Source of the DNA: Pecten maximus
Lineage: Eukaryota
NCBI RefSeq assembly: GCF_902652985.1
Contig: NC_047022.1
Coordinates: 22,754,001 to 22,818,000, forward strand
Direction of reading: 5' to 3'
Length of the DNA stretch: 64,000 nucleotides
Position 1 is the stretch's first letter; every line of letters starts with the position of its first letter. Position numbers and translations under genes: made by a program. This document shows, in pieces, positions 1-64,000 of this stretch. The notes beneath the pieces are model-generated. The model had not been told where the DNA came from. It did no database searches and saw nothing but the letters and a program-made list of their open reading frames with translations.

Positions 1-68
1 CTTGCCACTATCAAACGTTATTACCGACCGAGTTGGTCTGTGTGTACATTTAAGTTCTTTTGTAACAT

Positions 69-470
69 GTTACACTTTTGTGTGGTACACGTTCGAGTAT
101 TTGTGCGGTTACACGTTCGAGTATTTGTGCGGTTACACGTTCGAGTACTTTTACTGTGAACCGCGTTACACTTTTGTGCAGTTAAATGTTCAAGTACTTT
201 TACTGTGAACCGCGTTACACTTTGTGCGTTTACACGTTCGAGTACTTTTACTGTGAACCGCGTTACACTTTTGTGCGGTTACACGTTCGAGTACTTTTAC
301 TGTGGACCGCATTACACTTTTGTGCGGTTACACGTTCGAGTACTTTTACTGTGAACCGCGTTACACTTTTGTGCGGTTACACGTTCGAGTACCTTTAACT
401 GTGGACCGCGTTACACTTTTGTGCGGTTACACGTTCGAGTACTTTTACTGTGAACCGCGTTACACTTTTC
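69..470. repeat. ~49-bp minisatellite, ~8 copies
   Basis: Unit TTACACTTTTGTGCGGTTACACGTTCGAGTACTTTTACTGTGAACCGCG recurs at about 166, 215, 263, 312, 361, 411; it explains the repetitive ORFs at 2-550. Confidence 0.9.
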
Positions 471-1496
471 CATACAGATACAATTTTGACTACTTTTACT
501 TTCAAAAGTGTGCCGCGTTCTGCCGTTCACATTTATGTGTATACTTATAAAATGGGAAAATAAATAATAAACAAAAAATGAGAGTAAAACATCAGCTTGT
601 ACGATATCGGCTGGGCACATTTAAGACATTTTCAAGCTAAATATGGTTATCTTTAACACTTTTTAAACTGTTAAGAATGTAACGTGTTAGACTTTTATAA
701 GCGGATACAATTTTACTGGGTGATTTGGACTATTTTTATTATACAGATTTAAACGCTTTCGTAGTTGAAAGTGTATCGCGTCAAACACTTAATTGATACT
801 TATTTATCTACCTTTATCCATAAACATAAATAACACATATGTAAGTCTTTATTAACTGTTAAAACAGCTCTTAAATACAAGTGTGCCTTGGCTGTTCAAT
901 TTTGACATCAAAATTCCAATGTTACCATGAAAACGATGTAGGGCTAATATAACACGGTGAATTTTTATAGCAAAAGTAGTACAATGTAATCAGAATATTA
1001 CACACAGGTTACTACATTAACGGTTGTTCTGTACTGCTTTCTAAAAACAAACTAAATCAACATTTTCTCGTAATATTCGAGGTCAAATTTAAGTTTCATA
1101 CTTTTTGTTTCATTAAACACTATGTAAAGTAATATCAATCAAAACAGGCGAGGCTTTTGTGAGAGCATTTGCGTTTCTAAATTTCTTATGATTTTTAAAA
1201 CTATTGTTAGTTTGCCGGCAGGCGAATAGGTGTATTAAGGCACACGCACAAAGTATTATGTACACAAGTGTATCCGCTGTTCATTTTTAATTTCTGTTGT
1301 AATCTGCCTGTCGATTTTATAATTCACACAAATATTTCATGTTGCTAAGCTAGTACAACACACATGTTCTGACGCAATCAGGGCCATGCTAACGTTTGTG
1401 AAATGACCTAGCCAGATCCATAAAGAATTTCCAATAACATGTTTATTTCCATAAGAGCATACTTATAAGTAGAAACGCGTACCTCTAACTGTATCA

Positions 1497-1712
1497 TCGA
1501 CCACAGGGACATATGTCTATAGTCTTTATATTAAATAGCCAGAAATACCTTAAGTCTTTATATAAGTATTCCTGACTATTTTTTTTTAAGATATACATGT
1601 ATGTCCCTGGCTGTGCATCGACCCACAGGGGCATATCTAGTCTTATATTAAAAAATAGCCAGAAATACCTATATATTAAGACTACCAGACAAGCCCCTGT
1701 GATCGACCACGG
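1497..1712. repeat. Two adjacent small foldback (MITE-like) units
   Basis: CAGGGACATA...TATGTCCCTG (~1504-1609) and CAGGGGCAT...GCCCCTG (~1626-1699), each preceded by TCGACC(C)ACAG; related hairpin CAGGGACATACA-ttgtt-TGTACGTCCCTG at ~28473-28501. Confidence 0.5.
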
Positions 1713-4700
1713 ACATCATTGCTAATATATTTCGCAGAGAGCAAATTTAAGAGTTTCTGCATAGCCCTACATAAGTGTTAAATATTAAAAGTTTCCGGTC
1801 GGTACTATACCTATAGGCCCTCGTAACAGAACCTATACAACGTCAGCAAAATTGATATCTGTCCGAACAGGTATTTCACAACACTTTGTAATCCTTCAAT
1901 GACGTCACCATTGTGTATAAAAGCCCGAGGTCGGCCATAGTTACTCAGTTCACTACTACAACTCGGAATACATACACGCTCTCTTCATCAGAGTGTGTGG
2001 TACAATGGGGGTGATCTCATGCCGCTTACTTCGAACAACCAACTGAGCGAAGAAGTAAGATGCTAACCCAGGCGGGTCCGCCCCGTGTTTCAACATGGCC
2101 GCGGGCCCGGGATTGATCTCGCACCTCACCACCCGGCTGGGTGGAGCATACACCAAACACTAACACGAGACGTCTGGAGCCTGGAACACTCGGGTTGAAA
2201 GGGGGCGGTGGCTGTCTCGGAGCGGCAACGCAGTCACATATATAGTGTGCTAGTAAACCGAGACAAAAACCCTCCCGGACGACCCCCCAGGGGTGCTATG
2301 TCTGGGGCGTGGTCATGTATTAGTTCACGCTTCATAATGGTATACCTGGGGCAGATAACACTAATACAACTAGATCTGAAACCTTCGAGACAAGGAGAGA
2401 CATTATATATCTGGTACGTATTACTATACTGAATCAAGGACGTCCCTGGCGGAATACAACAGAAATTAATATTTCAATTCATCTTACCAGATCCTTCAGT
2501 ATTGAACTATTGATCGAGGGCTCGGATCTGATCAAATAATTGAAGGATTTATTATATTGCAGAATCTATAGAGACCCTTAATTTTCACCGCACTCAAAAT
2601 ATAAATATTCAATGATAGATGAAATTGACGTTACTTGTATCATTTAACTGATCTATAATTATAAAGGAGTTCCTGATTGTCAAATGCTTATCCAGGTATA
2701 GACCCATGTCTTTTAATATGGACCTAAGCGGTTTCATCACGAAAGGTAGACGTCGTCTGCTAGGCTAATACATGTCAATACAAGTACATTATGGATTATA
2801 ATTGGGGCTTGGTAACCCGCCCTTTCTAATAGCTTTCACTAACGCGGTCAGAACTGATTTATAAAGCTATTTGTAAAACACTTTTGTAATGTTTAACTAC
2901 ATAATGTATTGTCAATACTAAGTAGGCTCTTTATACTAAACAGTAAACACAGCTTTTGTACGGGACCCATGCCACTTACCGTATACTTCTGTAACCTACA
3001 GGGAAGAAAATCATTTGTCACGTCCGCGTGTCAATTACGACAAAACCTGTTGGCTGCTTTTGCCAGTAATAAATTGACCAATTCAGGGCCAGTAATATAG
3101 AATATGATATCATATTTTAATAAAGCTCTTAATGGACCTTTCGGCTTCGCGCACATAGAATTAGCTGTTGGACGCCAGAAAAATATACCAAGAGATCGAG
3201 GCTTTCTAAGAAATGTGGAGTTGCTGAATCTTCTGTAACTGTCCTCTGTATATTTTCTAAGTACAATGTAATTGATGAGTAGTCACGCAACACATTTTAA
3301 CTTGTTGACCTCAATTCTGTCTTCTGATAATCTTAGTAAACAGTCTCGTGAACAGAGGAGAATGGGTTCAATAATTCTGTGAAATTACGAGTGTAGTTAT
3401 AGTTTTATGCCATGTTACTTTGCCTTCAAGCTGCTTTGTAGTTACAAATGTACAAACGTGCAAATAAAGTATTGAATTGTATACCTTGTGCATGTCCATT
3501 TTAAAGCCAGAGTCAAAAGTGTTTGGTCCTGATCCCGGACTGAATAGTTATTAATTATCAACTATGGCAAGATTGTCTCTCCGTGATTTGATGGGTTTCT
3601 ATTTATAGTTCTGAGTTTATGCACGTGTAATAATCTATCGGTGTACCTTTCATAGCTGTGAATTATCCACGTGCTGGTATGCAAGAAAAACGAGACAAGC
3701 TGACGTGTTCAAGAACGGAAAGTGTCTTGTGTTTCAAGATAAATCACAGCAATGACACGTTTCCAAAATGATTATATACCAGGTAAATTACAACCGCCAA
3801 ATATACTATCGAGCACGTAGAATTTTTAATAGTACAAGCAAATACCGTTCACCAGTTTGCAGTAGGGTCATTATAAATTCCAAAACACCTCCCCATAACA
3901 TTTATGAACCTGCATATATAGAAACCCAGTGTTGTCTTTTTTCGGCATCAGTCGATATATATGACCGAGATCGTGATTTTGGAACAATCATTGCTTATCG
4001 AATCAGTTTTAATACCACTGATTTGGGAAGCAGGGATGTTTCTATTTAGAAATGGAAAATTCACCACAGGAGAATCGAAACGTCATGGTTATCATATGGC
4101 TTAGTGGTAAGCTGCCCATGCTGGTTACGTAGTAAAACATAAGTAGTCGCAATTGAAAACGAGGTGAATCATAACTGTGTCTCAAAAGAAAGAGAGAGAA
4201 ATGAGATAAAACGAAGATAGCTGTGAAATACTGGTATTCATGTTTTCTTTTTCCGTATATTTATTAGAACTCAAAATAATACTGATAATTTATGTTAAAT
4301 TGAAACTAAAATTAGCGTGAAAAGTATTCCTCAAAATAGAGTATGACCAAAGTCAACAAGTCAAAATATTCCCTGGGTCGGTGTTAGTTGTGTTCCTGTT
4401 GAAGTGGAATTGCAGTGTTATATTGTTTTTTTATTATCCAGACATTTGAACCTAGAGGTGACTGCCAGGGTTGGGGCCCTGGGTTCAGCATCTATACAAA
4501 TATGTCCTCATACAAGAGGTCTCTTGATAACGCCGGCCCAGAGGATAGGTTTTTTAGGCCAATATTTTATTTTTCATATTATTTAATAGGTATTAATTAG
4601 ACGGACGTCAAAACTTCGATAAACCAAATTTATATATGGGGTAGGGTCCTCTCTCTTCTCCACTTATCATCGATAGGGTAGGCGTAAATGCTACTAAACA

Positions 4701-5299
4701 GTGTCAGGTTAGGACTCATTCGGACTGTGGGAGTCGTCTCAAAATTACCCATAAGTTCTCCAACCGACTCCCTTCTCTTCTTTCCCACTCTCTCCCTTCA
4801 CTCCATACTGTACCCACTCTACTCAATTTCCTATCTGTTCTCGTCAGCTGAAAGGCCGTAAGGCCGTAATAGCGGACGTAAAACCCATAAATAAATAGAG
4901 GTCTCTCATTCATTCATTCATTCCATTTGATTGATTTATTCATTCATTCCATTTTGTTTCTTTTCATTTCATTCATTTTGTTATTCGTTCATTCAGTGTA
5001 AGCCTGCTACACCACACACACCCTCATACACACATACACACACAATATATATATATACATGTATATACATGTATACACTCAGATGTCACATATACATACA
5101 ACACTCTATATCGCACTCAGTATAACATTCATTTATTTCTTATACTCTATAAAAATAAAATAAAATAAGAGAGGTGGGAATGGTTTGTGGGGAGTCCAAT
5201 CATGTTGAGACATTTGGGGAATTGAGTAGATCAATGTACATAATAACATAGACCATAAATAACTGTACTACTGAATAGATAGAAAAACAAAATGTTCTC

Positions 5300-7290
5300 A
5301 TTGCTCTACAAGAGCATTATAAAAACTTCCCATTTTTAGTAAATATTCCCCAGTAAATTCTTTCTTTTAGCTATATAAAATTCCATTTTCAACGTTTTAA
5401 TGAATTTAAATTTGCAAGCTGTAAATATAGGAATAATATCATTACTTCTACAGCAATATATGTGGTATTCAATTATTAAAGGAAATGATTCAAGATATCA
5501 CTAAAGTTTAAGTTACCAAAAATTACATCTGTACTCAGTAGAACGCCTAGGTCATCATAGTCAGAGAACCATGAATTAAATTCTTCTATCACAGCATTAG
5601 AGTAAAAACAAAAGTATAAGATATGCTCTATTGGTTCCTCTCCTCTTTTACAAAATGTACAACTATTGTTCTGTCATTTTCATTTTAAAAAGTTTGGAGT
5701 TTGCCATCAGGATACGATGATTTATCTTGAATTGAAAGGCTTGTAACTTGGTTTCTAGTGTACAACAAAAGGCAATATTGTAAATATCTTCAAACACAAA
5801 TTCTTCAAGTAACAAACAACTTTTCCACTTTTCCTGACTTTTGACTGGTTTATATTTTTTACTGTTAACTAAGAGTCTGTAGATGAATTGTTTGTCTTTC
5901 ACATTTAACATTTTCTGGATAATATCAGTATGTATTGGTGTAATTATTTCACCATTCAATGATGCATTTCTATATTCATTTTTGAACTATTTATTCATTT
6001 TTTGAAAAAAAGTGCATGGTATTCAATGAAATTGAAATGTGGTAAATAATTAAGATCCGCCCATGTTTTTGGAAATCCATTTACAAATAAATCTTTTACT
6101 GTGTGAAGACCATAATTTCTCCACAAAATGCAATGGTTTGCTTTCCTGAGAGGTACAAGATAAGTTACTGCCAAGAATTCTGCAAGAGCATTTGGTTGAT
6201 GCTTCAGTTCAGCTAAGGAAAAAATAACAGACTGCCAAAATTTGTTTTTCATTTTTTTGCTATTTCTCTCAGCTTTCCAGCATCTAAATATAAGAGTATG
6301 TCCGGATCTATCTCAAATATATGTTTTAAAATGGATTTCCATCCACTGTCTGTATTTGTGTGATATCTCTTAATCCATCTAAGTTTCATATATTTGCTAA
6401 AAGCTAACATATGTGTCATATTCAATCCGCCTTCATCATATAATGTAACTACAGTGTCTCTTTTTACTTTTTCTGTATTTGAATTCCAAATAAACCTAAA
6501 AGAGACTTTATTAATTCTGTTTAAAAAGTCTCTAGACGGGTTTGGCAGAACACTAAATAAGTGAACAAACTTTGGTATAACTAGAGTTTTTAAAAGTGTT
6601 ATTCTGCCAATAATAGTCAAATCACGTGCTGTCCAGGATCGTAACAGTTTTTCAACTTGTTTCAAAGTAAAGTATATTCATAGTTAAATCTTCCATTTCA
6701 TCTAAATTTAAAGAGAAAGTAATTCCAAGGAGTTTGAAATTTTCTGTTGACCAGGTTAGATTTAGATCTGGACAAATGACTTCATCAGAGAACGTTTTAT
6801 TACCAATCCAATATAACCTTGATTTTGATAAATTTTCTCTTAATCCTGATATTATTGTAAAATCTTCACTGCTTCCTGTAGTGATTCTCTAACAGAAGAT
6901 AAGCACCATCAGCGTATTGTCCAAGTAACACATTTTAATCAATAATTGTGAGGGCCCCAATCCTCTGATTGGACTTTAACCTTAGCGAAAGTAGTTCAAC
7001 TCATATCACAAAGATGTATGGTGATATCGGGTCGCCTTGACGGCAGCCTCTTTCCAGTTTGAAGAAAAATCTGATAGATTACCATTGTTAATAACACAGT
7101 TACCATTGTTAATAACACAGCTTTTACAAACTGATGAGCCAAAATTGAAACTTTGTAACGCTTTGTCTAAAAAATCCCACTGAATCAAACGCCTTTTCAA
7201 AATCAAGACGGTATAATAAACCTGCTTGTTTCATCTAAAAACTGCAGAACATCGTATAAAAGAATATGTAATCCTACATCGCCACTGAAT
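5300..7290 (-). mobile_element. Decayed, 5'-truncated non-LTR retrotransposon, L1/Tx1-like ORF2 (RT plus zf-RVT-like C-terminus)
   Basis: Minus-strand motifs LDFEKAFDSV (~7175-7205), GCRQGDPISPY (~7015-7050), QYADG (degenerate YADD, ~6905-6920), LTIIGRITLLKTLVIPKFVH and EGGL (ORF 6249-6665), KLQAFQFKINHRIL then CTFC (~5640-5750); many frameshifts and stops. Confidence 0.88.
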
Positions 7291-7375
7291 TAGACAACAT
7301 GGATCTGACCCGAGATAGAGATAATCATAGTTATAAAGACTCTTCTAATCCTTTGATAATCCTTGTTTATATTAT

Positions 7376-8305
7376 TATGGTTACCTGTGGTAAATGGAAC
7401 AGTATGGTTACCTGTGGTAAATGGAACAGTATGGTTACCCGTGGTAAATGGAACAGTATGGTTACCTGTGGTAAATGGAACAGTATGGTTACCTGTGGTA
7501 AATGGAACAGTATGGTTACCTGTGGTAAATGGAACAGTATGGTTACCCGTGGTAAATGGAACAGTATGGTTACCTGTGGTAAATGGAACAGTATGGTTAC
7601 CTGTGGTAAATGGAACAGTATGGTTACCCGTTGTAAATTGAACAGTATGGTTACCTGTGGTAAATGGAACAGTATGGTTACCTGTGGTAAATGGAACAGT
7701 ATGGTTACCTGTGGTAAATGGAACAGTATGGTTACCCGTGGTAAATGGAACAGTATGGTTACCTGTGGTAAATGGAACAGTATGGTTACCTGTGGTAAAT
7801 GGAACAGTATGGTTACCCGTGGTAAATGGAACAGTATGGTTACCTGTGGTAAATGGAACAGTATGGTTACCTGTGGTAAATGGAACAGTATGGTTACCCG
7901 TGGTAAATGGAACAGTATGGTTACCTGTGGTAAATGGAACAGTATGGTTACCCGTTGTAAATGGAACAGTATGGTTACCTGTGGTAAATGGAACAGTATG
8001 GTTACCCGTGGTAAATGGAACAGTATGGTTACCCGTGGTAAATGGAACAGTATGGTTACCTGTGGTAAATGGAACAGTATGGTTACCCGTGGTAAATGGA
8101 ACAGTATGGTTACCCGTGGTAAATGAAACAGTTTGGTTACCCGTGGTAAATGGAACAGTATGGTTACCTGAGGTAAATGGAACAGTATGGTTACCCGTGG
8201 TAAATGGAACAGTATGGTTACCCGTGGTAAATGGAACAGTATGGTTACCCGTTGTAAATTGAACAGTATGGTTACCCGTGGTAAATGGAACAGTATGGCT
8301 ACCTG
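7376..8305. repeat. 27-bp minisatellite, ~34 copies
   Basis: Unit TATGGTTACCYGTGGTAAATGGAACAG with internal dyad TTACC-N3-GGTAA; produces spurious MVTCGKWNS and WLPVVNGTV ORFs. Confidence 0.95.
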
Positions 8306-8369
8306 GTGAATGTGTTATTTTAGGTTTAGTATTAACAATATATGTCTTGGCTAGATAACGATGATATAT

Positions 8370-8790
8370 AGAGGATATCTAACAGTGTCTTCAGTAATAC
8401 CAAATATATTTCACGAGTGGGGCTAATATTTTGATATTGTTCACGAGTGGTGCGCACTCGTGAAAAATATCAAAATATTAGTCCATCTCGTGAAATATAT
8501 TTGGTATTACTGAAGACACTGTTAGATATTCTGTTTATTACATTTTTATCAACGAAAAACCTACCCCGTATGCTAACTAGGCCTACAGCGAAAGTTTGCA
8601 TACAAAAAAAGTATTTCCCCCTGTCCAGGTGCTGACATATATGTCGGGCTTTCTGATTGGTCAATTATTTTGGTATTTTCTAGTCATTAATTTGATTGGT
8701 CAAATCAGCAAGTGATATTTTTCACTAGTGGAAAATATCACTTTTATAGAATGAATAATTTTTGATATTTCACTGGTAAAAATGTAATAA
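8370..8790. mobile_element. Foldback non-autonomous element with ~160-bp palindrome
   Basis: 8372-8532 is a near-perfect inverted repeat centred on CACGAGTG-GTGCG-CACTCGTG; a second inverted pair TTATTACATTTTTA (~8535) / TAAAAATGTAATAA (~8777-8790). Confidence 0.7.
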
Positions 8791-9538
8791 AAATAAATTC
8801 GTCTCATTTGTATAATGTTCTATGTCATAGATATTCCATTTAAGAGGTGTATGGATCTATTCTGGCTTCACGTGATTTATTTTAAGAAGTGCCATAGAAG
8901 CAACTTGATTCAGAAATGTAGACAAACTCCGATATCCCACAGGTATGCTAAATGTGACTAAACCCGGACTTGACCTATATTTGCATGGTGGGTATGATCG
9001 ATAGAGCAGAAGACGCTTATCCTTTCGGAACATTCAATTATCTCCATTGAAATCTGTATTTTGTTCGCATTTAACCCTCTTTTTGTCTTTTGTGAAATAG
9101 GAGTAATTTTAAGTTTTTATCTGCATGTCCGTATTCGTTGTTGTTTTTGCTTCAGTGAAATCATAACATTATTGTTTATGCATTGAATCAGAAAAAAATG
9201 TGTAATGCTCTTTGTTATTGTTGCTGTGGTATAGAGTTTACACTTTGTATTTTGTTTGCTGCAGTTTTTTTTTTTTTTTACAAATCCATGTTAACGACTC
9301 GTACATCTTAATGCATCTGACAGCGAGTAAATATTCTTGTTTAGTAAAATACACGCAGAGCGCTAATGCACGTCAAAATCCCAACTCAAAGTTGACATGA
9401 AGGAAGCAAAATATAAGAGAATCGCATCGTAAAGCATACAAATAAAAAGATAAAACAATGGTTTAAATGCAACTATGATCTATTTTATTTCTCCATTTGA
9501 TTGTATGTAATTCTTGTTGTACACAGGGGGGAATTCGG

Positions 9539-12101
9539 CTAGTATCTGCCACCTGTAGAAGAAAGGGTATCACCGTTATATATAAACAACGTATTTTCAT
9601 GTTCATAAATGCAACAAGCCCGATATACGAATGAAAAGTGCTGTGAAGCACTTGTAAATATTATTTTTGTTACATTTTTAATGCTTTCAAATTCATGTAA
9701 AGACAACATATCATAAACTCTTTTACGCCATCCGGATATTTGATTATATATGGTAAACTAAACCAATTTCCAAGGGTAATAACTCTGAAAATGAATATTG
9801 ATCATTATCGAAAGAGGCATCGTGCATACTAAGTAAATAAACTGTTATCAAATCACTATACCTTGAAGAGGTTTCGCACTTATGATACTGCACATATGAC
9901 AGTAATTGCAAATCGATATTTTACGTTCAACATAAGATCTGCCTATACAGAAAAGATGATAATTTCGAGGTACATTCTAATTGTGCATAAAAGAGCACTT
10001 GTCATATTGCTACCCGCGTATAAACATATAATACATTGCAATGAAATACAGTGGAAAAATAACTTACCCATTCCTCCGCCCATGCCTCCTTTTCCGCCCA
10101 TCATACCGCCCATGCCTCCCATACCAGGCATACCGCCCATACCTCCTCCCATGCCTCCTTTACCGCCCATCATACCGCCCATGCCGCCCATTCCTCCTTT
10201 TCCTCCCATCATACCGCCCATACCGCCCATTCCCATACCAGGCATACCGCCCATACCTCCTCCCATGCCTCCTTTACCGCCCATCATACCGCCCATACCG
10301 CCCATTCCCATACCAGGCATACCGCCCATTCCCATACCGCCCATTCCTTTTCCGCCCATACCGCCCATTCCCATACCGCCCATTCCTTTTCCGCCCATAC
10401 CTGGCATACCGCCCATTCCCATACCGCCCATTCCTTTTCCGCCCATTCCCATACCAGACATACCGCCCATTCCCATACCTTTTCCGCCCATTCCCATACC
10501 AGGCATACCGCCCATTCCCATACCGCCCATTCCTTTTCCGCCCATTCCCATACCAGGCATACCGCCCATACCCATACCGCCCATTCCTTTTCCGCCCATG
10601 CCGCCCATTCCCATACCAGGCATACCGCCCATTCCCATACCGCCCATTCCTTTTCCGCCCATACCGCCCATTCCCATACCGCCCATTCCCATACCAGGCA
10701 TACCGCCCATTCCACCCATTCCTCCGCCCATTCCTCCATAGGCAGCTGAAAGTAACAAATTAATAGATACAATAAAAAAAAAGAGTTGCATTTTCACATT
10801 TCATTTGGGCATTATAAACTTACCAAGAACCTACCTAACCATGAATTTATCTCTACATTTTGGTCTCCGCCAATAATTTTCGGGATTTATACTAAAACGG
10901 AATAGGGGATAGGGGATATGACGCCAACAGAACACTGACTATGGCTGAGACGAAACCTAACGATTGTTGGTGGTAAACCAGTCACTAAATAAATAACTAA
11001 TATATCATACAACGAATGAGTCAATACACCAATGTTTACACACCCTTTTCTGATAATTTGATTCGATAGTTACTCTTAATCAAATAGGGTTTGTGATTTT
11101 CAACTTTTATTTAATTGCCAATGGCTACTTACCGCGCTTGTAACCTGGAAATAAAAGGAAAAGTATCAGCCAACGTGCTTTAACGTTACAATCTATCTTC
11201 ATCTAGAAGGTAATGTCATGTTACACAATGGAATGATTGCATATGAATATAACAATTATCAAATATATTCATTTTGCTTTAACACTTTCCCCATTAACGT
11301 TATATGATTCAATGAAGTTTCTATTCTTATGCTGATAGTTTAGACCGATTTGTGCATTTGTGTTAACCAACATGTTGTAAAACAGATTACACCTTGATTT
11401 TATCTCATTATGTGACGTACGTACGTTTTTCGAAAATCTTTTAATTTTTATTGAGCGGACCGCAATACTCTACTGGAAAAATTATCTGCATACATGTATA
11501 TGGAATTGATACTTACGTCCACCGTTGTTCATTCCATTGCCATTGTTCATTCCGTAACCATTGTTCATTCCGTAACCATTGTTCATTCCATAACCATTGT
11601 TCATTCCATATCCTAATATCAATTGAAAATATATTTTAACAAATATTGTATACACATTTCGTATGTTATGCTTAATATTTTAGCAGTAAAATGATGTAAA
11701 TTGTATTGAACTTAAAAAAACAAAAACAATTGTACATCGAGGTATTTTATAGATTCCTTGGTAACTATTGGCGGGGCTTGTTCATTATAATTGATATGTT
11801 TATTATATTGACTCTTTTTATTTATTATGATAGATTTCTATATACATTCTTTATCGAATCAGTTCTAAAGATATTTTAACCGTGTTTATAGAAACCCGAA
11901 ACCTTTTTCATACTTCTTTCATTTCAGTGATATAAAAATGGACATGACGGACTGAAGATGCATTGAAACCAGTACAGGGAGCATCAGACCAACCAAAAAG
12001 ACATACCATGATACATACTATCAACCATATCTAATCCACTTACCAGCAGCGTTGGCAGCGACAACAATGGCGGACGCCATGCATACGAACAGAAAAGTCA
12101 T
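9539..12101 (-). CDS. Gene A: secreted Gly/Met-rich abductin-like precursor, 285 aa, 5 coding exons
   Basis: Coding exons 12101-12044 (signal MTFLFVCMASAIVVAANAA), 11612-11517 (GYGMNN repeats), 11144-11133 (microexon, RYKR), 10745-10068 (GGMGMGGMPGM/GGKGM repeats), 9552-9539 (GGRY stop). All introns GT-AG and phase 1; 858 nt in total; AATAAA at 9489-9484; non-coding exon 1 ends at donor 13942. Confidence 0.88.
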
Positions 12102-13079
12102 CTTGAAGGTCTACGAGATAAAAAAAATCATATTTCAATTTGATTTGGGAACATCAATATGCAATATATATGGTAAAAATGTAAAAATAATAATTAAACA
12201 CTACAAACATTACGTATATGTATCTACGAAAGAAATCCGTATCTCAGCAAAACTGCATAGATAATTCAGATAATTATATTGATAAGACCATGATAGCAAT
12301 TGGATCAGTATCATTTCGACTCTTCTAATCACTCCATATATTATTGAACCGGTCTCTTCCCAAATGTACATTTCATAATAATACTTGTAGGTAGATAGTA
12401 AAGTTTGAAGAATGTTTCGTGTTGAAAACTGTAATCTCTTACTTCTAAACATTAGGTTTTTTTAAAAAGAGATTTGAATAGAAATGGATCCGGTATAAAA
12501 TAGGAATATCTTCACGCCGTACACTGGCAAATATAACATTTTGATACATGTCAGCTTGATTTTTTTGAATGAATTCAGTACCACTCAGGAAACATGATAT
12601 AAAGCAATGCATTTGATAAATATTATATCGAGTTATGAAAATATCTTGCAGTGCTATTTCTGTACCGTCAAGCGTGAATGAAAAAAACAGCCTCTATGAT
12701 ATATTGAAAACAGAAAATCATATAAAACTATGCATTCTAGAATATCAACACTAGCTGCCGAATGGCTTTTGTTGTTTGTTTTACATTTCCACAATACAGT
12801 ATTTGCTCTGAAGTCAAAGTTATCAACTAAAATTACTAAAAATCAATTAGAGCAGGACATGGCCATATGAACGATTTCCACCTGGAAAATTAAGGTTTCC
12901 GTGATCAATCATAGCGCTATGTTAATTTCAAATCAAGAGGGAAATTTCCGAACGGTTTCGCCTGACGAGACTTGTAACTATAAGCCCGTTTGGTAGACAC
13001 GATTAAAATGCATCACTAGCCGAAAGGTGGTGATAAAGAAAATATAACTTTCTGTTTGGCTTTTACTACATAATTTTAC

Positions 13080-13390
13080 AATTATTAGTTGCACTTCTTT
13101 TATATACCACTCTATCACAGCAACGTAGTTGTCTAAAAGCGGTTCAAGTAGTATTATCCGTGGTTATTGGGCCTTTAGCGACCAGCCAATGTCTTTCTCA
13201 ACTCCCTGGGGAGCATACCGCCGGAGCTGCCATTTTGGCGCTAACAGTTTACATACAACATTAATTGCACTACCCTACCACGTATTCATTGACTGCTGAA
13301 TCGACTGGAACACAATGGAGTTAAGTATCTTGCTCAAGGATACAACACAGCGTCCGTGTCGGCACTCGAACTAGCGACCGTTCAGTGCCT
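13080..13390 (-). mobile_element. tRNA-derived SINE (Meta/Deu-like core), 5'-truncated, in intron 1 of gene A
   Basis: B-box-like GTTCGAGT, core TGTATCCTTGAGCAAGATACTTAAC, GTATGCTCCCCAGGGAGTTGAG, LINE-like tail; family assignment from recall only. Confidence 0.6.
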
Positions 13391-13404
13391 CCGTATAAAT
13401 AACT

Positions 13405-13710
13405 ATACTATAGATGTTCTAATTTTGGCGCACTTAAATTTTAGCGCATCACTAAAGGATCATTTAATTGTTTCTACAAACAATTAAAGTTTACCCAAAA
13501 TCTAAACGAATCCAAACTTCTTACTTGTAGCAATCCTGATGGAAACTCTTGGCGTGTATATATATTAGACAGATTAGTGTAATAATGAATAGGAGTACCT
13601 TTATCATTTGCTTTTAATATTGTATAAGAAAGTGTAATGAGCGCAATAACAATTAAACTTCCAGTGCGAAAACCGCGAAAATAGATTTACTGCTAAAGTG
13701 TATACGGTAA
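13405..13710. mobile_element. Degenerate MITE with TACTGTA/TACAGTA-type ends
   Basis: TACTATAG...TTTTAGCGCA...CGCGAAAATA...GCTAAA...TACGGTA; a related copy ends at ~24810-24852 (CGCGAAAATAAGGTAACCGCTAAAA...TACAGTA) in intron 1 of gene B. Confidence 0.45.
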
Positions 13711-13941
13711 TTTCCTAGATATGTTCCATATCAGTATTAACGTTTAAAACGTGCATTCAGCTCCGTAATTATTTGAAATGTGACTATTAATGCTAATGAG
13801 GATCTAATAAAAAAAACATCCTTATTTACCATTATAGAGGACTTCATATGAAAACTGATATAATATATTTCCCGACAGATAGAAAAGTGTAAATAGAATG
13901 CTCTAAAGATAGATATTGACGATCTGAGACACAGGACTTAC

Positions 13942-14054
13942 CTTAGAGTGATGAGCTGAGGGGCTGCTGCTGGGCTGTTGGTCGGCTGTGGGGATGTATG
14001 GCACAATTTGGGGAGGAACCCCAGAGTCTTATATACATTTTCTTACGGAAATCT
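13942..14054 (-). promoter_or_regulatory. Gene A core promoter and non-coding exon 1
   Basis: Minus strand AGATTTCCGT-AAGAAAA-TGTATATAAG (14054-14028), C-rich exon, donor AAG|GTAAGT at 13942/13941. Confidence 0.75.
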
Positions 14055-17000
14055 CGACACCATTCACGCAGACCGCAATCATGTAAGAACGAAACAAATA
14101 CACGGGTCACTGACGTGATACCTTTGATGAAAAGGTAATAAAGTTTTTAATTAGTCCCAACAAACATTGTATAAGACATGTACGAACAATAAAGGAAATG
14201 TCATGGAGAGGTGTTGACTATGGAAGAAGGGTTAGAGTCACTGGTAAGGTGTGTAGATGATGAGGTCACGGGCAGGGTTCCTAGGTAACTGATCGGTCGG
14301 TCACTCATAAATTACATTGATACTAACAGCTAGTAACGGGCTCTCTTTTTTTTATCCTTATAACATATGTCCTCATTTTTATTTCTAAATGTTTCTGACT
14401 CTGAAATTTTAACACATTTCTCATAAAACAAATTGAACAATAAATGTATAAAACATTTGAAAGAACATTCGTAGATTATTGATATTGTATTAATGTCTCT
14501 TTACAATGTTTCCAAAAACCGACCCTTCTCAAAACTGACCACCTCTTGATAACGACCGATTTACAGAATCGATCCTTCTTTATTATAGTAATAAAAAAAA
14601 CTTCACAATATCAATCCCTCTGGATTCCGAATACCGAACCGAATTTTGTGACCAGAATGGTTGAAATAGACCCCAAATTAATTCTGTAAACTGACCGTGA
14701 AATCAACGCTTGTGACGATTGTTTTGTCTTTGTGCAAACGCGTATAGTAGGTAAATTGGTACATAACACCTACGACAAAAGGAGCATTATGATCTAATTG
14801 TGTACTAATCAAAACGAACAAGACGAAATCATGTAAATGTCATTGGACATAGCAATGCCTTGCTGACATAATGGATTTTGAAGTCTCTCAATGCTTGCGA
14901 AGAAGATATAAGACACATATATTTAATTTGAACAAGTAAGCCGGTAAGCATGTATCGAAGCTATTAGAGAACGTTAAACAGAAGACAAACCAGCGAATAG
15001 GACGTTTTTATTGTTATTACTAACAAATAAGTGTATGCCGGATAATACATAACAACAAAACAAAATGGTACACTGATGTACAAATGTATCCATGTTTTCC
15101 TTACGACACCGAACTTCAGTTGACTGATGTGTTCAGGATGGTACTCAGCTTATGCTAGGCATCAAATATTTTATTTTCTCGGCTATAGTTGATATGTCAA
15201 AAGAGGTTAATATTGTACAGGTGTCTGGAGCGTTTTAATATGAATTTTGAGATAGGTGCAGTGTGCCGTAAATTATGTCGACAAGTTTGGCAAGTTGCAT
15301 TGTCAAAATACGGTGGTTTTATTTTGGTTGTGTTCAAATTTGGCGTTTCCATCACACCGGTGCCAATTTTTGGCAACACTGGTTCCCGTTGCATTTTATA
15401 TACTACAAAATATGATATAGAACTGCATCGTACAATTGGATTTTCCTCCTCGTCATTAGTGGCCAAACGTATAGAAGCCATTAGGGAAGTAAGGTAAACA
15501 GTGAAATTAGGGAAAGACAGGCGTAATAACTCCAGGATTCTATCAGTTTGGATTTGGGTATTGGATCTTGGCATTAACGTGTGAGTTTACATTCAGAACA
15601 TGTGTCACTATCCATACGAACTTATCGAAAGATACGTGTACGTATAATGATATCATTAAGAGACTACTAACTCATTTGTCCTAGTTACTTTGTCGTTGTA
15701 AGGACCAATATCAAAATGTCGTGTTTTCTGATAAAATTCATCAACAGCAACAGATAAAACAACAGAGAAAATAATAGAGAACATTTATTATTGCAATTGT
15801 TTTTGGACTCATGTTTCAGAGAATGTGCCCGATGATTCCGTTATTATCAGCTCAGATTGAAAACATGATATTACCTTAATTTTCACTAGATTTACATAGC
15901 GACTGCCTTTGAAGCAAATGCCGCTTACCCTTACGGAACATATAATATCACCCTCGTACTTTTTAAAGAGTTTTTTTGTTTAAATATATTTTGTACATAC
16001 TCTGCCTTCGTTTTTGAATTACGGGTTCGTTTTTGTTCTTCACATTTTGTTGTTGTTTGGTGTTGCGTCATTAAAAAATTTTTTTTGAAATAGTTGTATT
16101 TAAGATAAATTCATCTGAATAATATGTTAATCTTCTGCCTTATTAACAAACTTAAAATGCTGATAAGAAAATAATCGTCATGCATTTCAGGAGTTTCTAT
16201 ATACCGTTTTCACAATTTATTTCAGTGATAATTACTTTCAGTATTTGATTGCAATTACCTTATAGAATATAGAAAAACGTATATTTATAGTTGTTTATGA
16301 AGTTATTCTAGTAAAAAGAAAACTGGCAAACTTAATAGCTGGTCAACATAACCGAGGCCATTCAGATACCACTTTACAATGCGAATACTTTGATAATTGG
16401 ATAGTGGGGAAAATGTCATAACTACTTTTCCGGTTCAAGATGTCAAAAGGATATGCATGAAATTATACGACTTTTCGATAATTTTTTAACATAATATAAC
16501 CCTTTACATTTGGCCAAGTTAACCAGACTTAGGAAACATGTAACACGCCACTATTACTCATATTACTCGCTATGTATAATATGTTAGATGTGTCCTACAT
16601 ATCCAATACATGTCCTTCTTGGTGATAGCAAGATTGTATGGAGATGAAAGCAACACTAACACACATCACTCAGGTTTTTGTACAGTCAGCAGAAATGTAC
16701 ACGTACAGTTTTTGATATGTTCTACTTAATAATTGTAGATAAAGATATATAGACATAAAATATCTTTAATATCAGACAAACTTCTTTTTCACCAGGAATT
16801 GGGTTAAAATCCTTAGTAATATGTATATAGAAAGCTATAGATATGTATAGAGGGATATTTATTAAAAGATGTGATACAAATAAACAGATATTTTCTGATA
16901 TATCGGAATATTCAAACAAAACAGTCCATGAACAAATTAAAGTGGAACGCGTAAATAAATAACTTAAAAAAAGAAAAAAAAAAAACAACAACAACCAAAC

Positions 17001-18495
17001 AAAAACAAAAACACCTTCAAACCATGGTTGTGAAACATCTCTTACTAAACATAAGCAACCAGGTCGATGTGACAATTCGGTGATTATTAATTGTCAATAC
17101 CTTGGTGTACCTACGTGTAATTAGATCTTCAACTCAAACGTCATCCTCTGCATTTTAAAAGTATATATCTGATGTACTTGTCACTTGTCTGGTGAAGATG
17201 TTAGAATATATATGGTGCTTTGTAACTATTATATTTACTATCTTATTATTATCATTATTATCAACAAACGAAGACAAAAACAGATAAAATATACATTCTA
17301 GAAAGCCCTCGCACCGCATGTCTAGATCGTCAAAATAAAAAAGGGGTTGAAATAATAATAATCAAAAGATAACATCATTGAATGTAGGTAAACAGGACAT
17401 AAGAGTCTATAGAACAGATCGATGTCTTTCAAATAACACAATAGTGCCTTCGAATTCACGGAGCTGAAACGAGACTCGAAAGCGGTTATCACGAAACGGA
17501 ACATTATGTTAGAAAAGGTTCCACTGTCATGGACACATTCCACATGTAGCTTATGAAACATCAACACTCTGGTTGTCTCATCAATTCTCTTTAATATCTT
17601 ATTTTAAGCAGTTATTATACCAACCCAAATGTGTGTATCGTGCATCTTAAAATAATACATTGACGTTAGATTGGAAATAGTTTCTGTTACCGAAGATGAA
17701 TGACTCTCAAAATGGCAGGGAATTTAGGTTTTTCATCTGGCATCATTTATTTGCTGTTTTCCTCTATTAATGAAAAGTAATACACATGAAACATTTCAGT
17801 GTACTGTAATTATCGTCCATTCAGCAGTATACTATTTAGGCGTCATTATTAGTGGCCTGATATAAAATGTTATCTATAGTTATATTAAAGTGTAAACATA
17901 CGTTTCAAATAGCGGTATCTCTCTCACATACAAACTAAATCTCGGTTTACATTTTTGTGTGAAATTCTTAACAATCTACCTTGAATTTATAATGGCTTAA
18001 GATGTTTTTCTTTGATAATTACGTAAATACACAACCATCAACTAATTAGCACTAATCATATAGCAGTAGTTTGAAAAAAAAGACCTAACAAATACGGATA
18101 GATAGTTAGCCCAGCAGGATAAGATTCAATGTAGTTGTAAAAAGGAAGTAGAGGACACACAGGAAAGCAGACACCTTTACTTGTTTTAATGTCAAATCAA
18201 TGGAGCATGTCAGTATATCTCTATGTAAATATCTTGACTACATGTCTGAAAAAATGATTTGCCACTAACACAAACGTCATATAACGGATTTTTTTTGGTT
18301 CGGGTAAGTAGGTAAGGCATCAATCCAAACACAACTTTACGATCTAATGTTGTTGATGTATTAAATTTGTTTACAAACAGACTATATTTACCACGTTTGA
18401 TTTCGATTATGACTAATTGACTTGATATCTGGCTAACCAGATAGCTAATCGCGTCCCAAACTGTGTGTAATAAGAACACAAATGATTGGATACCA

Positions 18496-18580
18496 GTAGA
18501 CAATACTCACATAGACGTAGACAATACTCATATAGACGTAGACAATACTCATATAGATGTAGACAATACTCATATAGACG
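18496..18580. repeat. 21-bp tandem repeat x4
   Basis: GTAGACAATACTCAYATAGAY at 18496, 18517, 18538, 18559. Confidence 0.85.
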
Positions 18581-19477
18581 CCACTCCATGAATAAGATTT
18601 AATAAAAGCGCTTTATAATATAAAGTCTTAAAAAAACGGCCATTTGAAGTAGCAGCTTCGGCATAAATAAGAAGTTGATGTTAATTCTAGACACACACAT
18701 CAGTAGCCCAGTTTTCCCAGTGTTATGGAAGACTTCGTGATGTATCTTGATATCAGTATGTCGTAATGCTGCTTACTACCACCAAACCAAATAAAGAAAT
18801 ATTGTTTTGTAACACGAATCTTGTATATTTCTGTTAACATGTTATATAGGATCAGACATGAGGGACTTATTCTCCTAGTACTTTTTCAATGGTCTCCACG
18901 AAAATCTGTAAATAAATGTTTAATTTATATCTTTATTTCGTTTTATCGAATGTGGATTAGAATTATGGTTTCGCTATTATACCGACATTTCCTGACCCCC
19001 CACCCCCCTTAATTTTTTTTAAAGGAGTCCCAAATACATATAGTAATGCCTAACACAGTATGAACAGGTACGGTATGTAAGTATGTATGTATTACCTCCC
19101 TTCAATCAGATATAAGAATTGACTCTTTCTAGATAACACTCTGGGTAATATTCATGGTTGTTCCGTTTCATAACCGGTTCTCGCTTTAATAAAAGTGACA
19201 TGGAAAAAGATTTCATTCATGTTTGAATGTCGTCGGCGGAGAATGCAGAATCCACCTATCCTTCCAGAACATATCAACTTATTTTCATTTATCTTACAAT
19301 TCGCATATGTAGCTATGTTTTGTTAATATTGTGTTCTCGTTTTGTGCTGTTTGAGTTTAAGTTGTTTGTACTGCGAAGTATGTATTTTGTAATATATAAT
19401 TAATGAAGTATATTGTTAAAGGTTGATGGCCGACGTCATAATCTCATTTGGAAATATTCTATTTACTTTTCTGTCTA

Positions 19478-22400
19478 CGATATAAAGTCAGGTGCTTGTT
19501 GATATCTATTTCCTTATGCGATATGGAGTCAGATGTTTGTTTATATCTATTTCCTGATGTGATATAAAGTCAGATGTTTGTTGATATCTATTTCCTTATG
19601 CGATATAAAGTCAGATGTTTGTTGATATTCTATTTCCTTATGTGATATAAAGTTAAATACTTGTTGATATCCTATTTCCTTATGCGATATAAAGTCAGAT
19701 GCTTGTTGATATTCTATTCCTTATGTGATATAAAGTCAGATGTTTGTTGATATCCTATTTCCTTATGTGATGTTAAGTCAGATGTTTGTTGACATTCTAT
19801 TTCCTTGTAAGATATAAAGTCAGATGTTTGTTGATATTTATTTCCTTATGTGATATAAAGTCAGATGTTTGTTGATATCTATTTCCTTATGTGATATTAA
19901 GTCAGATGTTTGTTGATATCTATTTCCTTATGTGATATGAAGTTATATGCTTGTTGATATCTATTTCCTTATGTGATATGAAGTCAGATACTTGTTGATA
20001 TCTATTTCCTTATGCGATATAAAGTCAGATGTTTGTTTATATTCTATTTCCTTATGCGATATAAAGTCAGGTGCTTGTTGATATCTATTTCCTTATGTGA
20101 TATAAAGTCAGGTGCTTGTTGATATCTATTTCCTTATGTGATATAAAGTCAGATGTTTGTTGATATCTATTTCCTTATGCGATATGAAGTCAGATGTTTG
20201 TTGATATTCTATTACCTTATGTGATATAAAGTCAGATGTTTGTTGATATCTATTTCCTTATGTGATATAAAGTAAGATGTTTGTTGATATTCTATTTCCT
20301 TATGCGATATAAAGTCAGATGTTTGTTGACATTCTATTTACTTATGTGATATAAAGTCAGATGTTTGTTGACATTCTATTTCCTTATGCGATATAAAGTC
20401 AGATGTTTGTTGACATTCTATTTCCTTATGTGATATAAAGTCAGATGTTTGTTGATATCTATTTCCTTATGCGATATAAAGTCAGATGTTTGTTGACATT
20501 CTATTTCCTTATGCGATATAAAGTCAGATGTTTGTTGATATCTATTTCCTTATGCGATATAAAGTCAGGTGCTTGTTGATATCTATTTCCTTATGTGATA
20601 TAAAGTCAGATGTTTGTTGATATCTATTTCCTTATGCGATATGAAGTCAGATGTTTGTTGATATTCTATTACCTTATGCGATATGAAGTGAGATACTTGT
20701 TGATATCTATTTCCTTATGTGATATAAAGTCAGATGTTTGTTGATATCTATTTCCTTATGCGATATAAAGTCAGATGTTTGTTGACATTCTATTTCCTTA
20801 TGCGATATAAAGTCAGATGTTTGTTGATATCTATTTCCTTATGCGATATAAAGTCAGGTGCTTGTTGATATCTATTTCCTTATGTGATATAAAGTCAGAT
20901 GTTTGTTGATATCTATTTCCTTATGCGATATGAAGTCAGATGTTTGTTGATATTCTATTACCTTATGTGATATAAAGTCAGATGTTTGTTGATATCTATT
21001 TCCTTATGTGATATAAAGTAAGCTGTTTGTTGATATTCTATTTCCTTATGCGATATAAAGTCAGATGTTTGTTGACATTCTATTTACTTATGTGATATAA
21101 AGTCAGATGTTTGTTGATATCTATTTCCTTATGCGATATGAAGTCAGATGTTTGTTGATATCTATTTCCTTATGTGATATAAAGTCAGATGTTTGTTGAT
21201 ATCTATTTCCTTATGCGATATAAAGTCAGATGTTTGTTGACATTCTATTTCCTTATGCGATATAAAGTCAGATGTTTGTTGATATCTATTTCCTTATGCG
21301 ATATAAAGTCAGATGTTTGTTGATATTCTATTTCCTTATGTGATATAAAGTTAAATACTTGTTGATATCCTATTTCCTTATGCGATATAAAGTCAGATGC
21401 TTGTTGATATTCTATTTCCTTATGTGATATAAAGTCAGATGTTTGTTGATATCCTATTTCCTTATGTGATATTAAGTCAGATGTTTGTTGACATTCTATT
21501 TCCTTGTAAGATATAAAGTCAGATGTTTGTTGATATTTATTTCCTTATGTGATATAAAGTCAGATGTTTGTTGATATCTATTTCCTTATGTGATATAAAG
21601 TCAGATGTTTGTTGATATCTATTTCCTTATGTGATATTAAGTCAGATGTTTGTTGACATTCTATTTACTTATGAGATATAAAGTCAGATGCTTGTTGACA
21701 TTCTATTTCCTTATGTGATATGAAGTCAGATGTTTGTTGATATCTATTTCCTTATGCGATATAAAGTCAGATGTTTGTTGATATTCTATTTCCTTATGTG
21801 ATATAAAGTTAAATACTTGTTGATATCCTATTTCCTTATGCGATATAAAGTCAGATGCTTGTTGATATTCTATTCCTTATGTGATATAAAGTCAGATGTT
21901 TGTTGATATCCTATTTCCTTATGTGATGTTAAGTCAGATGTTTGTTGACATTCTATTTCCTTGTAAGATATAAAGTCAGATGTTTGTTGATATTTATTTC
22001 CTTATGTGATATAAAGTCAGATGTTTGTTGATATCTATTTCCTTATGTGATATTAAGTCAGATGTTTGTTGACATTCTATTTACTTATGAGATATAAAGT
22101 AAGATGTTTGTTGATATTCTATTTCCTTATGTGATATAAAGTCAGATGTTTGTTGATATTCTATTTACTTATGAGATATGAAGTAAGATGTTTGTTGATA
22201 TCTATTTACTTATGAGATATAAAGTCAGATGCTTGTTGACATTCTATTTCCTTATGTGATATGAAGTCAGATGTTTGTTGATATCTATTTCCTTGTAAGA
22301 TATAAAGTCAGATGTTTGTTGATATTCTATTTCCTTATGCGATATAAAGCCAGGTGCTTGTTGATATTCTATTTCCTTATGTGATATGAAATCATATGTT

Positions 22401-22820
22401 TGTTTATATATATTTACTTATGTGATATAAAGTCATATGTTTGTTGATATCTATTTCCTTATACGATATAAAGTCAGATGCTTGTTGATATCTATTTCCT
22501 TATGCGATATGAAGTCAGATGTTTGTTGATATCTATTTCCTTATGCGATATGAAGTCAGATGTTTGTTGATATCTATTTCCTTATGCGATATGAAGTCAG
22601 ATGTTTGTTGATATCTATTTCCTTATGTGATATAAAGTCAGATGTTTGTTGATATCTATTTCCTTATGCGATATAAAGTCAGATGTTTGTTGATATCTAT
22701 TTCATTATGTGATATAAAGTCAGATGTTTGTTGATATCTATTTACTTATGCGATATGAAGTTAAATACTTGTTTATATCTATTTCCTTATGCGATATAAA
22801 GTCAGATGTTTGTTGATATG
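19478..22820. repeat. 41/42-bp satellite array, ~80 copies
   Basis: Unit GATATAAAGTCAGATGTTTGTTGATATCTATTTCCTTATGY; begins ~240 bp downstream of the gene B polyA signal. Confidence 0.96.
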
Positions 22821-23113
22821 CCCAGTTGATCCATTGTCACTGTCAAAACTCCCATTTGAGATTGTGGTTATTACCCGAATTTGACGTAGGAGTATTTTGA
22901 AAGTTTCGTCTTCATTGAATTGAATTATGATTTCGTTATTATGTCGACATTCTTTGATCAGGGTTATTTGTTATGGTGGTAATTAAATTGGCCTTCAGCC
23001 TTGGTATTTGTAATATTTCTTATAACAAAGACAACAGTTGAATGCAATAGTCAATTTTTAATAGTAGTGTAACATATACATGTCATTTGGAGAAAGCAGA
23101 ATCAGCCGGAGAT

Positions 23114-24601
23114 TTAGTATCCTGAAACATAATGGTTGTACATGGATTAGTAATTAGAAATACTATACACATAAACGTCAGAACTATCCCTAGATATTTG
23201 AGATAAAGAAATACTAATTGTAGACAGCCCTTATCAATACATGAGGTTGAGGAAGCCCAATGTTTTATGCATTCGGTAGCTAGGTAAAGTATATCAAAAT
23301 GTAATGTTGTATTCGAAATACTTCACGATTTCTTTTAATATGATAAATACTTGAGTGATATCGAAGTCTTGCCAGCATGCAATTTTGCTACATATATCTA
23401 TTTTTAATGTGGAATGAACTTTTCAAAGATGTAGGGATAACTGCTTCTTGAATGCATGCTTAGTGAAATATGTACACGAAAATTTTAACTCTTTGTGAAA
23501 TAAGACCATATATAAAAATGACATATTTACCTTTTCCTCCAAATCCACCTTGGCCGCCCATTCCTCCGCCCATTCCTCCGCCCATTCCTCCAAAACCTCC
23601 ATTACCACCGCCCATTCCTCCGAAGCCACCTTTTCCACCGCCCATTCCTCCGAAGCCACCCTGGCCTCCCATTCCACCGCCGTTCATTCCACCGCCGTTC
23701 ATTCCTCCGCCGTTCATTCCTCCGAATCCTCCTTGGCCTCCCATTCCACCTCCCATTCCTCCGAAGCCACCTTTTCCTCCTCCCATTCCTCCGAAGCCAC
23801 CCTGGCCTCCCATTCCGCCGCCCATTCCTCCGAATCCACCCATTCCTCCGAATCCACCTTTACCCCCGCCCATTCCTCCGCCCATACCTCCGGCTCCGCC
23901 TCCGTTCATTCCTCCGCCCATACCTCCGGCTCCGCCTCCGTTCATTCCTCCTCCCATTCCAGTACCGCCCATACTTCCGGCACCGCCTCCATACCCTGTG
24001 AAATACAGATAAACAGATGTATTAATCAATAGATGTTACATATTAATTATGATACTTTTTAATGATGTGGCGTAAGTGGTATGGTCAATGCTTTACATCA
24101 GAACAGATTGATTTTTCATATTCATATTGCTTTAGCACAAGAAACATCTTTATTTGAAAACATTTACGACCAACTTTGTTTGCAAGAGTTTTTCTTGTGT
24201 TATATGTCCAACTACGTTCCCATAGCAGTGCAAATTCCTTTTCGACAAGGGATCGAGGGATATTACTAGTCAGACTCGATTACATGCCCTAGTGCCATTT
24301 CTCTCCGCTAGGCTGCGCTGATGAAGATAAATATCAGATCGCAGCCAAGCGGAAAGTAGAAACACCTCGACTGACTACCCAGTATATGTTACAAGTTTGT
24401 ACTTCCATATTGAATTCGTATATATAGAGCTTCGCGTCATACCTATGCTTAATTTAAGAAAGAAGAAAGAAACGGATTCATCACGACTGTTCAGGACATA
24501 TATGTTCAGGACAGTACAGTTTAGGACACAGATGTTTAGGACAAACCTGCAGCACTGACGGCGGCAACAAGACAAACGGCAAGACAGATGTAGGTGTTCA
24601 T
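23114..24601 (-). CDS. Gene B: canonical abductin (scallop hinge-ligament elastomer), 175 aa, 3 coding exons
   Basis: Exons 24601-24547 (MNTYICLAVCLVAAVSAA), 23995-23531 (GYGGGAGSMGGTGMGGGMN...GGFGGMGGG repeats...GGQGGFGGK), 23121-23114 (GY stop); 528 nt; ATTAAA at 23062-23057. Matches my recollection of Argopecten abductin (MNAYICLAACLIAAVSAAGYGGGAGSMGGTGG...GGQGGFGGKGY). Confidence 0.93.
24268..24377. mobile_element. Small palindromic MITE-like insert in intron 2 of gene B
   Basis: Ends TAGTCAGACTCGA / TCGACTGACTA with an internal GC-rich hairpin TCCGCT-A-GGCTGCG-CTGAT...ATCAG-AT-CGCAGCC-A-AGCGGA. Confidence 0.5.
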
Positions 24602-25392
24602 CTTGAGGATGATCTGTGGACAAATAAATCAATAAACTCAATACATTTGATGGTTTTATTCTATTTTAGCATACTTAAAGTTTAGCATAAAGCCGAATTT
24701 ATTAACAGATTAGCACAATGATGAATTACGCTCACAGTACTAGCTGTTGAAAACTATATACCGAAATATCGCAATCATAATTTATCGGGAAATGTTTTCA
24801 GCGCAAATTGCGCGAAAATAAGGTAACCGCTAAAATATGTTCACTTACAGTACTGTAAGAAGTTCAAGAAACCTAACAATTGTATCTTCCAGATAGCTAT
24901 TGTTTTTTGTAGACAGAACTATCTAGACTCTACAGTTTAAGCTTTTTGTGAAGTTTAGCACTACATGTTGCCTAGAGGCTGATTTATAATTGTTTTCCAT
25001 ACATATACTGTACTGGAATTTGAAATGGTGAATCATAAAAATGGCGACATTAAGTAAAACGTTTAACAAATTTAGTTACGTCACTTCGTTTTGCTGCATT
25101 CTATATATTGTTTAGAATAAATGTCATGTTGCTGTAGGAAATACGTGTGAAATCTTGAAGAATATACTAGCTTATGCTAAAGCTTAATATAGATACTGTA
25201 TAAATCGTCATTTCGTTCTTGATGTAACCACTATACTACTAGCATACGCCTAAATCTCATGTGTATGAACACATCAGAACAAATATGAACTTAAAAGATG
25301 ATACTAAAGAATATCAGGGTATCTGAGGAGACTAAGTTGTCATTAGCCCTTACTAAGTTATACATATAGGAACACCGAAGAAGTAAGCTTAC

Positions 25393-25500
25393 CTGGTAGA
25401 TCAGGAGAGGATATCAGCTGGTGGTTGAAGGTTCTAGGAAGCTGTGGTGATTTCTAACCTGTTAGATAGCCACTATTTATACAGTTTGTAACGGAAATCT
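25393..25500 (-). promoter_or_regulatory. Gene B core promoter and non-coding exon 1
   Basis: Minus strand AGATTTCCGT-TACAAAC-TGTATAAATAG (25500-25473); donor CAG|GTAAGC at 25393/25392. Confidence 0.78.
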
Positions 25501-26494
25501 GGTCACCACAAATATGTAAGAGAAACACATCATCGATTGATAACATAATTTACATCCTTTTAAAATCGTCGCATTTTGTTTTAACTTCTTTAATGTCGAC
25601 ATTGGAATCTGTTAAGATGTCTATATTACATGTTAACTGCACGTGTAAACACAGCACGTACCTGAGAATGTGCACTGCGCTTTGAAGATGTCGATTGCAT
25701 TGGCTTGTTTTCTGTACGTGCTAGTTTAGTGTTATCGAGGATAAACACAATGTAGGGCTGACTTTGAATTCACAGTGTTAAAGAATAAAGGAGGCACGTG
25801 TTTTGCAAATTTTAAAGTGATTATTTTTAGGTTGTTGATTTTTGTTGTTGTTGTTGTCGTAAAAGTTCAATAATACGTTCAATTTTTTGTATTATTTTAG
25901 TATTTTTCATTTCTTTACACTTATAATATACTCCAGGGACGGATAGCATTTTGTTACTATTCTCAACTTAGATCTTTTCATTGCAAGACATCATTTTGAT
26001 ATTTAAATTCAATTTATGCATGGTTATCTATTAGTTTCCAAACTATCCAAAACACTACTCTCAAATTTACTATTATGTCTAAAAGAATATTTTTTGTTTA
26101 TTAAAAACAACAAAGATTACAGACATAACAATGGAACCATAATTCGTGGATAAGGCTATATAATCAGGGGATATACTTAATTTCAAATAATTTTCGTCCG
26201 TGTGTCTTCTGCTTGGGACACATTGAAAGACAATAGTTCTCGAAAGCCTGTTAAATAATGTACATGTAGTTGAATCGGTGATATAGAATTTGTATTTATA
26301 AAAATTACCCAAGTTTCAATTCAGTTGTATTTTACGTAAAACCTATTTCTGATATAAAAAAAACTTCAGATCTATCGAATTGTTTTAATTTGGAATAACA
26401 TTTACAAGTTATTGTATAAAAGATATTTTAAAAGTATGACTCTTGTGATATAGTTGAAGAAACGTGACTCGGTATTATAATAGGTTTAGTAGGG

Positions 26495-28172
26495 GTAGAG
26501 TCGTAGGTAAAGTAGTAGGTAAAGTAGTAGATAAAGTATTAGGTAAAGCAGTAGGTAAAGTAGCAGATAAAGTAGAAGATAAAATGGTAGGTAAAGTATT
26601 AGGTAAAGTAGTAGGTAAAATAATAGGTAAAGTAGAGGTAGAGTAGTAGGTAAAGTAGTAGGTAAAGTAAAGGTAACTTAGTAGGTAAAGTAGTAGGTAA
26701 AGTAATAGGTAAAGTAGAGGTAGAGTAGTAGGTAATGTAGCAGGTAAAGTAGTAGGTAAAGTAGAAGTAAAGTAGTAGGTAAATATGGTAGGTAAAGTAG
26801 AGGTAAAAGTAGTAGGTAGAGTAGTAGGTAAAGTAGTAGGTAAAGTAGTAGGTAAAGTAGAGGTAAAGTAGTAGGTAAAGTAGAGGTAAAGTAGTAGGTA
26901 AAGTAGAGGTAAAGTAGAGGTAAAGTAGAGGTAAAGTAGTAGGTAAAGTAGAGGTAGAGTAGTAGGTAAAGTAGTAGGTAAAGTAGTAGGTAAAGTAGAA
27001 GTAAAGTAGTAGGTAAAGTAGTAGGTAAAGTAGTAGGTAAAGTAGTAGGTAAATAATAGGTAAAGTAGTAGGTAAAGTAGTAGGTAAAATAATAGGTAAA
27101 GTAGTAGGTAAAATAATAGGTAAAGTAGTAGGTAAAGTAGTAGGTAAAGTAGTAGGTAAAGTAAAGGTAACTTAGTAGGTAAAGTAGTAGGTAAAGTAAT
27201 AGGTAAAGTAGAGGTAGAGTAGTAGGTAATGTAGCAGGTAAAGTAGTAGGTAAAGTAGTAGGTAAAGTAAAGGTAACTTAGTAGGTAAAGTAGTAGGTAA
27301 AGTAATAGGTAAAGTAGAGGTAGAGTAGTAGGTAATGTAGCAGGTAAAGTAGTAGGTAAAGTAGAAGTAAAGTAGTAGGTAAAGTGGTAGGTAAAGTAGA
27401 GGTAAAGTAGTAGGTAAAGTAATAGGTAAAGTAGAGGTAGAGTAGTAGGTAATGTAGCAGGTAAAGTAGTAGGTAAAGTAGAAGTAAATTAGTAGGTAAA
27501 GTAGAGGTAAAGTAGCAGGTAAAGTAGTAGGTAAAGTAGAGGTAAAGTAGAGGTAAAGTAGTAGGTAAAGTAATAGGTAAAGTAGAGGTAGAGTAGTAGG
27601 TAATGTAGTAGGTAAAGTAGTAGGTAAAGTAGAAGTAAAGTAGTAGGTAAAGTAGAGGTAAAGTAGCAGGTAAAGTAGTAGGTAAAGTAGTAGGTAAAGT
27701 AGTAGGTAAAGTAGTAGGTTAAGTAGTAGGTAAAGTAGTAGAGGTAAAGTAGTAGGTAAAGTAGTAGGTAAAGTAGAGGTAAAGTAGAGGTAAAGTAGTA
27801 GGTAAAGAAGAAGGTAAAGTAGTAGAGGTAAATTAGAAGATAAAGTAGTAGGTAAAGTAGAAGTAAAGTAGTAGGTAAAGTAGAGGTAAAGTAGCAGGTA
27901 AAGTAGTAGGTAAAGTAGTAGGTAAAGTAGTAGGTAAAGTAGTAGGTTAAGTAGCAGGTAAAGTAGTAGAGGTAAATTAGAAGATAAAGTAGTAGGTAAA
28001 GTAGAGGTAAAGTAGAGATAAAGTAGTAGGTAAAGTAGAGTTAAAGTAGTAATTAAGTAGTAGGTAGAGTAGTAGGTAAAGTAGTAGGTAAAGTAGTAGG
28101 TAAAGTAGTAGGTAAAGTAGTAGGTAAAGTAGTAGGTAAAGTAGAGTTAAAGTAGTAATTAAGTAGTAGGTA
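26495..28172. repeat. 1.7-kb AGTAGTAGGTAA (12-mer) / AGTAGAGGTAA (11-mer) simple-repeat array
   Basis: Direct reading; the plus strand has almost no C; lies between the divergent promoters of B and C. Confidence 0.96.
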
Positions 28173-29407
28173 GCTCTTTTTTATTATAATAGATCCATTT
28201 ATGTATCATTATAGCAGAATATACTATTTTGCCTGTTAATGTTCTTAAGATGCCATGAAAATGTAATAAAACTAGTTATACCTGAATGCTATCTCTTTGA
28301 GATGATGGATGACTATAACATACACATATATATACATTTATAAGAAACTTTGATGTTATTACAAGCATTTCACGTCCGGTAGTGACATTAGAAACAGAAG
28401 ACAACAAAACAGGGAGAACAGACAGATAAGAAGGAAAATTCACAAAAAATGTTTTTTATGCTTTCTTTATACCAGGGACATACATTGTTTGTACGTCCCT
28501 GTTTATACCATGTAAAATATATGATGTGCTGATTAATTTAGGAGATTGCTGAGTTTGCATATGTATACTTGTATTATGGAAAGGACATTGGTTAGTTGTG
28601 ATAACTTTCGTCCGACGAACCATTGTTTAAAGTTTATGCAATAAAATTGATTTAAATTTTTTATTTAAATTATAAATATGAACAAATTATGCGAGAGGAC
28701 ATTTGGACTTTTGTCAAAAAGAAAAAAAAGGAAAAAAAGATATTGAATACTGAATACGGTATTTAATTCATGCGACACATTAAACTAAAAGCTAACCTAT
28801 TAATTTATCATGATTGTGCTCAAAACTCATGAATACATTTGATTTGAAATTTTATCCAGCAGTTAATATAGTCATATCAATTGAAGATGCTACTTCACCG
28901 ACAAATAACTATGATCACGTGAAAAAAAGAAAAGGTTGTTATATATTTTATACAATGTCACAAGTGACATGCTTTCTACTGTTACCACCATCCTACAATT
29001 AAATCTTCTTTTATCTTTTAATCAGCAATTCATTGTACTCAGAATTTTTTTTGCTATGCTTCTATATTTTGTAAGTAAGTACGGGTTATTCTTATAAGTA
29101 GTCATTATAACTATATTTTGCCGTTTTGTTGTATCAATTAGGTAAAATTATTCACGCTGTGTTCCATTCTATTTGTTTAGAATAAGATGTAATAGACGGT
29201 CATTAATGTCAAAACGAGGTAACGATGGCCACATTAGGGAAACTAATGGGTTTAACGACCGTCTTGTACATGTGGCTGCTGTTAGATAAAAGTTTGAGCT
29301 AGGCCATTTATAGAAACTGTGACTATTTAGTGTTCAATACAGGGAAATGTGGATGTTTTACAGTTGTGCATGATCTGACCTTGCTATTTCAATGACCCTG
29401 CATTTAC

Positions 29408-29503
29408 AGACTTCCGTCTCGCACTGTATAAATAGAAGTTGTATCCATTCATTCACCGCACCACGTCTCCAGTTACTCACCCTTTGTCTTCTCGTCCAGT
29501 CCG
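29408..29503 (+). promoter_or_regulatory. Gene C core promoter and non-coding exon 1
   Basis: AGACTTCCGT-CTCGCAC-TGTATAAATAG (29408-29435), Inr-like CATTC, donor CCG|GTGAGT at 29503/29504. Confidence 0.8.
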
Positions 29504-30587
29504 GTGAGTGTTTATATTGGTCTTCGTTCGTTGTCTTACTACAACGTATAGATGATGTTTAATAAGCAAAAAGCTGATAGAATATTATTATTGCAATTAT
29601 ATGGAATCATGGACAGGGTATGGCAGCCATATATTGCCGCTTTGTCCATATTCGATTTATCTTGTGTCCAGAATATTTTATAGACAGAATAAACATAAAC
29701 AGAAAGAACTGATTCAAGATTGGTTTTCGTATGCACGTAAAATTGTATATTTAAACGTTGTTAAATCGAATTTTACGGCACCCGTGAAAATAATTTTTCA
29801 TGACCAAAATCCGTTATATATATATATACAAATGTATATTTTTTCCATCTGGACTATGTTCCGACTCCGCCTTCTAACTAAGCCTTTATCAACACACAAT
29901 CACAGATATTGTACATGTTACAAAAACGTTGATAGACCATATAAATGTACATTTTTATACTTAATGAAAGTAATGTATTATCTTGGCGTGTTTTAATATG
30001 TTTTTTTTTCTTAATATGACGCGACATGCTTCTGAACATTATTTATAGTTTAGCACAGAAATTCATGCAGTTTTATGACACATTTAAGAGTAGTTTATTA
30101 TTTAATGAAACAATCCAAATATCTTGAGACAACGAAGGAAAGTAACCATGGAAATGATATGTTCTGCAGTAGTTGGGTTGAACATCTTGCACATTGTAGT
30201 GGATTTTTTTTGAACTATATTTTAACATTTTTTGAAGACAGTGCTTTCGTCTATATCTGGTTAACTATGTATGTACTACGTAAACATGAAATACTAATTG
30301 AATTAACCTGAATTTTACGCTTCAGTGATTTGTTCAAGATAATTATAATGGTGACAGACGTTCGAATTCAGAAATATTTTTCATTTTTTGTTTTGTTTCA
30401 TTATGTGAAATACTAACATGTGGAGCTAAATTGATGGTGCTTTCAGAAATTAGCATGATATCCATGCAGTACTCGATTAGGTATTGTGTATTATGATTAA
30501 ACTAGAAGAAACGTCCTGATATTTTTTTATTGATATCAACATCAATATCATATGAAGTGCCGTCTCCATTTCAGAAGAAACCCCACA

Positions 30588-32455
30588 ATGAACACCTACA
30601 TCTGTCTGGCTTCATGCCTTTTGGTGGCCGTAAGCGCTGCAGGTAAATCGTGCAATACAGCAAACCGAACCTAATATCATCTTTTTAACATTATTTGAAA
30701 CATATTCTTATATCAATGAATTACTAGTAACTCACTTTGAAGAATTCATGGATTATCTTTAAGACTTAGCGATTGTAAATGTCAATGCACAAATATTTTT
30801 GACAGTACAAATAACATATATGACTGTGTTGCTCGAACTGTACGGCGGAGAGTTCTCATCTAGAATTGGCTATGTACCCATGTATACTATACTTATCTGT
30901 AAGTTTACCAACACTCCGTATCCTGAGCTGATTGTCAAAACGGAAGTGATTTTGGGATCTTTTGTTTTTCTCGGGTTTGTGGTTAAGAATTATGTACAGA
31001 CATTATGTATACCTACATGACATATAAGTTTATTGTACCTGTGTAATCTAATACGTGTATCTTTGACAGGTTATGGAAGTGGATCCGGAAATGGATTTGG
31101 TAATGGCGGCGGAAATGGATTCGGAAACGGAAACGGTTACGGAAACGGCAATGGCGCCGGAAATGGAGGATCTGGATTTGGACGTGAGTGTGAATTGAAT
31201 AGATTGCAGAAGTGAATAATATGTTTTGTGAAGAATAACATATCGTAAGATCGATAAACTAGTATATATATTTAAAGATATGTTTATGTTAGTGAATGCT
31301 TCAGCCGATATTATAAGTAACAGAATTTGCATATCACACTTGAAGCTACCTGGGTATCTAACAAGATGTATGGTATCTATATTATATTATATTTATTGTA
31401 TTAATATATATTAATCTATATTTTGTTTATGAGAATTTAGATTTACCCTGATCGGATTGAATTTTGAAGTTGAATTGAAGTTTAAAACAAGTTTTTTGTA
31501 CAAATTATCAAAAAATATCAACGCTAATTTTGTTCTTTTATTTCAGGATATAGAAGAGCAGGTGGGTATCAACGATTTTCATGTCGTTTGTTTCCTTTTG
31601 TCGATTGAAATTAGGTTTTCCCTATATGTAATTATAGATATGATATCATTATGTGTCAAAATCAAGAACCTTCTGATCGAAGTTTGTACTTAGAATTAAC
31701 AAATGACTCCACTGAAATGAAGGTTATAGTAGCATATTACTGTTGAAACTATTGTTCAATGATACATACGATATCAGCTCATTTATCTACTATCAATATA
31801 AATGTTTACCCTAGGATACGGAGGTGGTGCCGGAAGTATGGGCGGAGGATTTGGTGGCTCTGGAATGGGAGGAAAAGGTGGATTCGGAGGAATGAACGGC
31901 GGCGGATTCGGAGGAATGAACGGCGGTGGAATGGGAGGAATAAACGGCGGTGGAATGGGAGGAATGAACGGCGGTGGAATGGGAGGAATGAACGGCGGTG
32001 GAATGGGAGGCAAAGGAGGATTCGGAGGGATGAACGGCGGTGGATTCGGAGGAATGAACGGAGGCGGATTCGGAGGAATGAACGGCGGTGGAATGGGAAG
32101 CAAAGGAGGATTCGGAGGAATGAACGGCGGTGGATTCGGAGGAATGAACGGAGGCGGATTCGGAGGAATGGGCGGTGGAATGGGAGGTGGAATGGGCGGT
32201 GGAAAAGGTAGTTACATAATTGTCGGTTTTTTATTATCCACGTTTGGCGTTTCTACCGGTTCTATTATATGAAATAGTTATGATATTATTTAATTATACT
32301 ATTTTTAATAATACTTCGATATTATATTATTCATGATGATCAATTGCAGCTTTACGTGCTTTGATTATTTTGTAAATGATAAAACGCACATATTATACTT
32401 GACTTGTGTATTGAATTCTAACCAGGTATGCCTTGTTTTACTTCCAGGATATTAG
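30588..32455 (+). CDS. Gene C: pro-abductin-like precursor, 194 aa, 5 coding exons
   Basis: Exons 30588-30642 (MNTYICLASCLLVAVSAA), 31070-31183 (Gly-Asn peptide), 31547-31561 (RYRRA microexon), 31815-32207 (GYGGGAGSMGGGFGG...GGFGGMNGGG...GGK), 32448-32455 (GY stop); 585 nt; all introns phase 1 GT-AG; AATAAA 32505-32510. Confidence 0.9.
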
Positions 32456-35362
32456 ATGACCTGCTTGTCCCTTTGCTATTTTACATAATCATAATGTAGA
32501 TACAAATAAAATATTTAAATATTCCATTTTCTTGTTTGTATATGTTTATTTTTATCGAACATAGAGGAATCTTTATTACCGTATGTTCGAGTACAACAAA
32601 TTAAAAATACAGTGAAACGTATCATGAACAACTTGATAATTCGATGTCCCTATGCAATTTAGCTCCTAGTACAATAGGCGAGGATTGCTCTAGAGTGTTC
32701 TCTGACGTTTTTTATTGACGGTAATTCCATTTCCATCTTAACTTCCATCTCAATGTCGCTGCTTATCTGACTTGGAGAAGTTGAAATTATCAGGGAAGAA
32801 AACGCATTGTCATTCTTTGACCTTTTCCTCGCGAGCGATTTAACATTGGTGTTGACTTGTTCAGTTTCTTTGTCCCAGGATATTGTGGGCGAGGATGGTG
32901 ATGGACAATCATGTAAAGCCAGCAAGTAAATGCTTTCTTTTCTTTTAAATAAAAAGTGTCGTTTTGTGAGTTGTTATTCATAAGTATCCCTGCTTCAACG
33001 GATTCAAAATAAAATTCCCCGGTTCACCCTCCAGTCAGTTCCTTTATCAATTTACCCCTTCTGCATATTCTATTCGCAATTTTGAGTATTGTGTTTTGAT
33101 AACTGCCAGGACTAATATTACATAAAATGGTCAAGTGTATTCTGCCAAACTTTGGTTAGCAAATCAGCATAAAGAATGGCAAGATATAACTTTAAGAAAG
33201 AGACAATGAAGTTGCGACGAAAATATCTCAATTATTGAATATGACTATTTAGAAAATTTTATTGGAAAATAGTCCTGTCTTCACTTCTGAATTGACCGTG
33301 AACGCCCCTTTTGTAAATTGATATGCATTCTATGACAATACTTAACCGTAAGCATTTGTGGAGGAGAGCATTAGAGAGTAATCTGGGTTTTATAACGCCC
33401 TTTTCAATCCTGACAGGTAAGAACACCTCAGACTTATGTCTCTTGTTTGGATAAGTTAGATATATAGTAACTAAGATTAACGAGTTTAAAAAGATAATGG
33501 ATCATATTATTATAACCCCTTCTCTGTCATGGGGTATCAATTAATTGATTCGAATAATGGCTACATAGGCTCATCAGCTTGATTTGTTGCGAAGACATTT
33601 TCTAATCAATTGATCAATTGGCCAGGCTATTGAAACCAAAGAAATGAGACCAGACCAGACCAGACCAGACTATGTTTTAAAGTATGCCTTTAAATATCTT
33701 TTAAAAGCAGATTTTTGCATGATACAGTATATGCTAATATAGGTGTTTAGTCCTTCTAGGACTCTTTAGTTATTATCAAAAGTGGCAATCCAGATGGCGA
33801 ATCAGGAAAATCGAAATCGGCCGCGAAAAAATCTTTAAAATATAGCAAAAAGAATAAATTAGAGTTAATGTATTAACTTGGCATGATAGTCAATTGCATA
33901 TTTATCGATATTTATAAAGGAAAATGTTTGGCTATTCTGAAGAAGGAAAATACACAAAGAATCATTTTGATTTTTAACAGATGTATATGATATTCATTAA
34001 AGTTCTTTTCACAACAATAATTCATCAAAATCATGGATTTACAAACATCATGTATGGGGTTCCTGGTTCTCGGGATTGAACAGATGCATGTTTCTCTCAT
34101 ATCTCGCCATGTTGGATAGAGTTTGCCCATGTAAGAAAGCTATGTAAGATAAATCTATCTTTCATAGCATTTCACGCGCGCGGAGTAATCTGCGTTCAAG
34201 GGGGACAACTCTTACAAAGTCTACATCCGACAGTCCTTAGATTTATTATATCGTCGGTGTCGGTTTTGAAACGTTGGATTTAACTATACAAATACATACA
34301 TTCTGAGATAAATATATATCATATCAGCAATAAACCAATAGGGCTACACGGTTAAACGATTAGACATTTCATATGAGCGAAAATATAACTCCGTTACTGT
34401 ACTGACTATGCCTACAGGCCTGTTGTAACAGTTACAGTACTGTACAGTACAGACTTATCCGAAGGGTTCTGATGTTAATATCGCCTTACAAGCTGCCTTG
34501 TCGCTACGTAGTAAGATCGTCAGAAAATTCGGACTAAGTACAGACGGGCTTACCCTACAGGTTTGTCATTTGCCATTAAAAACATGCAAACACACACAAT
34601 CACATGGCAATGATAGGAAGTTGAATAAAAGCCATAAATAAAAAAAAGTTTTTAAAAAAGAAAATGTCGAACATCACAACCGATGAAATGGTTCCGTTTG
34701 CGTCAGCATAGGGGCCTACTCAGTAATTAACCTGCGTATTTGGAAATTGGAAATTGGCTCTTAAATGAACAAACATTCGGTAAAAAGAAATATTTATTTT
34801 AATTGTAACACAGAAAAGATTGAATACTCGTATCGAGTCACTGTTCGCTGGTTCACACATGAAATCACCGTGAATTTAAAATTACCACCCACGAAACATC
34901 GCCCCGTCATGGCGATCGAGATCGACATCACTCCCAATAGCTTTGAACTATGAATGGAATTCCAATAACAGTCGTGACGTCATGCAGTGACGTAGTATTT
35001 CATAAAAAATGTGACTTGGCAATAAAAAGTACAGTGTGTTCCGTGAAATGATCAAATATGTCGAGGTGCAAATCAAATCATATGCAAAATTGGAAAACTC
35101 ATTTCAGCGTTGGATTTTTCAAAGTATTGTTGATAGAAATTCTTTTGCTCGGATGTTGACAATTTGATCACGGCCACGTCAAAAGTCGGTCAAGTTACGG
35201 CAATTTTTATCGGCGAATTCATTCGTACATCACCTAACCACAAAAGGAATGAAATTTGTGTGCAAAGTATTTTTAGTAAAAATGTCAAATTAAACCATTA
35301 AAAAAAATGAAGAAAATGGATGGCTGAGGGAACCTTTCAACAGAAATTTGGTAGTGATTTGA

Positions 35363-35573
35363 GGTTTGGTTTGTTTTTGTTTAACGTCCTATGAACAGCC
35401 AGGGTCATTTTAAGGACGTGCCAAGTTTTGGAGGTGGAGGAAAGCCGGAGTACCCGGAGAAAAACCATCGGCCTACAGTCAGTACCTGGTAACTGCCCCG
35501 AACTCGCAACCCAGAGGTGGAGGGCTAGTGATAATGTGTCGGGACACCTTAACCACTCGGCCACCGCGGCCCC
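35363..35573 (-). mobile_element. tRNA-derived V-SINE-like element
   Basis: Head GGGGCCGCGGTGGCCGAGTGGTTAAG (A box), partial B box GAGTTCG, V-domain-like GGTTTTTCTCCGGGTACTCCGGCTTTCCTCCAC, tail GGACGTTAAAC(AAAC)n. Confidence 0.8.
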
Positions 35574-35592
35574 TTATTGATATGAGAGAAAC

Positions 35593-35747
35593 AGACTCTT
35601 TCATTATGTGTGTATGTAGGATAGGGATATTCCTCCCTCGGGGTCACAAAATGTAGTAAAGCCCTCGGCAAGCCTCGGGTTTCACCACATTTTGTGCCCC
35701 CTCGGGTGGAATATCCCTATCCTACATATACACATATGAAAGAGTCT
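35593..35747. mobile_element. 155-bp foldback element
   Basis: AGACTCTTTCAT...GTAGGATAGGGATATTCC / GGAATATCCCTATCCTAC...ATGAAAGAGTCT, centre CCCTCGGCAAGCCTCGGG. Confidence 0.75.
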
Positions 35748-36129
35748 TATAATATGTTGCTGAATCTGTTAAGACTTGACATCTAAATGATTTATTTTGA
35801 CAGGGTTTATTTTACTCTATAGATATATTTTCGTCTTGTCTATAACTAGGTTATTGGCCATATCCTTTCCGCATTAATTGCTTTTTATAATTCCAATATA
35901 TTGATAAGTACGATCTAGAATAGAATTTTTGTTAAAAATTCTAATATATGCTATTGATGACCTCAGACATTTTAGAACAGATAAGGGAATATTTTTCACA
36001 AAAGGGATTAATTAAAATGGACAAAACATTTACTGATGTTTGTTCTAAGGAAACACAAGTTATTGACACATTATTCAAGAATTAAAAGATTAGTAATAGA
36101 TGAGGAAAGCATCGTCTATGGACGGGAAA

Positions 36130-36500
36130 ATGTACACAAATCTTTTTAAAGTGCTAATTCGACCTTATTTAGAATCAACTGAAAGTGTTTGGAGTCCATA
36201 AAAAATAGGATATTGAAAGGACAGAGAGCGTTCAAAGAAGCAGACTATTATAAACTTCCAACTCTAGCATGTAGGCGCGTGCGCGGAGATATGATCAACA
36301 TGTTCAAGTTGGTAAATGGGCTCTATGATCCGAATTTAGTGGATTGTTCGATATTGCCACCACAAGGGGAAAACTCGGGGACAAAGTATAAACAAGGTTA
36401 AACAACATTGTCACTTTAATATTAGTAATCATTATTTTACTCAACGAATAATTCATAACTGAAATAGTCTCCTTTCAGATGTTATTTCATCTCGTAATGT
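36130..36500 (+). mobile_element. CR1-clade LINE 3' fragment (second copy at ~45865-46210)
   Basis: LIRPYLE..VWSP and LPTLACRRVRGDMINMFKLVNG resemble the CR1 ORF2 C-terminal RRxRGDLI motif; degraded. Confidence 0.7.
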
Positions 36501-38368
36501 CATTTAACTTTGACAACAAACTTTCTGGAAATATCTGAAAATTGACCATTCAGCCTTTTTTTATAAAGGCTTAATTTATGTTTTCCAAACTGAATTTCAT
36601 ATAGTTCGTGGAAATATACATCGTATATTGATGCCGAGTCCATTTATTTCCTATCAAATCCCATTGATATATTTTAAATGATATATCCGTCTACAATGTT
36701 CAACAGTTTCGTCCACCTAGGACTCAAGCGTGTTGCTAGGGGTTCTAAAATGTGGCCTTCTGTAAGAGTTTCTATAAGAATAATGTTCAGCCATTTTGGA
36801 AGAAAGCGGATTTACACAATATTCAATAAATATTGATATTGAACAATTTTTAAACAACATCAAATACGTGAAAAAAATCTGAAATTTTGTCGCTAATAAT
36901 AAAAACATGAGATGTGGCATATCGGAAAACTAGTTGTATACAATTACACACAAGGTTCGACTGTCACCACATAAACATGCCATGCCACATTACGTGTGTT
37001 TCTTAATCTAGGCTTTGGATAATCCTTAAATAGAGTAATTTTAAGTGGTAGGTTCGACAGAGATCACAGACTTCCAAATGAGTACAACAAGCAGGAGCCA
37101 GCAAGAGAACAATACAAACAGTCTATTCTATATTATCTCACTTTGATGAAAAGTTATCTTACAGTACTGTGAGTTTTCTATGTGTATATATACTGAATTT
37201 TTCCATAAACAATATTCCTCTCTCCTACTTAGGAGAAACGTTCTTTGTTTGGAAATACATGTATATAATTATGTATATGTTTTTATTAGCTGCTAATTTT
37301 CTTTCTTCATAGGGGAAAGAACAAAAAGATCCTGAGGGGATACTGTCCTTTATTGATAGGAAGATAAGCCAAGACATCTGAAGCTATAATACACACTACC
37401 TATAGAAATCTGGACATGTTAATCAATATCAGACTTCTACGCCAGAAACACTCTGTGAATTCGAGACCAGTAACAATTTTTTTATTGAACATACCGATCT
37501 GTATTCGACCTAAAAACTGTAAAATCTACATGATGTCCAAATTTAAATAGCATAATTTTGTACAAGAGTATTCGAATTAAAAACTGTGAAACGATTCTAA
37601 TAACATATTTCCATTTGATCTGCATCACCACTCTATAACATTACCAAAAAAAAAGGTTCAGGTGATCATTCTCACATAATTCCCTTTGGTGTGGCGATAT
37701 GACGTCGTTTTTTCTAACGTCACTGTATTGGGTGTTTTATTTACCCCAAGGAAAGAAACTGATTAATTAAAGTAACTCACAACAAAAGTGAACACCATCA
37801 CATTGGAAAATATTGATTAAAATGTTGAAAACAAATGTATTATTTTGTATTTACACAAACTATATGTTTTGCCGCGAACGGTCGCGCTACGTCAAACAGC
37901 GCGAAATTGACTTTGGACACAACGTGAAATTGACATCGGAATGCGCAAAACTGTTACAGGTTGAACATAAGAAAAATGTTAAACGGAAATATAAGTATTA
38001 AACTGCCGCCTTTGTAAGGCTATCGTTCTATAATTCACACATGATTGTAGACCAATCAATCACACAAGCTTTACTAATTTGTCTGCAGTCATGTGATAAT
38101 TATGGGACAATAATTCTCTAAGGCAGTTAAATGCTGAAATATTCCTAACTTGGTTCTACTTAAAATGTGATGTTACAAATGTAGGTATTAATTAGCAAAT
38201 GGAATAACAAACTAAGCACACAAACAAATTGATGAGAAAATAATTGAATAAAACCCACATCTGCATTATTTTTTTTATTTCATACATATCTCATTATCAA
38301 AATAAAATGATGAAGTGGGAATTAAAAAGTTATTACAACTTATGAAACGCCCTCTCCCGACATAAATT

Positions 38369-38683
38369 AAACAAGTGCGATCATTGATTGCGAAAGCTCA
38401 CCCGCGGTAGCAATCACACTATGCATTCATTTTTTATGTATGTATAAGCATGTCATTTTGAAATTGTACATCGCATAATATCGCTTCTAGACCTCTAATG
38501 GATTATAAACCAAATAAGAAGGGTGTGGCTTTCCAAATTTAGCCCCAAAATCTTTAAAGAGGGTTTTTGTGCAAAAACAATTAAGTCAACTAAATGGTAA
38601 AATGCCAAAAAAATCACAATTTTTTTTTCTGCATGAATTTGCCATAACATCACTCCTGGACCTCGTAACCGGTGAGCTAATAA
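38369..38683 (-). mobile_element. Helentron/HINE-like non-autonomous element, internally deleted
   Basis: Ends AACAAGTGCG...AGCTCACCCGC and CCGGTGAGCTAATAA (subterminal inverted AGCTCACC/GGTGAGCT); absent at the equivalent site in unit 2 (~48010). Confidence 0.65.
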
Positions 38684-40775
38684 AACAAATACATCATACC
38701 ATGAACCTAGACGTAAGCATGTATATTTGGCATATTGGCCGGTACGGATTCGTCACAGAGCGGTATAAACAATATGTAACATTTGAAGTGTACTATAAGT
38801 ACCCATAAGTTTATGTCTGTATCATCGTTACGAGATGAATGTTCAGTTATATTTAAATGCTTTGATAACATTGCTACTGAATGTATACATGGATTTTTGG
38901 TTTCAATTCTTCACGTCAGCTGCTTAGAGGTCCTTGATTAGACCAATGTTGATGTGCTGACTCATAGCAACTTCATTTGACACCAATGTTCTTTATATAA
39001 TAGAGTTCGATACAGAAATATACTTTACACGTGAATAAATTGGTAGTTTGTAAATACAAAAATAAGACAATGATAGTGCTAGTCCTTCTGGTGTACCTGG
39101 GACGCCAGGCCTTATAATCCTTGAAAGTTCACAACGGCGTCAATAAAAACAACAGAGAATACCAACATAATAGCGAAACCGTAAATCTGACTCGATAAAA
39201 CGGGGACAAAATGCTAACAAACGTTAAAATGTACAAAAGTAACGACAATGTGTTCCGTTAAGGTAGGCGTCTTCAGCTTCATCGAAAACTACATAGTCCG
39301 GGTAAAGCGACATTCTCAAAATGAGAACTAGGGAACAACGGTTGTTCATATTTTGCCCCCGTTTTATTTCGAGTTTGAATGATAGATCTGTTTTCATGTC
39401 ATTATTCCCTTCTTGTGTTTGTATATATAACAAGTATACAGATTTGTATCATACATAAACATATTTGATTTATCGTGTTTAAGAGTGTTATAACATTTAT
39501 TACATATATATCATTTTATTTGAATCTATTTAATGTAGTTGAATTGATATAAAATGAGTATTTATTCATTTGCTATATGTGTATCATTTCGATGATTATT
39601 TTAAGTAAATTTACCTAATTGTAATCTATGTGTGATATTACGCAAGTGGGTGTATTTAGGAGTAAATATTAACTATTGTTTTATATAAATACTTATTCCT
39701 GAAAAAACACGATTCAACAATTTTGATATACTAGTTGAAACATTGCCCAAATGTGATGATAGTAGTAGATACAGGAATCGAGTTTGATTTTATTCATTTT
39801 TAATAACCTGGCATAAATTTGGAATATAGCGCTAGGCTAAAGTAAAGTATGATTATATACATAATTGTAGAAATGTTAATATAAATAGAGATGATAGATT
39901 ATATATCATTTCAGTAAAGTATGATTATATACATAATTGTAGAAATGTTAATATAAATAGGGATGATTGATTATATATCATTTCAGTAAAGTATGATCAT
40001 ATTGTGTTTTATGTATCATTTGATGTTTTTAAATTGATCATAAACAGATAATAAAATAGTTACACGATTTTCTTTGCAAATTAAAATTGTATGTAAAATA
40101 ACTCATTGTTATTAAATATTGTGATGATTGGAAGCATTTCAATATACATGGTGAAATGATATAAACGTTTTTTTTTATTTGACTAAACATTCTAGCAACA
40201 GCCAAGGTTATATGTGGACGGTTGCCATGGAGATAACAACTGATGAAACCAAATTACAAGAATTGAGAATGCCTGAAAGAAATGATAGATAGAGGCTCTA
40301 AAATTGATAATGTATCGTAATGCAAAATGAGTGGTATTTGAAAACAATAAAATATACAGTTATTCTCTATTAAGATTTTTTGCGTTGTTATTTTGAAGTT
40401 TATACAGTTTAATTAAGCGATATCACATTTTTATTACCACTTTTTTTTGTAAAAATTAATAAGGCTAGTTATGAAAATATTCTACACGGTTTCAAATTAA
40501 GTTGTTCATTTAGTTTCAATAATAGTACAAATAATCATATCAATATGAGTAGGATGTAAGAAATGGACATTAATCTTCAAAAAGAGGTTACAATAGACAC
40601 AGCAGGGACATTAATGGGTTTAACGACCGTCTTGTACATGTGACTGCTGTTAGATAAAAGTTAAAGCTATATCATTTAAAGAAACTGTGACTATTAAGTG
40701 TTCAATACAGGGAAATGTGGGTGTTTTACAGATGTGCACGATCTAACCTTGCTATTTCAATGACCCTGCATTTAC

Positions 40776-40871
40776 AGACTTCCGTCTCGCACTGTATAAA
40801 TAGAAGTTGTATCCATTCATTCACCGCACCACGTCTCCAGTTACTCACCCTTTGTCTTCTCGTCCAGTCCG
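40776..40871 (+). promoter_or_regulatory. Gene D core promoter and non-coding exon 1
   Basis: AGACTTCCGT-CTCGCAC-TGTATAAATAG; donor at 40871/40872. Confidence 0.8.
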
Positions 40872-41840
40872 GTGAGTGTTTATATTGGTCTTCGTTCGTT
40901 GTCTTACTACAACATATAAATGATGTTTAATTAACAAAAAGCTTATTAGAATATTATTATTGCAATTATATGGAATCATCGACAGGGTATGGCAGCCATA
41001 TATTGCCGCTTTGTCCATATTCGATTTATCTTGTGTCCATAATATTTTATATATATATATTTTTAATTTTTCCATCTGGACTATGTTCCGATCCCGCCTT
41101 CTAACTAGGCCTATGTCAACACACAATCACAGATATTGTACATGTTACAAAAACGGTGATAGATTCGTTTTAAGAACAAATCAGACCACATAAATGTACA
41201 TTTTTTATACTTGATGAAAGTAATCTATTATCTTGGCGTGTTTTAATATGTTTTTTTTTCTTAATATGACGCGACATGCTTCTGAACATTATTTATAGTT
41301 TAGCACAGAAATTCATGCAGTTTTATGACACATTTCAGAGTAGTTTATTATTTAATGAAACAATCAAAATATCTTGAGACAACGAAGGAAAGTAACCATG
41401 GAAATTATATGTTCTGCAGTAGTTGGGATTGAACGGTCTGCACATTGTAGTGGATTTTTTTTATTTGAACTATATTTTACCATTTTTTGAAGACAGTGCT
41501 TTCGTCTATATCTGGTTTACTATGTATGTACTACGTAAACATGAAATACTAATTGAATTAACCTGAATTTTACGCTTCAGTGATTTGTTCAAGATAATTA
41601 TAATGGTGACAGACGTTCGGATTCAGAAATATTTTTCATTTTTTGTTTTGTTTCATTATGTGAAATACTAACATGTGGAGCTAAATTGATGGTGCTTTCA
41701 GAAATGAGCATGATATCCAGTACTCGATTAGGTATTGTTGTTTATTATGATTTAACTAGAAGAAACGTCCTGATATTTTTATTGATATCAACATCTTATA
41801 TCATATGAAGTGCGGTCTCCATTTCAGAAGAAACCCCACA

Positions 41841-43650
41841 ATGAACACCTACATCTGTCTGGCTTCATGCCTTTTGGTGGCCGTAAGCGCTGCAGGTAAA
41901 TCGTGCAATACAGAAAACCGAACCTAATATCAATCTTTTTAACATTATTTGAAACATATTCTTATATCAATGTATTACTAGTAACTCACTTTGAAGAATT
42001 CATGAATTATCATTAAGACTTAGCGATTGTAAATGTCAATGCACAAATATTTTTGACAGTACAAATAACATATATGACTGTGTTGCTCGAACTGTACGGC
42101 GGAGAGTTCTCATCTAGAATTGGCTATGGACCCATGTATACTATACTATACTTATCTGTAAGTTTACCAATACTCCGTATCATGAGCTGATTGTGAAAAC
42201 GGAAGTGATTTTGGGATCTTTTGTTTTTCTCGGGTTTGTGGTTAAGAATTATCTACAGATATTATGTATACCTACATGACATATAAGTTTATTGTACATG
42301 TGTAATCTAATACGTGTATCTTTGACAGGTTATGGAAGTGGATCCGGAAATGGATTTGGTAATGGCGGCGGAAATGGATTCGGAAACGGAAACGGTTACG
42401 GAAACGGTAATGGCGCCGGAAATGGAGGATTTGGATTTGGACGTGAGTGTGAATTGAATAGATTGCAGAAGTGAATAATATGTTTTGTGAATAATAACAT
42501 ATCGTAAGATTGATAAACTAGTATATATATTTAAAGATATGTTTATGTTAGTGAATGCTTCAGCCGATATTATAAGTAACATAATTTGCATATCACACTT
42601 GAAGCTACTTGGGTATCTAACAAGACATTTCCTTGACATTTTTAAGGGTTTTTGAGATTAATCTATATTTGGTTTTTGAGAATTTAGATTTACCCTGATC
42701 GGATTGAATTTTGAAGTTGAATTGAAGTTTAAAAAAAAGGTTTTGGTGCAAATTATCAAAAAATATCAACGCTAATTTTGTTCTTTTATTTCAGGATATA
42801 GAAGAGCAGGTGGGTATCAACGATTTTCATGTCGTTTGTTTCCTTTTGTCGATTGAAATGAGTTTTTCCCTATATGTAATTATAGATATGATATTATTAT
42901 GTGTCAAAATCAAGAACCTTCTGATCGAAGTGTGTACTTAGAATTAACAAATGACTCCACTGAAATGAAGGTTATAGTAGTATATTACTGTTGAAACTAT
43001 TGTTCAATGATACATACGATATCAGCTCATTTATCTACTATCAATATAAATGTTTACCCTAGGATACGGAGGTGGTGCCGGAAGTATGGGCGGAGGATTT
43101 GGTGGCTCTGGAATGGGAGGAAAAGGTGGATTCGGAGGAATGAACGGCGGTGGATTCGGAGGAATGAACGGCGGTGGAATGGGAGGAATGAACGGCGGTG
43201 GAATGGGAGGCAAAGGAGGATTCGGAGGAATGAACGGCGGTGGATTCGGAGGAATGAACGGAGGCGGATTCGGAGGAATGAACGGCGGTGGAATGGGAGG
43301 CAAAGGAGGATTCGGAGGAATGAACGGCGGTGGATTCGGAGGAATGAACGGAGGCGGATTCGGAGGAATGAACGGCGGTGGAATGGGAGGTGGAATGGGC
43401 GGTGGAAAAGGTAGTTACATAATTGTCGGTTTTTTTATTATCCACGTTGGGCGTTTCTCCCGGTTCTATTATGAAATAGTTGTGATATTATTTAATTATA
43501 CTATTTTTAATAATACTTCGATATTATATTATTCATGATGATCAATTATCGTGCTTTGAACATTTTGTAAATGATAAAACGCACATATTATATTTGACTT
43601 GTGTATTGAATTCTAACCAGGTATGCCTTGTTTTACTTCCAGGATATTAG
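41841..43650 (+). CDS. Gene D: pro-abductin-like precursor, 179 aa
   Basis: Exons 41841-41895, 42329-42442, 42795-42809, 43063-43410, 43643-43650; 540 nt, intact frame and splice sites. Confidence 0.9.
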
Positions 43651-46600
43651 ATGACCTGCTTGTCCCTTTGCTATTTTACATAATCATAATGTAGATACAA
43701 ATAAAACATTTAAATATTCCATTTTCTTGTTTGTATATATTTATTCTTATCGAACATAGATGAATCTTAATTTCTGTATGTTCGAGTACAACAAATTAAA
43801 AATACAGTGAAACGTATCAAGAACAACTTCAACTCCCTGTGTAATTTAACTCCTAGTACAAAAGGCGAGGATTGCTCTAGAGTGTTCTCTGACGTTTTTT
43901 ATTGACGGTAATTCCATTTCCATCTTAACTTCCATCTCAATGTCGCTACTTATCTGACTTGGAGAAGTTGAAATTATTAAGGAAGATCCTTTTTCGATGG
44001 GAGACGAAAAAAACGCATTGTCATTCTTTGACCTCTTCTTCGCGAGCGATTTAACATTGGTGTTGACTTGTTCAGTTTCTTTGGACCAGGATATTGTGGG
44101 CGAGGATGGTGATGGACAATCATGTAAAGCCAGGAAGTAAATGCTTTGTTTTCTTTTAAAAAAAAGGTGTCGTTTTGTTAGCTGTAATTCATAAGTACCC
44201 CTGCTTCAACGGATTCAAAAGGAAATCCACCGGTTCACCATCCAGTCAGTTCCTTTTTCAACTTACCCCTTCTGCATAATCTATTCACAATTTTGAGTAT
44301 TGTGTTATGATAACTGCCAGGACTAATATTACATAAAATGGTCAAGTCTATTCTGCCAAACTTTGGTTAGTAAATAAGCATAAAGAATGGCAAGATATAA
44401 CTTTAAGAAAGATACAATGAAGTTGCGACGAAAATATCTCAATTATTGAATATATCTATTTAGAAACTTTTATTAGAAAATAGTTCTGTCTTCACTTCAA
44501 AATTAACCGTGAACGCCCCTTTTGTAAATTGATATGCATTCTATGACAATACTTAACCGTAAGCATTTGTGGAGGAGAGCATTAGAGAGTAATCTGGGTT
44601 TTATAACGCCCCCTTAAATCCTGACCGGTAAGAACACCTCAGACTTATGTCTCTTGTTTGGATAAGTTAGATATATAGTAACAAGATTAACGAGTTTAAA
44701 AGGATACTGGATCATATCATTGAAATAAGATTCCCTACATTGTTTAGCTTTGGTGCGTTACATTGCGTATCTAACATGGCAATGTGGCATTGTTTTACTG
44801 TGCAAAGTTAAACGTGAATATGTCAGGATTAGTTGGTGTGGCAGTTTGTATCAAGCTGAATAGCTTGCTGGCAACTGTACAACCCCTTCTCTGTCATGGG
44901 TATCAATTAATCTGATTCGGATAATGGCTACATAGGCTCATCATCTAATCAATTGATCAATAGACCAGGCTATTGAGACCAAAGAAATGAGACCAGACCA
45001 GACCAGACCAGACCAAACCAGACCAGACCAGACTATGTTTTAAAGTATGCCTTTAAATGTCTTTTCAAAAGCAGATTTAGGCATGATACAGTATATGCTA
45101 ATATAGGTGTTTAGTCCTTCTAGGATTCTTTAGTTATTATCAAAAGTGGCAATCCAGATCGCGAATCAGGAAAATCAAAATCGGCCGAAAAAATCTTTAA
45201 AATATAGCAGAGTAAATGTATTAACTTGGCATGTTAATCAATGGCATATTTATCGATATTTATAAAGGAACATATTTGGCTATTCTGAAGAAAAAAAATA
45301 CAGAAAGAATCATTTTGCTTTTTAACAGATGTATTTGATATTCATTAAAGTTCTTTTCACAATAATCGTGACATCCTACTGGACATAAACATTTAGTAAT
45401 TCATCAAAATCATGGATTTACAAACATCATGCATTGGGTTCCTGGGTCTCGGGATTGAACAGATACATGTATATGTTGCTGAATCTGTTAAGACTTGACA
45501 TTAAGATTATTTATTTTGACAGGGTTTATCTTACTCTATCGATATATATTCGTCTTGTCTATTGGCTATTGTCTATAAGGTTATTGACCTTATCCTTTCG
45601 CATCAATGGCTTTTTATAATTCCAATATATTGATAAGTGCGAACTAGAATAGAATTTGTGTTTAAAAATTCTGATACATGTATATGCTATTGATGACTTC
45701 AGACATTTAAGAACAGATAAGGGAATATTTTTCACAAAAGTGATTAATTAAAATGGACAAAACAATTACTGATGTTTGTTCTTAGGAAACACAAGTAATT
45801 GACACAGTATTCAAGAATAAATAGATTAGTAATAGATGGTAAAAAGCATCGTCTATGGACGGAAAAATGTACACAAATCTTTTTAAAGCGCTAATTCGAC
45901 CTTATATAGAATCAACTGAAAGTGTTTGGAGTCCATAGAAAATAGGACATTGAAAGTATAGAGAGCGTTCAAAGAAGAAGACTATTAGAAACTTCCAACT
46001 CTAGCATGTAGGCGCGTTGATAAATGGGCTTTATGATCCGAATTTAGTGGATTGTTCGATATTGCCACCACAAGGGGAAAATCGGGGACAGAGTATAAAC
46101 AAGGTTAAACAACATTGTCATTTAAATATTAGTAATCATTAATTTACTCAACGAATAATTCATAACTGAAATTCTCCTATCAGATGTTATTTCATCTCGT
46201 AATGTTATTTAACTTTGAGAAAAAACTTTTTGGAAACATCTGAAAGTTGGTCATTCAGCTTTTTGTATAAAGGCTTATAAATTTATGTTTTCTAAACTGA
46301 ATTTCATATAGTTCATGGAAATATACATCGTATATTGATGTCGAGTCCATTTATTTCCTATTAAATCCCATTGATATATGTTAAATGATATATTCGTCTA
46401 CAATGTTCAACAGTTTCGTCCACCTAAAATGTGGCCTTCTGTAAGAGTGTCTATAAGAATAATGTTCAGCAATTTTGGAAGAAAACGGATTTACACAATT
46501 TTCAATAAATATTGATATTGAATAATTTTTAAACAACAGCAAATATGTGAAAAAATCTTAAATGTTGTCGCTAATACAATTACACACAAGGTTCGACTTT

Positions 46601-48163
46601 GACCACATAAACATGCCGTGCCACATTACGTGTGTTTCTTAATCTAGGCTTTGGATAATCCTTAAATAGGGTAATTTTAAGGGGGAGGTTCGACAGAGAT
46701 CACAGGCTTCCAAATGAGTACAACAAGCAAGAGCAAGCAAGAGGACAATAAAAACAATATATTCTATATCCTCTCACTTTGATGAAAAGTTTTCTTACAG
46801 TACTGTGAGTTTTCTATTTGTATACATACTAAATTTTTCCATAAACATTATTTTTCTCTCCTACCTAGGAGAAAAGTTCTTTGTTTGGAAATATATAATT
46901 ATGTATATATTTTTATAAGCTGCTGTTTTTCTTTCTTCATAGGGGAAAGAACAAAAACATCCTGAGGGAATACTGTCCTTTATTGATAGGAAAATAAGTC
47001 AAGATTGACATCTGAAGCTATAATACACACTACCTATAGGAATCTGGACCTGTTGATTAATATCCGACTTCTACGCCAGAGACACTCTGTGAATTCGAGA
47101 CCGGTAACAATTTTTTTTATTGAACATACCGATCTGTATTCGACTGGTTTTCTACATCCACTTAATAGACCTAAAAACTGCAAAATCTACATGATGTCCA
47201 AATTTAAATAGCATAAAGGGTATTCGAATTAAAAATTGTGAAACGTTTCTAATCACATATTTCCATTTGATCTGCATCATCACTCTATAGCCTTACCAAA
47301 CACAAAACGGATCAGATGATAATTATCACATAATTCCCTTTGGTGTAGCGATATGACGTCGTTTTTTTTCTAACGTCACTGTATTGGGTGTTTTTTTACC
47401 CCAAGGAAAGAAACCGATTAATTAAAGTAACTCACAACAAAAGTGAACACCATCACAGTGGAAAATATTGATTGAAATGTGGAAAACAAATGTATTATTT
47501 TGTATTTACACAAACTATATGTTTTGCCGCGAACGGTCGCGCTACGTCAAACAGCGCGAAATTGACTTTGGACACAACGCGAAATTGATTTTGGAATGCG
47601 GAAAACTGTTACAGGTTGAACATAAGAAAAATGTTAAACGGAAATATAAGTATTAAACTGCCGTCTTTGTAAGGCTATCGTTCTATAATTCACACAGGAT
47701 TGCAGACCAATCAATCACACAAGCTTTACTAATTTGTCTGCAGTCCCGTGATAATTATGGGACAATAACTCTCCAAGGCAGTTAAATGCTTAAATATTCC
47801 TAACTGGTTCTACTTAAAATGTGAGAATATTAATTAGCAAATGAAATAACAAACTAAACACACAAACAAATTGATCAGAAAATAATAGAATAAAACCCAC
47901 ATATGCATTTTTTTTTTAATTTCAAACATATCTTATTATCAAAATAAAGTGATGAAGCGGGAATTAAAAAGTTATTACAACTTATGAAACGCCCTCTCCC
48001 GACATGAATTAAAACAAATACATCATACAATGAACCTAGACAATTTATCATACACTTTGAATCAAAAATCTTTAGTGAACTTGATGTAATGATATTGGCC
48101 GGTACAGATTTGTCACAGAGCAGTATAAACAATATGACTTAGGTAACATTTGAAGTGTAATAT

Positions 48164-48867
48164 AACTAGAACTGTCGCCAGGATGGCTGACTAATACCCC
48201 CGCAATTTGCACGAGTCAATGGTGAATTGGAACTGTTAATTAGAGGATAAGATAACCCAGTGATATAGTGACCAGTTGCCATAGCAACCATAATTTTGAG
48301 AAAAAGAAAGTGAGATGCATATCTACACATCGTCCTCTATATATGTGTGAAGTTTCATTGAAATCGGCCCTTCGGTTTAGGAGTTGTCCGGACAAACTTA
48401 AAGTTAGGGTTCTTATCGGAAAACCTGTTTATAGTGACAAGTTGCTATAGCCACCATCATTTTCTTCAAAAATGAAAGTGGCATGCACATCTACACATGG
48501 TCCTCCATATTTGTGTGAAGTTTCATTGAAATCGGCCCTTCAGTTTAGGAGGAGTTGTCCGGACAAACTTAAAGTTAGAGTTCTTATCGGAAAACCTGTT
48601 TATAGTGACAAGTTCCGGACAAACTTAAAGTAAGGGTTCTCATCGGAAAACCTGTTTATAGTGACCAGTTGCCATAGCAACCATAATTTTGAGAAAAAGA
48701 AAGTGGCATGCAGATCTACACATGGTCCTCTATGTTTGTGTGAAGTTTCATTGGAATCGGCCCATCAGTTTACGAGGAGTTGTCCGGACAAAATGTGTCT
48801 ACAGACAGACGGACGGACAGACAACCTGATTCCAGTATACCCCCCTAACTTCGTTGCGGGGGTATAA
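48164..48867 (-). mobile_element. Helentron-associated non-autonomous element (HINE/DINE-1/pearl-like)
   Basis: Minus strand starts TTATACCCCCGC with hairpin, then (GTCC/GTCT)n microsatellite, internal tandem core repeats (plus strand GTGAAGTTTCATTGAAATCGGCC), subterminal inverted repeat TACCCCCGC at ~48194, ends CTAGTT; empty site in unit 1 (~38795). Confidence 0.82.
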
Positions 48868-51121
48868 ATACCCATACGTTTATGTCTGTATTATCGTTAC
48901 GAGATGAACGTTCAGTTATACTGTATATTTAAATGCTTTGTTAACATTATTACTGGATGCATACATGGATTTTTAGTTAAATTCCATTCTTTATAATATG
49001 TTCCAGACAAAATTACATATGTGATCTAAATATATTCAAAATATCAAAATGGAATAACATGAAGTTTAATTGCGGGAATTCAATGACATTTAAAACCACA
49101 GAATGATGTTTAGGTCATCAATGACATGTAAGATCTTAATATAATTCTATGGAATTTTAAATCAGAACACAAAATTTTAAATTATTTGTAACATTTTGAT
49201 TTAGAATTTTTGTAACACCGACTAGCCACAACACGTCTGATAATGAGAGAAAACGATTTTTAACATCACCGGAGGCGACGCGACTGAAAGTAGTTGTTGT
49301 CTTCACGGCAACTGTTTAGAGGGCCTTGATTAGACAAATGTTGATTTGCTGACCCATAGGAACTTTTTTGACATCAATGTTCTTTATATAATACAGTTCA
49401 ATACAGAAATATACTTTTCACGTGGATGCATTGGTAGTTTGTAAATACAAAAATAAGACAAAGGTAGCGCTAATCCTTCTGGTGTACCTGGGACGTCAGG
49501 TCTTATAATCCTTGAAAGTTTTCAACAGTGTCAATAAAAACAACAGAGAATACCAACATAATAGCGAAACCGTAAATCTGACTCGATAAAACGGGGACAA
49601 AATACTAACAAACTTATATAGAATTATATTGAGGAGATTGGAATTGTACAAAAGTAACGACAATGTGTTCCGTTAAGGTTGGCGTCTTCAACTTCATCGA
49701 AAACAACCGCCATATGTCCGGGTAAAGCGACATTCTCAAAATGAGAACTAGGGAGCAACGGTTGTTCATATTTTGCTCTCGGTTTATTTAGAGTTAGGAT
49801 GACAGATCTGTTCTCATGTCATTGCTCCCTTCTTGTGTTTGTATATATAACAAGTATACATATTTATATTATACATCAACATATTTGATTTATAGTGTTT
49901 AAGAGTTTTATAAAATCTATTTTATTACGCGAAGTATTTTTATTTGAATCTATTTAATGTAGTTGAATTAATATAAAATGAGTATTTATTCATTTGCCAT
50001 ATGTGTATCCTTTCGATGATTATTTTAAGTAAATTTACCTTTTTGTAATCTATGTGTGATATTAAGTGGTTGTAATTAGGAGTAAAGATTAACTATTGTT
50101 TGATATAAATACTTATTCCTGAAAAAACACGATTCAACAATTTTGATATACTAGTTGAAACATTGCCCAATGTGATGATAGTAGTAGATACAGGAATCGA
50201 GTTTGATGTTATTCATTTTTAATAACCTGGCATAAATTTGGAATATAGCGCTAGGCTAAAGTAAAGTATGATTATATACATAATTGTAGAAATGTTAATA
50301 TAAATAGGGATGATTGATTATGTATCATTTCAGTAAAGTATGATCATATTGTGTTTTATGTATCATTTGATGTTTTTAAATTGATCATAAACAGATAATA
50401 AAATAGTTACACAATTTTCTTTGCAAATTAAAATTGTATGTAAAATAACTCATTATTATTAAATATTGTGATGATTGGAAGCATTTCAATATACATGGTG
50501 AAATGATATCAACGTATTTTTTTTATTTTACTAAACATTCTAGCAACAGCCAAGGTTATATGTGGACGGTTGCCATGGAGCTAACAACTGATGAAACCAA
50601 ATTACAAGAATTGAGAATGCCTGAAAGAAATGATAGATAGAGGCTCTAAAATTGATAATGTATCGTAATGCAGAATGAGTGGTATTTGAAAACAATAAAA
50701 TATACAGTTATTCTCTATTAAGATTTTTTGCGTTGTTATTTTGAAGTTCATACAGTTTAATTAAGCGATATCACATTTTTGTTACCACATTTTTGTAAAA
50801 ATTAATAAGGCTAGTTATGAAAATGTTCTAAACGGTTTCAAATTAAGTTGTTCATTTAGTTTCAATAATAGTACGAATAATCATATCAATATGAGTAGGA
50901 TGTAAGAAATGGACATTAATCTTCAAAAAGAGGTTACAATAGACACAGCAGAGACATTAATGGGTTTAACGACCGTCTTGTACATGTGACTGCTGTTAGA
51001 TAAAAGTTAAAGCTATAACATTTAAAGAAACTGTGACTATTAAGTGTTCAATACAGGGAAATGTGGGTGTTTTACAGATGTGCACGACCTAACCTTGCTA
51101 TTTCAATGACCCTGCATTTAC

Positions 51122-51217
51122 AGACTTCCGTCTCGCACTGTATAAATAGAAGTTGTATCCATTCATTCACCGCACCACGGCTCCAGTTACTCACCCTTTG
51201 TCTTCTCGTCCAGTCCG
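51122..51217 (+). promoter_or_regulatory. Gene E core promoter and non-coding exon 1
   Basis: AGACTTCCGT-CTCGCAC-TGTATAAATAG; donor at 51217/51218. Confidence 0.8.
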
Positions 51218-52331
51218 GTGAGTGTTTATATTGGTCTTCGTTCGTTGTCTTACTACAACGTACAAATGATGTTTAATTAACAAAAAGCTTATTAGAATAT
51301 TATTATTGCAATTATATGGAATCATGGACAGGGTATGGCAGCCATATATTGCCGCTTTGTCCATATTCGATTTATCTTGTGTCCAGCCAGAATATTTTAT
51401 AGATAGAATTATAATAAACAGAAAGAACTAATTCAAGATTGTTTTTCGCATGCACGTAAAATGATATAGTTAAACGTTGTTAAATCGAATTTTACGGCAC
51501 CCGTGAAAATAATTTTCCATGACCAAAATCCGTTATATATATATATATATTTTTTTAATTTTTCCATCTGGACTATGTTCCGACCCCGCCTTCTAACTAG
51601 GCCTATATCAACACACAATCACATATATTGTACATGTTACAAAAACGGTGATAGATTCATTTTAAGAACAAATCAGACCATATAAATGTACATTTTTTAT
51701 ACTTAATGAAAGTAATCTATTATCTTGGCGTGTTTTAATATTTTTTTTGTCTTAATATGACGCGACATGCTTCTGAACACTATTTATAGTTTAGCACAGA
51801 AATTGATGCAGTTTTATGACACATTTCAGAGTAGTATATTATTTAATGAAACAATCAAAATATCTTGAGACAACGAAGGAAAGTAACCATGGAAATAATA
51901 TGTTCTGCAGTAGTTGGGATTGAACGGTCTGCACATTGTAGTGGATTTTTTTTATTTGAACTATATTTTACCTTTTTTTGAAGACAGTGCTTTCGTCTAT
52001 ATCTGGTTTACTATGTATGTACTACGTAAACATGAAATAGTAATTGAATTAACCTGAATTTTACGCTTCAGTGATTTGTTCAAGATAATTATAATGGTGA
52101 CAGACGTTCGGATTCAGAAATATTTTACATTTTTTGTTTTGTTTCATTATGTGAAATACTAACATGTGGAGCTAAATTGATGGTGCTTTCAGAAATGAGC
52201 ATGATATCCAGTACTCGATTAGGTATTGTTGTGTATTATGATTTAACTAGAAGAAACGTCCTGATATTTTTATTGATATCAACATCTTATATCATATGAA
52301 GTGCGGTCTCCATTTCAGAAGAAACCCCACA

Positions 52332-54190
52332 ATGAACACCTACATCTGTCTGGCTTCATGCCTTTTGGTGGCCGTGAGCGCTGCAGGTAAATCGTGCAAT
52401 ACAGCAAACCGAACCTAATATCAATCTTTTTAACATTATTTGAAACATATTCTTATATCAATGTATTACTAGTAACTCACTTTGAAGAATTCATGAATTA
52501 TCATTAAGACTTAGCGATTGTAAATGTCAATGCACAAATATTTTTGACAGTACAAATAACATATATGACTGTGTTGCTCGAACTGTACGGCGGAGAGTTC
52601 TCATCTAGAATTGGCTATGGACCCATGTATACTATACTATACTTATCTGTAAGTTTACCAATACTCCGTATCATGAGCTGATTGTGAAAACGGAAGTGAT
52701 TTTGGGATCTTTTGTTTTTCTCGGGTTTGTGGTTAAGAATTATCTACAGATATTATGTATACCTACATGACATATCAGTTTATTGTACATGTGTAATCTA
52801 ATACGTGTATCTTTGACAGGTTATGGAAGTGGATCCGGAAATGGATTTGGTAATGGCGGCGGAAATGGATTCGGAAACGGAAACGGTTACGGAAACGGCA
52901 ATGGCGCCGGAAATGGAGGATTTGGATTTGGACGTGAGTGTGAATTGAATAGATTGCAGAAGTGAATAATATGTTTTGTGAAGAATAACATATCGTAAGA
53001 TCGATAAACTAGTATATATATTTAAAGATATGTTTATGTTAGTGAATGCTTCAGCCGATATTATAAGTAACAGAATTTGCATATCACACTTGAAGCTACC
53101 TGGGTATCTAACAAGATTTATGGTATATATATTATATTATATTTATTATATTAATATATATTAATCTATATTTTGTTTATGAGAATTTAGATTTACTCTG
53201 ATCGGATTGAATTTTGAAGTTGAATTGAAGTTTAAAAAAAGTTTTTGGTGCAAATTATCAAAAAATATCAACGCTAATTTTGTTCTTTTATTTCAGGATA
53301 TAGAAGAGCAGGTGGGTATCAACGATTTTCATGTCGTTTGTTTCCTTTTGTCGATTGAAATTAGTTTTTCCCTATATGTAATTATAGATATGATATTATT
53401 ATGTGTCAAAATCAAGAACCTTCTGATCGAAGTGTGTACTTAGAATTAACAAATGACTCCACTGAAATGAAGGTTATAGTAGTATATTACTGTTGAAACT
53501 ATTGTTCAATGATACATACGATATCAGCTCATTTATCTACTATCAATATAAATGTTTACCCTAGGATACGGAGGTGGTGCCGGAAGTATGGGCGGAGGAT
53601 TTGGTGGCTCTGGAATGGGAGGAAAAGGTGGATTCGGAGGAATGAACGGCGGAGGAATGAACGGCGGTGGATTCGGAGGAATGAACGGCGGTGGAATGGG
53701 AGGAATGAACGGCGGTGGAATGGGAGGAATGAACGGCGGTGGAATGGGAGGCAAAGGAGGATTCGGAGGAATGAACGGCGGAGGATTCGGAGGAATGAAC
53801 GGAGGCGGATTCGGAGGAATGAACGGCGGTGGAATGGGAGGCAAAGGAGGATTCGGAGGAATGAACGGCGGTGGATTCGGAGGAATGAACGGAGGCGGAT
53901 TCGGAGGAATGAACGGCGGTGGAATGGGAGGTGGAATGGGCGGTGGAAAAGGTAGTTACATAATTGTCGGTTTTTTATTATCCACGTTGGGCGTTTCTCC
54001 CGGTTCTATTATGAAATAGTTGTGATATGATTTAATTATACTATTTTTAATAATACTTCGATATTATATTATTCCTGATGATAAATTATCGTGCTTTGAA
54101 CATTTTGTAAATGATAAAACGCACTTATTATATTTGACTTGTGTATTGAATTCTAACCAGGTATGCCTTGTTTTGCTTCCAGGATATTAG
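52332..54190 (+). CDS. Gene E: pro-abductin-like precursor, 192 aa
   Basis: Exons 52332-52386, 52820-52933, 53297-53311, 53565-53951, 54183-54190; 579 nt, intact. Confidence 0.9.
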
Positions 54191-55562
54191 ATGACCTGCT
54201 TGTCCCTTTGCTATTTTACATAATCATAATGTAGATACAAATAAAATATTTAAATATTCCATTTTCTTGTTTGTATATGTTTATTTTTATCGAACATAGA
54301 TGAATCTTTATTTCCGTATGTTCGAGTACAACAAATTAAAAATACAGTGAAACGTATCATGAACAACTTGATAATTCGATGTCCCTGTGTAATTTAGCTC
54401 CTAGTACAATAGGCGAGGATTGCTCTAGAGTGTTCTCTGACGTTTTTTATTGACGGTAATTCCATTTCCATCTTAACTTCCATCTCAATGTCGCTACTTA
54501 TCTGACTTGGAGAAGTTGAAATTATTAGGGAAGATCCTTTTTCGATGGGAGACGAAAAAAACGCATTGTCATTCTTTGACCTCTTCCTCGCGAGCGATTT
54601 AACATTGGTGTTGACTTGTTCAGTTTCTTTGGACCAGGATATTGTGGGCGAGGATAGTGATGGACAATCATGTAAAGCCAGGAAGTAAATGCTTTGTTTT
54701 CTTTTAAAAATAAAAAGTGTCGTTTTGTTAGTTGTAATTCATAAGTACCCCTGCTTCAACGGATTCAAAAGAAAATCCACCGGCTCACCATCCAGTCAGT
54801 TCCCTTTTTCAACTTACCCCTTCTGCATAATCTATTCGCAATTTTGAGTATTGTGTTATGATAACTGCCAGGACTAATATTACATAAAATGGTCAAGTCT
54901 ATTCTGCCAAACTTTGGTTAGTAAATAAGCATAAAGAATGGCAAGATATAACTTTAAGAAAGAGAAAATGAAGTTGCGACGAAAATATCTCAATTATTGA
55001 ATATATCTATTTAGAAACTTTTATTAGAAAATAGTTCTGTCTTCACTTCAAAATTAACCGCGAACGCCCCTTTTGTCAATTGATATGCATTCTATGACAA
55101 TACTTAACCGTAAGCATTTGTGGAGGAGAACATTAGAGAGTAATCTGGGTTTTATAACGCCCCCTTAAATCCTGACCGGTAAGAACACCTCAGTCTTATG
55201 TCTCTTGTTTGGATAAGTTAGATATATAGTAACAAGATTAACGAGTTTAAAAGGATACTGGATCATATTATTGAAATAAGATTCCCTACATTGTTTAGCT
55301 TTGGTGCGTTACATTGCGTATCTAACATGGCATTGTGGCATTGTTTTACTGTGCAAAGTTAAACGTGAATGTGTCGGGATTAATTGGTGTGGCAGTTTGT
55401 ATCAAGCTGAATAGCTTATTGCAACTGTAGTCCCTTCTCTGTTATGGGGTATCAATTAATTTATTCGGATAATGGCTACATAGGCTCATCAGCTTGATTT
55501 GTTGTGAAGAAATTTTCTAATCAATTGATCAATAGACCAGGCTTTTGAGACCAAAGAAATGA

Positions 55563-55604
55563 GACCAGACCAGACCAGACAAGACCAGACCAGACCAGAC
55601 CAGA
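55563..55604. repeat. (GACCA)n microsatellite, length varies across units (also ~33647-33670, ~44991-45033)
   Basis: Direct reading. Confidence 0.85.
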
Positions 55605-58600
55605 CTATGTTTTAAAGTATGTTTTAAAGTATGCCTTTAAATGTCTGTTAAAAGCAGACTTTTTCATGATACAGTATATGCTAATATAGATGTTTAGTCC
55701 TTCTGGGACTCTTTAGTTAATATCAAGTTGCAATCCAGATGGCGAATCAGGAAAATCAAAATCGGCCGAAAAAATCTTTAGAATATAGCAGAGTAAATGT
55801 ATTAACTTGGCAAGTTAATCAATGGCATATTTATCGATATTTATAAAGGAACATGTTTGGCTATTCTGAAGAAAGAAAATACACAAGGAATCATTTTTAT
55901 TTTTAACAGATGTATTTGATATTCATTAAAGTTCTTTTCAGAACAGTAATTCATCAAAATCACGGATTTACAAACATCATGCATGGGGTTCCTGGGTTTC
56001 GGGATTCAACAGATGCATGTTTCTCTCATATCTCGCCATGTTGGATAGAGTTTGCCCATGTAAGAAAGCTATGTAAGATAAATCTATCTTTCATAGCATT
56101 TCACGCGCGCGGAGTAATCTGCGTTCAAGGGGGACAACTCTTACATCGTCTACATACGACAGTCCTTAGATTGATTATATCGTCGGTGTCGGTTTTGAAA
56201 CGTTGGATTTAACTATAATAATACATACATTCTGAGATAGATATATATCATATCAGCAATAAACCAATATGGCTATACGGTTAAATGATTAGACATTTTA
56301 TCTGAGTGAAAATATAACTCTGTAGACTAGGCATACGGGCCTATTGTAACAGTTACAGTACTGTACAGTACAGACTAATCCGAAGGGTTCTGATGTTAAT
56401 ATCGCCTTACAAGCTGCCTTGTCGCTACGTAGTAAGATCGTCAGAAAATTCGGCTAAGTACAGACTGGCCTACCCTACAGGTTTGTCATTTGTCACTTAA
56501 AACATGCAAACACACACAATCACCTGGCAATGATAGGAAGCTGAATAAAAGCCATAAATAAAAATAAAGTTGATAAAAAAAAAAAAATGTCGAATATCAC
56601 AACCGATGAAATGGTTCCGTTTGCGTCAGCACAGGGACCTTGAATTTGTTCACTCTAGGCCTACTCAGTAATTATCCTGCGTATTTGGAAATTGGAAATT
56701 GGCTCTTAAATGAACGAACCTTCGGTAAAAATGACACCGCTCGATGTTTATATAAAGAAATATTTATTTTAATTGTAACACAGAGTCTATATTTGTGTAG
56801 AGTAACCAGGAAAACTAACTGTCATCCTAACTTTTTAATATGATCATCGTTATCGACGGACCTAAATTCGTCATTTTATCAAGAAAACCGGTTAAACACA
56901 TATAATCCTATGTCACAGAAAAGATTGAATACTCGTATCGAGTCACTGTTCGCTGGTTCACACATGAAGTTGCCAAAATCACCGTGAATTTAAAATTACC
57001 ACCCACGAAACATCGCCGCGTCATGGCGATCGAGATCGACATCACTCTCAATAGCCTTGAACTATGAATGGAATTCCAATGGCAGTCGTGACGTCATGCA
57101 GTGACGTAGTATTTTATGAAAAATGTGACTTGGCAATAACAAGTACAGTGTGTTCCGTGAAATGATCAAATATGTCGAGGTGCAAATCAAATCATATGTA
57201 AAATTGGAAAACTCATTTCAGCGTTGGATTTGATATTGAATAATTTTTAAACAACAGCAAATACGTGAAAAAATCTTAAATGTTGTCGCTAATACAATTA
57301 CACATAAGGTTCGACTGTCACCACATAAACATGCCATGTCATATTACGTGTGTTTCTTAATCTAGGCTTTGGATAATCCATAAATAGGCTAATTTTAAGA
57401 GGGAGGTTTGACAGAGATCGCAGGCTTTCAAATGAGTACAGCAAGCAGGAGCCAGCAAGAGAACAATACAAACATTCTATTCTATATTATCTCACTTTGA
57501 TGAAAAGTTATCTTACAGTGCTGTGAGTTTTCTATTTGTATACATACTAAATTTTTCCATAAACAATATTCCTACTAGGAGAAAAGTTCTTTGTTTGGAA
57601 ATATATAATTATGTATATATTTTTATAAGCTTCTGTTTTTCTTTCTTCAAAGGGGAAAGAACAAAAACATCCTGAGGGGATACTGTCCTTTATTGATAGG
57701 AAAATAAGTCAAGATTGACATCTGAAGCTATAATACACACTACCTATAGGAATCTGGACTTGTTAATCAATATCATACTTCTACGCCAGAGACACTCTGT
57801 GAATTCGAGACCGGTAACAATTTGTTTTTATTGAACATACCGAGCTGTATTCGACTGGTTTTCTACATCCACTTAATTGACCTTAAAACTGCAAAATCTA
57901 CATGATGTCCAAATTTAAATAGCATAATTTTGTACAAGGGTATTCGAATTAAAAACTGTGAAACGTTTCTAATCACATATTTCCATTTGATCTGCATCAT
58001 CACTCTATAACCTTACCAAACACAAAACGGATCAGATGATAATTCTCACATAATTCCCTTTGGTGTAGCGATATGACGTCGTTTTTTTCTAACGTCACTG
58101 TATTGGGTGTTTTTTTTACCCCAAGGAAAGAAACCGATTAATTAACGTAACTCACAACAAAAGTGAACACCATCACAGTGGAATATATTGATTGAAATGT
58201 GGAAAACAAATGTATTATTTTGTATTTCCACAAACTATATGTTTTGCCGCGAACGGTCGCGCTACGTCAAACAGCGCGAAATTGACTTTGGACACAACGC
58301 GAAATTGACATCGGAATGCGCAAAACTGTTACAGGTTGAACATAAGAAAAATGTTTAACGGAAATATATGTATTAAACTGCCGTCTTTACCAGGCTATCG
58401 TTCTATAATTCACACAGGATTGCAGACCAATCAATCACACAAGCTTTACTAATTTGTCTGCAGTCCTGTGATAATTATGGGACAATGACTCTCCAAGGCA
58501 GTTAAATGCTTAGATATTCCCAACTGGTTCTACTTAAAATGTGAGAATACAAATGTAGGTATTAATTAGCAAATGAAATAACAAACTAAACAAACAAACA

Positions 58601-58733
58601 AATTGATGAGAACCACATCTGCATTGTTATTTTTTTTTATATTTCAAACATATCTCATTATCAAAATAAAATGATGAAGTGGGAATTAAAAAGTTATTAC
58701 AACTTATGAAACGCCCTCTCCCGACATAAATTA

Positions 58734-59171
58734 AACAAGTGCGATCAATGATTGCGAAAGTTCACCCGCGGTAGCAATCACACTATGCATTCATTTTTTA
58801 TGTATGTATAAGCATGTCATTTTGAAATTGTACATCGCATAATATCGCTTCTAGACCTCTAATGGATTATAAACCAAATAAGAAGGGTGTGGCTTTCCAA
58901 ATTTACCCCCAAAATCTTTAAAGAGGGTTTTTGTGAAAACAATTAAGTCAACTAAGTGGTAAAATGCCAAAAAAATCACAATTTTTTTTCTGCATGATTT
59001 TGCTATAACATTTCTTCTAGACTTCTAATATGTATAAATGTATAAACCAAATTAGAAGGGTGTGATGTGTATACTTTTTGACTTAGAGCTTTCCAAAAAC
59101 TGAAACCAAAAACTTTAAAGTGGGACGCCGACGCGTTAGCTCACGGTTACTCGTAACCGGTGAGCTAATAA
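58734..59171 (-). mobile_element. Helentron/HINE-like element, longer copy of 38369-38683
   Basis: Same termini and insertion site as the unit-1 copy, with an extra internal repeat. Confidence 0.65.
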
Positions 59172-61514
59172 AACAAATACATCATACAATGAACCTAGAC
59201 GTAAGCATGTATATTTGGCATATTGGCCGGTACTGATTCGTCACAGAGCGGTATAAACAATATGTCTTGGGTAACGTTTGAAGTGAACTAAAAATTTATG
59301 TCTATATCATCGTTACGAGATGAACGTTCACTTATATTTAAATGCTTTGTTAACATTGCTACTGAATGCATACATGGATTTTTGGTTTCAATGCCATTCT
59401 TTATAACTGACAAATTTACATATGTGATCTAAATAGATTCAAAATATCAAAATGGAATAACATGGAGTTTAATTGCGCGAATTCAATGACATTTAAAACC
59501 ACAGGACGATGTTTAGGTCACTAAGATCTTAATATGATTATATGGAATTTTGAATCAGAAAAGAAAATTTTAAAATTATTTGTAACATTTTGATTTAGAA
59601 TTTTTGTAACACCGACTAGCCATAACACGTCTTATAATGAGAGAAAACGATTTTTAACATCACCGGAGGCGACTGAAAGCAGGTGTTTTCTTCACGCCAG
59701 CTGTTTAGAGGGCCTTGATTAGACCAATGTTGATGTGCTGACCAATAGCAACTTTATTTGACACCAATGTTCTTTATATAATAGAGTTAAATACAGAAAT
59801 ATACTGTACACGTGAATGCATTGGTAGTTTGTAAATACAAAAATAAGACAATGGTAGCGCTAATCCTTCTGGTGTACCTGGGACGTCAGGTCTTATAATC
59901 CTTGAAAGTTCACAACGGTGTCAATGAAAACAACAGAGAATACCAACATAATAACGAAACCGTAACTCTGACTCAGAATCGATAAAACGGGGACAAAATA
60001 CTAACAAACATACATAGAATTATATTGAGGAGATTGGAATTGTACAAAAGTAACGACAATGTGTTCCGTTAAGGTAGGCGTCTTCAGCTTCATCGAAAAC
60101 AACCTCCATACGTCCGGGTAAAGCGACATTCTCAAAATGAGAACTAGGGAACAACGGTTGTTCATATTTTGTCCCTCGTTTTATTTCGAGTTAAAATGAC
60201 AGATCTGTTCTCATGTCATTATTCCCTTCTTGTGTCTGTATATATAACAAGTATACAGATTTGTATTATACATAAACATATTTGATTTATCGTGTTTAAG
60301 AGTTTTATAACATCTATAATATTACGCCAAGTATTATTTTTTTATTTTAATCTATTAATATAAAATGAGTATTTATTCATTTGCTATATGTGTATCCTTT
60401 CGATGATTATTTTAAGTAAATTTACCTTTTTGTAATCTATGTGTGATATTACGCAAGTGGGTGTAATTAGGAGTAAATATTAACTATTGTTTTATATAAA
60501 TACTAATTCCTGAAAAAACACAATTAAACAATTTTGATATACTAGTTGAAACATTGCCCAAATGTGATGATAGTAGTAGATACAGGAATCGAGTTTGATG
60601 TTATTCATTTTTAATAACCTGGCATAAATTTGGAATATAGCGCTAGGCTAAAGTAAAGTATGATTATATACATAATTGTAGAAATGTTAATATAAATAGG
60701 GATGATTGATTATATTTCATTTCAGTAAAGTATGATCATATTGTGTTTTATGTATCATTTGATGTTTTTAAATTGATCATAAACAGATAATAAAATAGTT
60801 ACACAATTTTCTTTGCAAATTAAAATTGTATGTAAAATAACTCATTGTTATTAAATATTGTGATGATTGGAAGCATTTCAATATACATGGTGAAATGATA
60901 TAAACGTATTTTTTTTTATTTGACTAAACATTCTAGCAACAGCCAAGGTTATATGTGGACGGTTGCCATGGAGCTAACAACTGATGAAACCAAATTACAA
61001 GAATTGAGAATGCCTGAAAGAAATGATAGATAGAGGCTCTAAAATTGATAATGTATCGTAATGCAGAATGAGTGGTATTTGAAAACAATAAAATATACAG
61101 TTATTCTCTATTAAGATTTTTTGCGTTGTTATTTTGAAGTTCATACAGTTTAATTAAGCGATATCACATTTTTGTTACCACTTTTTTGTAAAAATGAATT
61201 AAGCTAAGTATGAAAATATTTTAAACGGTTTCAAATTAAGTTGTGCATTTAGTTTTAATAATAGTACGAATAATCATATCAATATAAGTAGGACGTAAGA
61301 AATGGACATTAATCTTCAAAAAGAGGTTACAATAGACACAGCAGAGACATTAATGGGTTTAACGATCGTCTTGTACATGTGACTGCTGTTAGATAAAAGT
61401 TAAAACTATATCATTTATAGAAACTGTGACTATTAAGTGCTCAATACAGGGAAATGTGGGTGTTTTACAGATGTGCATGATCTGACCTTGCTATTTCAAT
61501 GACCCTGCATTTGC

Positions 61515-61618
61515 AGACTTCCGTCTAAATTTGTATAAATAGAAGTTGTATCCATTCATTCATCGCACCACGTCTCCAGTTTCTCACCAATCGTCTTCTC
61601 GTCCAGTCCAACAAGCCG
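61515..61618 (+). promoter_or_regulatory. Gene F core promoter and non-coding exon 1
   Basis: AGACTTCCGT-CTAAATT-TGTATAAATAG; donor CCG|GTAAGC at 61618/61619. Confidence 0.8.
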
Positions 61619-62389
61619 GTAAGCGTATATAGATTGTTTCACTTTAAGGTACTGTAAAATCTAAAAATGAAAATATATAAATTATGAAATAATATAGGTG
61701 TAAATCTATTTGCTGTAAGGTATTAAAGGTATTTTATCATTTCTCATAGAGAACATCTTAAGAATCCATCTTTGTCTTTTAACTAGGATCTATAAGGATA
61801 TGTCCATGCGAACATCTTTCTGGGTTGATGATTCTAGTTGGTTTTGATCTTCTGGAACCATATTCTGAGTTTAAAGTGACTTCATTTCTCCTTTTTTTGT
61901 ATTTGGGAAACATATGTTAAAGAAAACTGTTTACGTCCATATCTTATAGAATATGAATTGAAGTGGAATTCTCACTTGACCTATGATTTACACTTCAGTG
62001 TCTTTGGCTTTAATTGTCATCTACCCAGGTAAACTCCATGGGCGATATAAATGATACTTAGATATTAATTTTGCAAGATTCTCAATGCAAATATACTTTG
62101 CCCTCATGTAATTGAGTTTAATCAGAATAACATTCCGTTTTAATGTTTGTAATTTTCTTTTGATTAAATGCTTTGTACTTGGTTTGGATGAAATATTATA
62201 TTACTTTTATATCATACTTACTCGATGTATTTGATATCTGAATAATGACATAAATTGCTGGTCTACGTGCCAAAGTTTGGAGAAGCTTTTCTTAATTTGT
62301 CATGGATATCGCAGTCATAATCAGCTTTTAAAACACTTTTTATTGATGATTTTATATACATGTTCTCTGTTGCAGAATAAAATCCCAGA

Positions 62390-63845
62390 ATGAACACCTA
62401 CATCTCTGTGTGTCTGGCTTCATGCCTTTTGGTGGCCGTGAGCGCTGCAGGTAAAATACTGAAACCTTTCCTAAAATAAAGATTTTATTTCATTTGTAAC
62501 ACACGTTTAATGACCTAATGAACATAATCTTGTATGTATTTACTCGTATTGACTTCATATTTCTGATTATGCAACTGTAAAATATTAACACTGATGCATG
62601 ATTGCAACTTTGTCCTTGAATATAACGATTCAAATGTTTAAGGACACCATTACCTGACCGATGAGCGAAATTTTCTTTTTCTTTTCTACCTTTATTAATG
62701 AGAAAATCTGATGTCATTTACTTAAAACACAATTTATCGTTTTAGTTTGAAGGTTTGTTCGAAATTAATATATATCTGGAAATATCAGGATATTTCCGAT
62801 CAGTAAATCATTCTGGACATTCTCAATATTCCCATGGCGATGGTATCCCATACTTGATGTACATGACATATTCAATTAAAGAATAACCTTAGTTAAGGAA
62901 CTTTTGTTAAACTCTGTAAAGAATATCGAAATTATATAAACATATCTTATATATCAATTTTAACTGAAATTTTATTACCAACGTGTCACTCAATACCTGT
63001 ATAACTGATAGGTTATGGAAGTGGATCCGGAAACGGATTTGGTAATGGCGGCGGAAATGGATATGGAAACGGTTACGGAAATGGCAATGGCGCCGGAAAT
63101 GGTGGATCTGGATTTGGACGTGAGTACTGTATAGTTACTATAATTAATTCCGAAAGTGTATTTTAGTGGGCGTTTCAACGAATACTATCGGTACACAAGG
63201 TTTCATCCTCCTGATACTTTCTATGGAATTTTAAATATATTCTTTATTTATAATTTGTCCTCGCTTTACTGATTTAGAGTTTGATGTTAAATCTATCGGT
63301 TTTTGATTATGTATATTAAAAATATTTCTCTTGCTGTTTTATTTTAGGGTATAGAAGAGCAGGAGGAGGTGGGTACTAAAACTTCTCCATACTGATTGAT
63401 TTCTTTTGTCAATAGAAATGTTTTTCTTTATTTCGGATTAAACAACATATAAATAAGATTTATATTAATCAACTATATTCCGGTAGAAACGTGTAATTCG
63501 AAATAATCTATATCTTGATTTTCAATATAAAATGACTTGTTTGGTATATCAATTCTGAAATATGTTTTAACCTAGGATACGAAGGTGGTGCAGGAAGTAT
63601 GGGCGGAGGTTTTAGTGGCTCAGGAATGGGAGGCAAAGGTGGATTTGGAGGCATGAACGGAGGTGGATTCGGAGGAATGAACGGAGGCGGATTCGGAGGA
63701 ATGAACGGCGGTGGAATGGGAGGCAAAGGTGGATTCGGAGGCATGAACGGAGGTGGATTTGGAGGCATGAACGGAGGTGGATTTGGAGGAATGAACGGAG
63801 GTGGATTTGGAGGAATGAACGGAGGTGGAATGGGAGGTGGAAAAG
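62390..63845 (+). CDS. Gene F: pro-abductin-like precursor, 3'-partial (last exon expected beyond the window)
   Basis: Exons 62390-62450 (MNTYISVCLASCLLVAVSAA), 63012-63119 (Gly-Asn peptide), 63348-63368 (RYRRAGG microexon), 63576-63845 (GYEGGAGSMGGGFSG...GGK); introns do not align with those of C-E. Confidence 0.87.
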
Positions 63846-64000
63846 GTAATAACATAATTATTCATTATGGAATCCGTATTAACGTCTCCGCCGATGCTAA
63901 GAAATGAAAAGAATTTCGTTTTAATTATACATATTATGATATCTAATGATATTATTATATATAATATGTCATGATAAATTGTGTTATTGTATATTCAAGA

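Follow-up and report, generated by a model that had tools for sequence, protein, structure and literature searches.

What becomes of the extra, Asn- and Gly-rich exon that some abductin-like genes of the scallop Pecten maximus carry between the signal peptide and the rubber-like chain? The exon was noticed in a 64,000-nucleotide stretch of DNA (the window; assembly GCF_902652985.1, contig NC_047022.1, positions 22,754,001 to 22,818,000), and a preliminary description had proposed that it encodes a peptide which, once released by furin, serves as a second functional product, either a Tyr-rich cross-linker or a mineralisation modulator, rather than being a discarded propeptide. We analysed the exon, its neighbours and its paralogs; all spliced products, for every gene, are models built from genomic sequence. 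The first of these genes, gene A, has an open reading frame of 285 residues and a TATA box near 14035, and is laid out in window coordinates as follows:

13942..14010, minus strand: untranslated exon 1 (start approximate; TATATAA, then donor AG/GTAAGT at 13941)
12044..12110, minus strand: exon 2, with the start codon at 12101, the signal peptide and a phase-1 donor
11517..11612, minus strand: exon 3, the Asn/Gly/Tyr/Met module
11133..11144, minus strand: 12-nt micro-exon, which completes R-Y-K-R, a predicted furin site, and gives the module its terminal Tyr
10068..10745, minus strand: main Gly/Met exon, 678 nt
9539..9552, minus strand: last coding exon, GGRY-stop

Exon 3 of gene A (96 nt, read on the minus strand from 11612 to 11517) lies between an AG acceptor and a GTAAGT donor. 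The repeat first read from it is confirmed: an 18-nt unit present five times, translated as GYGMNN four times and then GNGMNNGG. It encodes four Tyr and six Asn-Gly pairs, and its final base opens the P4 Arg codon of the predicted cleavage site. The mature main chain is 58% Gly and 31% Met, with 11 Lys, no Asn, 3.5% Pro and no Phe. Downstream of the gene, a 27-bp minisatellite of 34 copies (window 7376-8305) is open on both strands (VVNGTVWLP and NHTVPFTTG units) and is probably non-coding.

Gene A belongs to a tandem cluster of 11 abductin-like genes (A-G and I-L), 10 of them intact and six (A-F) inside the window. Sequence reaching 100 kb beyond either end of the window was examined: the cluster extends downstream, and in the upstream 100 kb no Gly-rich gene of the abductin-like kind was seen. 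The extra module is present in six of the 11 genes (A and C-G) and absent from the other five. Beyond the window end, positions are given relative to the window:

23114..24601, minus strand: gene B, a classical three-coding-exon abductin without module (exons 24601-24547, 23995-23531 and 23121-23114)
30588..32455, plus strand: gene C (signal exon 30588-30642, Asn-Gly exon 31070-31183, RYRR micro-exon 31547-31561, main exon 31815-32207, last exon 32448-32455)
41841..43650, plus strand: gene D (Asn-Gly exon 42329-42442, micro-exon 42795-42809, main exon 43063-43410)
52332..54190, plus strand: gene E (Asn-Gly exon 52820-52933, micro-exon 53297-53311, main exon 53565-53951)
62390..63845, plus strand: gene F (Asn-Gly exon 63012-63119, micro-exon 63348-63368, main exon 63576-63845; last exon 86 nt beyond the window end)
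79139-80706, plus strand: gene G, also of the two-module type, with RYRR as its site and AGA as the P4 Arg codon
90058-90356, plus strand: orphan H, an exon 3 and micro-exon for which no signal or main exon was found
87509-85879, 99884-98521 and 112398-110737, minus strand: genes I, J and K, Gly/Ser/Phe-rich, Met-poor paralogs
122611-119932, minus strand: gene L, a Gly/Met abductin of 319 residues whose GGGPFGGM repeats contain Pro, and which lacks the extra module

Genes I, J and K start with AGKY and end with GAKY, and J is frameshifted, in reality or by assembly error. Genome-wide, a signal-exon pattern gave at least 8 matches, all in the cluster, against 1 for its control; a C-type exon 3 recovered only C-G (at least five of seven candidates), and gene A exon 3 recovered itself only, likewise a lower bound. 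The micro-exon pattern was too loose for such a search (1475 matches genome-wide against 1134 for the control). None of 23 RNA runs was listed as containing gene A, and four of the 23, examined over gene C, covered no exon; neither result has a bearing on expression. Several features of the surroundings were recorded along the way. Genes C, D and E sit in tandem segments of ~10.5-11.2 kb that are 91-97% identical (window 29180-61600), some of which could be recent duplicates or assembly haplotypes; tandem arrays flank gene B (41 bp x81 at 19479-22819, 12 bp x142 at 26494-28172); and a transposase-like stretch, mariner-like by eye only, lies just upstream of orphan H. Farther downstream, 144191-146480 (plus strand) encodes a predicted secreted protein of 582 residues (35% Met, 28% Gly, 12% Pro) that lacks a terminal Tyr, has an RGKR site four residues from its C-terminus and may be an LMP-like Met-rich ligament protein, and at ~159990-161980 (plus strand) a multi-exon secreted Gly/Met-rich gene enters an assembly gap of 100 N.

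That these genes encode abductins is indicated by comparison with the abductin of Argopecten irradians, reportedly described by Cao, Wang and Bayley in 1997. One review gives scallop abductin a signal peptide with Tyr4, Cys6, Cys10 and Tyr20 (PMC13052691), and all four residues are common to the Argopecten protein and genes B-E. A 2-residue insertion lengthens the signal peptides of F and G, one Cys and Tyr21 are retained in A, and I-L keep Cys6, with Cys10 in L alone of these. The main chains of B-G (61-66% Gly, 11-22 Met, 8-9 Phe) resemble the Argopecten chain as the reviews present it, with its GGFGGMGGG-type Gly/Met/Phe repeats, ~60% Gly, high Met, little Pro and a Tyr near each end. The two Tyr near the ends are proposed, unvalidated dityrosine cross-link sites of abductin, Lys-Met links being likewise proposed, according to a review that calls it the sole natural rubber-like protein with compressive elasticity, its cross-links unknown (PMC9999432). 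All 10 intact main chains in the cluster follow the same rule: each has exactly two Tyr, one within the first five residues and one at the very end. By the sequence features tested, B-G are thus abductins, and A and I-L compositional variants. Protein searches for a deposited abductin returned none, low complexity defeating HMMER scoring; word-index searches each gave a single unrelated match; a full phmmer scan gave 18 matches at E<=0.001, with no abductin among the 7 examined; the ESM Atlas offered nothing usable, or 0.85 matches to bacterial hypotheticals; a metagenome pattern scan yielded 14 loci, none an abductin signal exon; a Pfam scan of 5 exons had nothing over the cut-off, and Pfam and PDB sequence searches gave compositional noise only. 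What sets the Pecten family apart is its organisation: the Argopecten protein, in the reviews, is a signal peptide and one 116-residue chain, whereas 6 of 11 Pecten paralogs insert an Asn-rich second module with a furin-type site, within an 11-gene cluster that includes Gly/Ser-rich and Met/Pro-rich variants.

In all six module genes the insert is an Asn/Gly exon followed by a micro-exon of 12-21 nt, which together encode a module of 35-41 residues ending in R-Y-K/R-R. The Asn-Gly pairs number as described beforehand, eight in a 114-nt exon in each of C, D and E and seven in a 108-nt exon in F, and in these four genes an RYRR micro-exon follows. Coding introns are all phase 1, in an architecture identical across the six genes, and each exon 3 has a consensus donor (GTAAGT or GTGAGT). 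The P4 Arg codon spans the junction of exon 3 and micro-exon and is variously CGT, CGA, CGG or AGA, and the resulting R-X-K/R-R is the sole dibasic pair in the window's five two-module precursors and in the translation of G. The residues after the predicted cut are small (RYKR-AA in A, RYRR-AG in C-G), so that A and C-G look like putative convertase substrates: R-X-K/R-R in a secreted chain, expected to be disordered, with small residues behind it.

At a furin consensus, a furin-type cut is followed by removal of the two basic residues. With a signal-peptide cut placed just before Ala-Gly-Tyr, as we infer from small residues at -3 and -1, the predicted trimmed peptides have 35 (A), 41 (C-E) or 39 (F, G) residues and a mass of ~3.5-3.7 kDa, close to the ~35-40 residues first suggested; the 19-residue abductin signal given in a review means that the module may start 1-2 residues later. 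After this predicted trimming all six modules begin with AGY and end in Tyr, just as the preliminary description had it for the released peptide. Its further claim, that the peptide ends like mature A, holds for A itself, where both end in GGRY; the modules of C-G end in FGRY and their main chains in GKGY. The start agrees more widely: cut at the predicted furin site, the main chains of C-E and G would begin with AGY, as that of gene B would after signal peptidase alone. With 3-5 Tyr each, the modules are the cluster's only chains with more than two; they have no Lys, no Asp or Glu in five of six (one in G) and a net charge of ~+1, and those of C-F are also free of internal Arg. The genome encodes candidate enzymes for both steps, with 7 matches to proprotein-convertase P domains and 44 exon matches to M14 carboxypeptidase domains.

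With Tyr at either end, as in the rubber protein, the module is likely not waste but a second structural component of the hinge. The explanation we favour, to which we give about an even chance, is that the module would be released as a Tyr-capped 'mini-abductin' and cross-linked into the hinge ligament as a second chain. Exon 3 and the micro-exon would be included in the mRNA; signal peptidase would cut ahead of Ala-Gly-Tyr; a furin-type enzyme, acting in the secretory pathway of the epithelium that forms the ligament, would cut at the single R-X-K/R-R, yielding two chains; and a basic carboxypeptidase would strip Lys-Arg or Arg-Arg, leaving a Tyr-ended peptide. The short peptide and the Gly/Met chain would be co-secreted 1:1 and laid down together, the short one being tied in by oxidative Tyr cross-linking. 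Between long two-Tyr chains, the module would then provide short strands or junctions of 3-5 Tyr. Splitting of a bivalve matrix precursor by furin is known: Pif-177 of Pinctada, a mantle matrix precursor with one R-X-K/R-R site, is cut at RMKR/RIKR into two shell products, Pif-97 and Pif-80 (PMC3091754). The Pif products are large, unrelated nacre domains, whereas the predicted Pecten products are both of low complexity and have matching ends. The two-module abductin is new relative to the reviews, which describe one chain type; neither it nor abductin together with furin was found in the literature searched, in which subscription journals are thinly represented, and genome annotations may list the genes.

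The same exon structure admits a reading without cleavage. Skipping exon 3, or the micro-exon, or both preserves the reading frame, and A and C-G could therefore yield four isoforms: classical abductin, the cleavable two-module form, an uncleavable fusion and a site without its P4 Arg. The precursor might thus stay uncut, or its phase-1 exons be alternatively spliced, the module acting in some isoforms as an attached, Tyr-rich cross-linking head. Both exons being phase 1-1, singly or jointly removable, the exon 3 acceptors having just 11-12 pyrimidines in 20, and the uncut chain being the better brancher all speak for such an arrangement. We nevertheless consider it unlikely, because R-X-K/R-R is intact in all six genes and in orphan H, under four different P4 codons, and because the main-exon acceptors are equally weak (9-15 in 20) and the exon 3 donors consensus in six of six.

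Whether the module could be a neutral spacer left over from duplication was examined from its substitutions. The preliminary description had called for dN/dS on exon 3 across species; no orthologue was recovered from other species, so paralogs C-G took their place, gene A having no orthologue to compare. Among C-G, exon 3 has accumulated 8 synonymous changes on 26 sites and 6 replacements on 79 sites (pN/pS 0.24, binomial p=0.009), or 0.29 (p=0.025) for C, F and G only; with transition bias set between 1 and 5, pN/pS is 0.25-0.32 and p=0.01-0.03, C versus D introns pointing to a bias near 0.9. The base of the test is 14 changes in about three independent lineages, and gene conversion limited to the exon is possible. 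Between C, F and G the identity of exon 3 is 88-96%, while all seven intron pairs from these three genes score inside the range of 100 shuffles. Replacements in C-G occur neither at Asn nor at the first, middle or terminal Tyr, and two of them are Phe/Tyr swaps at internal aromatic positions. Orphan H, whose intron is 82% identical to that of G, has Gly-to-Glu, Gly-to-Ala and Asn-to-Ile changes and a deletion; the Gly-to-Glu, the Asn-to-Ile and the deletion are absent from intact copies. Exon 3 in C-G is under purifying selection. Low complexity and dispensability in five of 11 paralogs would suit a neutral spacer, but constraint on the exon beside saturated, unalignable introns, together with damage in H that intact copies lack, largely refutes it, and we regard it as extremely improbable. 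The neutrality which, together with a peptide undetectable in tissue, was to bring down the idea of a functional peptide was therefore not found.

A more serious competitor is a functional propeptide, a module that acts only while attached and is then cut by furin and degraded, having served in granule packing, in coacervation or in keeping the N-terminal Tyr of the main chain covered until it is secreted. The module has the classic placement between signal peptide and mature chain, and the predicted cut restores a gene-B-type N-terminus. Its constraint (0.24) resembles that of the signal exon, which is itself discarded (0.26), and is weaker than that of the main exon (0.07 over the first 30 codons); the Phe/Tyr interchange at two internal positions would suit a sticker, and five of 11 paralogs manage without. 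A discarded piece, however, need not mimic both ends of the mature chain, nor keep Tyr at position 3 and at P3 in six of six genes when the middles of A and C-G differ. A solubilising prodomain is moreover expected to be acidic, and these modules have 0-1 acidic residues. We hold this alternative possible, though doubtful. A second product and a propeptide active ahead of its removal cannot be told apart by purifying selection. The proposal of a second functional product therefore stands in part: the unique site, the matching AGY and Tyr ends and the selection together speak against a neutral spacer that is thrown away and favour a second Tyr-bearing product over the other readings, while the selection taken by itself fits a working propeptide equally well.

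The module is probably a duplicated cassette of Gly-rich exon and short Tyr-stop exon in which the stop has turned into Lys or Arg; the resemblance of micro-exons to terminal exons (TAC AAG versus TAC TAG in gene A) suggests as much. The nucleotide homology of exon 3 itself is weak: against main exons, the best alignment lies at the start of the exon and matches in 14 of 21, a score reached by 1-3 of ~120 in-frame windows, and whole-exon comparisons are mostly no better than shuffles. A duplication origin is therefore argued from architecture. The module may have been gained once in the cluster, or twice, in A and in C-G. Exon 3 of A scores marginally above codon shuffles against C, F and G (3, 10 and 33 of 500, respectively), and the signal-exon tree has support <=50 at the nodes bearing on one versus two origins.

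The other role first proposed, mineralisation, depends on Asn-Gly. Modules differ from main chains in Asn content, and their Asn-Gly density is 17-20 per 100 residues, against 0-8 in main chains. In gene A the mature products divide completely, all 11 Asn lying in the module (no Lys) and all 11 Lys in the main chain (no Asn); a deamidated A peptide would, speculatively, be opposite in charge to its partner chain. The pairing with Gly is shared, however: Gly follows 44 of the 49 Asn in modules and 64 of the 65 Asn in main chains, the main chains of C-G having 7-11 Asn-Gly apiece. Other non-Gly residues are commonly followed by Gly too (53 of 68 in modules, 478 of 626 in main chains), so Asn-Gly is a by-product of Gly-rich sequence, and as a signal specific to the peptide it was rejected, being a family-wide trait. 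Asn-Gly rearranges within hours to days, according to one study (PMC11659308), which means that both chains of C-G, and the chain of gene B, would acidify with age.

A released peptide that deamidates at Asn-Gly and then controls or inhibits CaCO3 in the ligament, in the manner of the nacrein repeat or of LICP, the ligament intracrystalline peptide, can draw on that speed, on the density in the modules, on the precedent of LICP and on a computed pI that falls from ~8.5 to ~4 if every module Asn-Gly deamidates. Against it, the scallop resilium core is largely uncalcified. N66 carries a Gly-Asn repeat, and the modules, like the stretch in nacrein/N66, are of low complexity, rich in Gly and Asn and part of a secreted matrix protein of a mollusc. 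The nacrein repeat is Gly-X-Asn, X being Asp, Asn or Glu, and lies within carbonic anhydrase (PMC4066178); there it encodes its acids and stays unreleased. The Pecten modules, in contrast, have no enzyme domain, 0-1 acids, evenly spaced aromatics and a cleavage site, and the gene A unit Gly-Met-Asn-Asn contains no acidic residue. Membership in the nacrein/N66 group was rejected, the gene models having no carbonic anhydrase domain and the repeat no encoded Asp or Glu. LICP is likewise a short, Tyr-ended peptide of the bivalve hinge ligament, an aragonite-steering peptide of pearl oyster; it has 10 residues, is acidic by sequence, starts with pyroglutamate and acts on aragonite fibres (PMC13080008); it has no sequence similarity to the Pecten modules. 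With the main chains equally rich in Asn before Gly and bound to acidify too, the nacrein-like mineral modulator of the preliminary description is not supported, and we judge such a function distinctly unlikely.

A bioactive role, as a Gly-rich antimicrobial peptide or an RY-ended signal, is very improbable. The peptide would be short, secreted, Gly-rich and predicted to be freed by a convertase, but its net charge is ~+1 without Lys and it matched no family. Amidation to an RYamide requires a Gly donor between RY and the dibasic site. With Lys-Arg or Arg-Arg directly after Tyr in all six genes, amidation would not occur, and an RYamide-type neuropeptide was rejected.

Returning to the cross-linked second chain, we estimated what such peptides could add to a network. 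Pairwise links on two-ended chains alone cannot gel; peptides with 3-5 Tyr would lower the gel point: in an ideal Flory-Stockmayer estimate, p_c is 0.32-0.62 for cut chains plus peptides and 0.17-0.25 for the uncut precursor. As the uncut precursor gels earlier, branching needs no cut, and the cut must serve otherwise, for example by exposing termini. Under assumed concentrations, reaching a 4 MPa modulus takes strands of ~11-27 residues. Tyr links by themselves could not give strands as short as that, so links through Lys or Met are probably the more important ones, and the modules have no Lys. Tyr can also form trimers (PMC3291537), which would make branching possible without the peptide. 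We put forward only tentatively a self-supplying, end-linked rubber network, in which two-Tyr chains would meet furin-released junction peptides of 3-5 Tyr in 1:1 ratio, an arrangement perhaps gained twice (A, C-G).

The cluster offers 11 gene models, a strict rule of two terminal Tyr, and six precursors with a Tyr-richer second module. Exact peptide masses and N-termini are predicted, which makes the abductin cross-link question directly testable, and a two-component recipe is suggested for recombinant abductin materials. If the self-supplying network is real, abductin would have a dedicated cross-linker peptide.

Follow-up and report, generated by a model that had tools for sequence, protein, structure and literature searches.

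Abductin, the rubber of the scallop inner hinge ligament, is known in reviews up to 2025 from one 1997 cDNA of Argopecten, and its cross-links are given there as unknown. The literature describes a single product of 136 residues with an Ala-rich signal region of about 19–20 residues (containing Tyr4, Cys6, Cys10 and Tyr20), a composition of about 58–60% Gly with unusually high Met, about 1% Pro and few Lys, the repeat consensus GGFGGMGGGX and a conserved Tyr at the C-terminal extremity. Elastin and resilin are likewise disordered Gly-rich chains with regular cross-linking residues (Lys in elastin and Tyr in resilin) that act as entropic rubbers. However, they are unrelated to abductin in sequence and origin, and abductin works in compression; to our knowledge it is the sole natural protein rubber documented to do so. 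Abductin also serves as a template for synthetic elastomers. The Shematrins and further Gly-rich shell matrix proteins of pteriomorph bivalves have a signal peptide, XGnX-type Gly repeats and a C-terminus with basic residues and Tyr, but they are shell-framework proteins and lack a Met-centred repeat.

The abductin-type (hinge-rubber) genes of Pecten maximus were confirmed to form a tandem family and not a single gene. The window, the 64,000-nucleotide stretch that was analysed (scaffold C8:22,754,001–22,818,000), contains six paralogous genes (A–F), and five further family genes (G–K) are located downstream of F, beyond the window end. Compared to the single product of the literature, the whole locus thus holds 11 genes in at least five sequence classes; the six genes in three classes of the initial annotation represent a count limited by the window. 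Class II comprises C–G and class III is A, both with a pro-region, and among the downstream genes there is one class of the Gly/Ser/Phe type and another of the Gly/Met/Pro/Phe type. The large exons contain 58–67% Gly and regularly spaced Lys. In the six window genes (classes I–IV) Met occurs every few residues; in the Gly/Ser/Phe genes H–J it accounts for only about 3%. The six large Gly/Met-rich exons were all found at the coordinates first assigned to them, with A and B on the minus strand and C–F on the plus strand as proposed, and the annotated span of 9539–63845 runs from the last base of the stop codon of A to the last base of the large exon of F. Prior publication of the cluster had been named as a point against the annotation; in the literature searched, neither such a cluster nor genes built with a non-coding exon 1, a terminal Tyr microexon and the promoter module are described. 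Overall, we consider it probable that this is an abductin locus, with genes coding for secreted, disordered Gly-rich chains of the type found in the inner hinge ligament rubber, and with the chains of the different classes being co-secreted, trimmed by a convertase and end-linked via Tyr.

Gene B (23057–25496, minus strand) is the canonical, abductin-type gene and has no pro-region. It consists of a promoter module, TTCCGT-N9-TATAAATA (25496–25474), a putative exon 1 (~25449–25393), a signal exon (24547–24601, acceptor at 24614), a large exon (23531–23995) and a last coding piece of 8 nt (23114–23121), with ATTAAA at 23062–23057. The proposed match of B to abductin holds when the gene is compared by description: its features are those that reviews give for the Argopecten cDNA, although B is 175 codons long. 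Tyr4, Cys6, Cys10 and Tyr20 are present exactly in B, C, D and E; they are shifted in F by a two-residue insert, and the signal region of A differs and lacks the feature. The exact unit GGFGGMGGG is present six times in B and once in C, and is absent from D, E, F and A. Instead, D, E and F each have seven to eight copies of the one-residue-longer GGFGGMNGGG. The repeat consensus of abductin is thus found in B, in a variant form in C–F and not in A, and the MNGGG-rich pro-forms predicted for C–F are indeed Asn-containing variants with a pro-region. The large exons of B–F are composed of 61–67% Gly, 12–15% Met and 0% Pro. The C-terminal Tyr of abductin is shared by all 11 family genes; the pro-region and convertase motif of classes II and III are absent from the abductin reviews.

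AlphaFold2 modelling of the repeat exon of B yielded a pLDDT of 45 and no secondary structure; this prediction fits a disordered elastomer. The polyproline-II bundle suggested for abductin (PMC12571646) was not reproduced in this single-sequence model, though a model of this type cannot exclude a bundle. Similarity searches were run on individual exons. A phmmer-type search with the large exon of B gave no matches at E 0.001 or E 10, and nothing usable was returned by the ESM Atlas; the blanks obtained with HMMER carry no information on novelty, because bias filters remove such sequences. No Pfam family matched any exon of the family genes. The remaining window ORFs, down to a length of 80 codons, were also without a Pfam match, and hence no unrelated gene was detected between the family members. 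A tRNA scan found none.

Gene A (9484–12110, minus strand) represents the Phe-free Gly/Met/Pro/Lys class. Its signal exon (12044–12101, acceptor at 12110) is followed by a pro-exon with GYGMNN repeats (11517–11612), a 12-nt exon that completes R-Y-K-R (11133–11144), the large exon (10068–10745) and a last exon that starts at 9552 and whose stop ends at 9539, with AATAAA at 9489–9484. The CDS is 858 nt, and all introns are GT-AG and phase 1. The 225 codons of the large exon (58% Gly, 32% Met, 5% Lys, 4% Pro and no Phe) bear out the Phe-free Met/Pro/Lys form that had been described. The composition of A is similar to that of LMP from Pinctada, a Met-rich, low-complexity, insoluble framework protein of the hinge ligament. 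A 541-residue Met/Gly/Pro ORF, 80 kb downstream, also resembles LMP in composition; a HMMER search with this ORF returned only compositional noise, such as FliN and scramblase. LMP occurs in a ligament with aragonite fibres, whereas the core of the scallop resilium is described as rubber-like.

Genes C, D and E are near-identical pro-form genes on the plus strand. Gene C (29412–32510) has its promoter module at 29412–29434, exon 1 at ~29459–29503, the signal exon at 30575–30642 (ATG at 30588), the pro-exon at 31070–31183, a 15-nt exon at 31547–31561, a large exon of 393 nt at 31815–32207 and the last coding piece at 32448–32455, with AATAAA at 32505–32510. In gene D (40780–43705), a tandem copy of C, the repeat exon is shorter (43063–43410; 348 nt versus 393 nt in C); its promoter and exon 1 (40780–40871) are identical to those of C, and its signal exon CDS, pro-exon, 15-nt exon and last coding piece are located at 41841–41895, 42329–42442, 42795–42809 and 43643–43650, respectively. 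The third C-type copy, E (51126–54245), has a promoter module starting at 51126, an exon 1 donor at 51217, a signal exon CDS at 52332–52386, a pro-exon at 52820–52933, a 15-nt exon at 53297–53311, a large exon of 387 nt at 53565–53951 and a last coding piece at 54183–54190. Gene F (61519–63845, plus strand) is a more diverged pro-form, cut by the window end. It has a promoter module at 61519–61541, a signal exon CDS with a two-codon insertion (62390–62450), a pro-exon that is 6 nt shorter (63012–63119), a 21-nt exon (63348–63368) and a large exon (63576–63845); its Gly-Tyr-stop exon is located at C8:22818087–22818094, 87–94 nt past the window end. Exon 1 of F was placed at ~61566–61618, with the donor after 61618. 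A candidate at 62021–62030, with a donor resembling that of B, was ruled out by the promoter module and the homology to exon 1 of C.

The genes have a common architecture. In accordance with the initial annotation, each signal exon ends in Ala-Ala plus one G followed by a GT donor, and all coding introns are phase 1 with GT-AG ends. The CDS sums of A–E are multiples of three, and internal stops are absent. A and C–F have two more exons between signal and repeat than B, again in phase 1. The exon that carries R-Y-[KR]-R measures 12, 15 or 21 nt, and the last coding piece, counted with its stop, 8 nt in B–E and 14 nt in A; coding exons of 8–21 nt had been predicted. The tiny Tyr-ending last exon proposed for the five complete genes reads Gly-Tyr-stop or Arg-Tyr-stop in each, and in all 11 genes the C-terminal Tyr comes from a separate last microexon (for six genes, including F, the end lies outside the window). 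AATAAA or ATTAAA is present 50–52 nt past the stop in five of the five complete window genes.

RNA support was obtained from spliced contigs of two public runs, X1 and X2, examined over gene C. In the contigs of these runs, four C/D/E-type junctions were seen, namely those that link the signal exon to exon 1 and to the pro-exon and those on both sides of the 15-nt microexon; the intron-free joins are 29503|30575, 30642|31070, and pro-exon to 15-nt exon to large exon at 31815. A contig of run X1 has exactly the 21-nt exon of F together with the 6-nt deletion in the pro-exon. The initial annotation would have been contradicted by a lack of spliced reads at its junctions; instead, the contigs confirm the C/D/E-type joins and the microexon of F. 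The contigs examined contain the join to the terminal microexon for K, a paralogue located outside the window, but not for A–E; they are short, and such gaps prove nothing. Run X2, a sample without a tissue label, contained contigs of C type, J and K, and a hint of B in the form of an 11-nt loose end that is unique to B within the locus. The non-coding exon 1 claimed to be shared by all six genes is confirmed by RNA for the C type and supported by the conserved TATA module and donor for B, D, E and F; in A, an exon 1 was not located.

The signal exon is specific to the locus. Its pattern MNTYxCL[AT] has eight matches in the 918-Mb genome, each of them within this locus, and a control pattern gave 0 matches; no family signal exon was found elsewhere in the 918 Mb. 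The signal exons of F and G differ by the two-codon insert, and that of A, with a different signal peptide, aligns at 51–58% identity. The TTCCGT-N9-TATA module is present in seven copies in 224 kb, versus 1.2 expected, and each copy is positioned upstream of a family gene (B, C–G and K) on the correct strand. The module is absent at A, H, I and J.

In C–F and A, the product of the extra exons is a Gly/Asn/Tyr pro-region, and its last residues are R-Y-[KR]-R: C–F, like G, have R-Y-R-R, and A has R-Y-K-R. R-X-[KR]-R is the consensus of proprotein convertases. The motif is located downstream of the signal peptide, and the residues that follow are near-identical to the post-signal N-terminus of B. 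Its first Arg spans the splice junction and appears to be under constraint, because CGA, CGT, CGG and AGA are all used across the genes. From the motif alone, we infer that a furin-type convertase would cut after R-Y-[KR]-R. Alternatively, the Gly/Asn/Tyr region, which has Tyr and Phe and resembles a structural Gly-rich block, might be a permanent N-terminal block, with R-Y-[KR]-R as a basic/Tyr cross-linking or binding site. We regard this as unlikely, given that the motif fits the convertase consensus, is kept despite synonymous and codon-family changes and is placed exactly where a cut would regenerate the B-type N-terminus.

In the proposed mechanism, cleavage by the convertase would expose Ala-Gly-Tyr-Gly-Gly-Gly-Ala-Gly-Ser-Met, which is near-identical to the N-terminus that signal peptidase would produce in B; Tyr would therefore be present near both ends of every mature chain. 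The common promoter module would drive co-secretion of chains of several classes from the mantle epithelium that forms the ligament. End-linking via the terminal Tyr, and perhaps linking via Lys and Met as well, would then join the chains into an entropic elastomer with properties set by the mixture of classes. In its most complete form this reading is tentative: the hinge rubber may be a designed multi-component network of at least five co-secreted abductin classes from one co-regulated locus, some of them convertase-activated precursors that are kept soluble by the pro-region, where Tyr end-linking makes the network and the class mixture determines both how long the chains are and their side-chain chemistry (Met, Asn, Pro, Ser and Phe). 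The network would be of the end-linked type because, in this reading, each mature chain has Tyr at both ends.

In principle, B alone could form the ligament rubber, and the other classes, derived by duplication from an abductin-like ancestor, could be Gly-rich matrix proteins for other secreted structures such as the shell framework, periostracum or byssus. Gly-rich secreted families are numerous in bivalves, and further Gly-rich clusters occur in this genome; moreover, the classes are compositionally distinct (Ser in place of Met in H–J, no Phe in A), and A, H, I and J are without the module. However, C–G and K have the promoter module and signal exon of B, C–E and G would have its N-terminus after the putative cleavage, and contigs of several classes are present in one sample. 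We consider this explanation improbable.

Least of all do we expect C, D and E to be assembly duplications or young pseudogenes, with part of the family non-functional: they are 92–100% identical over units of 10–11 kb (the duplication unit is ~10.5–11.2 kb, and D is 98–100% identical to C in exons and 92–98% in introns) and the out-of-window gene I has a 1-nt frame break, but indels, the number of repeats in the large exon and a divergence of 4–8% in introns set the three copies apart, which far exceeds what is expected of haplotype copies, and each copy retains an intact frame together with its splice sites, promoter and polyA signal.

With a complete locus, one can ask which classes occur in the resilium, whether end-linking through the terminal Tyr explains the network, if removal of the propeptide controls assembly, and how stiffness and resilience are tuned by variants with Met, Asn, Pro or Ser. 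The signal exon, the promoter module and the microexons are anchors that are not of low complexity, and with them the family can be followed through other bivalve genomes, in which searches for similarity to the repeats fail.

Six long Gly/Met-rich open stretches were present in the six-frame ORF list of the window, two on the minus strand (gene A, 9943–10797; gene B, 23460–24029) and four on the plus strand (C, 31802–32272; D, 43050–43538; E, 53552–54019; F, 63599–63907). Exon boundaries were set by script after inspection of the flanks. The window, which corresponds to C8:22754001-22818000, contained no N bases. The signal-peptide exon ended in Ala-Ala plus one G, followed by a GT donor, in all six genes, and the coding introns were without exception phase-1 introns bounded by GT and AG. 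For the five complete models (A–E) the coding sequences measured 858, 528, 585, 540 and 579 nt, all multiples of three, with no internal stops. In each of these models a polyadenylation signal (canonical or variant) was found 50–52 nt 3' of the stop, which independently supports the tiny terminal exons. The anatomy described in the initial annotation was reproduced in detail, including its outer limits (9539, the stop of A, and 63845, the end of the large repeat exon of F).

Gene B consists of the signal exon, a single long Gly-rich repeat exon ("big exon") and an 8-nt final coding piece (Gly-Tyr-stop). Genes C–F have two additional exons separating the signal exon from the big exon: a pro-exon of 108–114 nt, the product of which is rich in Gly, Asn, Tyr and Phe, and a microexon of 15 nt (C–E) or 21 nt (F), which together with the preceding split codon reads R-Y-R-R-A. 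The exon order of A matches that of C–F and the sequence content differs: the pro-exon is built of GYGMNN repeats, a 12-nt exon completes R-Y-K-R, and the final exon encodes Gly-Gly-Arg-Tyr-stop. The big exon of A (678 nt) specifies 58% Gly, 32% Met, 5% Lys and 4% Pro and no Phe, in line with the earlier description of a Phe-free Met/Pro/Lys form.

The genome (918,306,378 bp in 3,983 pieces) was searched with genes C and A, and 224 kb around the window were then examined. The six models stand within the window, but the cluster is larger than the six genes first counted. The terminal exon of F lies past the window end (C8:22818087-22818094), and five further family genes follow downstream (C8:22818001-22878000). 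Gene G (approximately C8:22833139-22834710, ∼22.833 Mb), the seventh gene, belongs to the C type and has a pro-region; H, I and J, on the minus strand (signal exons at C8:22841509, C8:22853884 and C8:22866398), form a Gly/Ser/Phe class; and K (C8:22876611-22873924, ∼22.875 Mb) is a Gly/Met/Pro/Phe gene. All five share the family signal exon (MNTY) and the phase-1 arrangement, and in each a terminal microexon supplies the final Tyr. In the big exon of I one surplus A in a GGA-GGA-AGT context (∼C8:22853040-22853090) causes a 1-nt frame break: either I is a recently formed pseudogene, or the long-read assembly has a homopolymer error here. The degenerate signal-exon pattern MNTYxCL[AT] gave eight matches in the 918-Mb genome, all at this locus, and its reversed control gave none; F and G were missed solely through a two-codon insert. 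The family is thus defined by sequence that is not of low complexity and is restricted to one locus of ∼113 kb. The signal exon of A is 51–58% identical to the others, and A is a family member through its position and the common exon architecture. Stray fragments at C8:22844062-22844358 (+) resemble parts of the C type, matching the pro-exon at 87% identity and the region of the 15-nt exon at 28/28 bases; signal exon and big exon are absent nearby, and an incomplete duplication probably left these fragments behind.

Genes C, D and E lie in tandem, in units of 10.5–11.2 kb, with 98–100% identity in promoter and exons and 92–99% in introns. Their big exons differ in length by repeat number (393, 348 and 387 nt, respectively), a difference that signals recent unequal crossing-over. 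The copies F and G are older, and the signal exons of B, K and H–J are 64–78% identical to the C type.

Beside the genes of the window lie large satellite arrays: an array of 49-nt units at the left end (69–469), a 27-nt unit (∼34 copies, 7376–8305), a 41-nt unit (∼81 copies, 19479–22819) starting ∼240 nt past the polyadenylation signal of B, and, between B and C, a 12-nt unit (∼142 copies, 26494–28172) that accounts for a spike in GC skew. About 80 kb past the window lies an unbroken ORF of 541 codons with MGGMMGGMPMGGMKP-like repeats (C8:22898541-22900163, +), whose extreme Met richness recalls the Met-rich protein of the pearl-oyster ligament; a second Gly/Met ORF (C8:22915707-22915934) adjoins a 100-N assembly gap. 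At the DNA level the repeat exon of A weakly matched repeats of Gly/Met type on other chromosomes (65–71% identity; C9:43675150-43675821, C4:2590519-2593088, C12:17347071-17347488 and C16:8813930-8815744). The MNTY signal exon was absent at all four, which points to separate families or compositional look-alikes.

Gene B was compared with abductin, the rubber of the scallop inner hinge ligament, through the features summarised in reviews of the Argopecten cDNA of 1997 rather than by alignment. According to these, the product has 136 residues. Its initial 19–20 residues are rich in Ala and include Tyr4, Cys6, Cys10 and Tyr20; there is a Gly/Met domain built from GGFGGMGGGX repeats, and another conserved Tyr, the third, closes the chain. 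The composition is ∼58–60% Gly and 1% Pro with scarce Lys, and the reviews call the cross-links unknown. Every one of the sequence features is present in B, so that its proposed match to abductin held feature by feature against these descriptions. Exact GGFGGMGGG units number six in B, one in C and none in D, E and F; the last three have seven or eight copies of GGFGGMNGGG, which is one residue longer. A differs from abductin in having neither Phe nor the GGFGGMGGG unit. In the repeat domains Lys residues, spaced 13–47 residues apart, always precede a new superrepeat, to which the 90-nt DNA period reported by Tandem Repeats Finder corresponds. HMMER-based searches, which discard such compositionally biased sequences, gave no match up to an E of 10, nor did the Atlas search.

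Part of gene C was found in two runs of the same organism in a single run search; of the 23 runs listed, only these two contained at least one twentieth of the sampled words, which fits tissue-restricted expression. Contigs of both were placed on 28300–32700. They linked non-coding exon 1 with the signal exon (29503|30575, GT..AG ends), the signal exon with the pro-exon (30642|31070), and the pro-exon via the 15-nt exon with the start of the big exon (31815). A second contig had a pro-exon shorter by 6 nt and an 18-letter insert matching the 21-nt exon of F. Since the introns are removed precisely, the contigs are transcript-derived, the RNA nature of the runs being otherwise a guess; they are not assignable among C, D and E because the exons are 98–100% identical. 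Four joins (C type and F microexon) represent the predicted junctions; among these contigs none connected the big exon of C with its last exon. A loose contig end at 32208, which the genome does not contain as one uninterrupted string, proved to be the exact end of the K big exon joined to the K exon encoding Gly-Gly-Gly-Tyr-stop, which confirms the terminal-microexon design at the transcript level within the family. Further loose ends correspond to J and K, and within the locus an 11-nt piece matches B alone; several family classes are transcribed. Two 2020 runs of one study contrast sharply, X2 being positive and X3 almost blank. According to the genome paper, two mantle samples came from the individual used for sequencing (PMC7191990), and our guess is that X2 and X3 are these.

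Upstream of B–G and K a promoter module was found, consisting of TTCCGT, nine bases and GTATAAATA (B, 25496–25474, minus strand; C, 29412–29434; D, 40780–40802; E, 51126–51148; F, 61519–61541, all plus strand), with the exon 1 donor 70–85 nt further on. The seven occurrences in 224 kb each lie 5' of a family gene on the correct strand, where shuffles expect 1.2; the same search did not find the module at A, H, I and J. The transcript contig covering exon 1 starts 32 nt past the TATA box. The TTCCG core may be an ETS-type site, which it resembles.

An abductin gene family, cluster, propeptide or gene structure was not described in the non-subscription literature searched, and the words "ligament" and "glycine" are absent from the text of the P. 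maximus genome paper (PMC7191990). Public annotation may already contain some of the genes as models without a name.

From these features we infer that the chains are probably secreted via the signal peptide, cut by a convertase after R-Y-[KR]-R, which would remove the pro-region, and cross-linked. The initial Arg of the motif spans a splice junction and is encoded by CGA, CGT, CGG or AGA depending on the gene; the residue rather than the codon is conserved, which supports cleavage. The sequence following the motif (Ala-Gly-Tyr-Gly-Gly-Gly-Ala-Gly-Ser-Met) is the same as the start of B predicted after signal peptidase, so that the cut would leave a B-like mature start, again in support of cleavage. 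The AF2 model of the B repeat exon is unstructured (pLDDT 45), which is consistent with, though not decisive for, a random-coil rubber. Each mature chain would carry a Tyr a few residues from the N-terminus and another as final residue, which fits the older suggestion, cited in reviews, that the chains are linked through Tyr at their ends. Such chains would form a network linked end to end, in which Lys and Met are additional candidate link sites.

Follow-up and report, generated by a model that had tools for sequence, protein, structure and literature searches.

Proximal promoter elements of tandem gene clusters are known from the TCACGT hexamer of insect chorion genes, the ETS and AP-1 sites of mammalian SPRR genes and the octamer of histone H2B genes. 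In these cases, which have been tested by experiment, the paralogs retain a common activator word whose distance from TATA hardly varies. The abductin-like genes of the scallop Pecten maximus considered here likewise are secreted or cross-linked low-complexity paralogs with a short non-coding exon 1 and one activator word, but they differ in the factor or the phylum, and the scallop case is read from sequence. An activator word beside TATA in paralogs is a familiar design; the novelty lies in the subject.

Abductin is the elastomer of the bay scallop hinge ligament and is described as having an Ala-rich signal peptide with 2 Cys and 2 Tyr, GGFGGMGGGX repeats, ~58% Gly, ~1% Pro and a mature protein of 116 aa (PMC9999432); the passages of that review concerned with abductin mention no promoter or cluster. 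Among promoters bound by human ETS1, the enrichment is 4-fold for aCGGAAGT, 10-fold for CaGGAAGT and 33-fold for CCGGAAGT (PMC2787013, Table 2). The scallop sites resemble those of human ETS1 and GABPA in the GGAA core, the A/C flanks, the 3' RT and the position just upstream of the start, and initiation rate is the expected point of action in both (PMC2787013, PMC11160661). However, CCGGAAGT in these human studies marks housekeeping promoters, whereas in the scallop a weaker ACGGAART adjoins a strong TATA in one orientation and in a cluster of structural genes. Human activator motifs mostly tolerate either orientation and are commonest 50-100 bp from the start (PMC11160661); therefore a tight ETS-TATA link is no general rule. 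A further likeness is to known regulators of the bivalve shell matrix, Pf-AP-1 (PMC4585884) and an oyster shell network (PMC12862220), in which transcription factors likewise act on the promoters of proteins secreted by the mantle; the main text of the latter contains 0 occurrences of 'ETS' and 'ligament', and its supplementary factor tables may list ETS. Our search of the open-access literature found no paper dealing with a promoter or a gene cluster of abductin or with ETS in ligament or shell genes, and nothing on ETS-TATA spacing or SPRR.

A shared promoter motif in six abductin-like genes

We analysed a stretch of 64,000 nucleotides (the window; contig NC_047022.1, positions 22,754,001 to 22,818,000). 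It holds six exact matches to AGAYTTCCGT-N7-TGTATAWA (14054-, 25500-, 29408+, 40776+, 51122+ and 61515+), exactly where the original prediction had placed them, while 100 dinucleotide shuffles of the window gave 0. All six lie 96-113 nt 5' of the GT donor closing non-coding exon 1 of modelled genes, and the six motif-headed genes, A-F, are abductin-like paralogs. The predicted reading of the motif as a promoter signature of these genes is thereby supported, as far as sequence can tell. The features are as follows.

14045..14054, minus strand: candidate ETS-type site of gene A, AGATTTCCGT, GGAA core on the opposite strand (motif match)
14028..14035, minus strand: TATA box of gene A, TATATAAG, 15 nt past the first T of TTCC
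9539..13942, minus strand: gene A from its exon-1 donor (sequence-based model, every intron GT..AG)
12101-12044, 11612-11517, 11144-11133, 10745-10068, 9552-9539, minus strand: CDS exons of gene A (model)
25491..25500, minus strand: candidate ETS-type site of gene B, AGATTTCCGT (motif match)
25473..25481, minus strand: TATA box of gene B, TATAAATAG
23114..25393, minus strand: gene B from its exon-1 donor (model)
24601-24547, 23995-23531, 23121-23114, minus strand: CDS exons of gene B (model; 175 aa)
29376..29397, plus strand: two TGACC half-sites of gene C, at -51 and -34 (sequence)
29408..29417, plus strand: candidate ETS-type site of gene C, AGACTTCCGT (motif match)
29427..29435, plus strand: TATA box of gene C, TATAAATAG
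29459..29503, plus strand: non-coding exon 1 of gene C or of its near-identical D/E copy (contig, spliced to 30575)
30575-30642, 31070-31183, 31547-31561, 31815-32207, 32448-32455, plus strand: exons of gene C, ATG 30588 (model)
40776..40803, plus strand: candidate ETS-type site, 7-nt spacer and TATA of gene D (motif match)
41828..43650, plus strand: exons 2-6 of gene D, ATG 41841, exon-1 donor after 40871 (model)
51122..51149, plus strand: candidate ETS-type site, 7-nt spacer and TATA of gene E (motif match)
52319..54190, plus strand: exons 2-6 of gene E, ATG 52332, exon-1 donor after 51217 (model)
61515..61542, plus strand: candidate ETS-type site, spacer and TATA of gene F (motif match)
62376..63845, plus strand: exons 2-5 of gene F, ATG 62390 (model; last coding exon just beyond the window end)

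The best abductin match is gene B, with 6 GGFGGMGGG repeats and a mature part of 67% Gly, 14% Met and 0% Pro. Genes C-F carry 7-8 copies of a GGFGGMNGG variant, and gene A, whose predicted secreted product has a mature part of ~54% Gly and 29% Met, is without repeats. The first 20-21 aa of B-E contain 2 Cys, 2 Tyr and 4-5 Ala, those of the signal peptide of A 1 Cys and 1 Tyr. Compared with abductin as described in the parts of PMC9999432 concerned, the scallop genes form a 13-gene cluster of variant compositions, and B has 175 aa against 116 aa for the mature protein.

The TATA boxes, TATATAAG in A and TATAAATA in B-F, conform to TATAWAWR, and the distance from TATA to the donor is 68-94 nt across genes. 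For the C/D/E type, a spliced contig of 135 nt (a single one, from run X10) has its 5' end at TATA+32, an end that is not a mapped start site and that comes from one of four runs, the RNA nature of the run being a guess. In gene C, the joints of exons 2-3 and 3-4-5 are GT..AG joints supported by contigs.

Spacing and retention of the site across the cluster

The cluster, on C8, runs past the window and comprises 13 abductin-like genes, A-M, so that the claim of a motif in all six genes holds within the window but covers only the window part of the cluster. Genes G and K, which were found through their signal-peptide exons and are in this sense out of sample, have the same site at 15 nt. Altogether, TTCC stands 15 nt before TATA in 8 of the 13 genes; gene L has ACTTCCTG at 17 nt, and genes H-J have an intact ACTTCCTG, with its GGAA core, at 34-35 nt. 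This intact site of H-J lies beside a CRE-like word, 19-20 nt upstream of a proximal site that has decayed, being one base off and 1-2 nt nearer TATA. Gene M, whose TATA placement is tentative, lacks a site of this kind within 40 nt of TATA. Thus 12 of 13 genes have an AYTTCCK no more than 35 nt away, always in the same direction, against a background of 2.8e-4 per position.

The fixed geometry originally proposed does not extend to the whole family, in which the distance takes the values of 15, 17 and 34-35 nt, M has no site near, and a second family on C9 (see below) shows 16-18 and 24. Even in the window the 7-nt spacer, said to vary in sequence, is indeed 7 nt in all six genes but is identical in C, D and E, leaving four spacer sequences in total. 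The gene F spacer differs from that of C at 5 of 7 bases with its length unchanged; the differences form a 5-base block, for which independent changes would have P 6e-5. Spacer indels are seen only beside the decayed site of H-J (14, 14, 13), and the probability of zero indels across the saturated lineages comes to 0.003-0.2 over the range of indel rates assumed. No intact site lies closer than 15 nt. The distances look like a tolerant window of 15-18 nt rather than a rigid 7-nt rule.

Because C-F are recent tandem copies (units of 10.3-11.4 kb, 85-98% identical in aligned blocks), the six sites in the window count as three lineages (A, B and C-F) and hence are not independent. The assertion that the flanks of A, B and C do not align holds for A-B, A-C and B-C at -100..-21 (z<=1.7), except that 6 of the 10 bases immediately upstream agree between A and B. 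Across A, B, C, F, G and K, 8 of the 10 site columns are invariant, while A, B, C and K are identical at 27-40 of 121 positions at -150..-30 and at 1-4 of 7 spacer positions. The chance of such sharing among 4 unalignable lineages is ~7e-12, as computed post hoc. Some upstream kinship is left (K vs C, z 2.9; L vs A, z 3.5), by which measure neither the pair K and C nor the pair L and A is fully independent. Since the site is kept where the flanks no longer align, it has likely been retained by selection, and its probable source is a single ancestral promoter. The original idea of a gene battery finds no evidence of independent assembly in the window, where descent from one promoter explains the sharing.

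Taken together, we consider it fairly probable that the proximal promoter of the cluster pairs TATA with an inherited and selected GGAA-core site bound by an ETS-family activator. TBP/TFIID would bind TATA and set the start ~30 nt downstream; an ETS protein would occupy the major groove ~1.5 turns upstream, bordering the expected position of TFIIA/TFIIB, and raise initiation in ligament-secreting cells. In pearl oyster, the ligament is secreted by the mantle isthmus (PMC7591529). The finding supplies a defined site, a family of candidate factors and a set of natural variants usable as a mutant series (15; 17; decayed with an upstream site at 34-35; absent), so that the control of ligament secretion can be put to a direct test.

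Matches elsewhere in the genome

The expectation that a genome-wide search would reveal new members was not borne out: in the 918 Mb genome all matches to the exact motif (6 of 6) lie in the window and none elsewhere, and relaxed forms stay at control level. One near-exact search gave 11 matches against 12 in the control (5 outside the window, 1 of these at 7 nt), and a further one 8 against 3, with a single outside match, on C13, where no gene was seen. Relaxed searches gave 14 vs 8, 52 vs 61 and 63 vs 89, and one pattern was excluded from use, its reversed control (154) exceeding the real count (34). A scan of metagenomes with a 21-base motif returned 0 matches.

One may nevertheless speculate, although we hold this to be doubtful, that an ETS site placed 15-18 nt 5' of TATA serves as a shared, genome-wide address for scallop mantle-secreted structural proteins, whose unrelated families would be co-regulated by one ETS terminal selector. 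This is compatible with the reading of an inherited, ETS-bound site and extends it. In its favour, AYTTCCK-N10..13-TATA-donor has 30 matches against 11 in controls, and two clusters account for 17 of the 30. The second cluster, at C9:15.89-16.12 Mb, is a 32-gene family of predicted secreted proteins headed by AYTTCCK at 15-18 nt, with TTCC at 16-18 in 23 of 27 located promoters, across sub-lineages that cannot be aligned upstream; this family also has a site at 24 nt. Among the 12 other loci with the relaxed pattern, one, at C9:37.64 Mb, is a further predicted secreted repetitive gene, while in the reversed-site control the signal-peptide screen flagged 2 of 30 loci, both of which read as repeats. 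Against the shared address, spacer histograms counted by locus are flat outside the clusters (the cluster spacing accounts for 4 of 46), two extra loci would arise by chance with P 0.05-0.31 if 300-1000 TATA promoters are assumed, and the relaxed patterns were loosened stepwise after matches had been seen. Moreover, the distances differ (15 vs 16-18), and the families may go back to a distant common ancestor. If the address is real, the abductin cluster, the unrelated 32-gene small-secreted family and at least one more secreted gene would stand under one ETS-family selector, and this would be the first cis-regulatory code of the bivalve hinge ligament. Were the second and third loci co-regulated, the cassette would offer a way of searching for shell and ligament proteins that are not yet known.

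The match-site screens are crude and covered part of the pattern matches; in one of them, 4 of 5 C9 promoters used as known genes were missed, so that real genes may be present among the rejected matches. At 19 match sites checked in this way no Gly/Met-rich gene frame was found, and no secreted-protein gene was found at a four-copy match at C8:11.2 Mb, at C4:20.01 Mb or at others. Signal-peptide look-alikes on C5 yielded no secreted-protein gene on follow-up, and a C14 match seemingly linked to an abductin-like start proved to be a repeat. For the C9 protein, no homologue was found for one exon, and atlas matches to keratin-associated proteins (0.81) are of composition level only.

Candidate factors

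The predicted ETS reading of the GGAA core fits. All 12 site types tested match VMGGAART at 8 of 8 positions, a fit that is partly circular, the consensus having been written with the sites in view. The lineage variants drift among known ETS flanks, and the genome has 19 ETS-domain matches. The sites are ACGGAART instead of the high-affinity CCGGAAGT, which makes them, judged by their letters, a weak ETS variant. The conserved G at -18 (GGAARTC) is not known as a classic ETS preference.

A functional and inherited site might instead serve a non-ETS factor, namely a Rel-homology protein of NFAT5/Rel type, a zinc-finger protein or a TFIIA/TFIIB contact, and we regard this as unlikely. The NFAT word WGGAAA fits 6/6 at all 5 C9 site types tested, the conserved word reaches GAYTTCC, and the near-fixed distance to TATA recalls a core-promoter element. 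However, the abductin-cluster sites match WGGAAA at only 4-5/6, and sites at 24 and 34-35 nt are unexpected for a general-factor contact. NF-kB/Rel was rejected because GGGRNWYYCC is matched at only 5-7/9 at the 12 site types, as was Myb (4-5/6 in the abductin cluster); TEAD was rejected as well.

That the motif has no function and is a passenger of recent duplication or gene conversion is highly improbable and largely refuted, for although C-F are recent copies and 4 of the 6 sites therefore add nothing, two 10-nt islands around a freely changing spacer are common to A, B, C and K, with flanks at background identity, and such skipping of the spacer is not expected from conversion tracts.

As a side observation, TGACC half-sites, which we take to be a nuclear-receptor-type word, are found upstream of genes F, G and K too.

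The motif and its gene cluster

The motif AGAYTTCCGT-N7-TGTATAWA was found at exactly the six stated coordinates in the window, one in front of each of six abductin-like genes (A and B on the minus strand, C to F on the plus strand), whereas none of 100 dinucleotide shuffles contains it. A splice donor lies 96-113 nt downstream of every site. Between the starts of successive genes from C to F lie 11,368, 10,346 and 10,393 nt. Across kilobases, C, D and E match one another at 85-98%, and since C to F are tandem copies, the effective sample is three lineages rather than six sites. The original observation that alignment is lacking between the flanks of A, B and C holds for their upstream regions (z <=1.7). 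Long tandem arrays (units of 49, 27, 41 and 12 bp) occupy window positions 69-469, 7376-8305, 19479-22819 and 26494-28172, respectively, the last three adjoining or separating genes A, B and C. A further promoter-like word, TGACGTCA followed by TGTATAAAAG, lies at window 1895-1930 (+).

Downstream of the six sites, gene models consist of a non-coding exon 1, a signal-peptide exon and Gly/Met-rich exons, all introns being GT..AG; the common exon layout and intron phase make A to F paralogs. The features that a review lists for scallop abductin are an N-terminus that is rich in Ala and contains two Cys and two Tyr, repeats of the form GGFGGMGGGX, a high Gly content and hardly any Pro (PMC9999432). 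Judged by this feature description, gene B (6 GGFGGMGGG-type repeats, 67% Gly, 14% Met, no Pro) is a match. Genes C to F carry GGFGGMNGG variants and an additional Gly/Asn exon, and gene A is Gly/Met-rich without the Phe repeat. Extending the search by 100 kb on the upstream side of the window and by 159 kb on the downstream side added seven genes (G to M), all downstream. Distances below run from the first T of TTCC to the first T of TATA; C8 is contig NC_047022.1.

Features of the abductin-like cluster
C8:22,763,500-22,916,000: cluster of 13 genes, from 9.5 kb in the window to ~98 kb beyond its end
Repeats: GGFGGMGGG (B), GGFGGMNGG (C-G), Gly/Ser/Phe (H-J), GGPFGGMGG (K), Met/Pro/Lys/Gly (L), Gly/Met (A, M)
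C8:22,832,576: gene G promoter, ACTTCCGT-N7-GGTATAAATA, register identical to A-F
C8:22,876,933: gene K promoter, ACTTCCGT-N7-GGTATAAATA, register identical to A-F
C8:22,895,043: promoter of gene L (Met/Pro/Lys-rich), ACTTCCTG, TTCC 17 nt upstream of TATA
Genes H, I, J: ACTTCCTG at 35, 35 and 34 nt, TATA-type box CATAAATAG
Window 11133-11144, 31547-31561, 42795-42809, 53297-53311, 63348-63368: Y-K/R-R-A micro-exon

Eight of the 13 genes keep the stated geometry, and in 12 a word of ETS type is present and faces the same way. Promoters of H, I and J also carry a decayed ATTTCCAT at 14, 14 and 13 nt, and a TGACGTCA word intervenes between ACTTCCTG and the CATAAATAG box. Gene M, which ends in an assembly gap, has no forward-orientation site within 40 nt of its tentatively placed TATA, and a reversed CCGGAAGT at -127. 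Broken pieces of a G-like paralog at C8:22,844,048 and 22,855,232 (+), between H and I and upstream of I, had no locatable promoter. The micro-exon (12-21 nt, in A and C to G) is spliced in and may serve for processing or cross-linking where two Gly-rich blocks meet. The distinct repeat chemistries of the cluster may be of interest for elastomer design.

For transcription, four sequencing runs were compared with gene C: X10 (RNA by guess), X11 and X12 (which seem to belong to a single data set) and X7 (which looks like DNA). One 135-nt contig of X10 spans 29459-29502, skips intron 1 (GT..AG), covers exon 2 and reaches exon 3. The 5' end of this contig, a contig end rather than a mapped start and one for which C, D and E are indistinguishable, falls 32 nt past the first T of TATA. 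As a single contig from a run guessed to be RNA, it is consistent with a working TATA box. Contigs of X11 and X12 join exons 3-4-5, without exon 1.

Conservation of site and spacing

With TATA as the anchor, A, B, C, F, G and K agree at 8 of the 10 columns of the site. Comparison of A, B, C and K gives identities of 27-40/121 over -150..-30 and 1-4/7 in the spacer; the chance of site conservation in four such unalignable lineages, calculated post hoc, is ~7e-12, their independence being tempered by some upstream likeness of K to C (z 2.9).

Evidence for conservation of spacing is weaker than that for site sequence. TATA-to-donor length ranges from 68 to 94. Where paralog DNA can be aligned, indels stand to substitutions as 104 to 432, a ratio that local alignment has probably inflated. 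At this measured ratio, the probability of no spacer indel is 0.003-0.02; if the ratio is set to 0.1, it is 0.09-0.2. Two details are in line with a constraint on length: gene F has retained its spacer length with 5 of 7 bases changed, and spacer indels occur only next to the decayed site of H-J. The element is not a strictly fixed composite: observed distances are 15, 16, 17, 18, 24, 34 and 35 nt, no intact site lying closer than 15.

The motif elsewhere in the genome

The expectation that the motif would find further members genome-wide was not borne out. Across 918 Mb, the exact pattern matched the six window sites and nothing else, loosened forms stayed at control level (11 vs 12; another, 52 vs 61), and outside the cluster the spacer histogram was flat (4/46 at the cluster spacing). 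Patterns were relaxed stepwise; AYTTCCKK-N5..11-GTATAAATA gave 52 matches against 44 in controls and revealed six copies near 16.1 Mb on contig C9, heading genes for small predicted secreted proteins with a non-coding exon 1 as in the abductin-like genes. They belong to the following family, which is distinct from the abductin-like one.

C9:15,893,000-16,118,000: tandem family, 32 signal-peptide exons, 27 promoters located

In these 27 promoters, TTCC stands at 16-18 nt in 23, only at 24 in two and is absent from two. Three sub-lineages show no mutual upstream alignment (z <=1.7). The proteins are Gly/Tyr-rich or Gly/Trp/Arg/Asp-rich with basic C-termini, and a search with one exon found no homologue.

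With a donor required, the final relaxed pattern gave 30 matches against 11 in controls. Of the 30, the two clusters hold 17, and 13 lie elsewhere. The latter fall in 12 loci, one a clear secreted-protein gene: C9:37,643,865 (-), a single gene encoding a Pro/Val/Gly-rich protein whose start is acidic and which contains Pro/Val/Gly repeats. Its promoter is laid out as in the cluster, and a short GYKR-type exon resembles that of gene A. At C12:4,356,041 and 4,358,215, a duplicated ATTTCCGC..TATAAATAG site has a plausible first exon and donor. Of 38 site-reversed control matches, 30 were screened over 1.5 kb and two flagged, both of which looked like repeats. Counting against a recurrence of the motif, the patterns had been relaxed step by step, locus counts showed no peak at 15-18 nt, and two extra loci would arise by chance with P 0.05-0.31, assuming 300-1000 TATA promoters.

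Candidate factor and mechanism

On the reverse strand, the sites read ACGGAART (A-G, K), CAGGAAGT (H-J, L) and AAGGAAAT, CAGGAAAT or GAGGAAAT (C9 family). The proposal of an ETS-like factor beside TBP holds in part: all 12 site types tested fit VMGGAART, a consensus partly fitted to the sites, but they depart from the high-affinity ETS consensus. ACGGAAGT, though weak, is a real ETS variant: in human promoters bound by ETS1 it is enriched 4-fold, the consensus 33-fold (PMC2787013), and flanking bases are reported to modulate Ciona Ets affinity (10.1101/098830). The genome contains 19 ETS-domain matches, including three at C13:13.46-13.57 Mb and four at C10:6.21-6.39 Mb, possibly lineage expansions; ETS domains are expected in any bilaterian. 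Since the C9 types fully fit the NFAT consensus, a factor other than ETS could read these sites. The 12 types fit the consensus words of NF-kB at 5-7/9, Myb at 3-5/6 and TEAD at 4-5/6, and these readings were rejected.

TBP occupies the TATA minor groove, while TFIIA and TFIIB cover the bases immediately upstream. From this established geometry we infer that a site at -19 to -10 from TATA would place an ETS domain at the edge of the TFIIA/TFIIB footprint, ~1.5 helical turns from TBP. The series of distances fits a closest permitted position better than it fits a rigid contact. Direct contact of an ETS protein with TBP is known for PU.1. The element as a whole would work like the proximal elements inherited within other clusters of structural genes, such as chorion, SPRR and histone H2B. 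The proposed mechanism matches the division of labour described in human data, in which ETS motifs chiefly alter initiation rate and TATA fixes position (PMC11160661).

Among 31 open-access papers naming abductin, none is by title about abductin genes or promoters, and a search of the open-access literature for ETS at promoters of shell or ligament genes came up empty. The 13-gene cluster is undescribed there, and its ETS-type/TATA promoter is real and probably functional. That the site is a mantle-secretory address shared across unrelated families is a bolder reading and rather unlikely.

Two further elements were observed. At TATA+34..+36, just past the likely start, CCA is conserved in A, B, C, F and G, often inside GCCAT or CACCAC, and related words are present in H to M. 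C-G and K have in common TGACC(T/C)TG half-sites, singly or in pairs, between -34 and -53 (window 29376-29397 for C), a possible second input of nuclear-receptor type.

Follow-up and report, generated by a model that had tools for sequence, protein, structure and literature searches.

An R-Y-[K/R]-R motif delivered by a microexon suggests a cleavable precursor form of scallop abductins

Abductin is the classical compressible protein rubber, the cross-links and assembly of which are not yet known (PMC9999432), and the biomaterials work on it is still built on a single 136-residue cDNA model. The abductin genes of Pecten maximus, the king scallop, clustered on the chromosome-scale scaffold C8 raise a rather simple question about that model: is the elastic chain secreted as translated, or is it cut out of a longer precursor, and, if the latter, where does the cutting site come from? 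The stretch of DNA analyzed here (C8:22,754,001-22,818,000, i.e., 64,000 nucleotides without N runs, hereafter "the window", with positions counted from its first letter unless a scaffold is named) contains six abductin genes, A to F, and five of these present a short basic motif, assembled by splicing, exactly between an Asn/Gly-rich segment and the Gly/Met-rich elastic domain.

The six genes were recovered by a six-frame scan of the window for Gly/Met-rich abductin-type ORFs (A and B on the minus strand, C, D, E and F on the plus strand), and a search of the species' own genome with exon 5 of gene C added a seventh copy, G, ~16 kb past the window end (C8:22833139-22834531), beyond which no further abductin-type copy was found by that search. 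Matches on C7, C12 and C6 (~30% identity) are other Gly-rich sequences, and those of the gene A Met/Gly repeats at C10:43,873,500-43,877,000 (minus strand, 50-56% identity) are not abductin either; the latter region contains long ORFs of GMGVT/GMGDT/GMDDT repeats with HGYGC units, which may be a satellite-like array or another Met-rich protein. The cluster is also rich in tandem repeats: a 41-bp satellite (~80 copies, 90% match) occupies positions 19500-22819, downstream of B and between A and B, and a 12-bp minisatellite, GGTAAAGTAGTA, is repeated ~142 times at 26494-28172, between B and C, and accounts for the GC skew of 0.76 in the 26-28 kb bin. Adjoining the cluster, at C8 ~22,840,200-22,840,900 (minus strand), lies a 234-aa ORF (58% Gly) for a protein that is rich in Gly/Ser and repeats GGFGGSGG, in the inspected frames of which no comparable basic motif was seen; as loose ends of the RNA contigs of runs X2 and X3 (introduced below) read GGSGGFGG-type sequence, this neighbor or a similar gene is probably expressed in those samples.

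Judged by signal peptide, composition, type of repeat and the AGY at the N-terminus, genes A-G are abductins. Classical abductin, as outlined in two reviews (PMC9999432, PMC13052691), has a signal peptide with Tyr4, Cys6 and Cys10, GGFGGMGGGX decapeptide repeats, ~58-60% Gly, high Met and very low Pro. The signal peptides of B, C, D and E read MNTYICLA[VS]CL..VSAA, with Tyr4, Cys6 and Cys10, and F and G carry variants of it, whereas that of gene A differs (MTFLFVCMAS...ANAA); the predicted mature domains are 58-65% Gly and 12-31% Met, with GGFGGMNGGG or GGKGGFGGM repeats.

Gene C illustrates the plan of six of the seven genes (A, C, D, E, F and G), in which a microexon sits between the Asn/Gly-rich exon and the Gly/Met repeat exon. 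Its exon 1 (29473-29503) is 5′UTR, with a TATA box at 29428; exon 2 (30575-30642) carries the ATG at 30588 and the signal peptide MNTYICLASCLLVAVSA|A, ending in phase 1; exon 3 (31070-31183, 114 nt) encodes the Asn/Gly-rich pro-segment, and its final base, C, is the first base of a split Arg codon; exon 4 is the microexon (31547-31561, 15 nt), GATATAGAAGAGCAG, which has AG/GT borders and translates as (R)-Y-R-R-A-(G); exon 5 (31815-32207) begins with (A)GYGGGAGSM, followed by GGFGGMNGGG-type elastomer repeats; and exon 6, the last coding one (32448-32455), supplies (G)-Y-stop. Genes D and E are near-identical copies of C, with the same microexon sequence at 42795-42809 (flanking exons 42329-42442 and 43063-43410) and 53297-53311 (flanking exons 52820-52933 and 53565-53951), respectively, and F and G follow C's plan. 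In F, the microexon (63348-63368, 21 nt, encoding (R)-Y-R-R-A-G-G with the split codon C|GG) is flanked by exons 63012-63119 and 63576-63845, and the last exon falls outside the window; G consists of a signal peptide, a 108-nt N/G exon, a 15-nt microexon and a repeat exon, with the split codon A|GA, and it also has one additional Arg (GYRNG), while its pro-segment and repeats bear acidic substitutions. With C, D and E counted once, as recent duplicates, there are four independent lineages (A, C-E, F and G).

Gene A, on the minus strand, follows the plan of C, though its repeats are unrelated; it has a signal-peptide exon (MTFLFVCMASAIVVAANA|A; 12044-12101), a 96-nt pro-segment exon of (GYGMNN)n repeats (11517-11612), a 12-nt microexon, GTTACAAGCGCG, encoding (R)-Y-K-R-(A) with the split codon C|GT (11133-11144), a repeat exon beginning with (A)AYGGMGGG (10068-10745; 31% Met, no Phe) that encodes a Phe-free, Pro-containing MGGMPGMGMGG elastomer, and a terminal exon for GGRY-stop (9552-9539). 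Gene B, also on the minus strand, has neither the pro-segment exon nor the microexon, its signal-peptide exon (24547-24601) being spliced over a ~550-nt intron straight to the repeat exon (23995-23531). The pro-segment is of the N/G-rich type in A and C-G, with differing repeats, and because A, divergent in both signal peptide and repeats, has this architecture in common with C-G, parsimony would make the pro-segment ancestral and lost from B by an in-frame deletion of two phase-1 exons. All introns are of phase 1 and every internal exon length is divisible by three (exon 3/microexon/exon 5, nt: A, 96/12/678; C, 114/15/393; D, 114/15/348; E, 114/15/387; F, 108/21/270); the concatenated models of A-E and G have no internal stop, A-E terminate in a stop, and F, translated exon by exon, reads RYRR. 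Tiny last coding exons for (G)-Y-stop are seen in C (32448-32455), D (43643-43650), E (54183-54190) and B (23114-23121, minus strand), and, as every gene has such a tiny last exon, the C-terminal Tyr is likewise delivered by a phase-1 exon of its own. At the other end, C, D and E have a common short 5′UTR exon (29428-29503, 40841- and 51187-) that precedes the ATG exon by ~1.07 kb; a TATAAATA box stands ~30 nt ahead of the likely start.

All five microexons that the first-pass annotation had called in the window were thus located; each has a polypyrimidine tract in front of its AG acceptor, a GT donor, and a length (12, 15 or 21 nt) that preserves the frame and stays below the 30-nt limit for microexons. 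Of the corollary in that annotation that five paralogs bear the motif, the count within the window stands, the total being raised to six by G, outside of it; the start of gene C exon 5 had to be corrected, to 31815.

Are these microexons actually spliced in? Logan contigs of three RNA runs labeled as this species (X1, X2 and X3) were compared with positions 30560-31900 of the window, and within that interval the contigs cover exons only, exon 3 being covered by all three runs. In X1 and X3, contigs run from 30642 straight on to 31070, a GT..AG intron being removed, and in X1 and X2, which belong to separate studies, they connect 31184 with 31813 through ATATAGAAGAGC; the aligner had placed one G and one AG of the insert into the flanks of ATATAGAAGAGC, and the full insert is the 15-nt microexon. 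Loose 5′ ends of the RNA contigs match the C/D/E 5′UTR exon exactly. Given the exon-only coverage, the GT..AG joints and the matching 5′UTR ends, the X1-X3 records are spliced cDNA, and the microexon of the C/D/E type is included in mRNA, so that the transcript check across exons 3-4-5 called for at the outset came out in favor of the microexon in two studies. No microexon-skipping joint was seen in the contigs of X1-X3, from which minor isoforms may escape. RNA inclusion pertains to the C/D/E type; the microexons of A (12 nt) and F (21 nt) are based on splice signals, frame and conservation. One X3 contig has 6 nt missing at position 31122, in C exon 3, equal to one Gly-Asn unit of the pro-segment; the resulting exon is 108 nt long, as in F and G, and represents an allele or a paralogue with another repeat number.

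What inclusion of the microexon brings about is the sequence R-Y-[K/R]-R-A, the first Arg codon of which is split across the junction. The junction reads ...NNGG-R-Y-K-R-A-A-Y-G-G-M in gene A (split P4 Arg C|GT), ...GFG-R-Y-R-R-A-G-Y-G-G-G-A-G-S-M in C-E (C|GA), ...GFG-R-Y-R-R-A-G-G-G-Y-E-G-G-A-G-S-M in F (C|GG) and ...GFG-R-Y-R-R-A-G-Y-G-G-G in G (A|GA, a fourth synonymous Arg codon); an uncut chain would read ...GFGRYRRAGYGGG... across the site, and in C-E, the pro-segment of which contains no Met, the site-spanning stretch of such a chain is ...GFGRYRRAGYGGGAGSM. Exactly one R-x-[KR]-R occurs in each of A, C, D, E and G, and the three Arg of C-F, in ~195 residues, all lie within the motif, an arrangement that three randomly placed Arg would produce as R-x-R-R in 192 of 1,216,865 placements (~1.6e-4 per gene), so that the pattern is not due to chance.

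The way the motif has been retained is just as telling. Between A and C, 7 of the 15 nt in the codons for R-Y-basic-R-A differ (CGT TAC AAG CGC GCT vs. CGA TAT AGA AGA GCA), with four of the five residues identical and the fifth a Lys/Arg exchange, and there is no alignable DNA between the two genes outside the repeat exon. When C, D, E, F and G are aligned from exon 3 to exon 5, three conserved islands stand out (the exon 3 end, the microexon with its polypyrimidine tract, and the exon 5 start) from introns that are otherwise unalignable; even C and G, the introns of which do not align, are identical over 28/28 nt of microexon and acceptor (blastn). As four different P4 Arg codons are used and the residues are kept despite the 7/15 nt difference between A and C, the motif is, on the comparison of these paralogs of one genome, under selection at the protein level in four lineages. 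Searches of protein libraries with exon 5 and with the exon-3 region, and a full HMMER scan of 1.84 billion representatives, returned unrelated low-complexity proteins or nothing, but since they missed even the window's own products, this blank says nothing on conservation elsewhere. Thus, most of what had been claimed of the motif holds: it exists only after splicing, with the split codons C|GT (A), C|GA (C-E) and C|GG (F) all as described; it is kept between A and C-F in different codons and amid introns without alignment; and all copies, A and C-G, are of the R-X-[K/R]-R type.

That type is the consensus of furin-like enzymes, and the copies fit it as RYKR|AA (A), RYRR|AG (C-E and G) and RYRR|AGG (F); the motif also obeys the dibasic KR/RR rule. 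The P1′ residue is Ala, in keeping with the rule against bulky or aliphatic residues there, and P2′ is Gly (Ala in gene A). Both flanks are of Gly/Asn/Ser low complexity, a composition that, along with the random coil that the literature sees in abductin, suggests a flexible context. Every copy has a signal peptide, judged by rule from a hydrophobic N-terminus and small residues at -3 and -1 (VSA|A, ANA|A, VGA|A), and six loci of the genome match the convertase P-domain PF01483 above the cut-off. The strongest point from context is that the residues that follow the motif in C-E and G, AGYGGGAGSMGG, equal, residue for residue, the N-terminus predicted for B after signal peptide removal, as the first-pass annotation had pointed out for AGYGGGAGSM of C-E and the VSA|A site of B, and AGYGGGAGSMGG is written with synonymous codon differences in C-E/G and B. 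A convertase cut would therefore recreate the canonical abductin N-terminus, although this conservation of AGY... could also reflect simple common descent of exon 5; the P1′ Ala itself comes from the microexon end ...GCAG, which resembles the signal exon end ...GCTGCAG. Conserved and spliced in through AG/GT borders, the R-Y-[K/R]-R between leader and elastic domain suggests that the A and C-G proteins are probably made as cut precursors, and we lean, with moderate confidence, towards the site being cleaved in vivo by a furin-type convertase.

The scheme would then be as follows. Six of the seven abductin genes would encode pre-pro-proteins composed of a signal peptide, an Asn/Gly-rich pro-segment of 37-43 residues, R-Y-[K/R]-R and the Gly/Met elastomer, with the motif carried by a phase-1 microexon that would be spliced constitutively. 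Signal peptidase would make the first cut, at (V-S/A-N/V-G)-A|A-G-Y, and the second, behind R-Y-[K/R]-R, would be the work of a furin-type proprotein convertase within the secretory pathway of the mantle epithelium that secretes the ligament. From C-E and G, this would yield an elastomer with the canonical N-terminus A-G-Y-G-G-G-A-G-S-M, the products of F and A would start with AGGGYEGGAGSM and A-A-Y-G-G-M, respectively, and a separate Asn/Gly-rich peptide would be released too. Basic residues are usually trimmed by a carboxypeptidase after convertase cleavage, and such trimming would leave a pro-segment peptide ending in ...G-R-Y. The elastomers end in ...K-G-Y (B-F) or ...G-G-R-Y (A), and Tyr is found in the mature domains solely at position 3 and the last position; with the trimmed ...G-R-Y end and a Tyr near its N-terminus, the peptide would be a Tyr-capped chain just as the elastomer chains are. 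Two such products would fit the older speculation on terminal Tyr as cross-link sites. As for the pro-segment itself, its role might lie in, e.g., assembly control or solubility, if it were to keep the hydrophobic Gly/Met/Phe domain in solution up to secretion.

The P3 Tyr is, however, where precursor cleavage meets its main rival. This residue is as conserved as the basic ones, though a convertase does not require it, which hints that the motif may serve another role, additionally or instead: R-Y-[K/R]-R might stay uncut between the two low-complexity domains of a single chain and work there permanently as a cationic/aromatic "sticker" or a cross-link node, through Arg-Tyr cation-pi coacervation, as a charge-flanked Tyr cross-link site, or by anchoring the chain to mineral or anionic matrix. 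Elsewhere in the protein, Tyr is found just at the chain ends, where reviews speculate that the terminal Tyr residues are cross-link sites, gene A also terminates in ...GGRY, and in the shematrins basic residues plus Tyr (RKKKY/RRKKY) form a tail that looks functional (PMC3896809), all of which makes the uncut chain a possibility to be reckoned with, if a rather unlikely one. It leaves unexplained, however, the exact R-x-[K/R]-R spacing with P1′ Ala in all lineages, as well as the copy of B's signal-peptidase N-terminus right after the motif, and one such element per ~195 residues would do little to drive phase separation.

Should the precursors indeed be cut, a bolder extension can be entertained, which we consider unlikely at present: that of a two-chain polyprotein giving rise, by convertase cleavage and carboxypeptidase trimming, to two "telechelic" chains, one Asn/Gly-rich (~35-41 residues) and the other the Gly/Met elastomer, joined into a hinge rubber that is an end-linked network. 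The Asn/Gly peptide would then not be thrown away as a propeptide but take part in the structure, whether as co-monomer, cross-linker or plasticiser, in a network to which B genes would supply the elastomer alone, thereby tuning the mix.

A further question is whether the meaning of the microexon might lie in its regulated inclusion, by tissue or stage, and not in constitutive processing. The gene structure would certainly permit such a switch, as all internal exons are divisible by three and all introns are of phase 1; the signal exon and the microexon both end in ...GCAG, so that exon 5 reads A-G-Y after either, and B proves the short architecture to be viable. Skipping of exons 3 and 4 would turn C-G into a B-type protein, and skipping of exon 4 alone would give ...GFG-R-YGGG. 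Yet the only joints recovered were exon 2-exon 3 and exon 3-microexon-exon 5, with no skipped form in three runs (rare variants may drop from contigs), and the strong, conserved polypyrimidine tract at the acceptor is typical of constitutive use; regulated inclusion appears, therefore, improbable, and it would in any case be compatible with cleavage instead of replacing it. More doubtful still, and speculative, is the notion that cleavage serves to set free the Asn/Gly-rich peptide for a function of its own (e.g., as a glycine-rich antimicrobial or mineral-interacting peptide) with the abductin domain as its carrier, for although the layout, in which a short peptide lies between the signal peptide and a dibasic site and the larger protein comes last, is peptide-precursor-like and the repetitive N/G-rich type is kept in A and C-G, the protein-library searches found no homology to known peptide families, and the segment has no net charge outside the motif, unlike most antimicrobial peptides.

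If most abductin genes do encode cleavable pro-forms, recombinant and biomimetic designs miss a maturation step, the ligament may hold a second, Asn/Gly-rich component, and the idea of cross-linking through Tyr at both ends gains a concrete test in the predicted neo-termini AGY... and ...GRY. The microexon, for its part, would be a clean example of an exon that contains a processing site and nothing else, the site being made complete by a junction-split codon.

How does this compare with what is already known? The published Argopecten abductin, as the reviews give it, has Tyr20 straight after a 19-residue signal peptide (PMC9999432, PMC13052691). Its layout is matched by gene B, and exon 5 of C-G has the same AGY... 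start and repeats; per the review summaries, however, it is without an Asn/Gly pro-segment and without a basic motif, whereas in A and C-G a stretch of 37-43 residues, followed by R-Y-[K/R]-R, separates the signal peptide from the AGY start. No gene family, propeptide or convertase site is described in the titles and abstract openings of the 31 papers that mention abductin or in the two reviews (PMC9999432, PMC13052691).

Among matrix proteins of molluscs, Pif177 of pearl-oyster nacre is described as giving rise to Pif97 and Pif80 through a cut at a dibasic site (PMC13190495, citing Suzuki et al. 2009). It is likewise a mantle-secreted matrix precursor from which a cut at a basic site makes two matrix components, with the difference that its cleavage is experimentally established and that of the abductins predicted, and that the sequences and domains are unrelated (VWA and chitin-binding in Pif177 vs. 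low complexity here). The cleavage site of Pif177 is not known to be borne by a microexon. In vertebrates, furin processing is found in elastic-fibre proteins, such as profibrillin-1, where an R-X-K/R-R site lies between the propeptide and the part that polymerises, and where incorporation into the matrix is linked to the cut; profibrillin-1 differs from the abductins, to which it has no homology, in its folded domains and C-terminal processing. The shematrins, Gly-rich framework proteins of the Pinctada shell, end in RKKKY/RRKKY/RRRKY (PMC3896809). These are likewise Gly-rich, secreted and of low complexity, and abductin chains end in K-G-Y or G-R-Y, as the trimmed pro-segment would in G-R-Y, but shematrin repeats are GnY as opposed to GGFGGMNGGG, and their basic-Tyr motif is a true C-terminus, the one here being internal, which makes the resemblance a lead. 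As dibasic and furin processing of matrix precursors is already known, what these genes would add is not a new principle but a new case of it, a pro-form of abductin.
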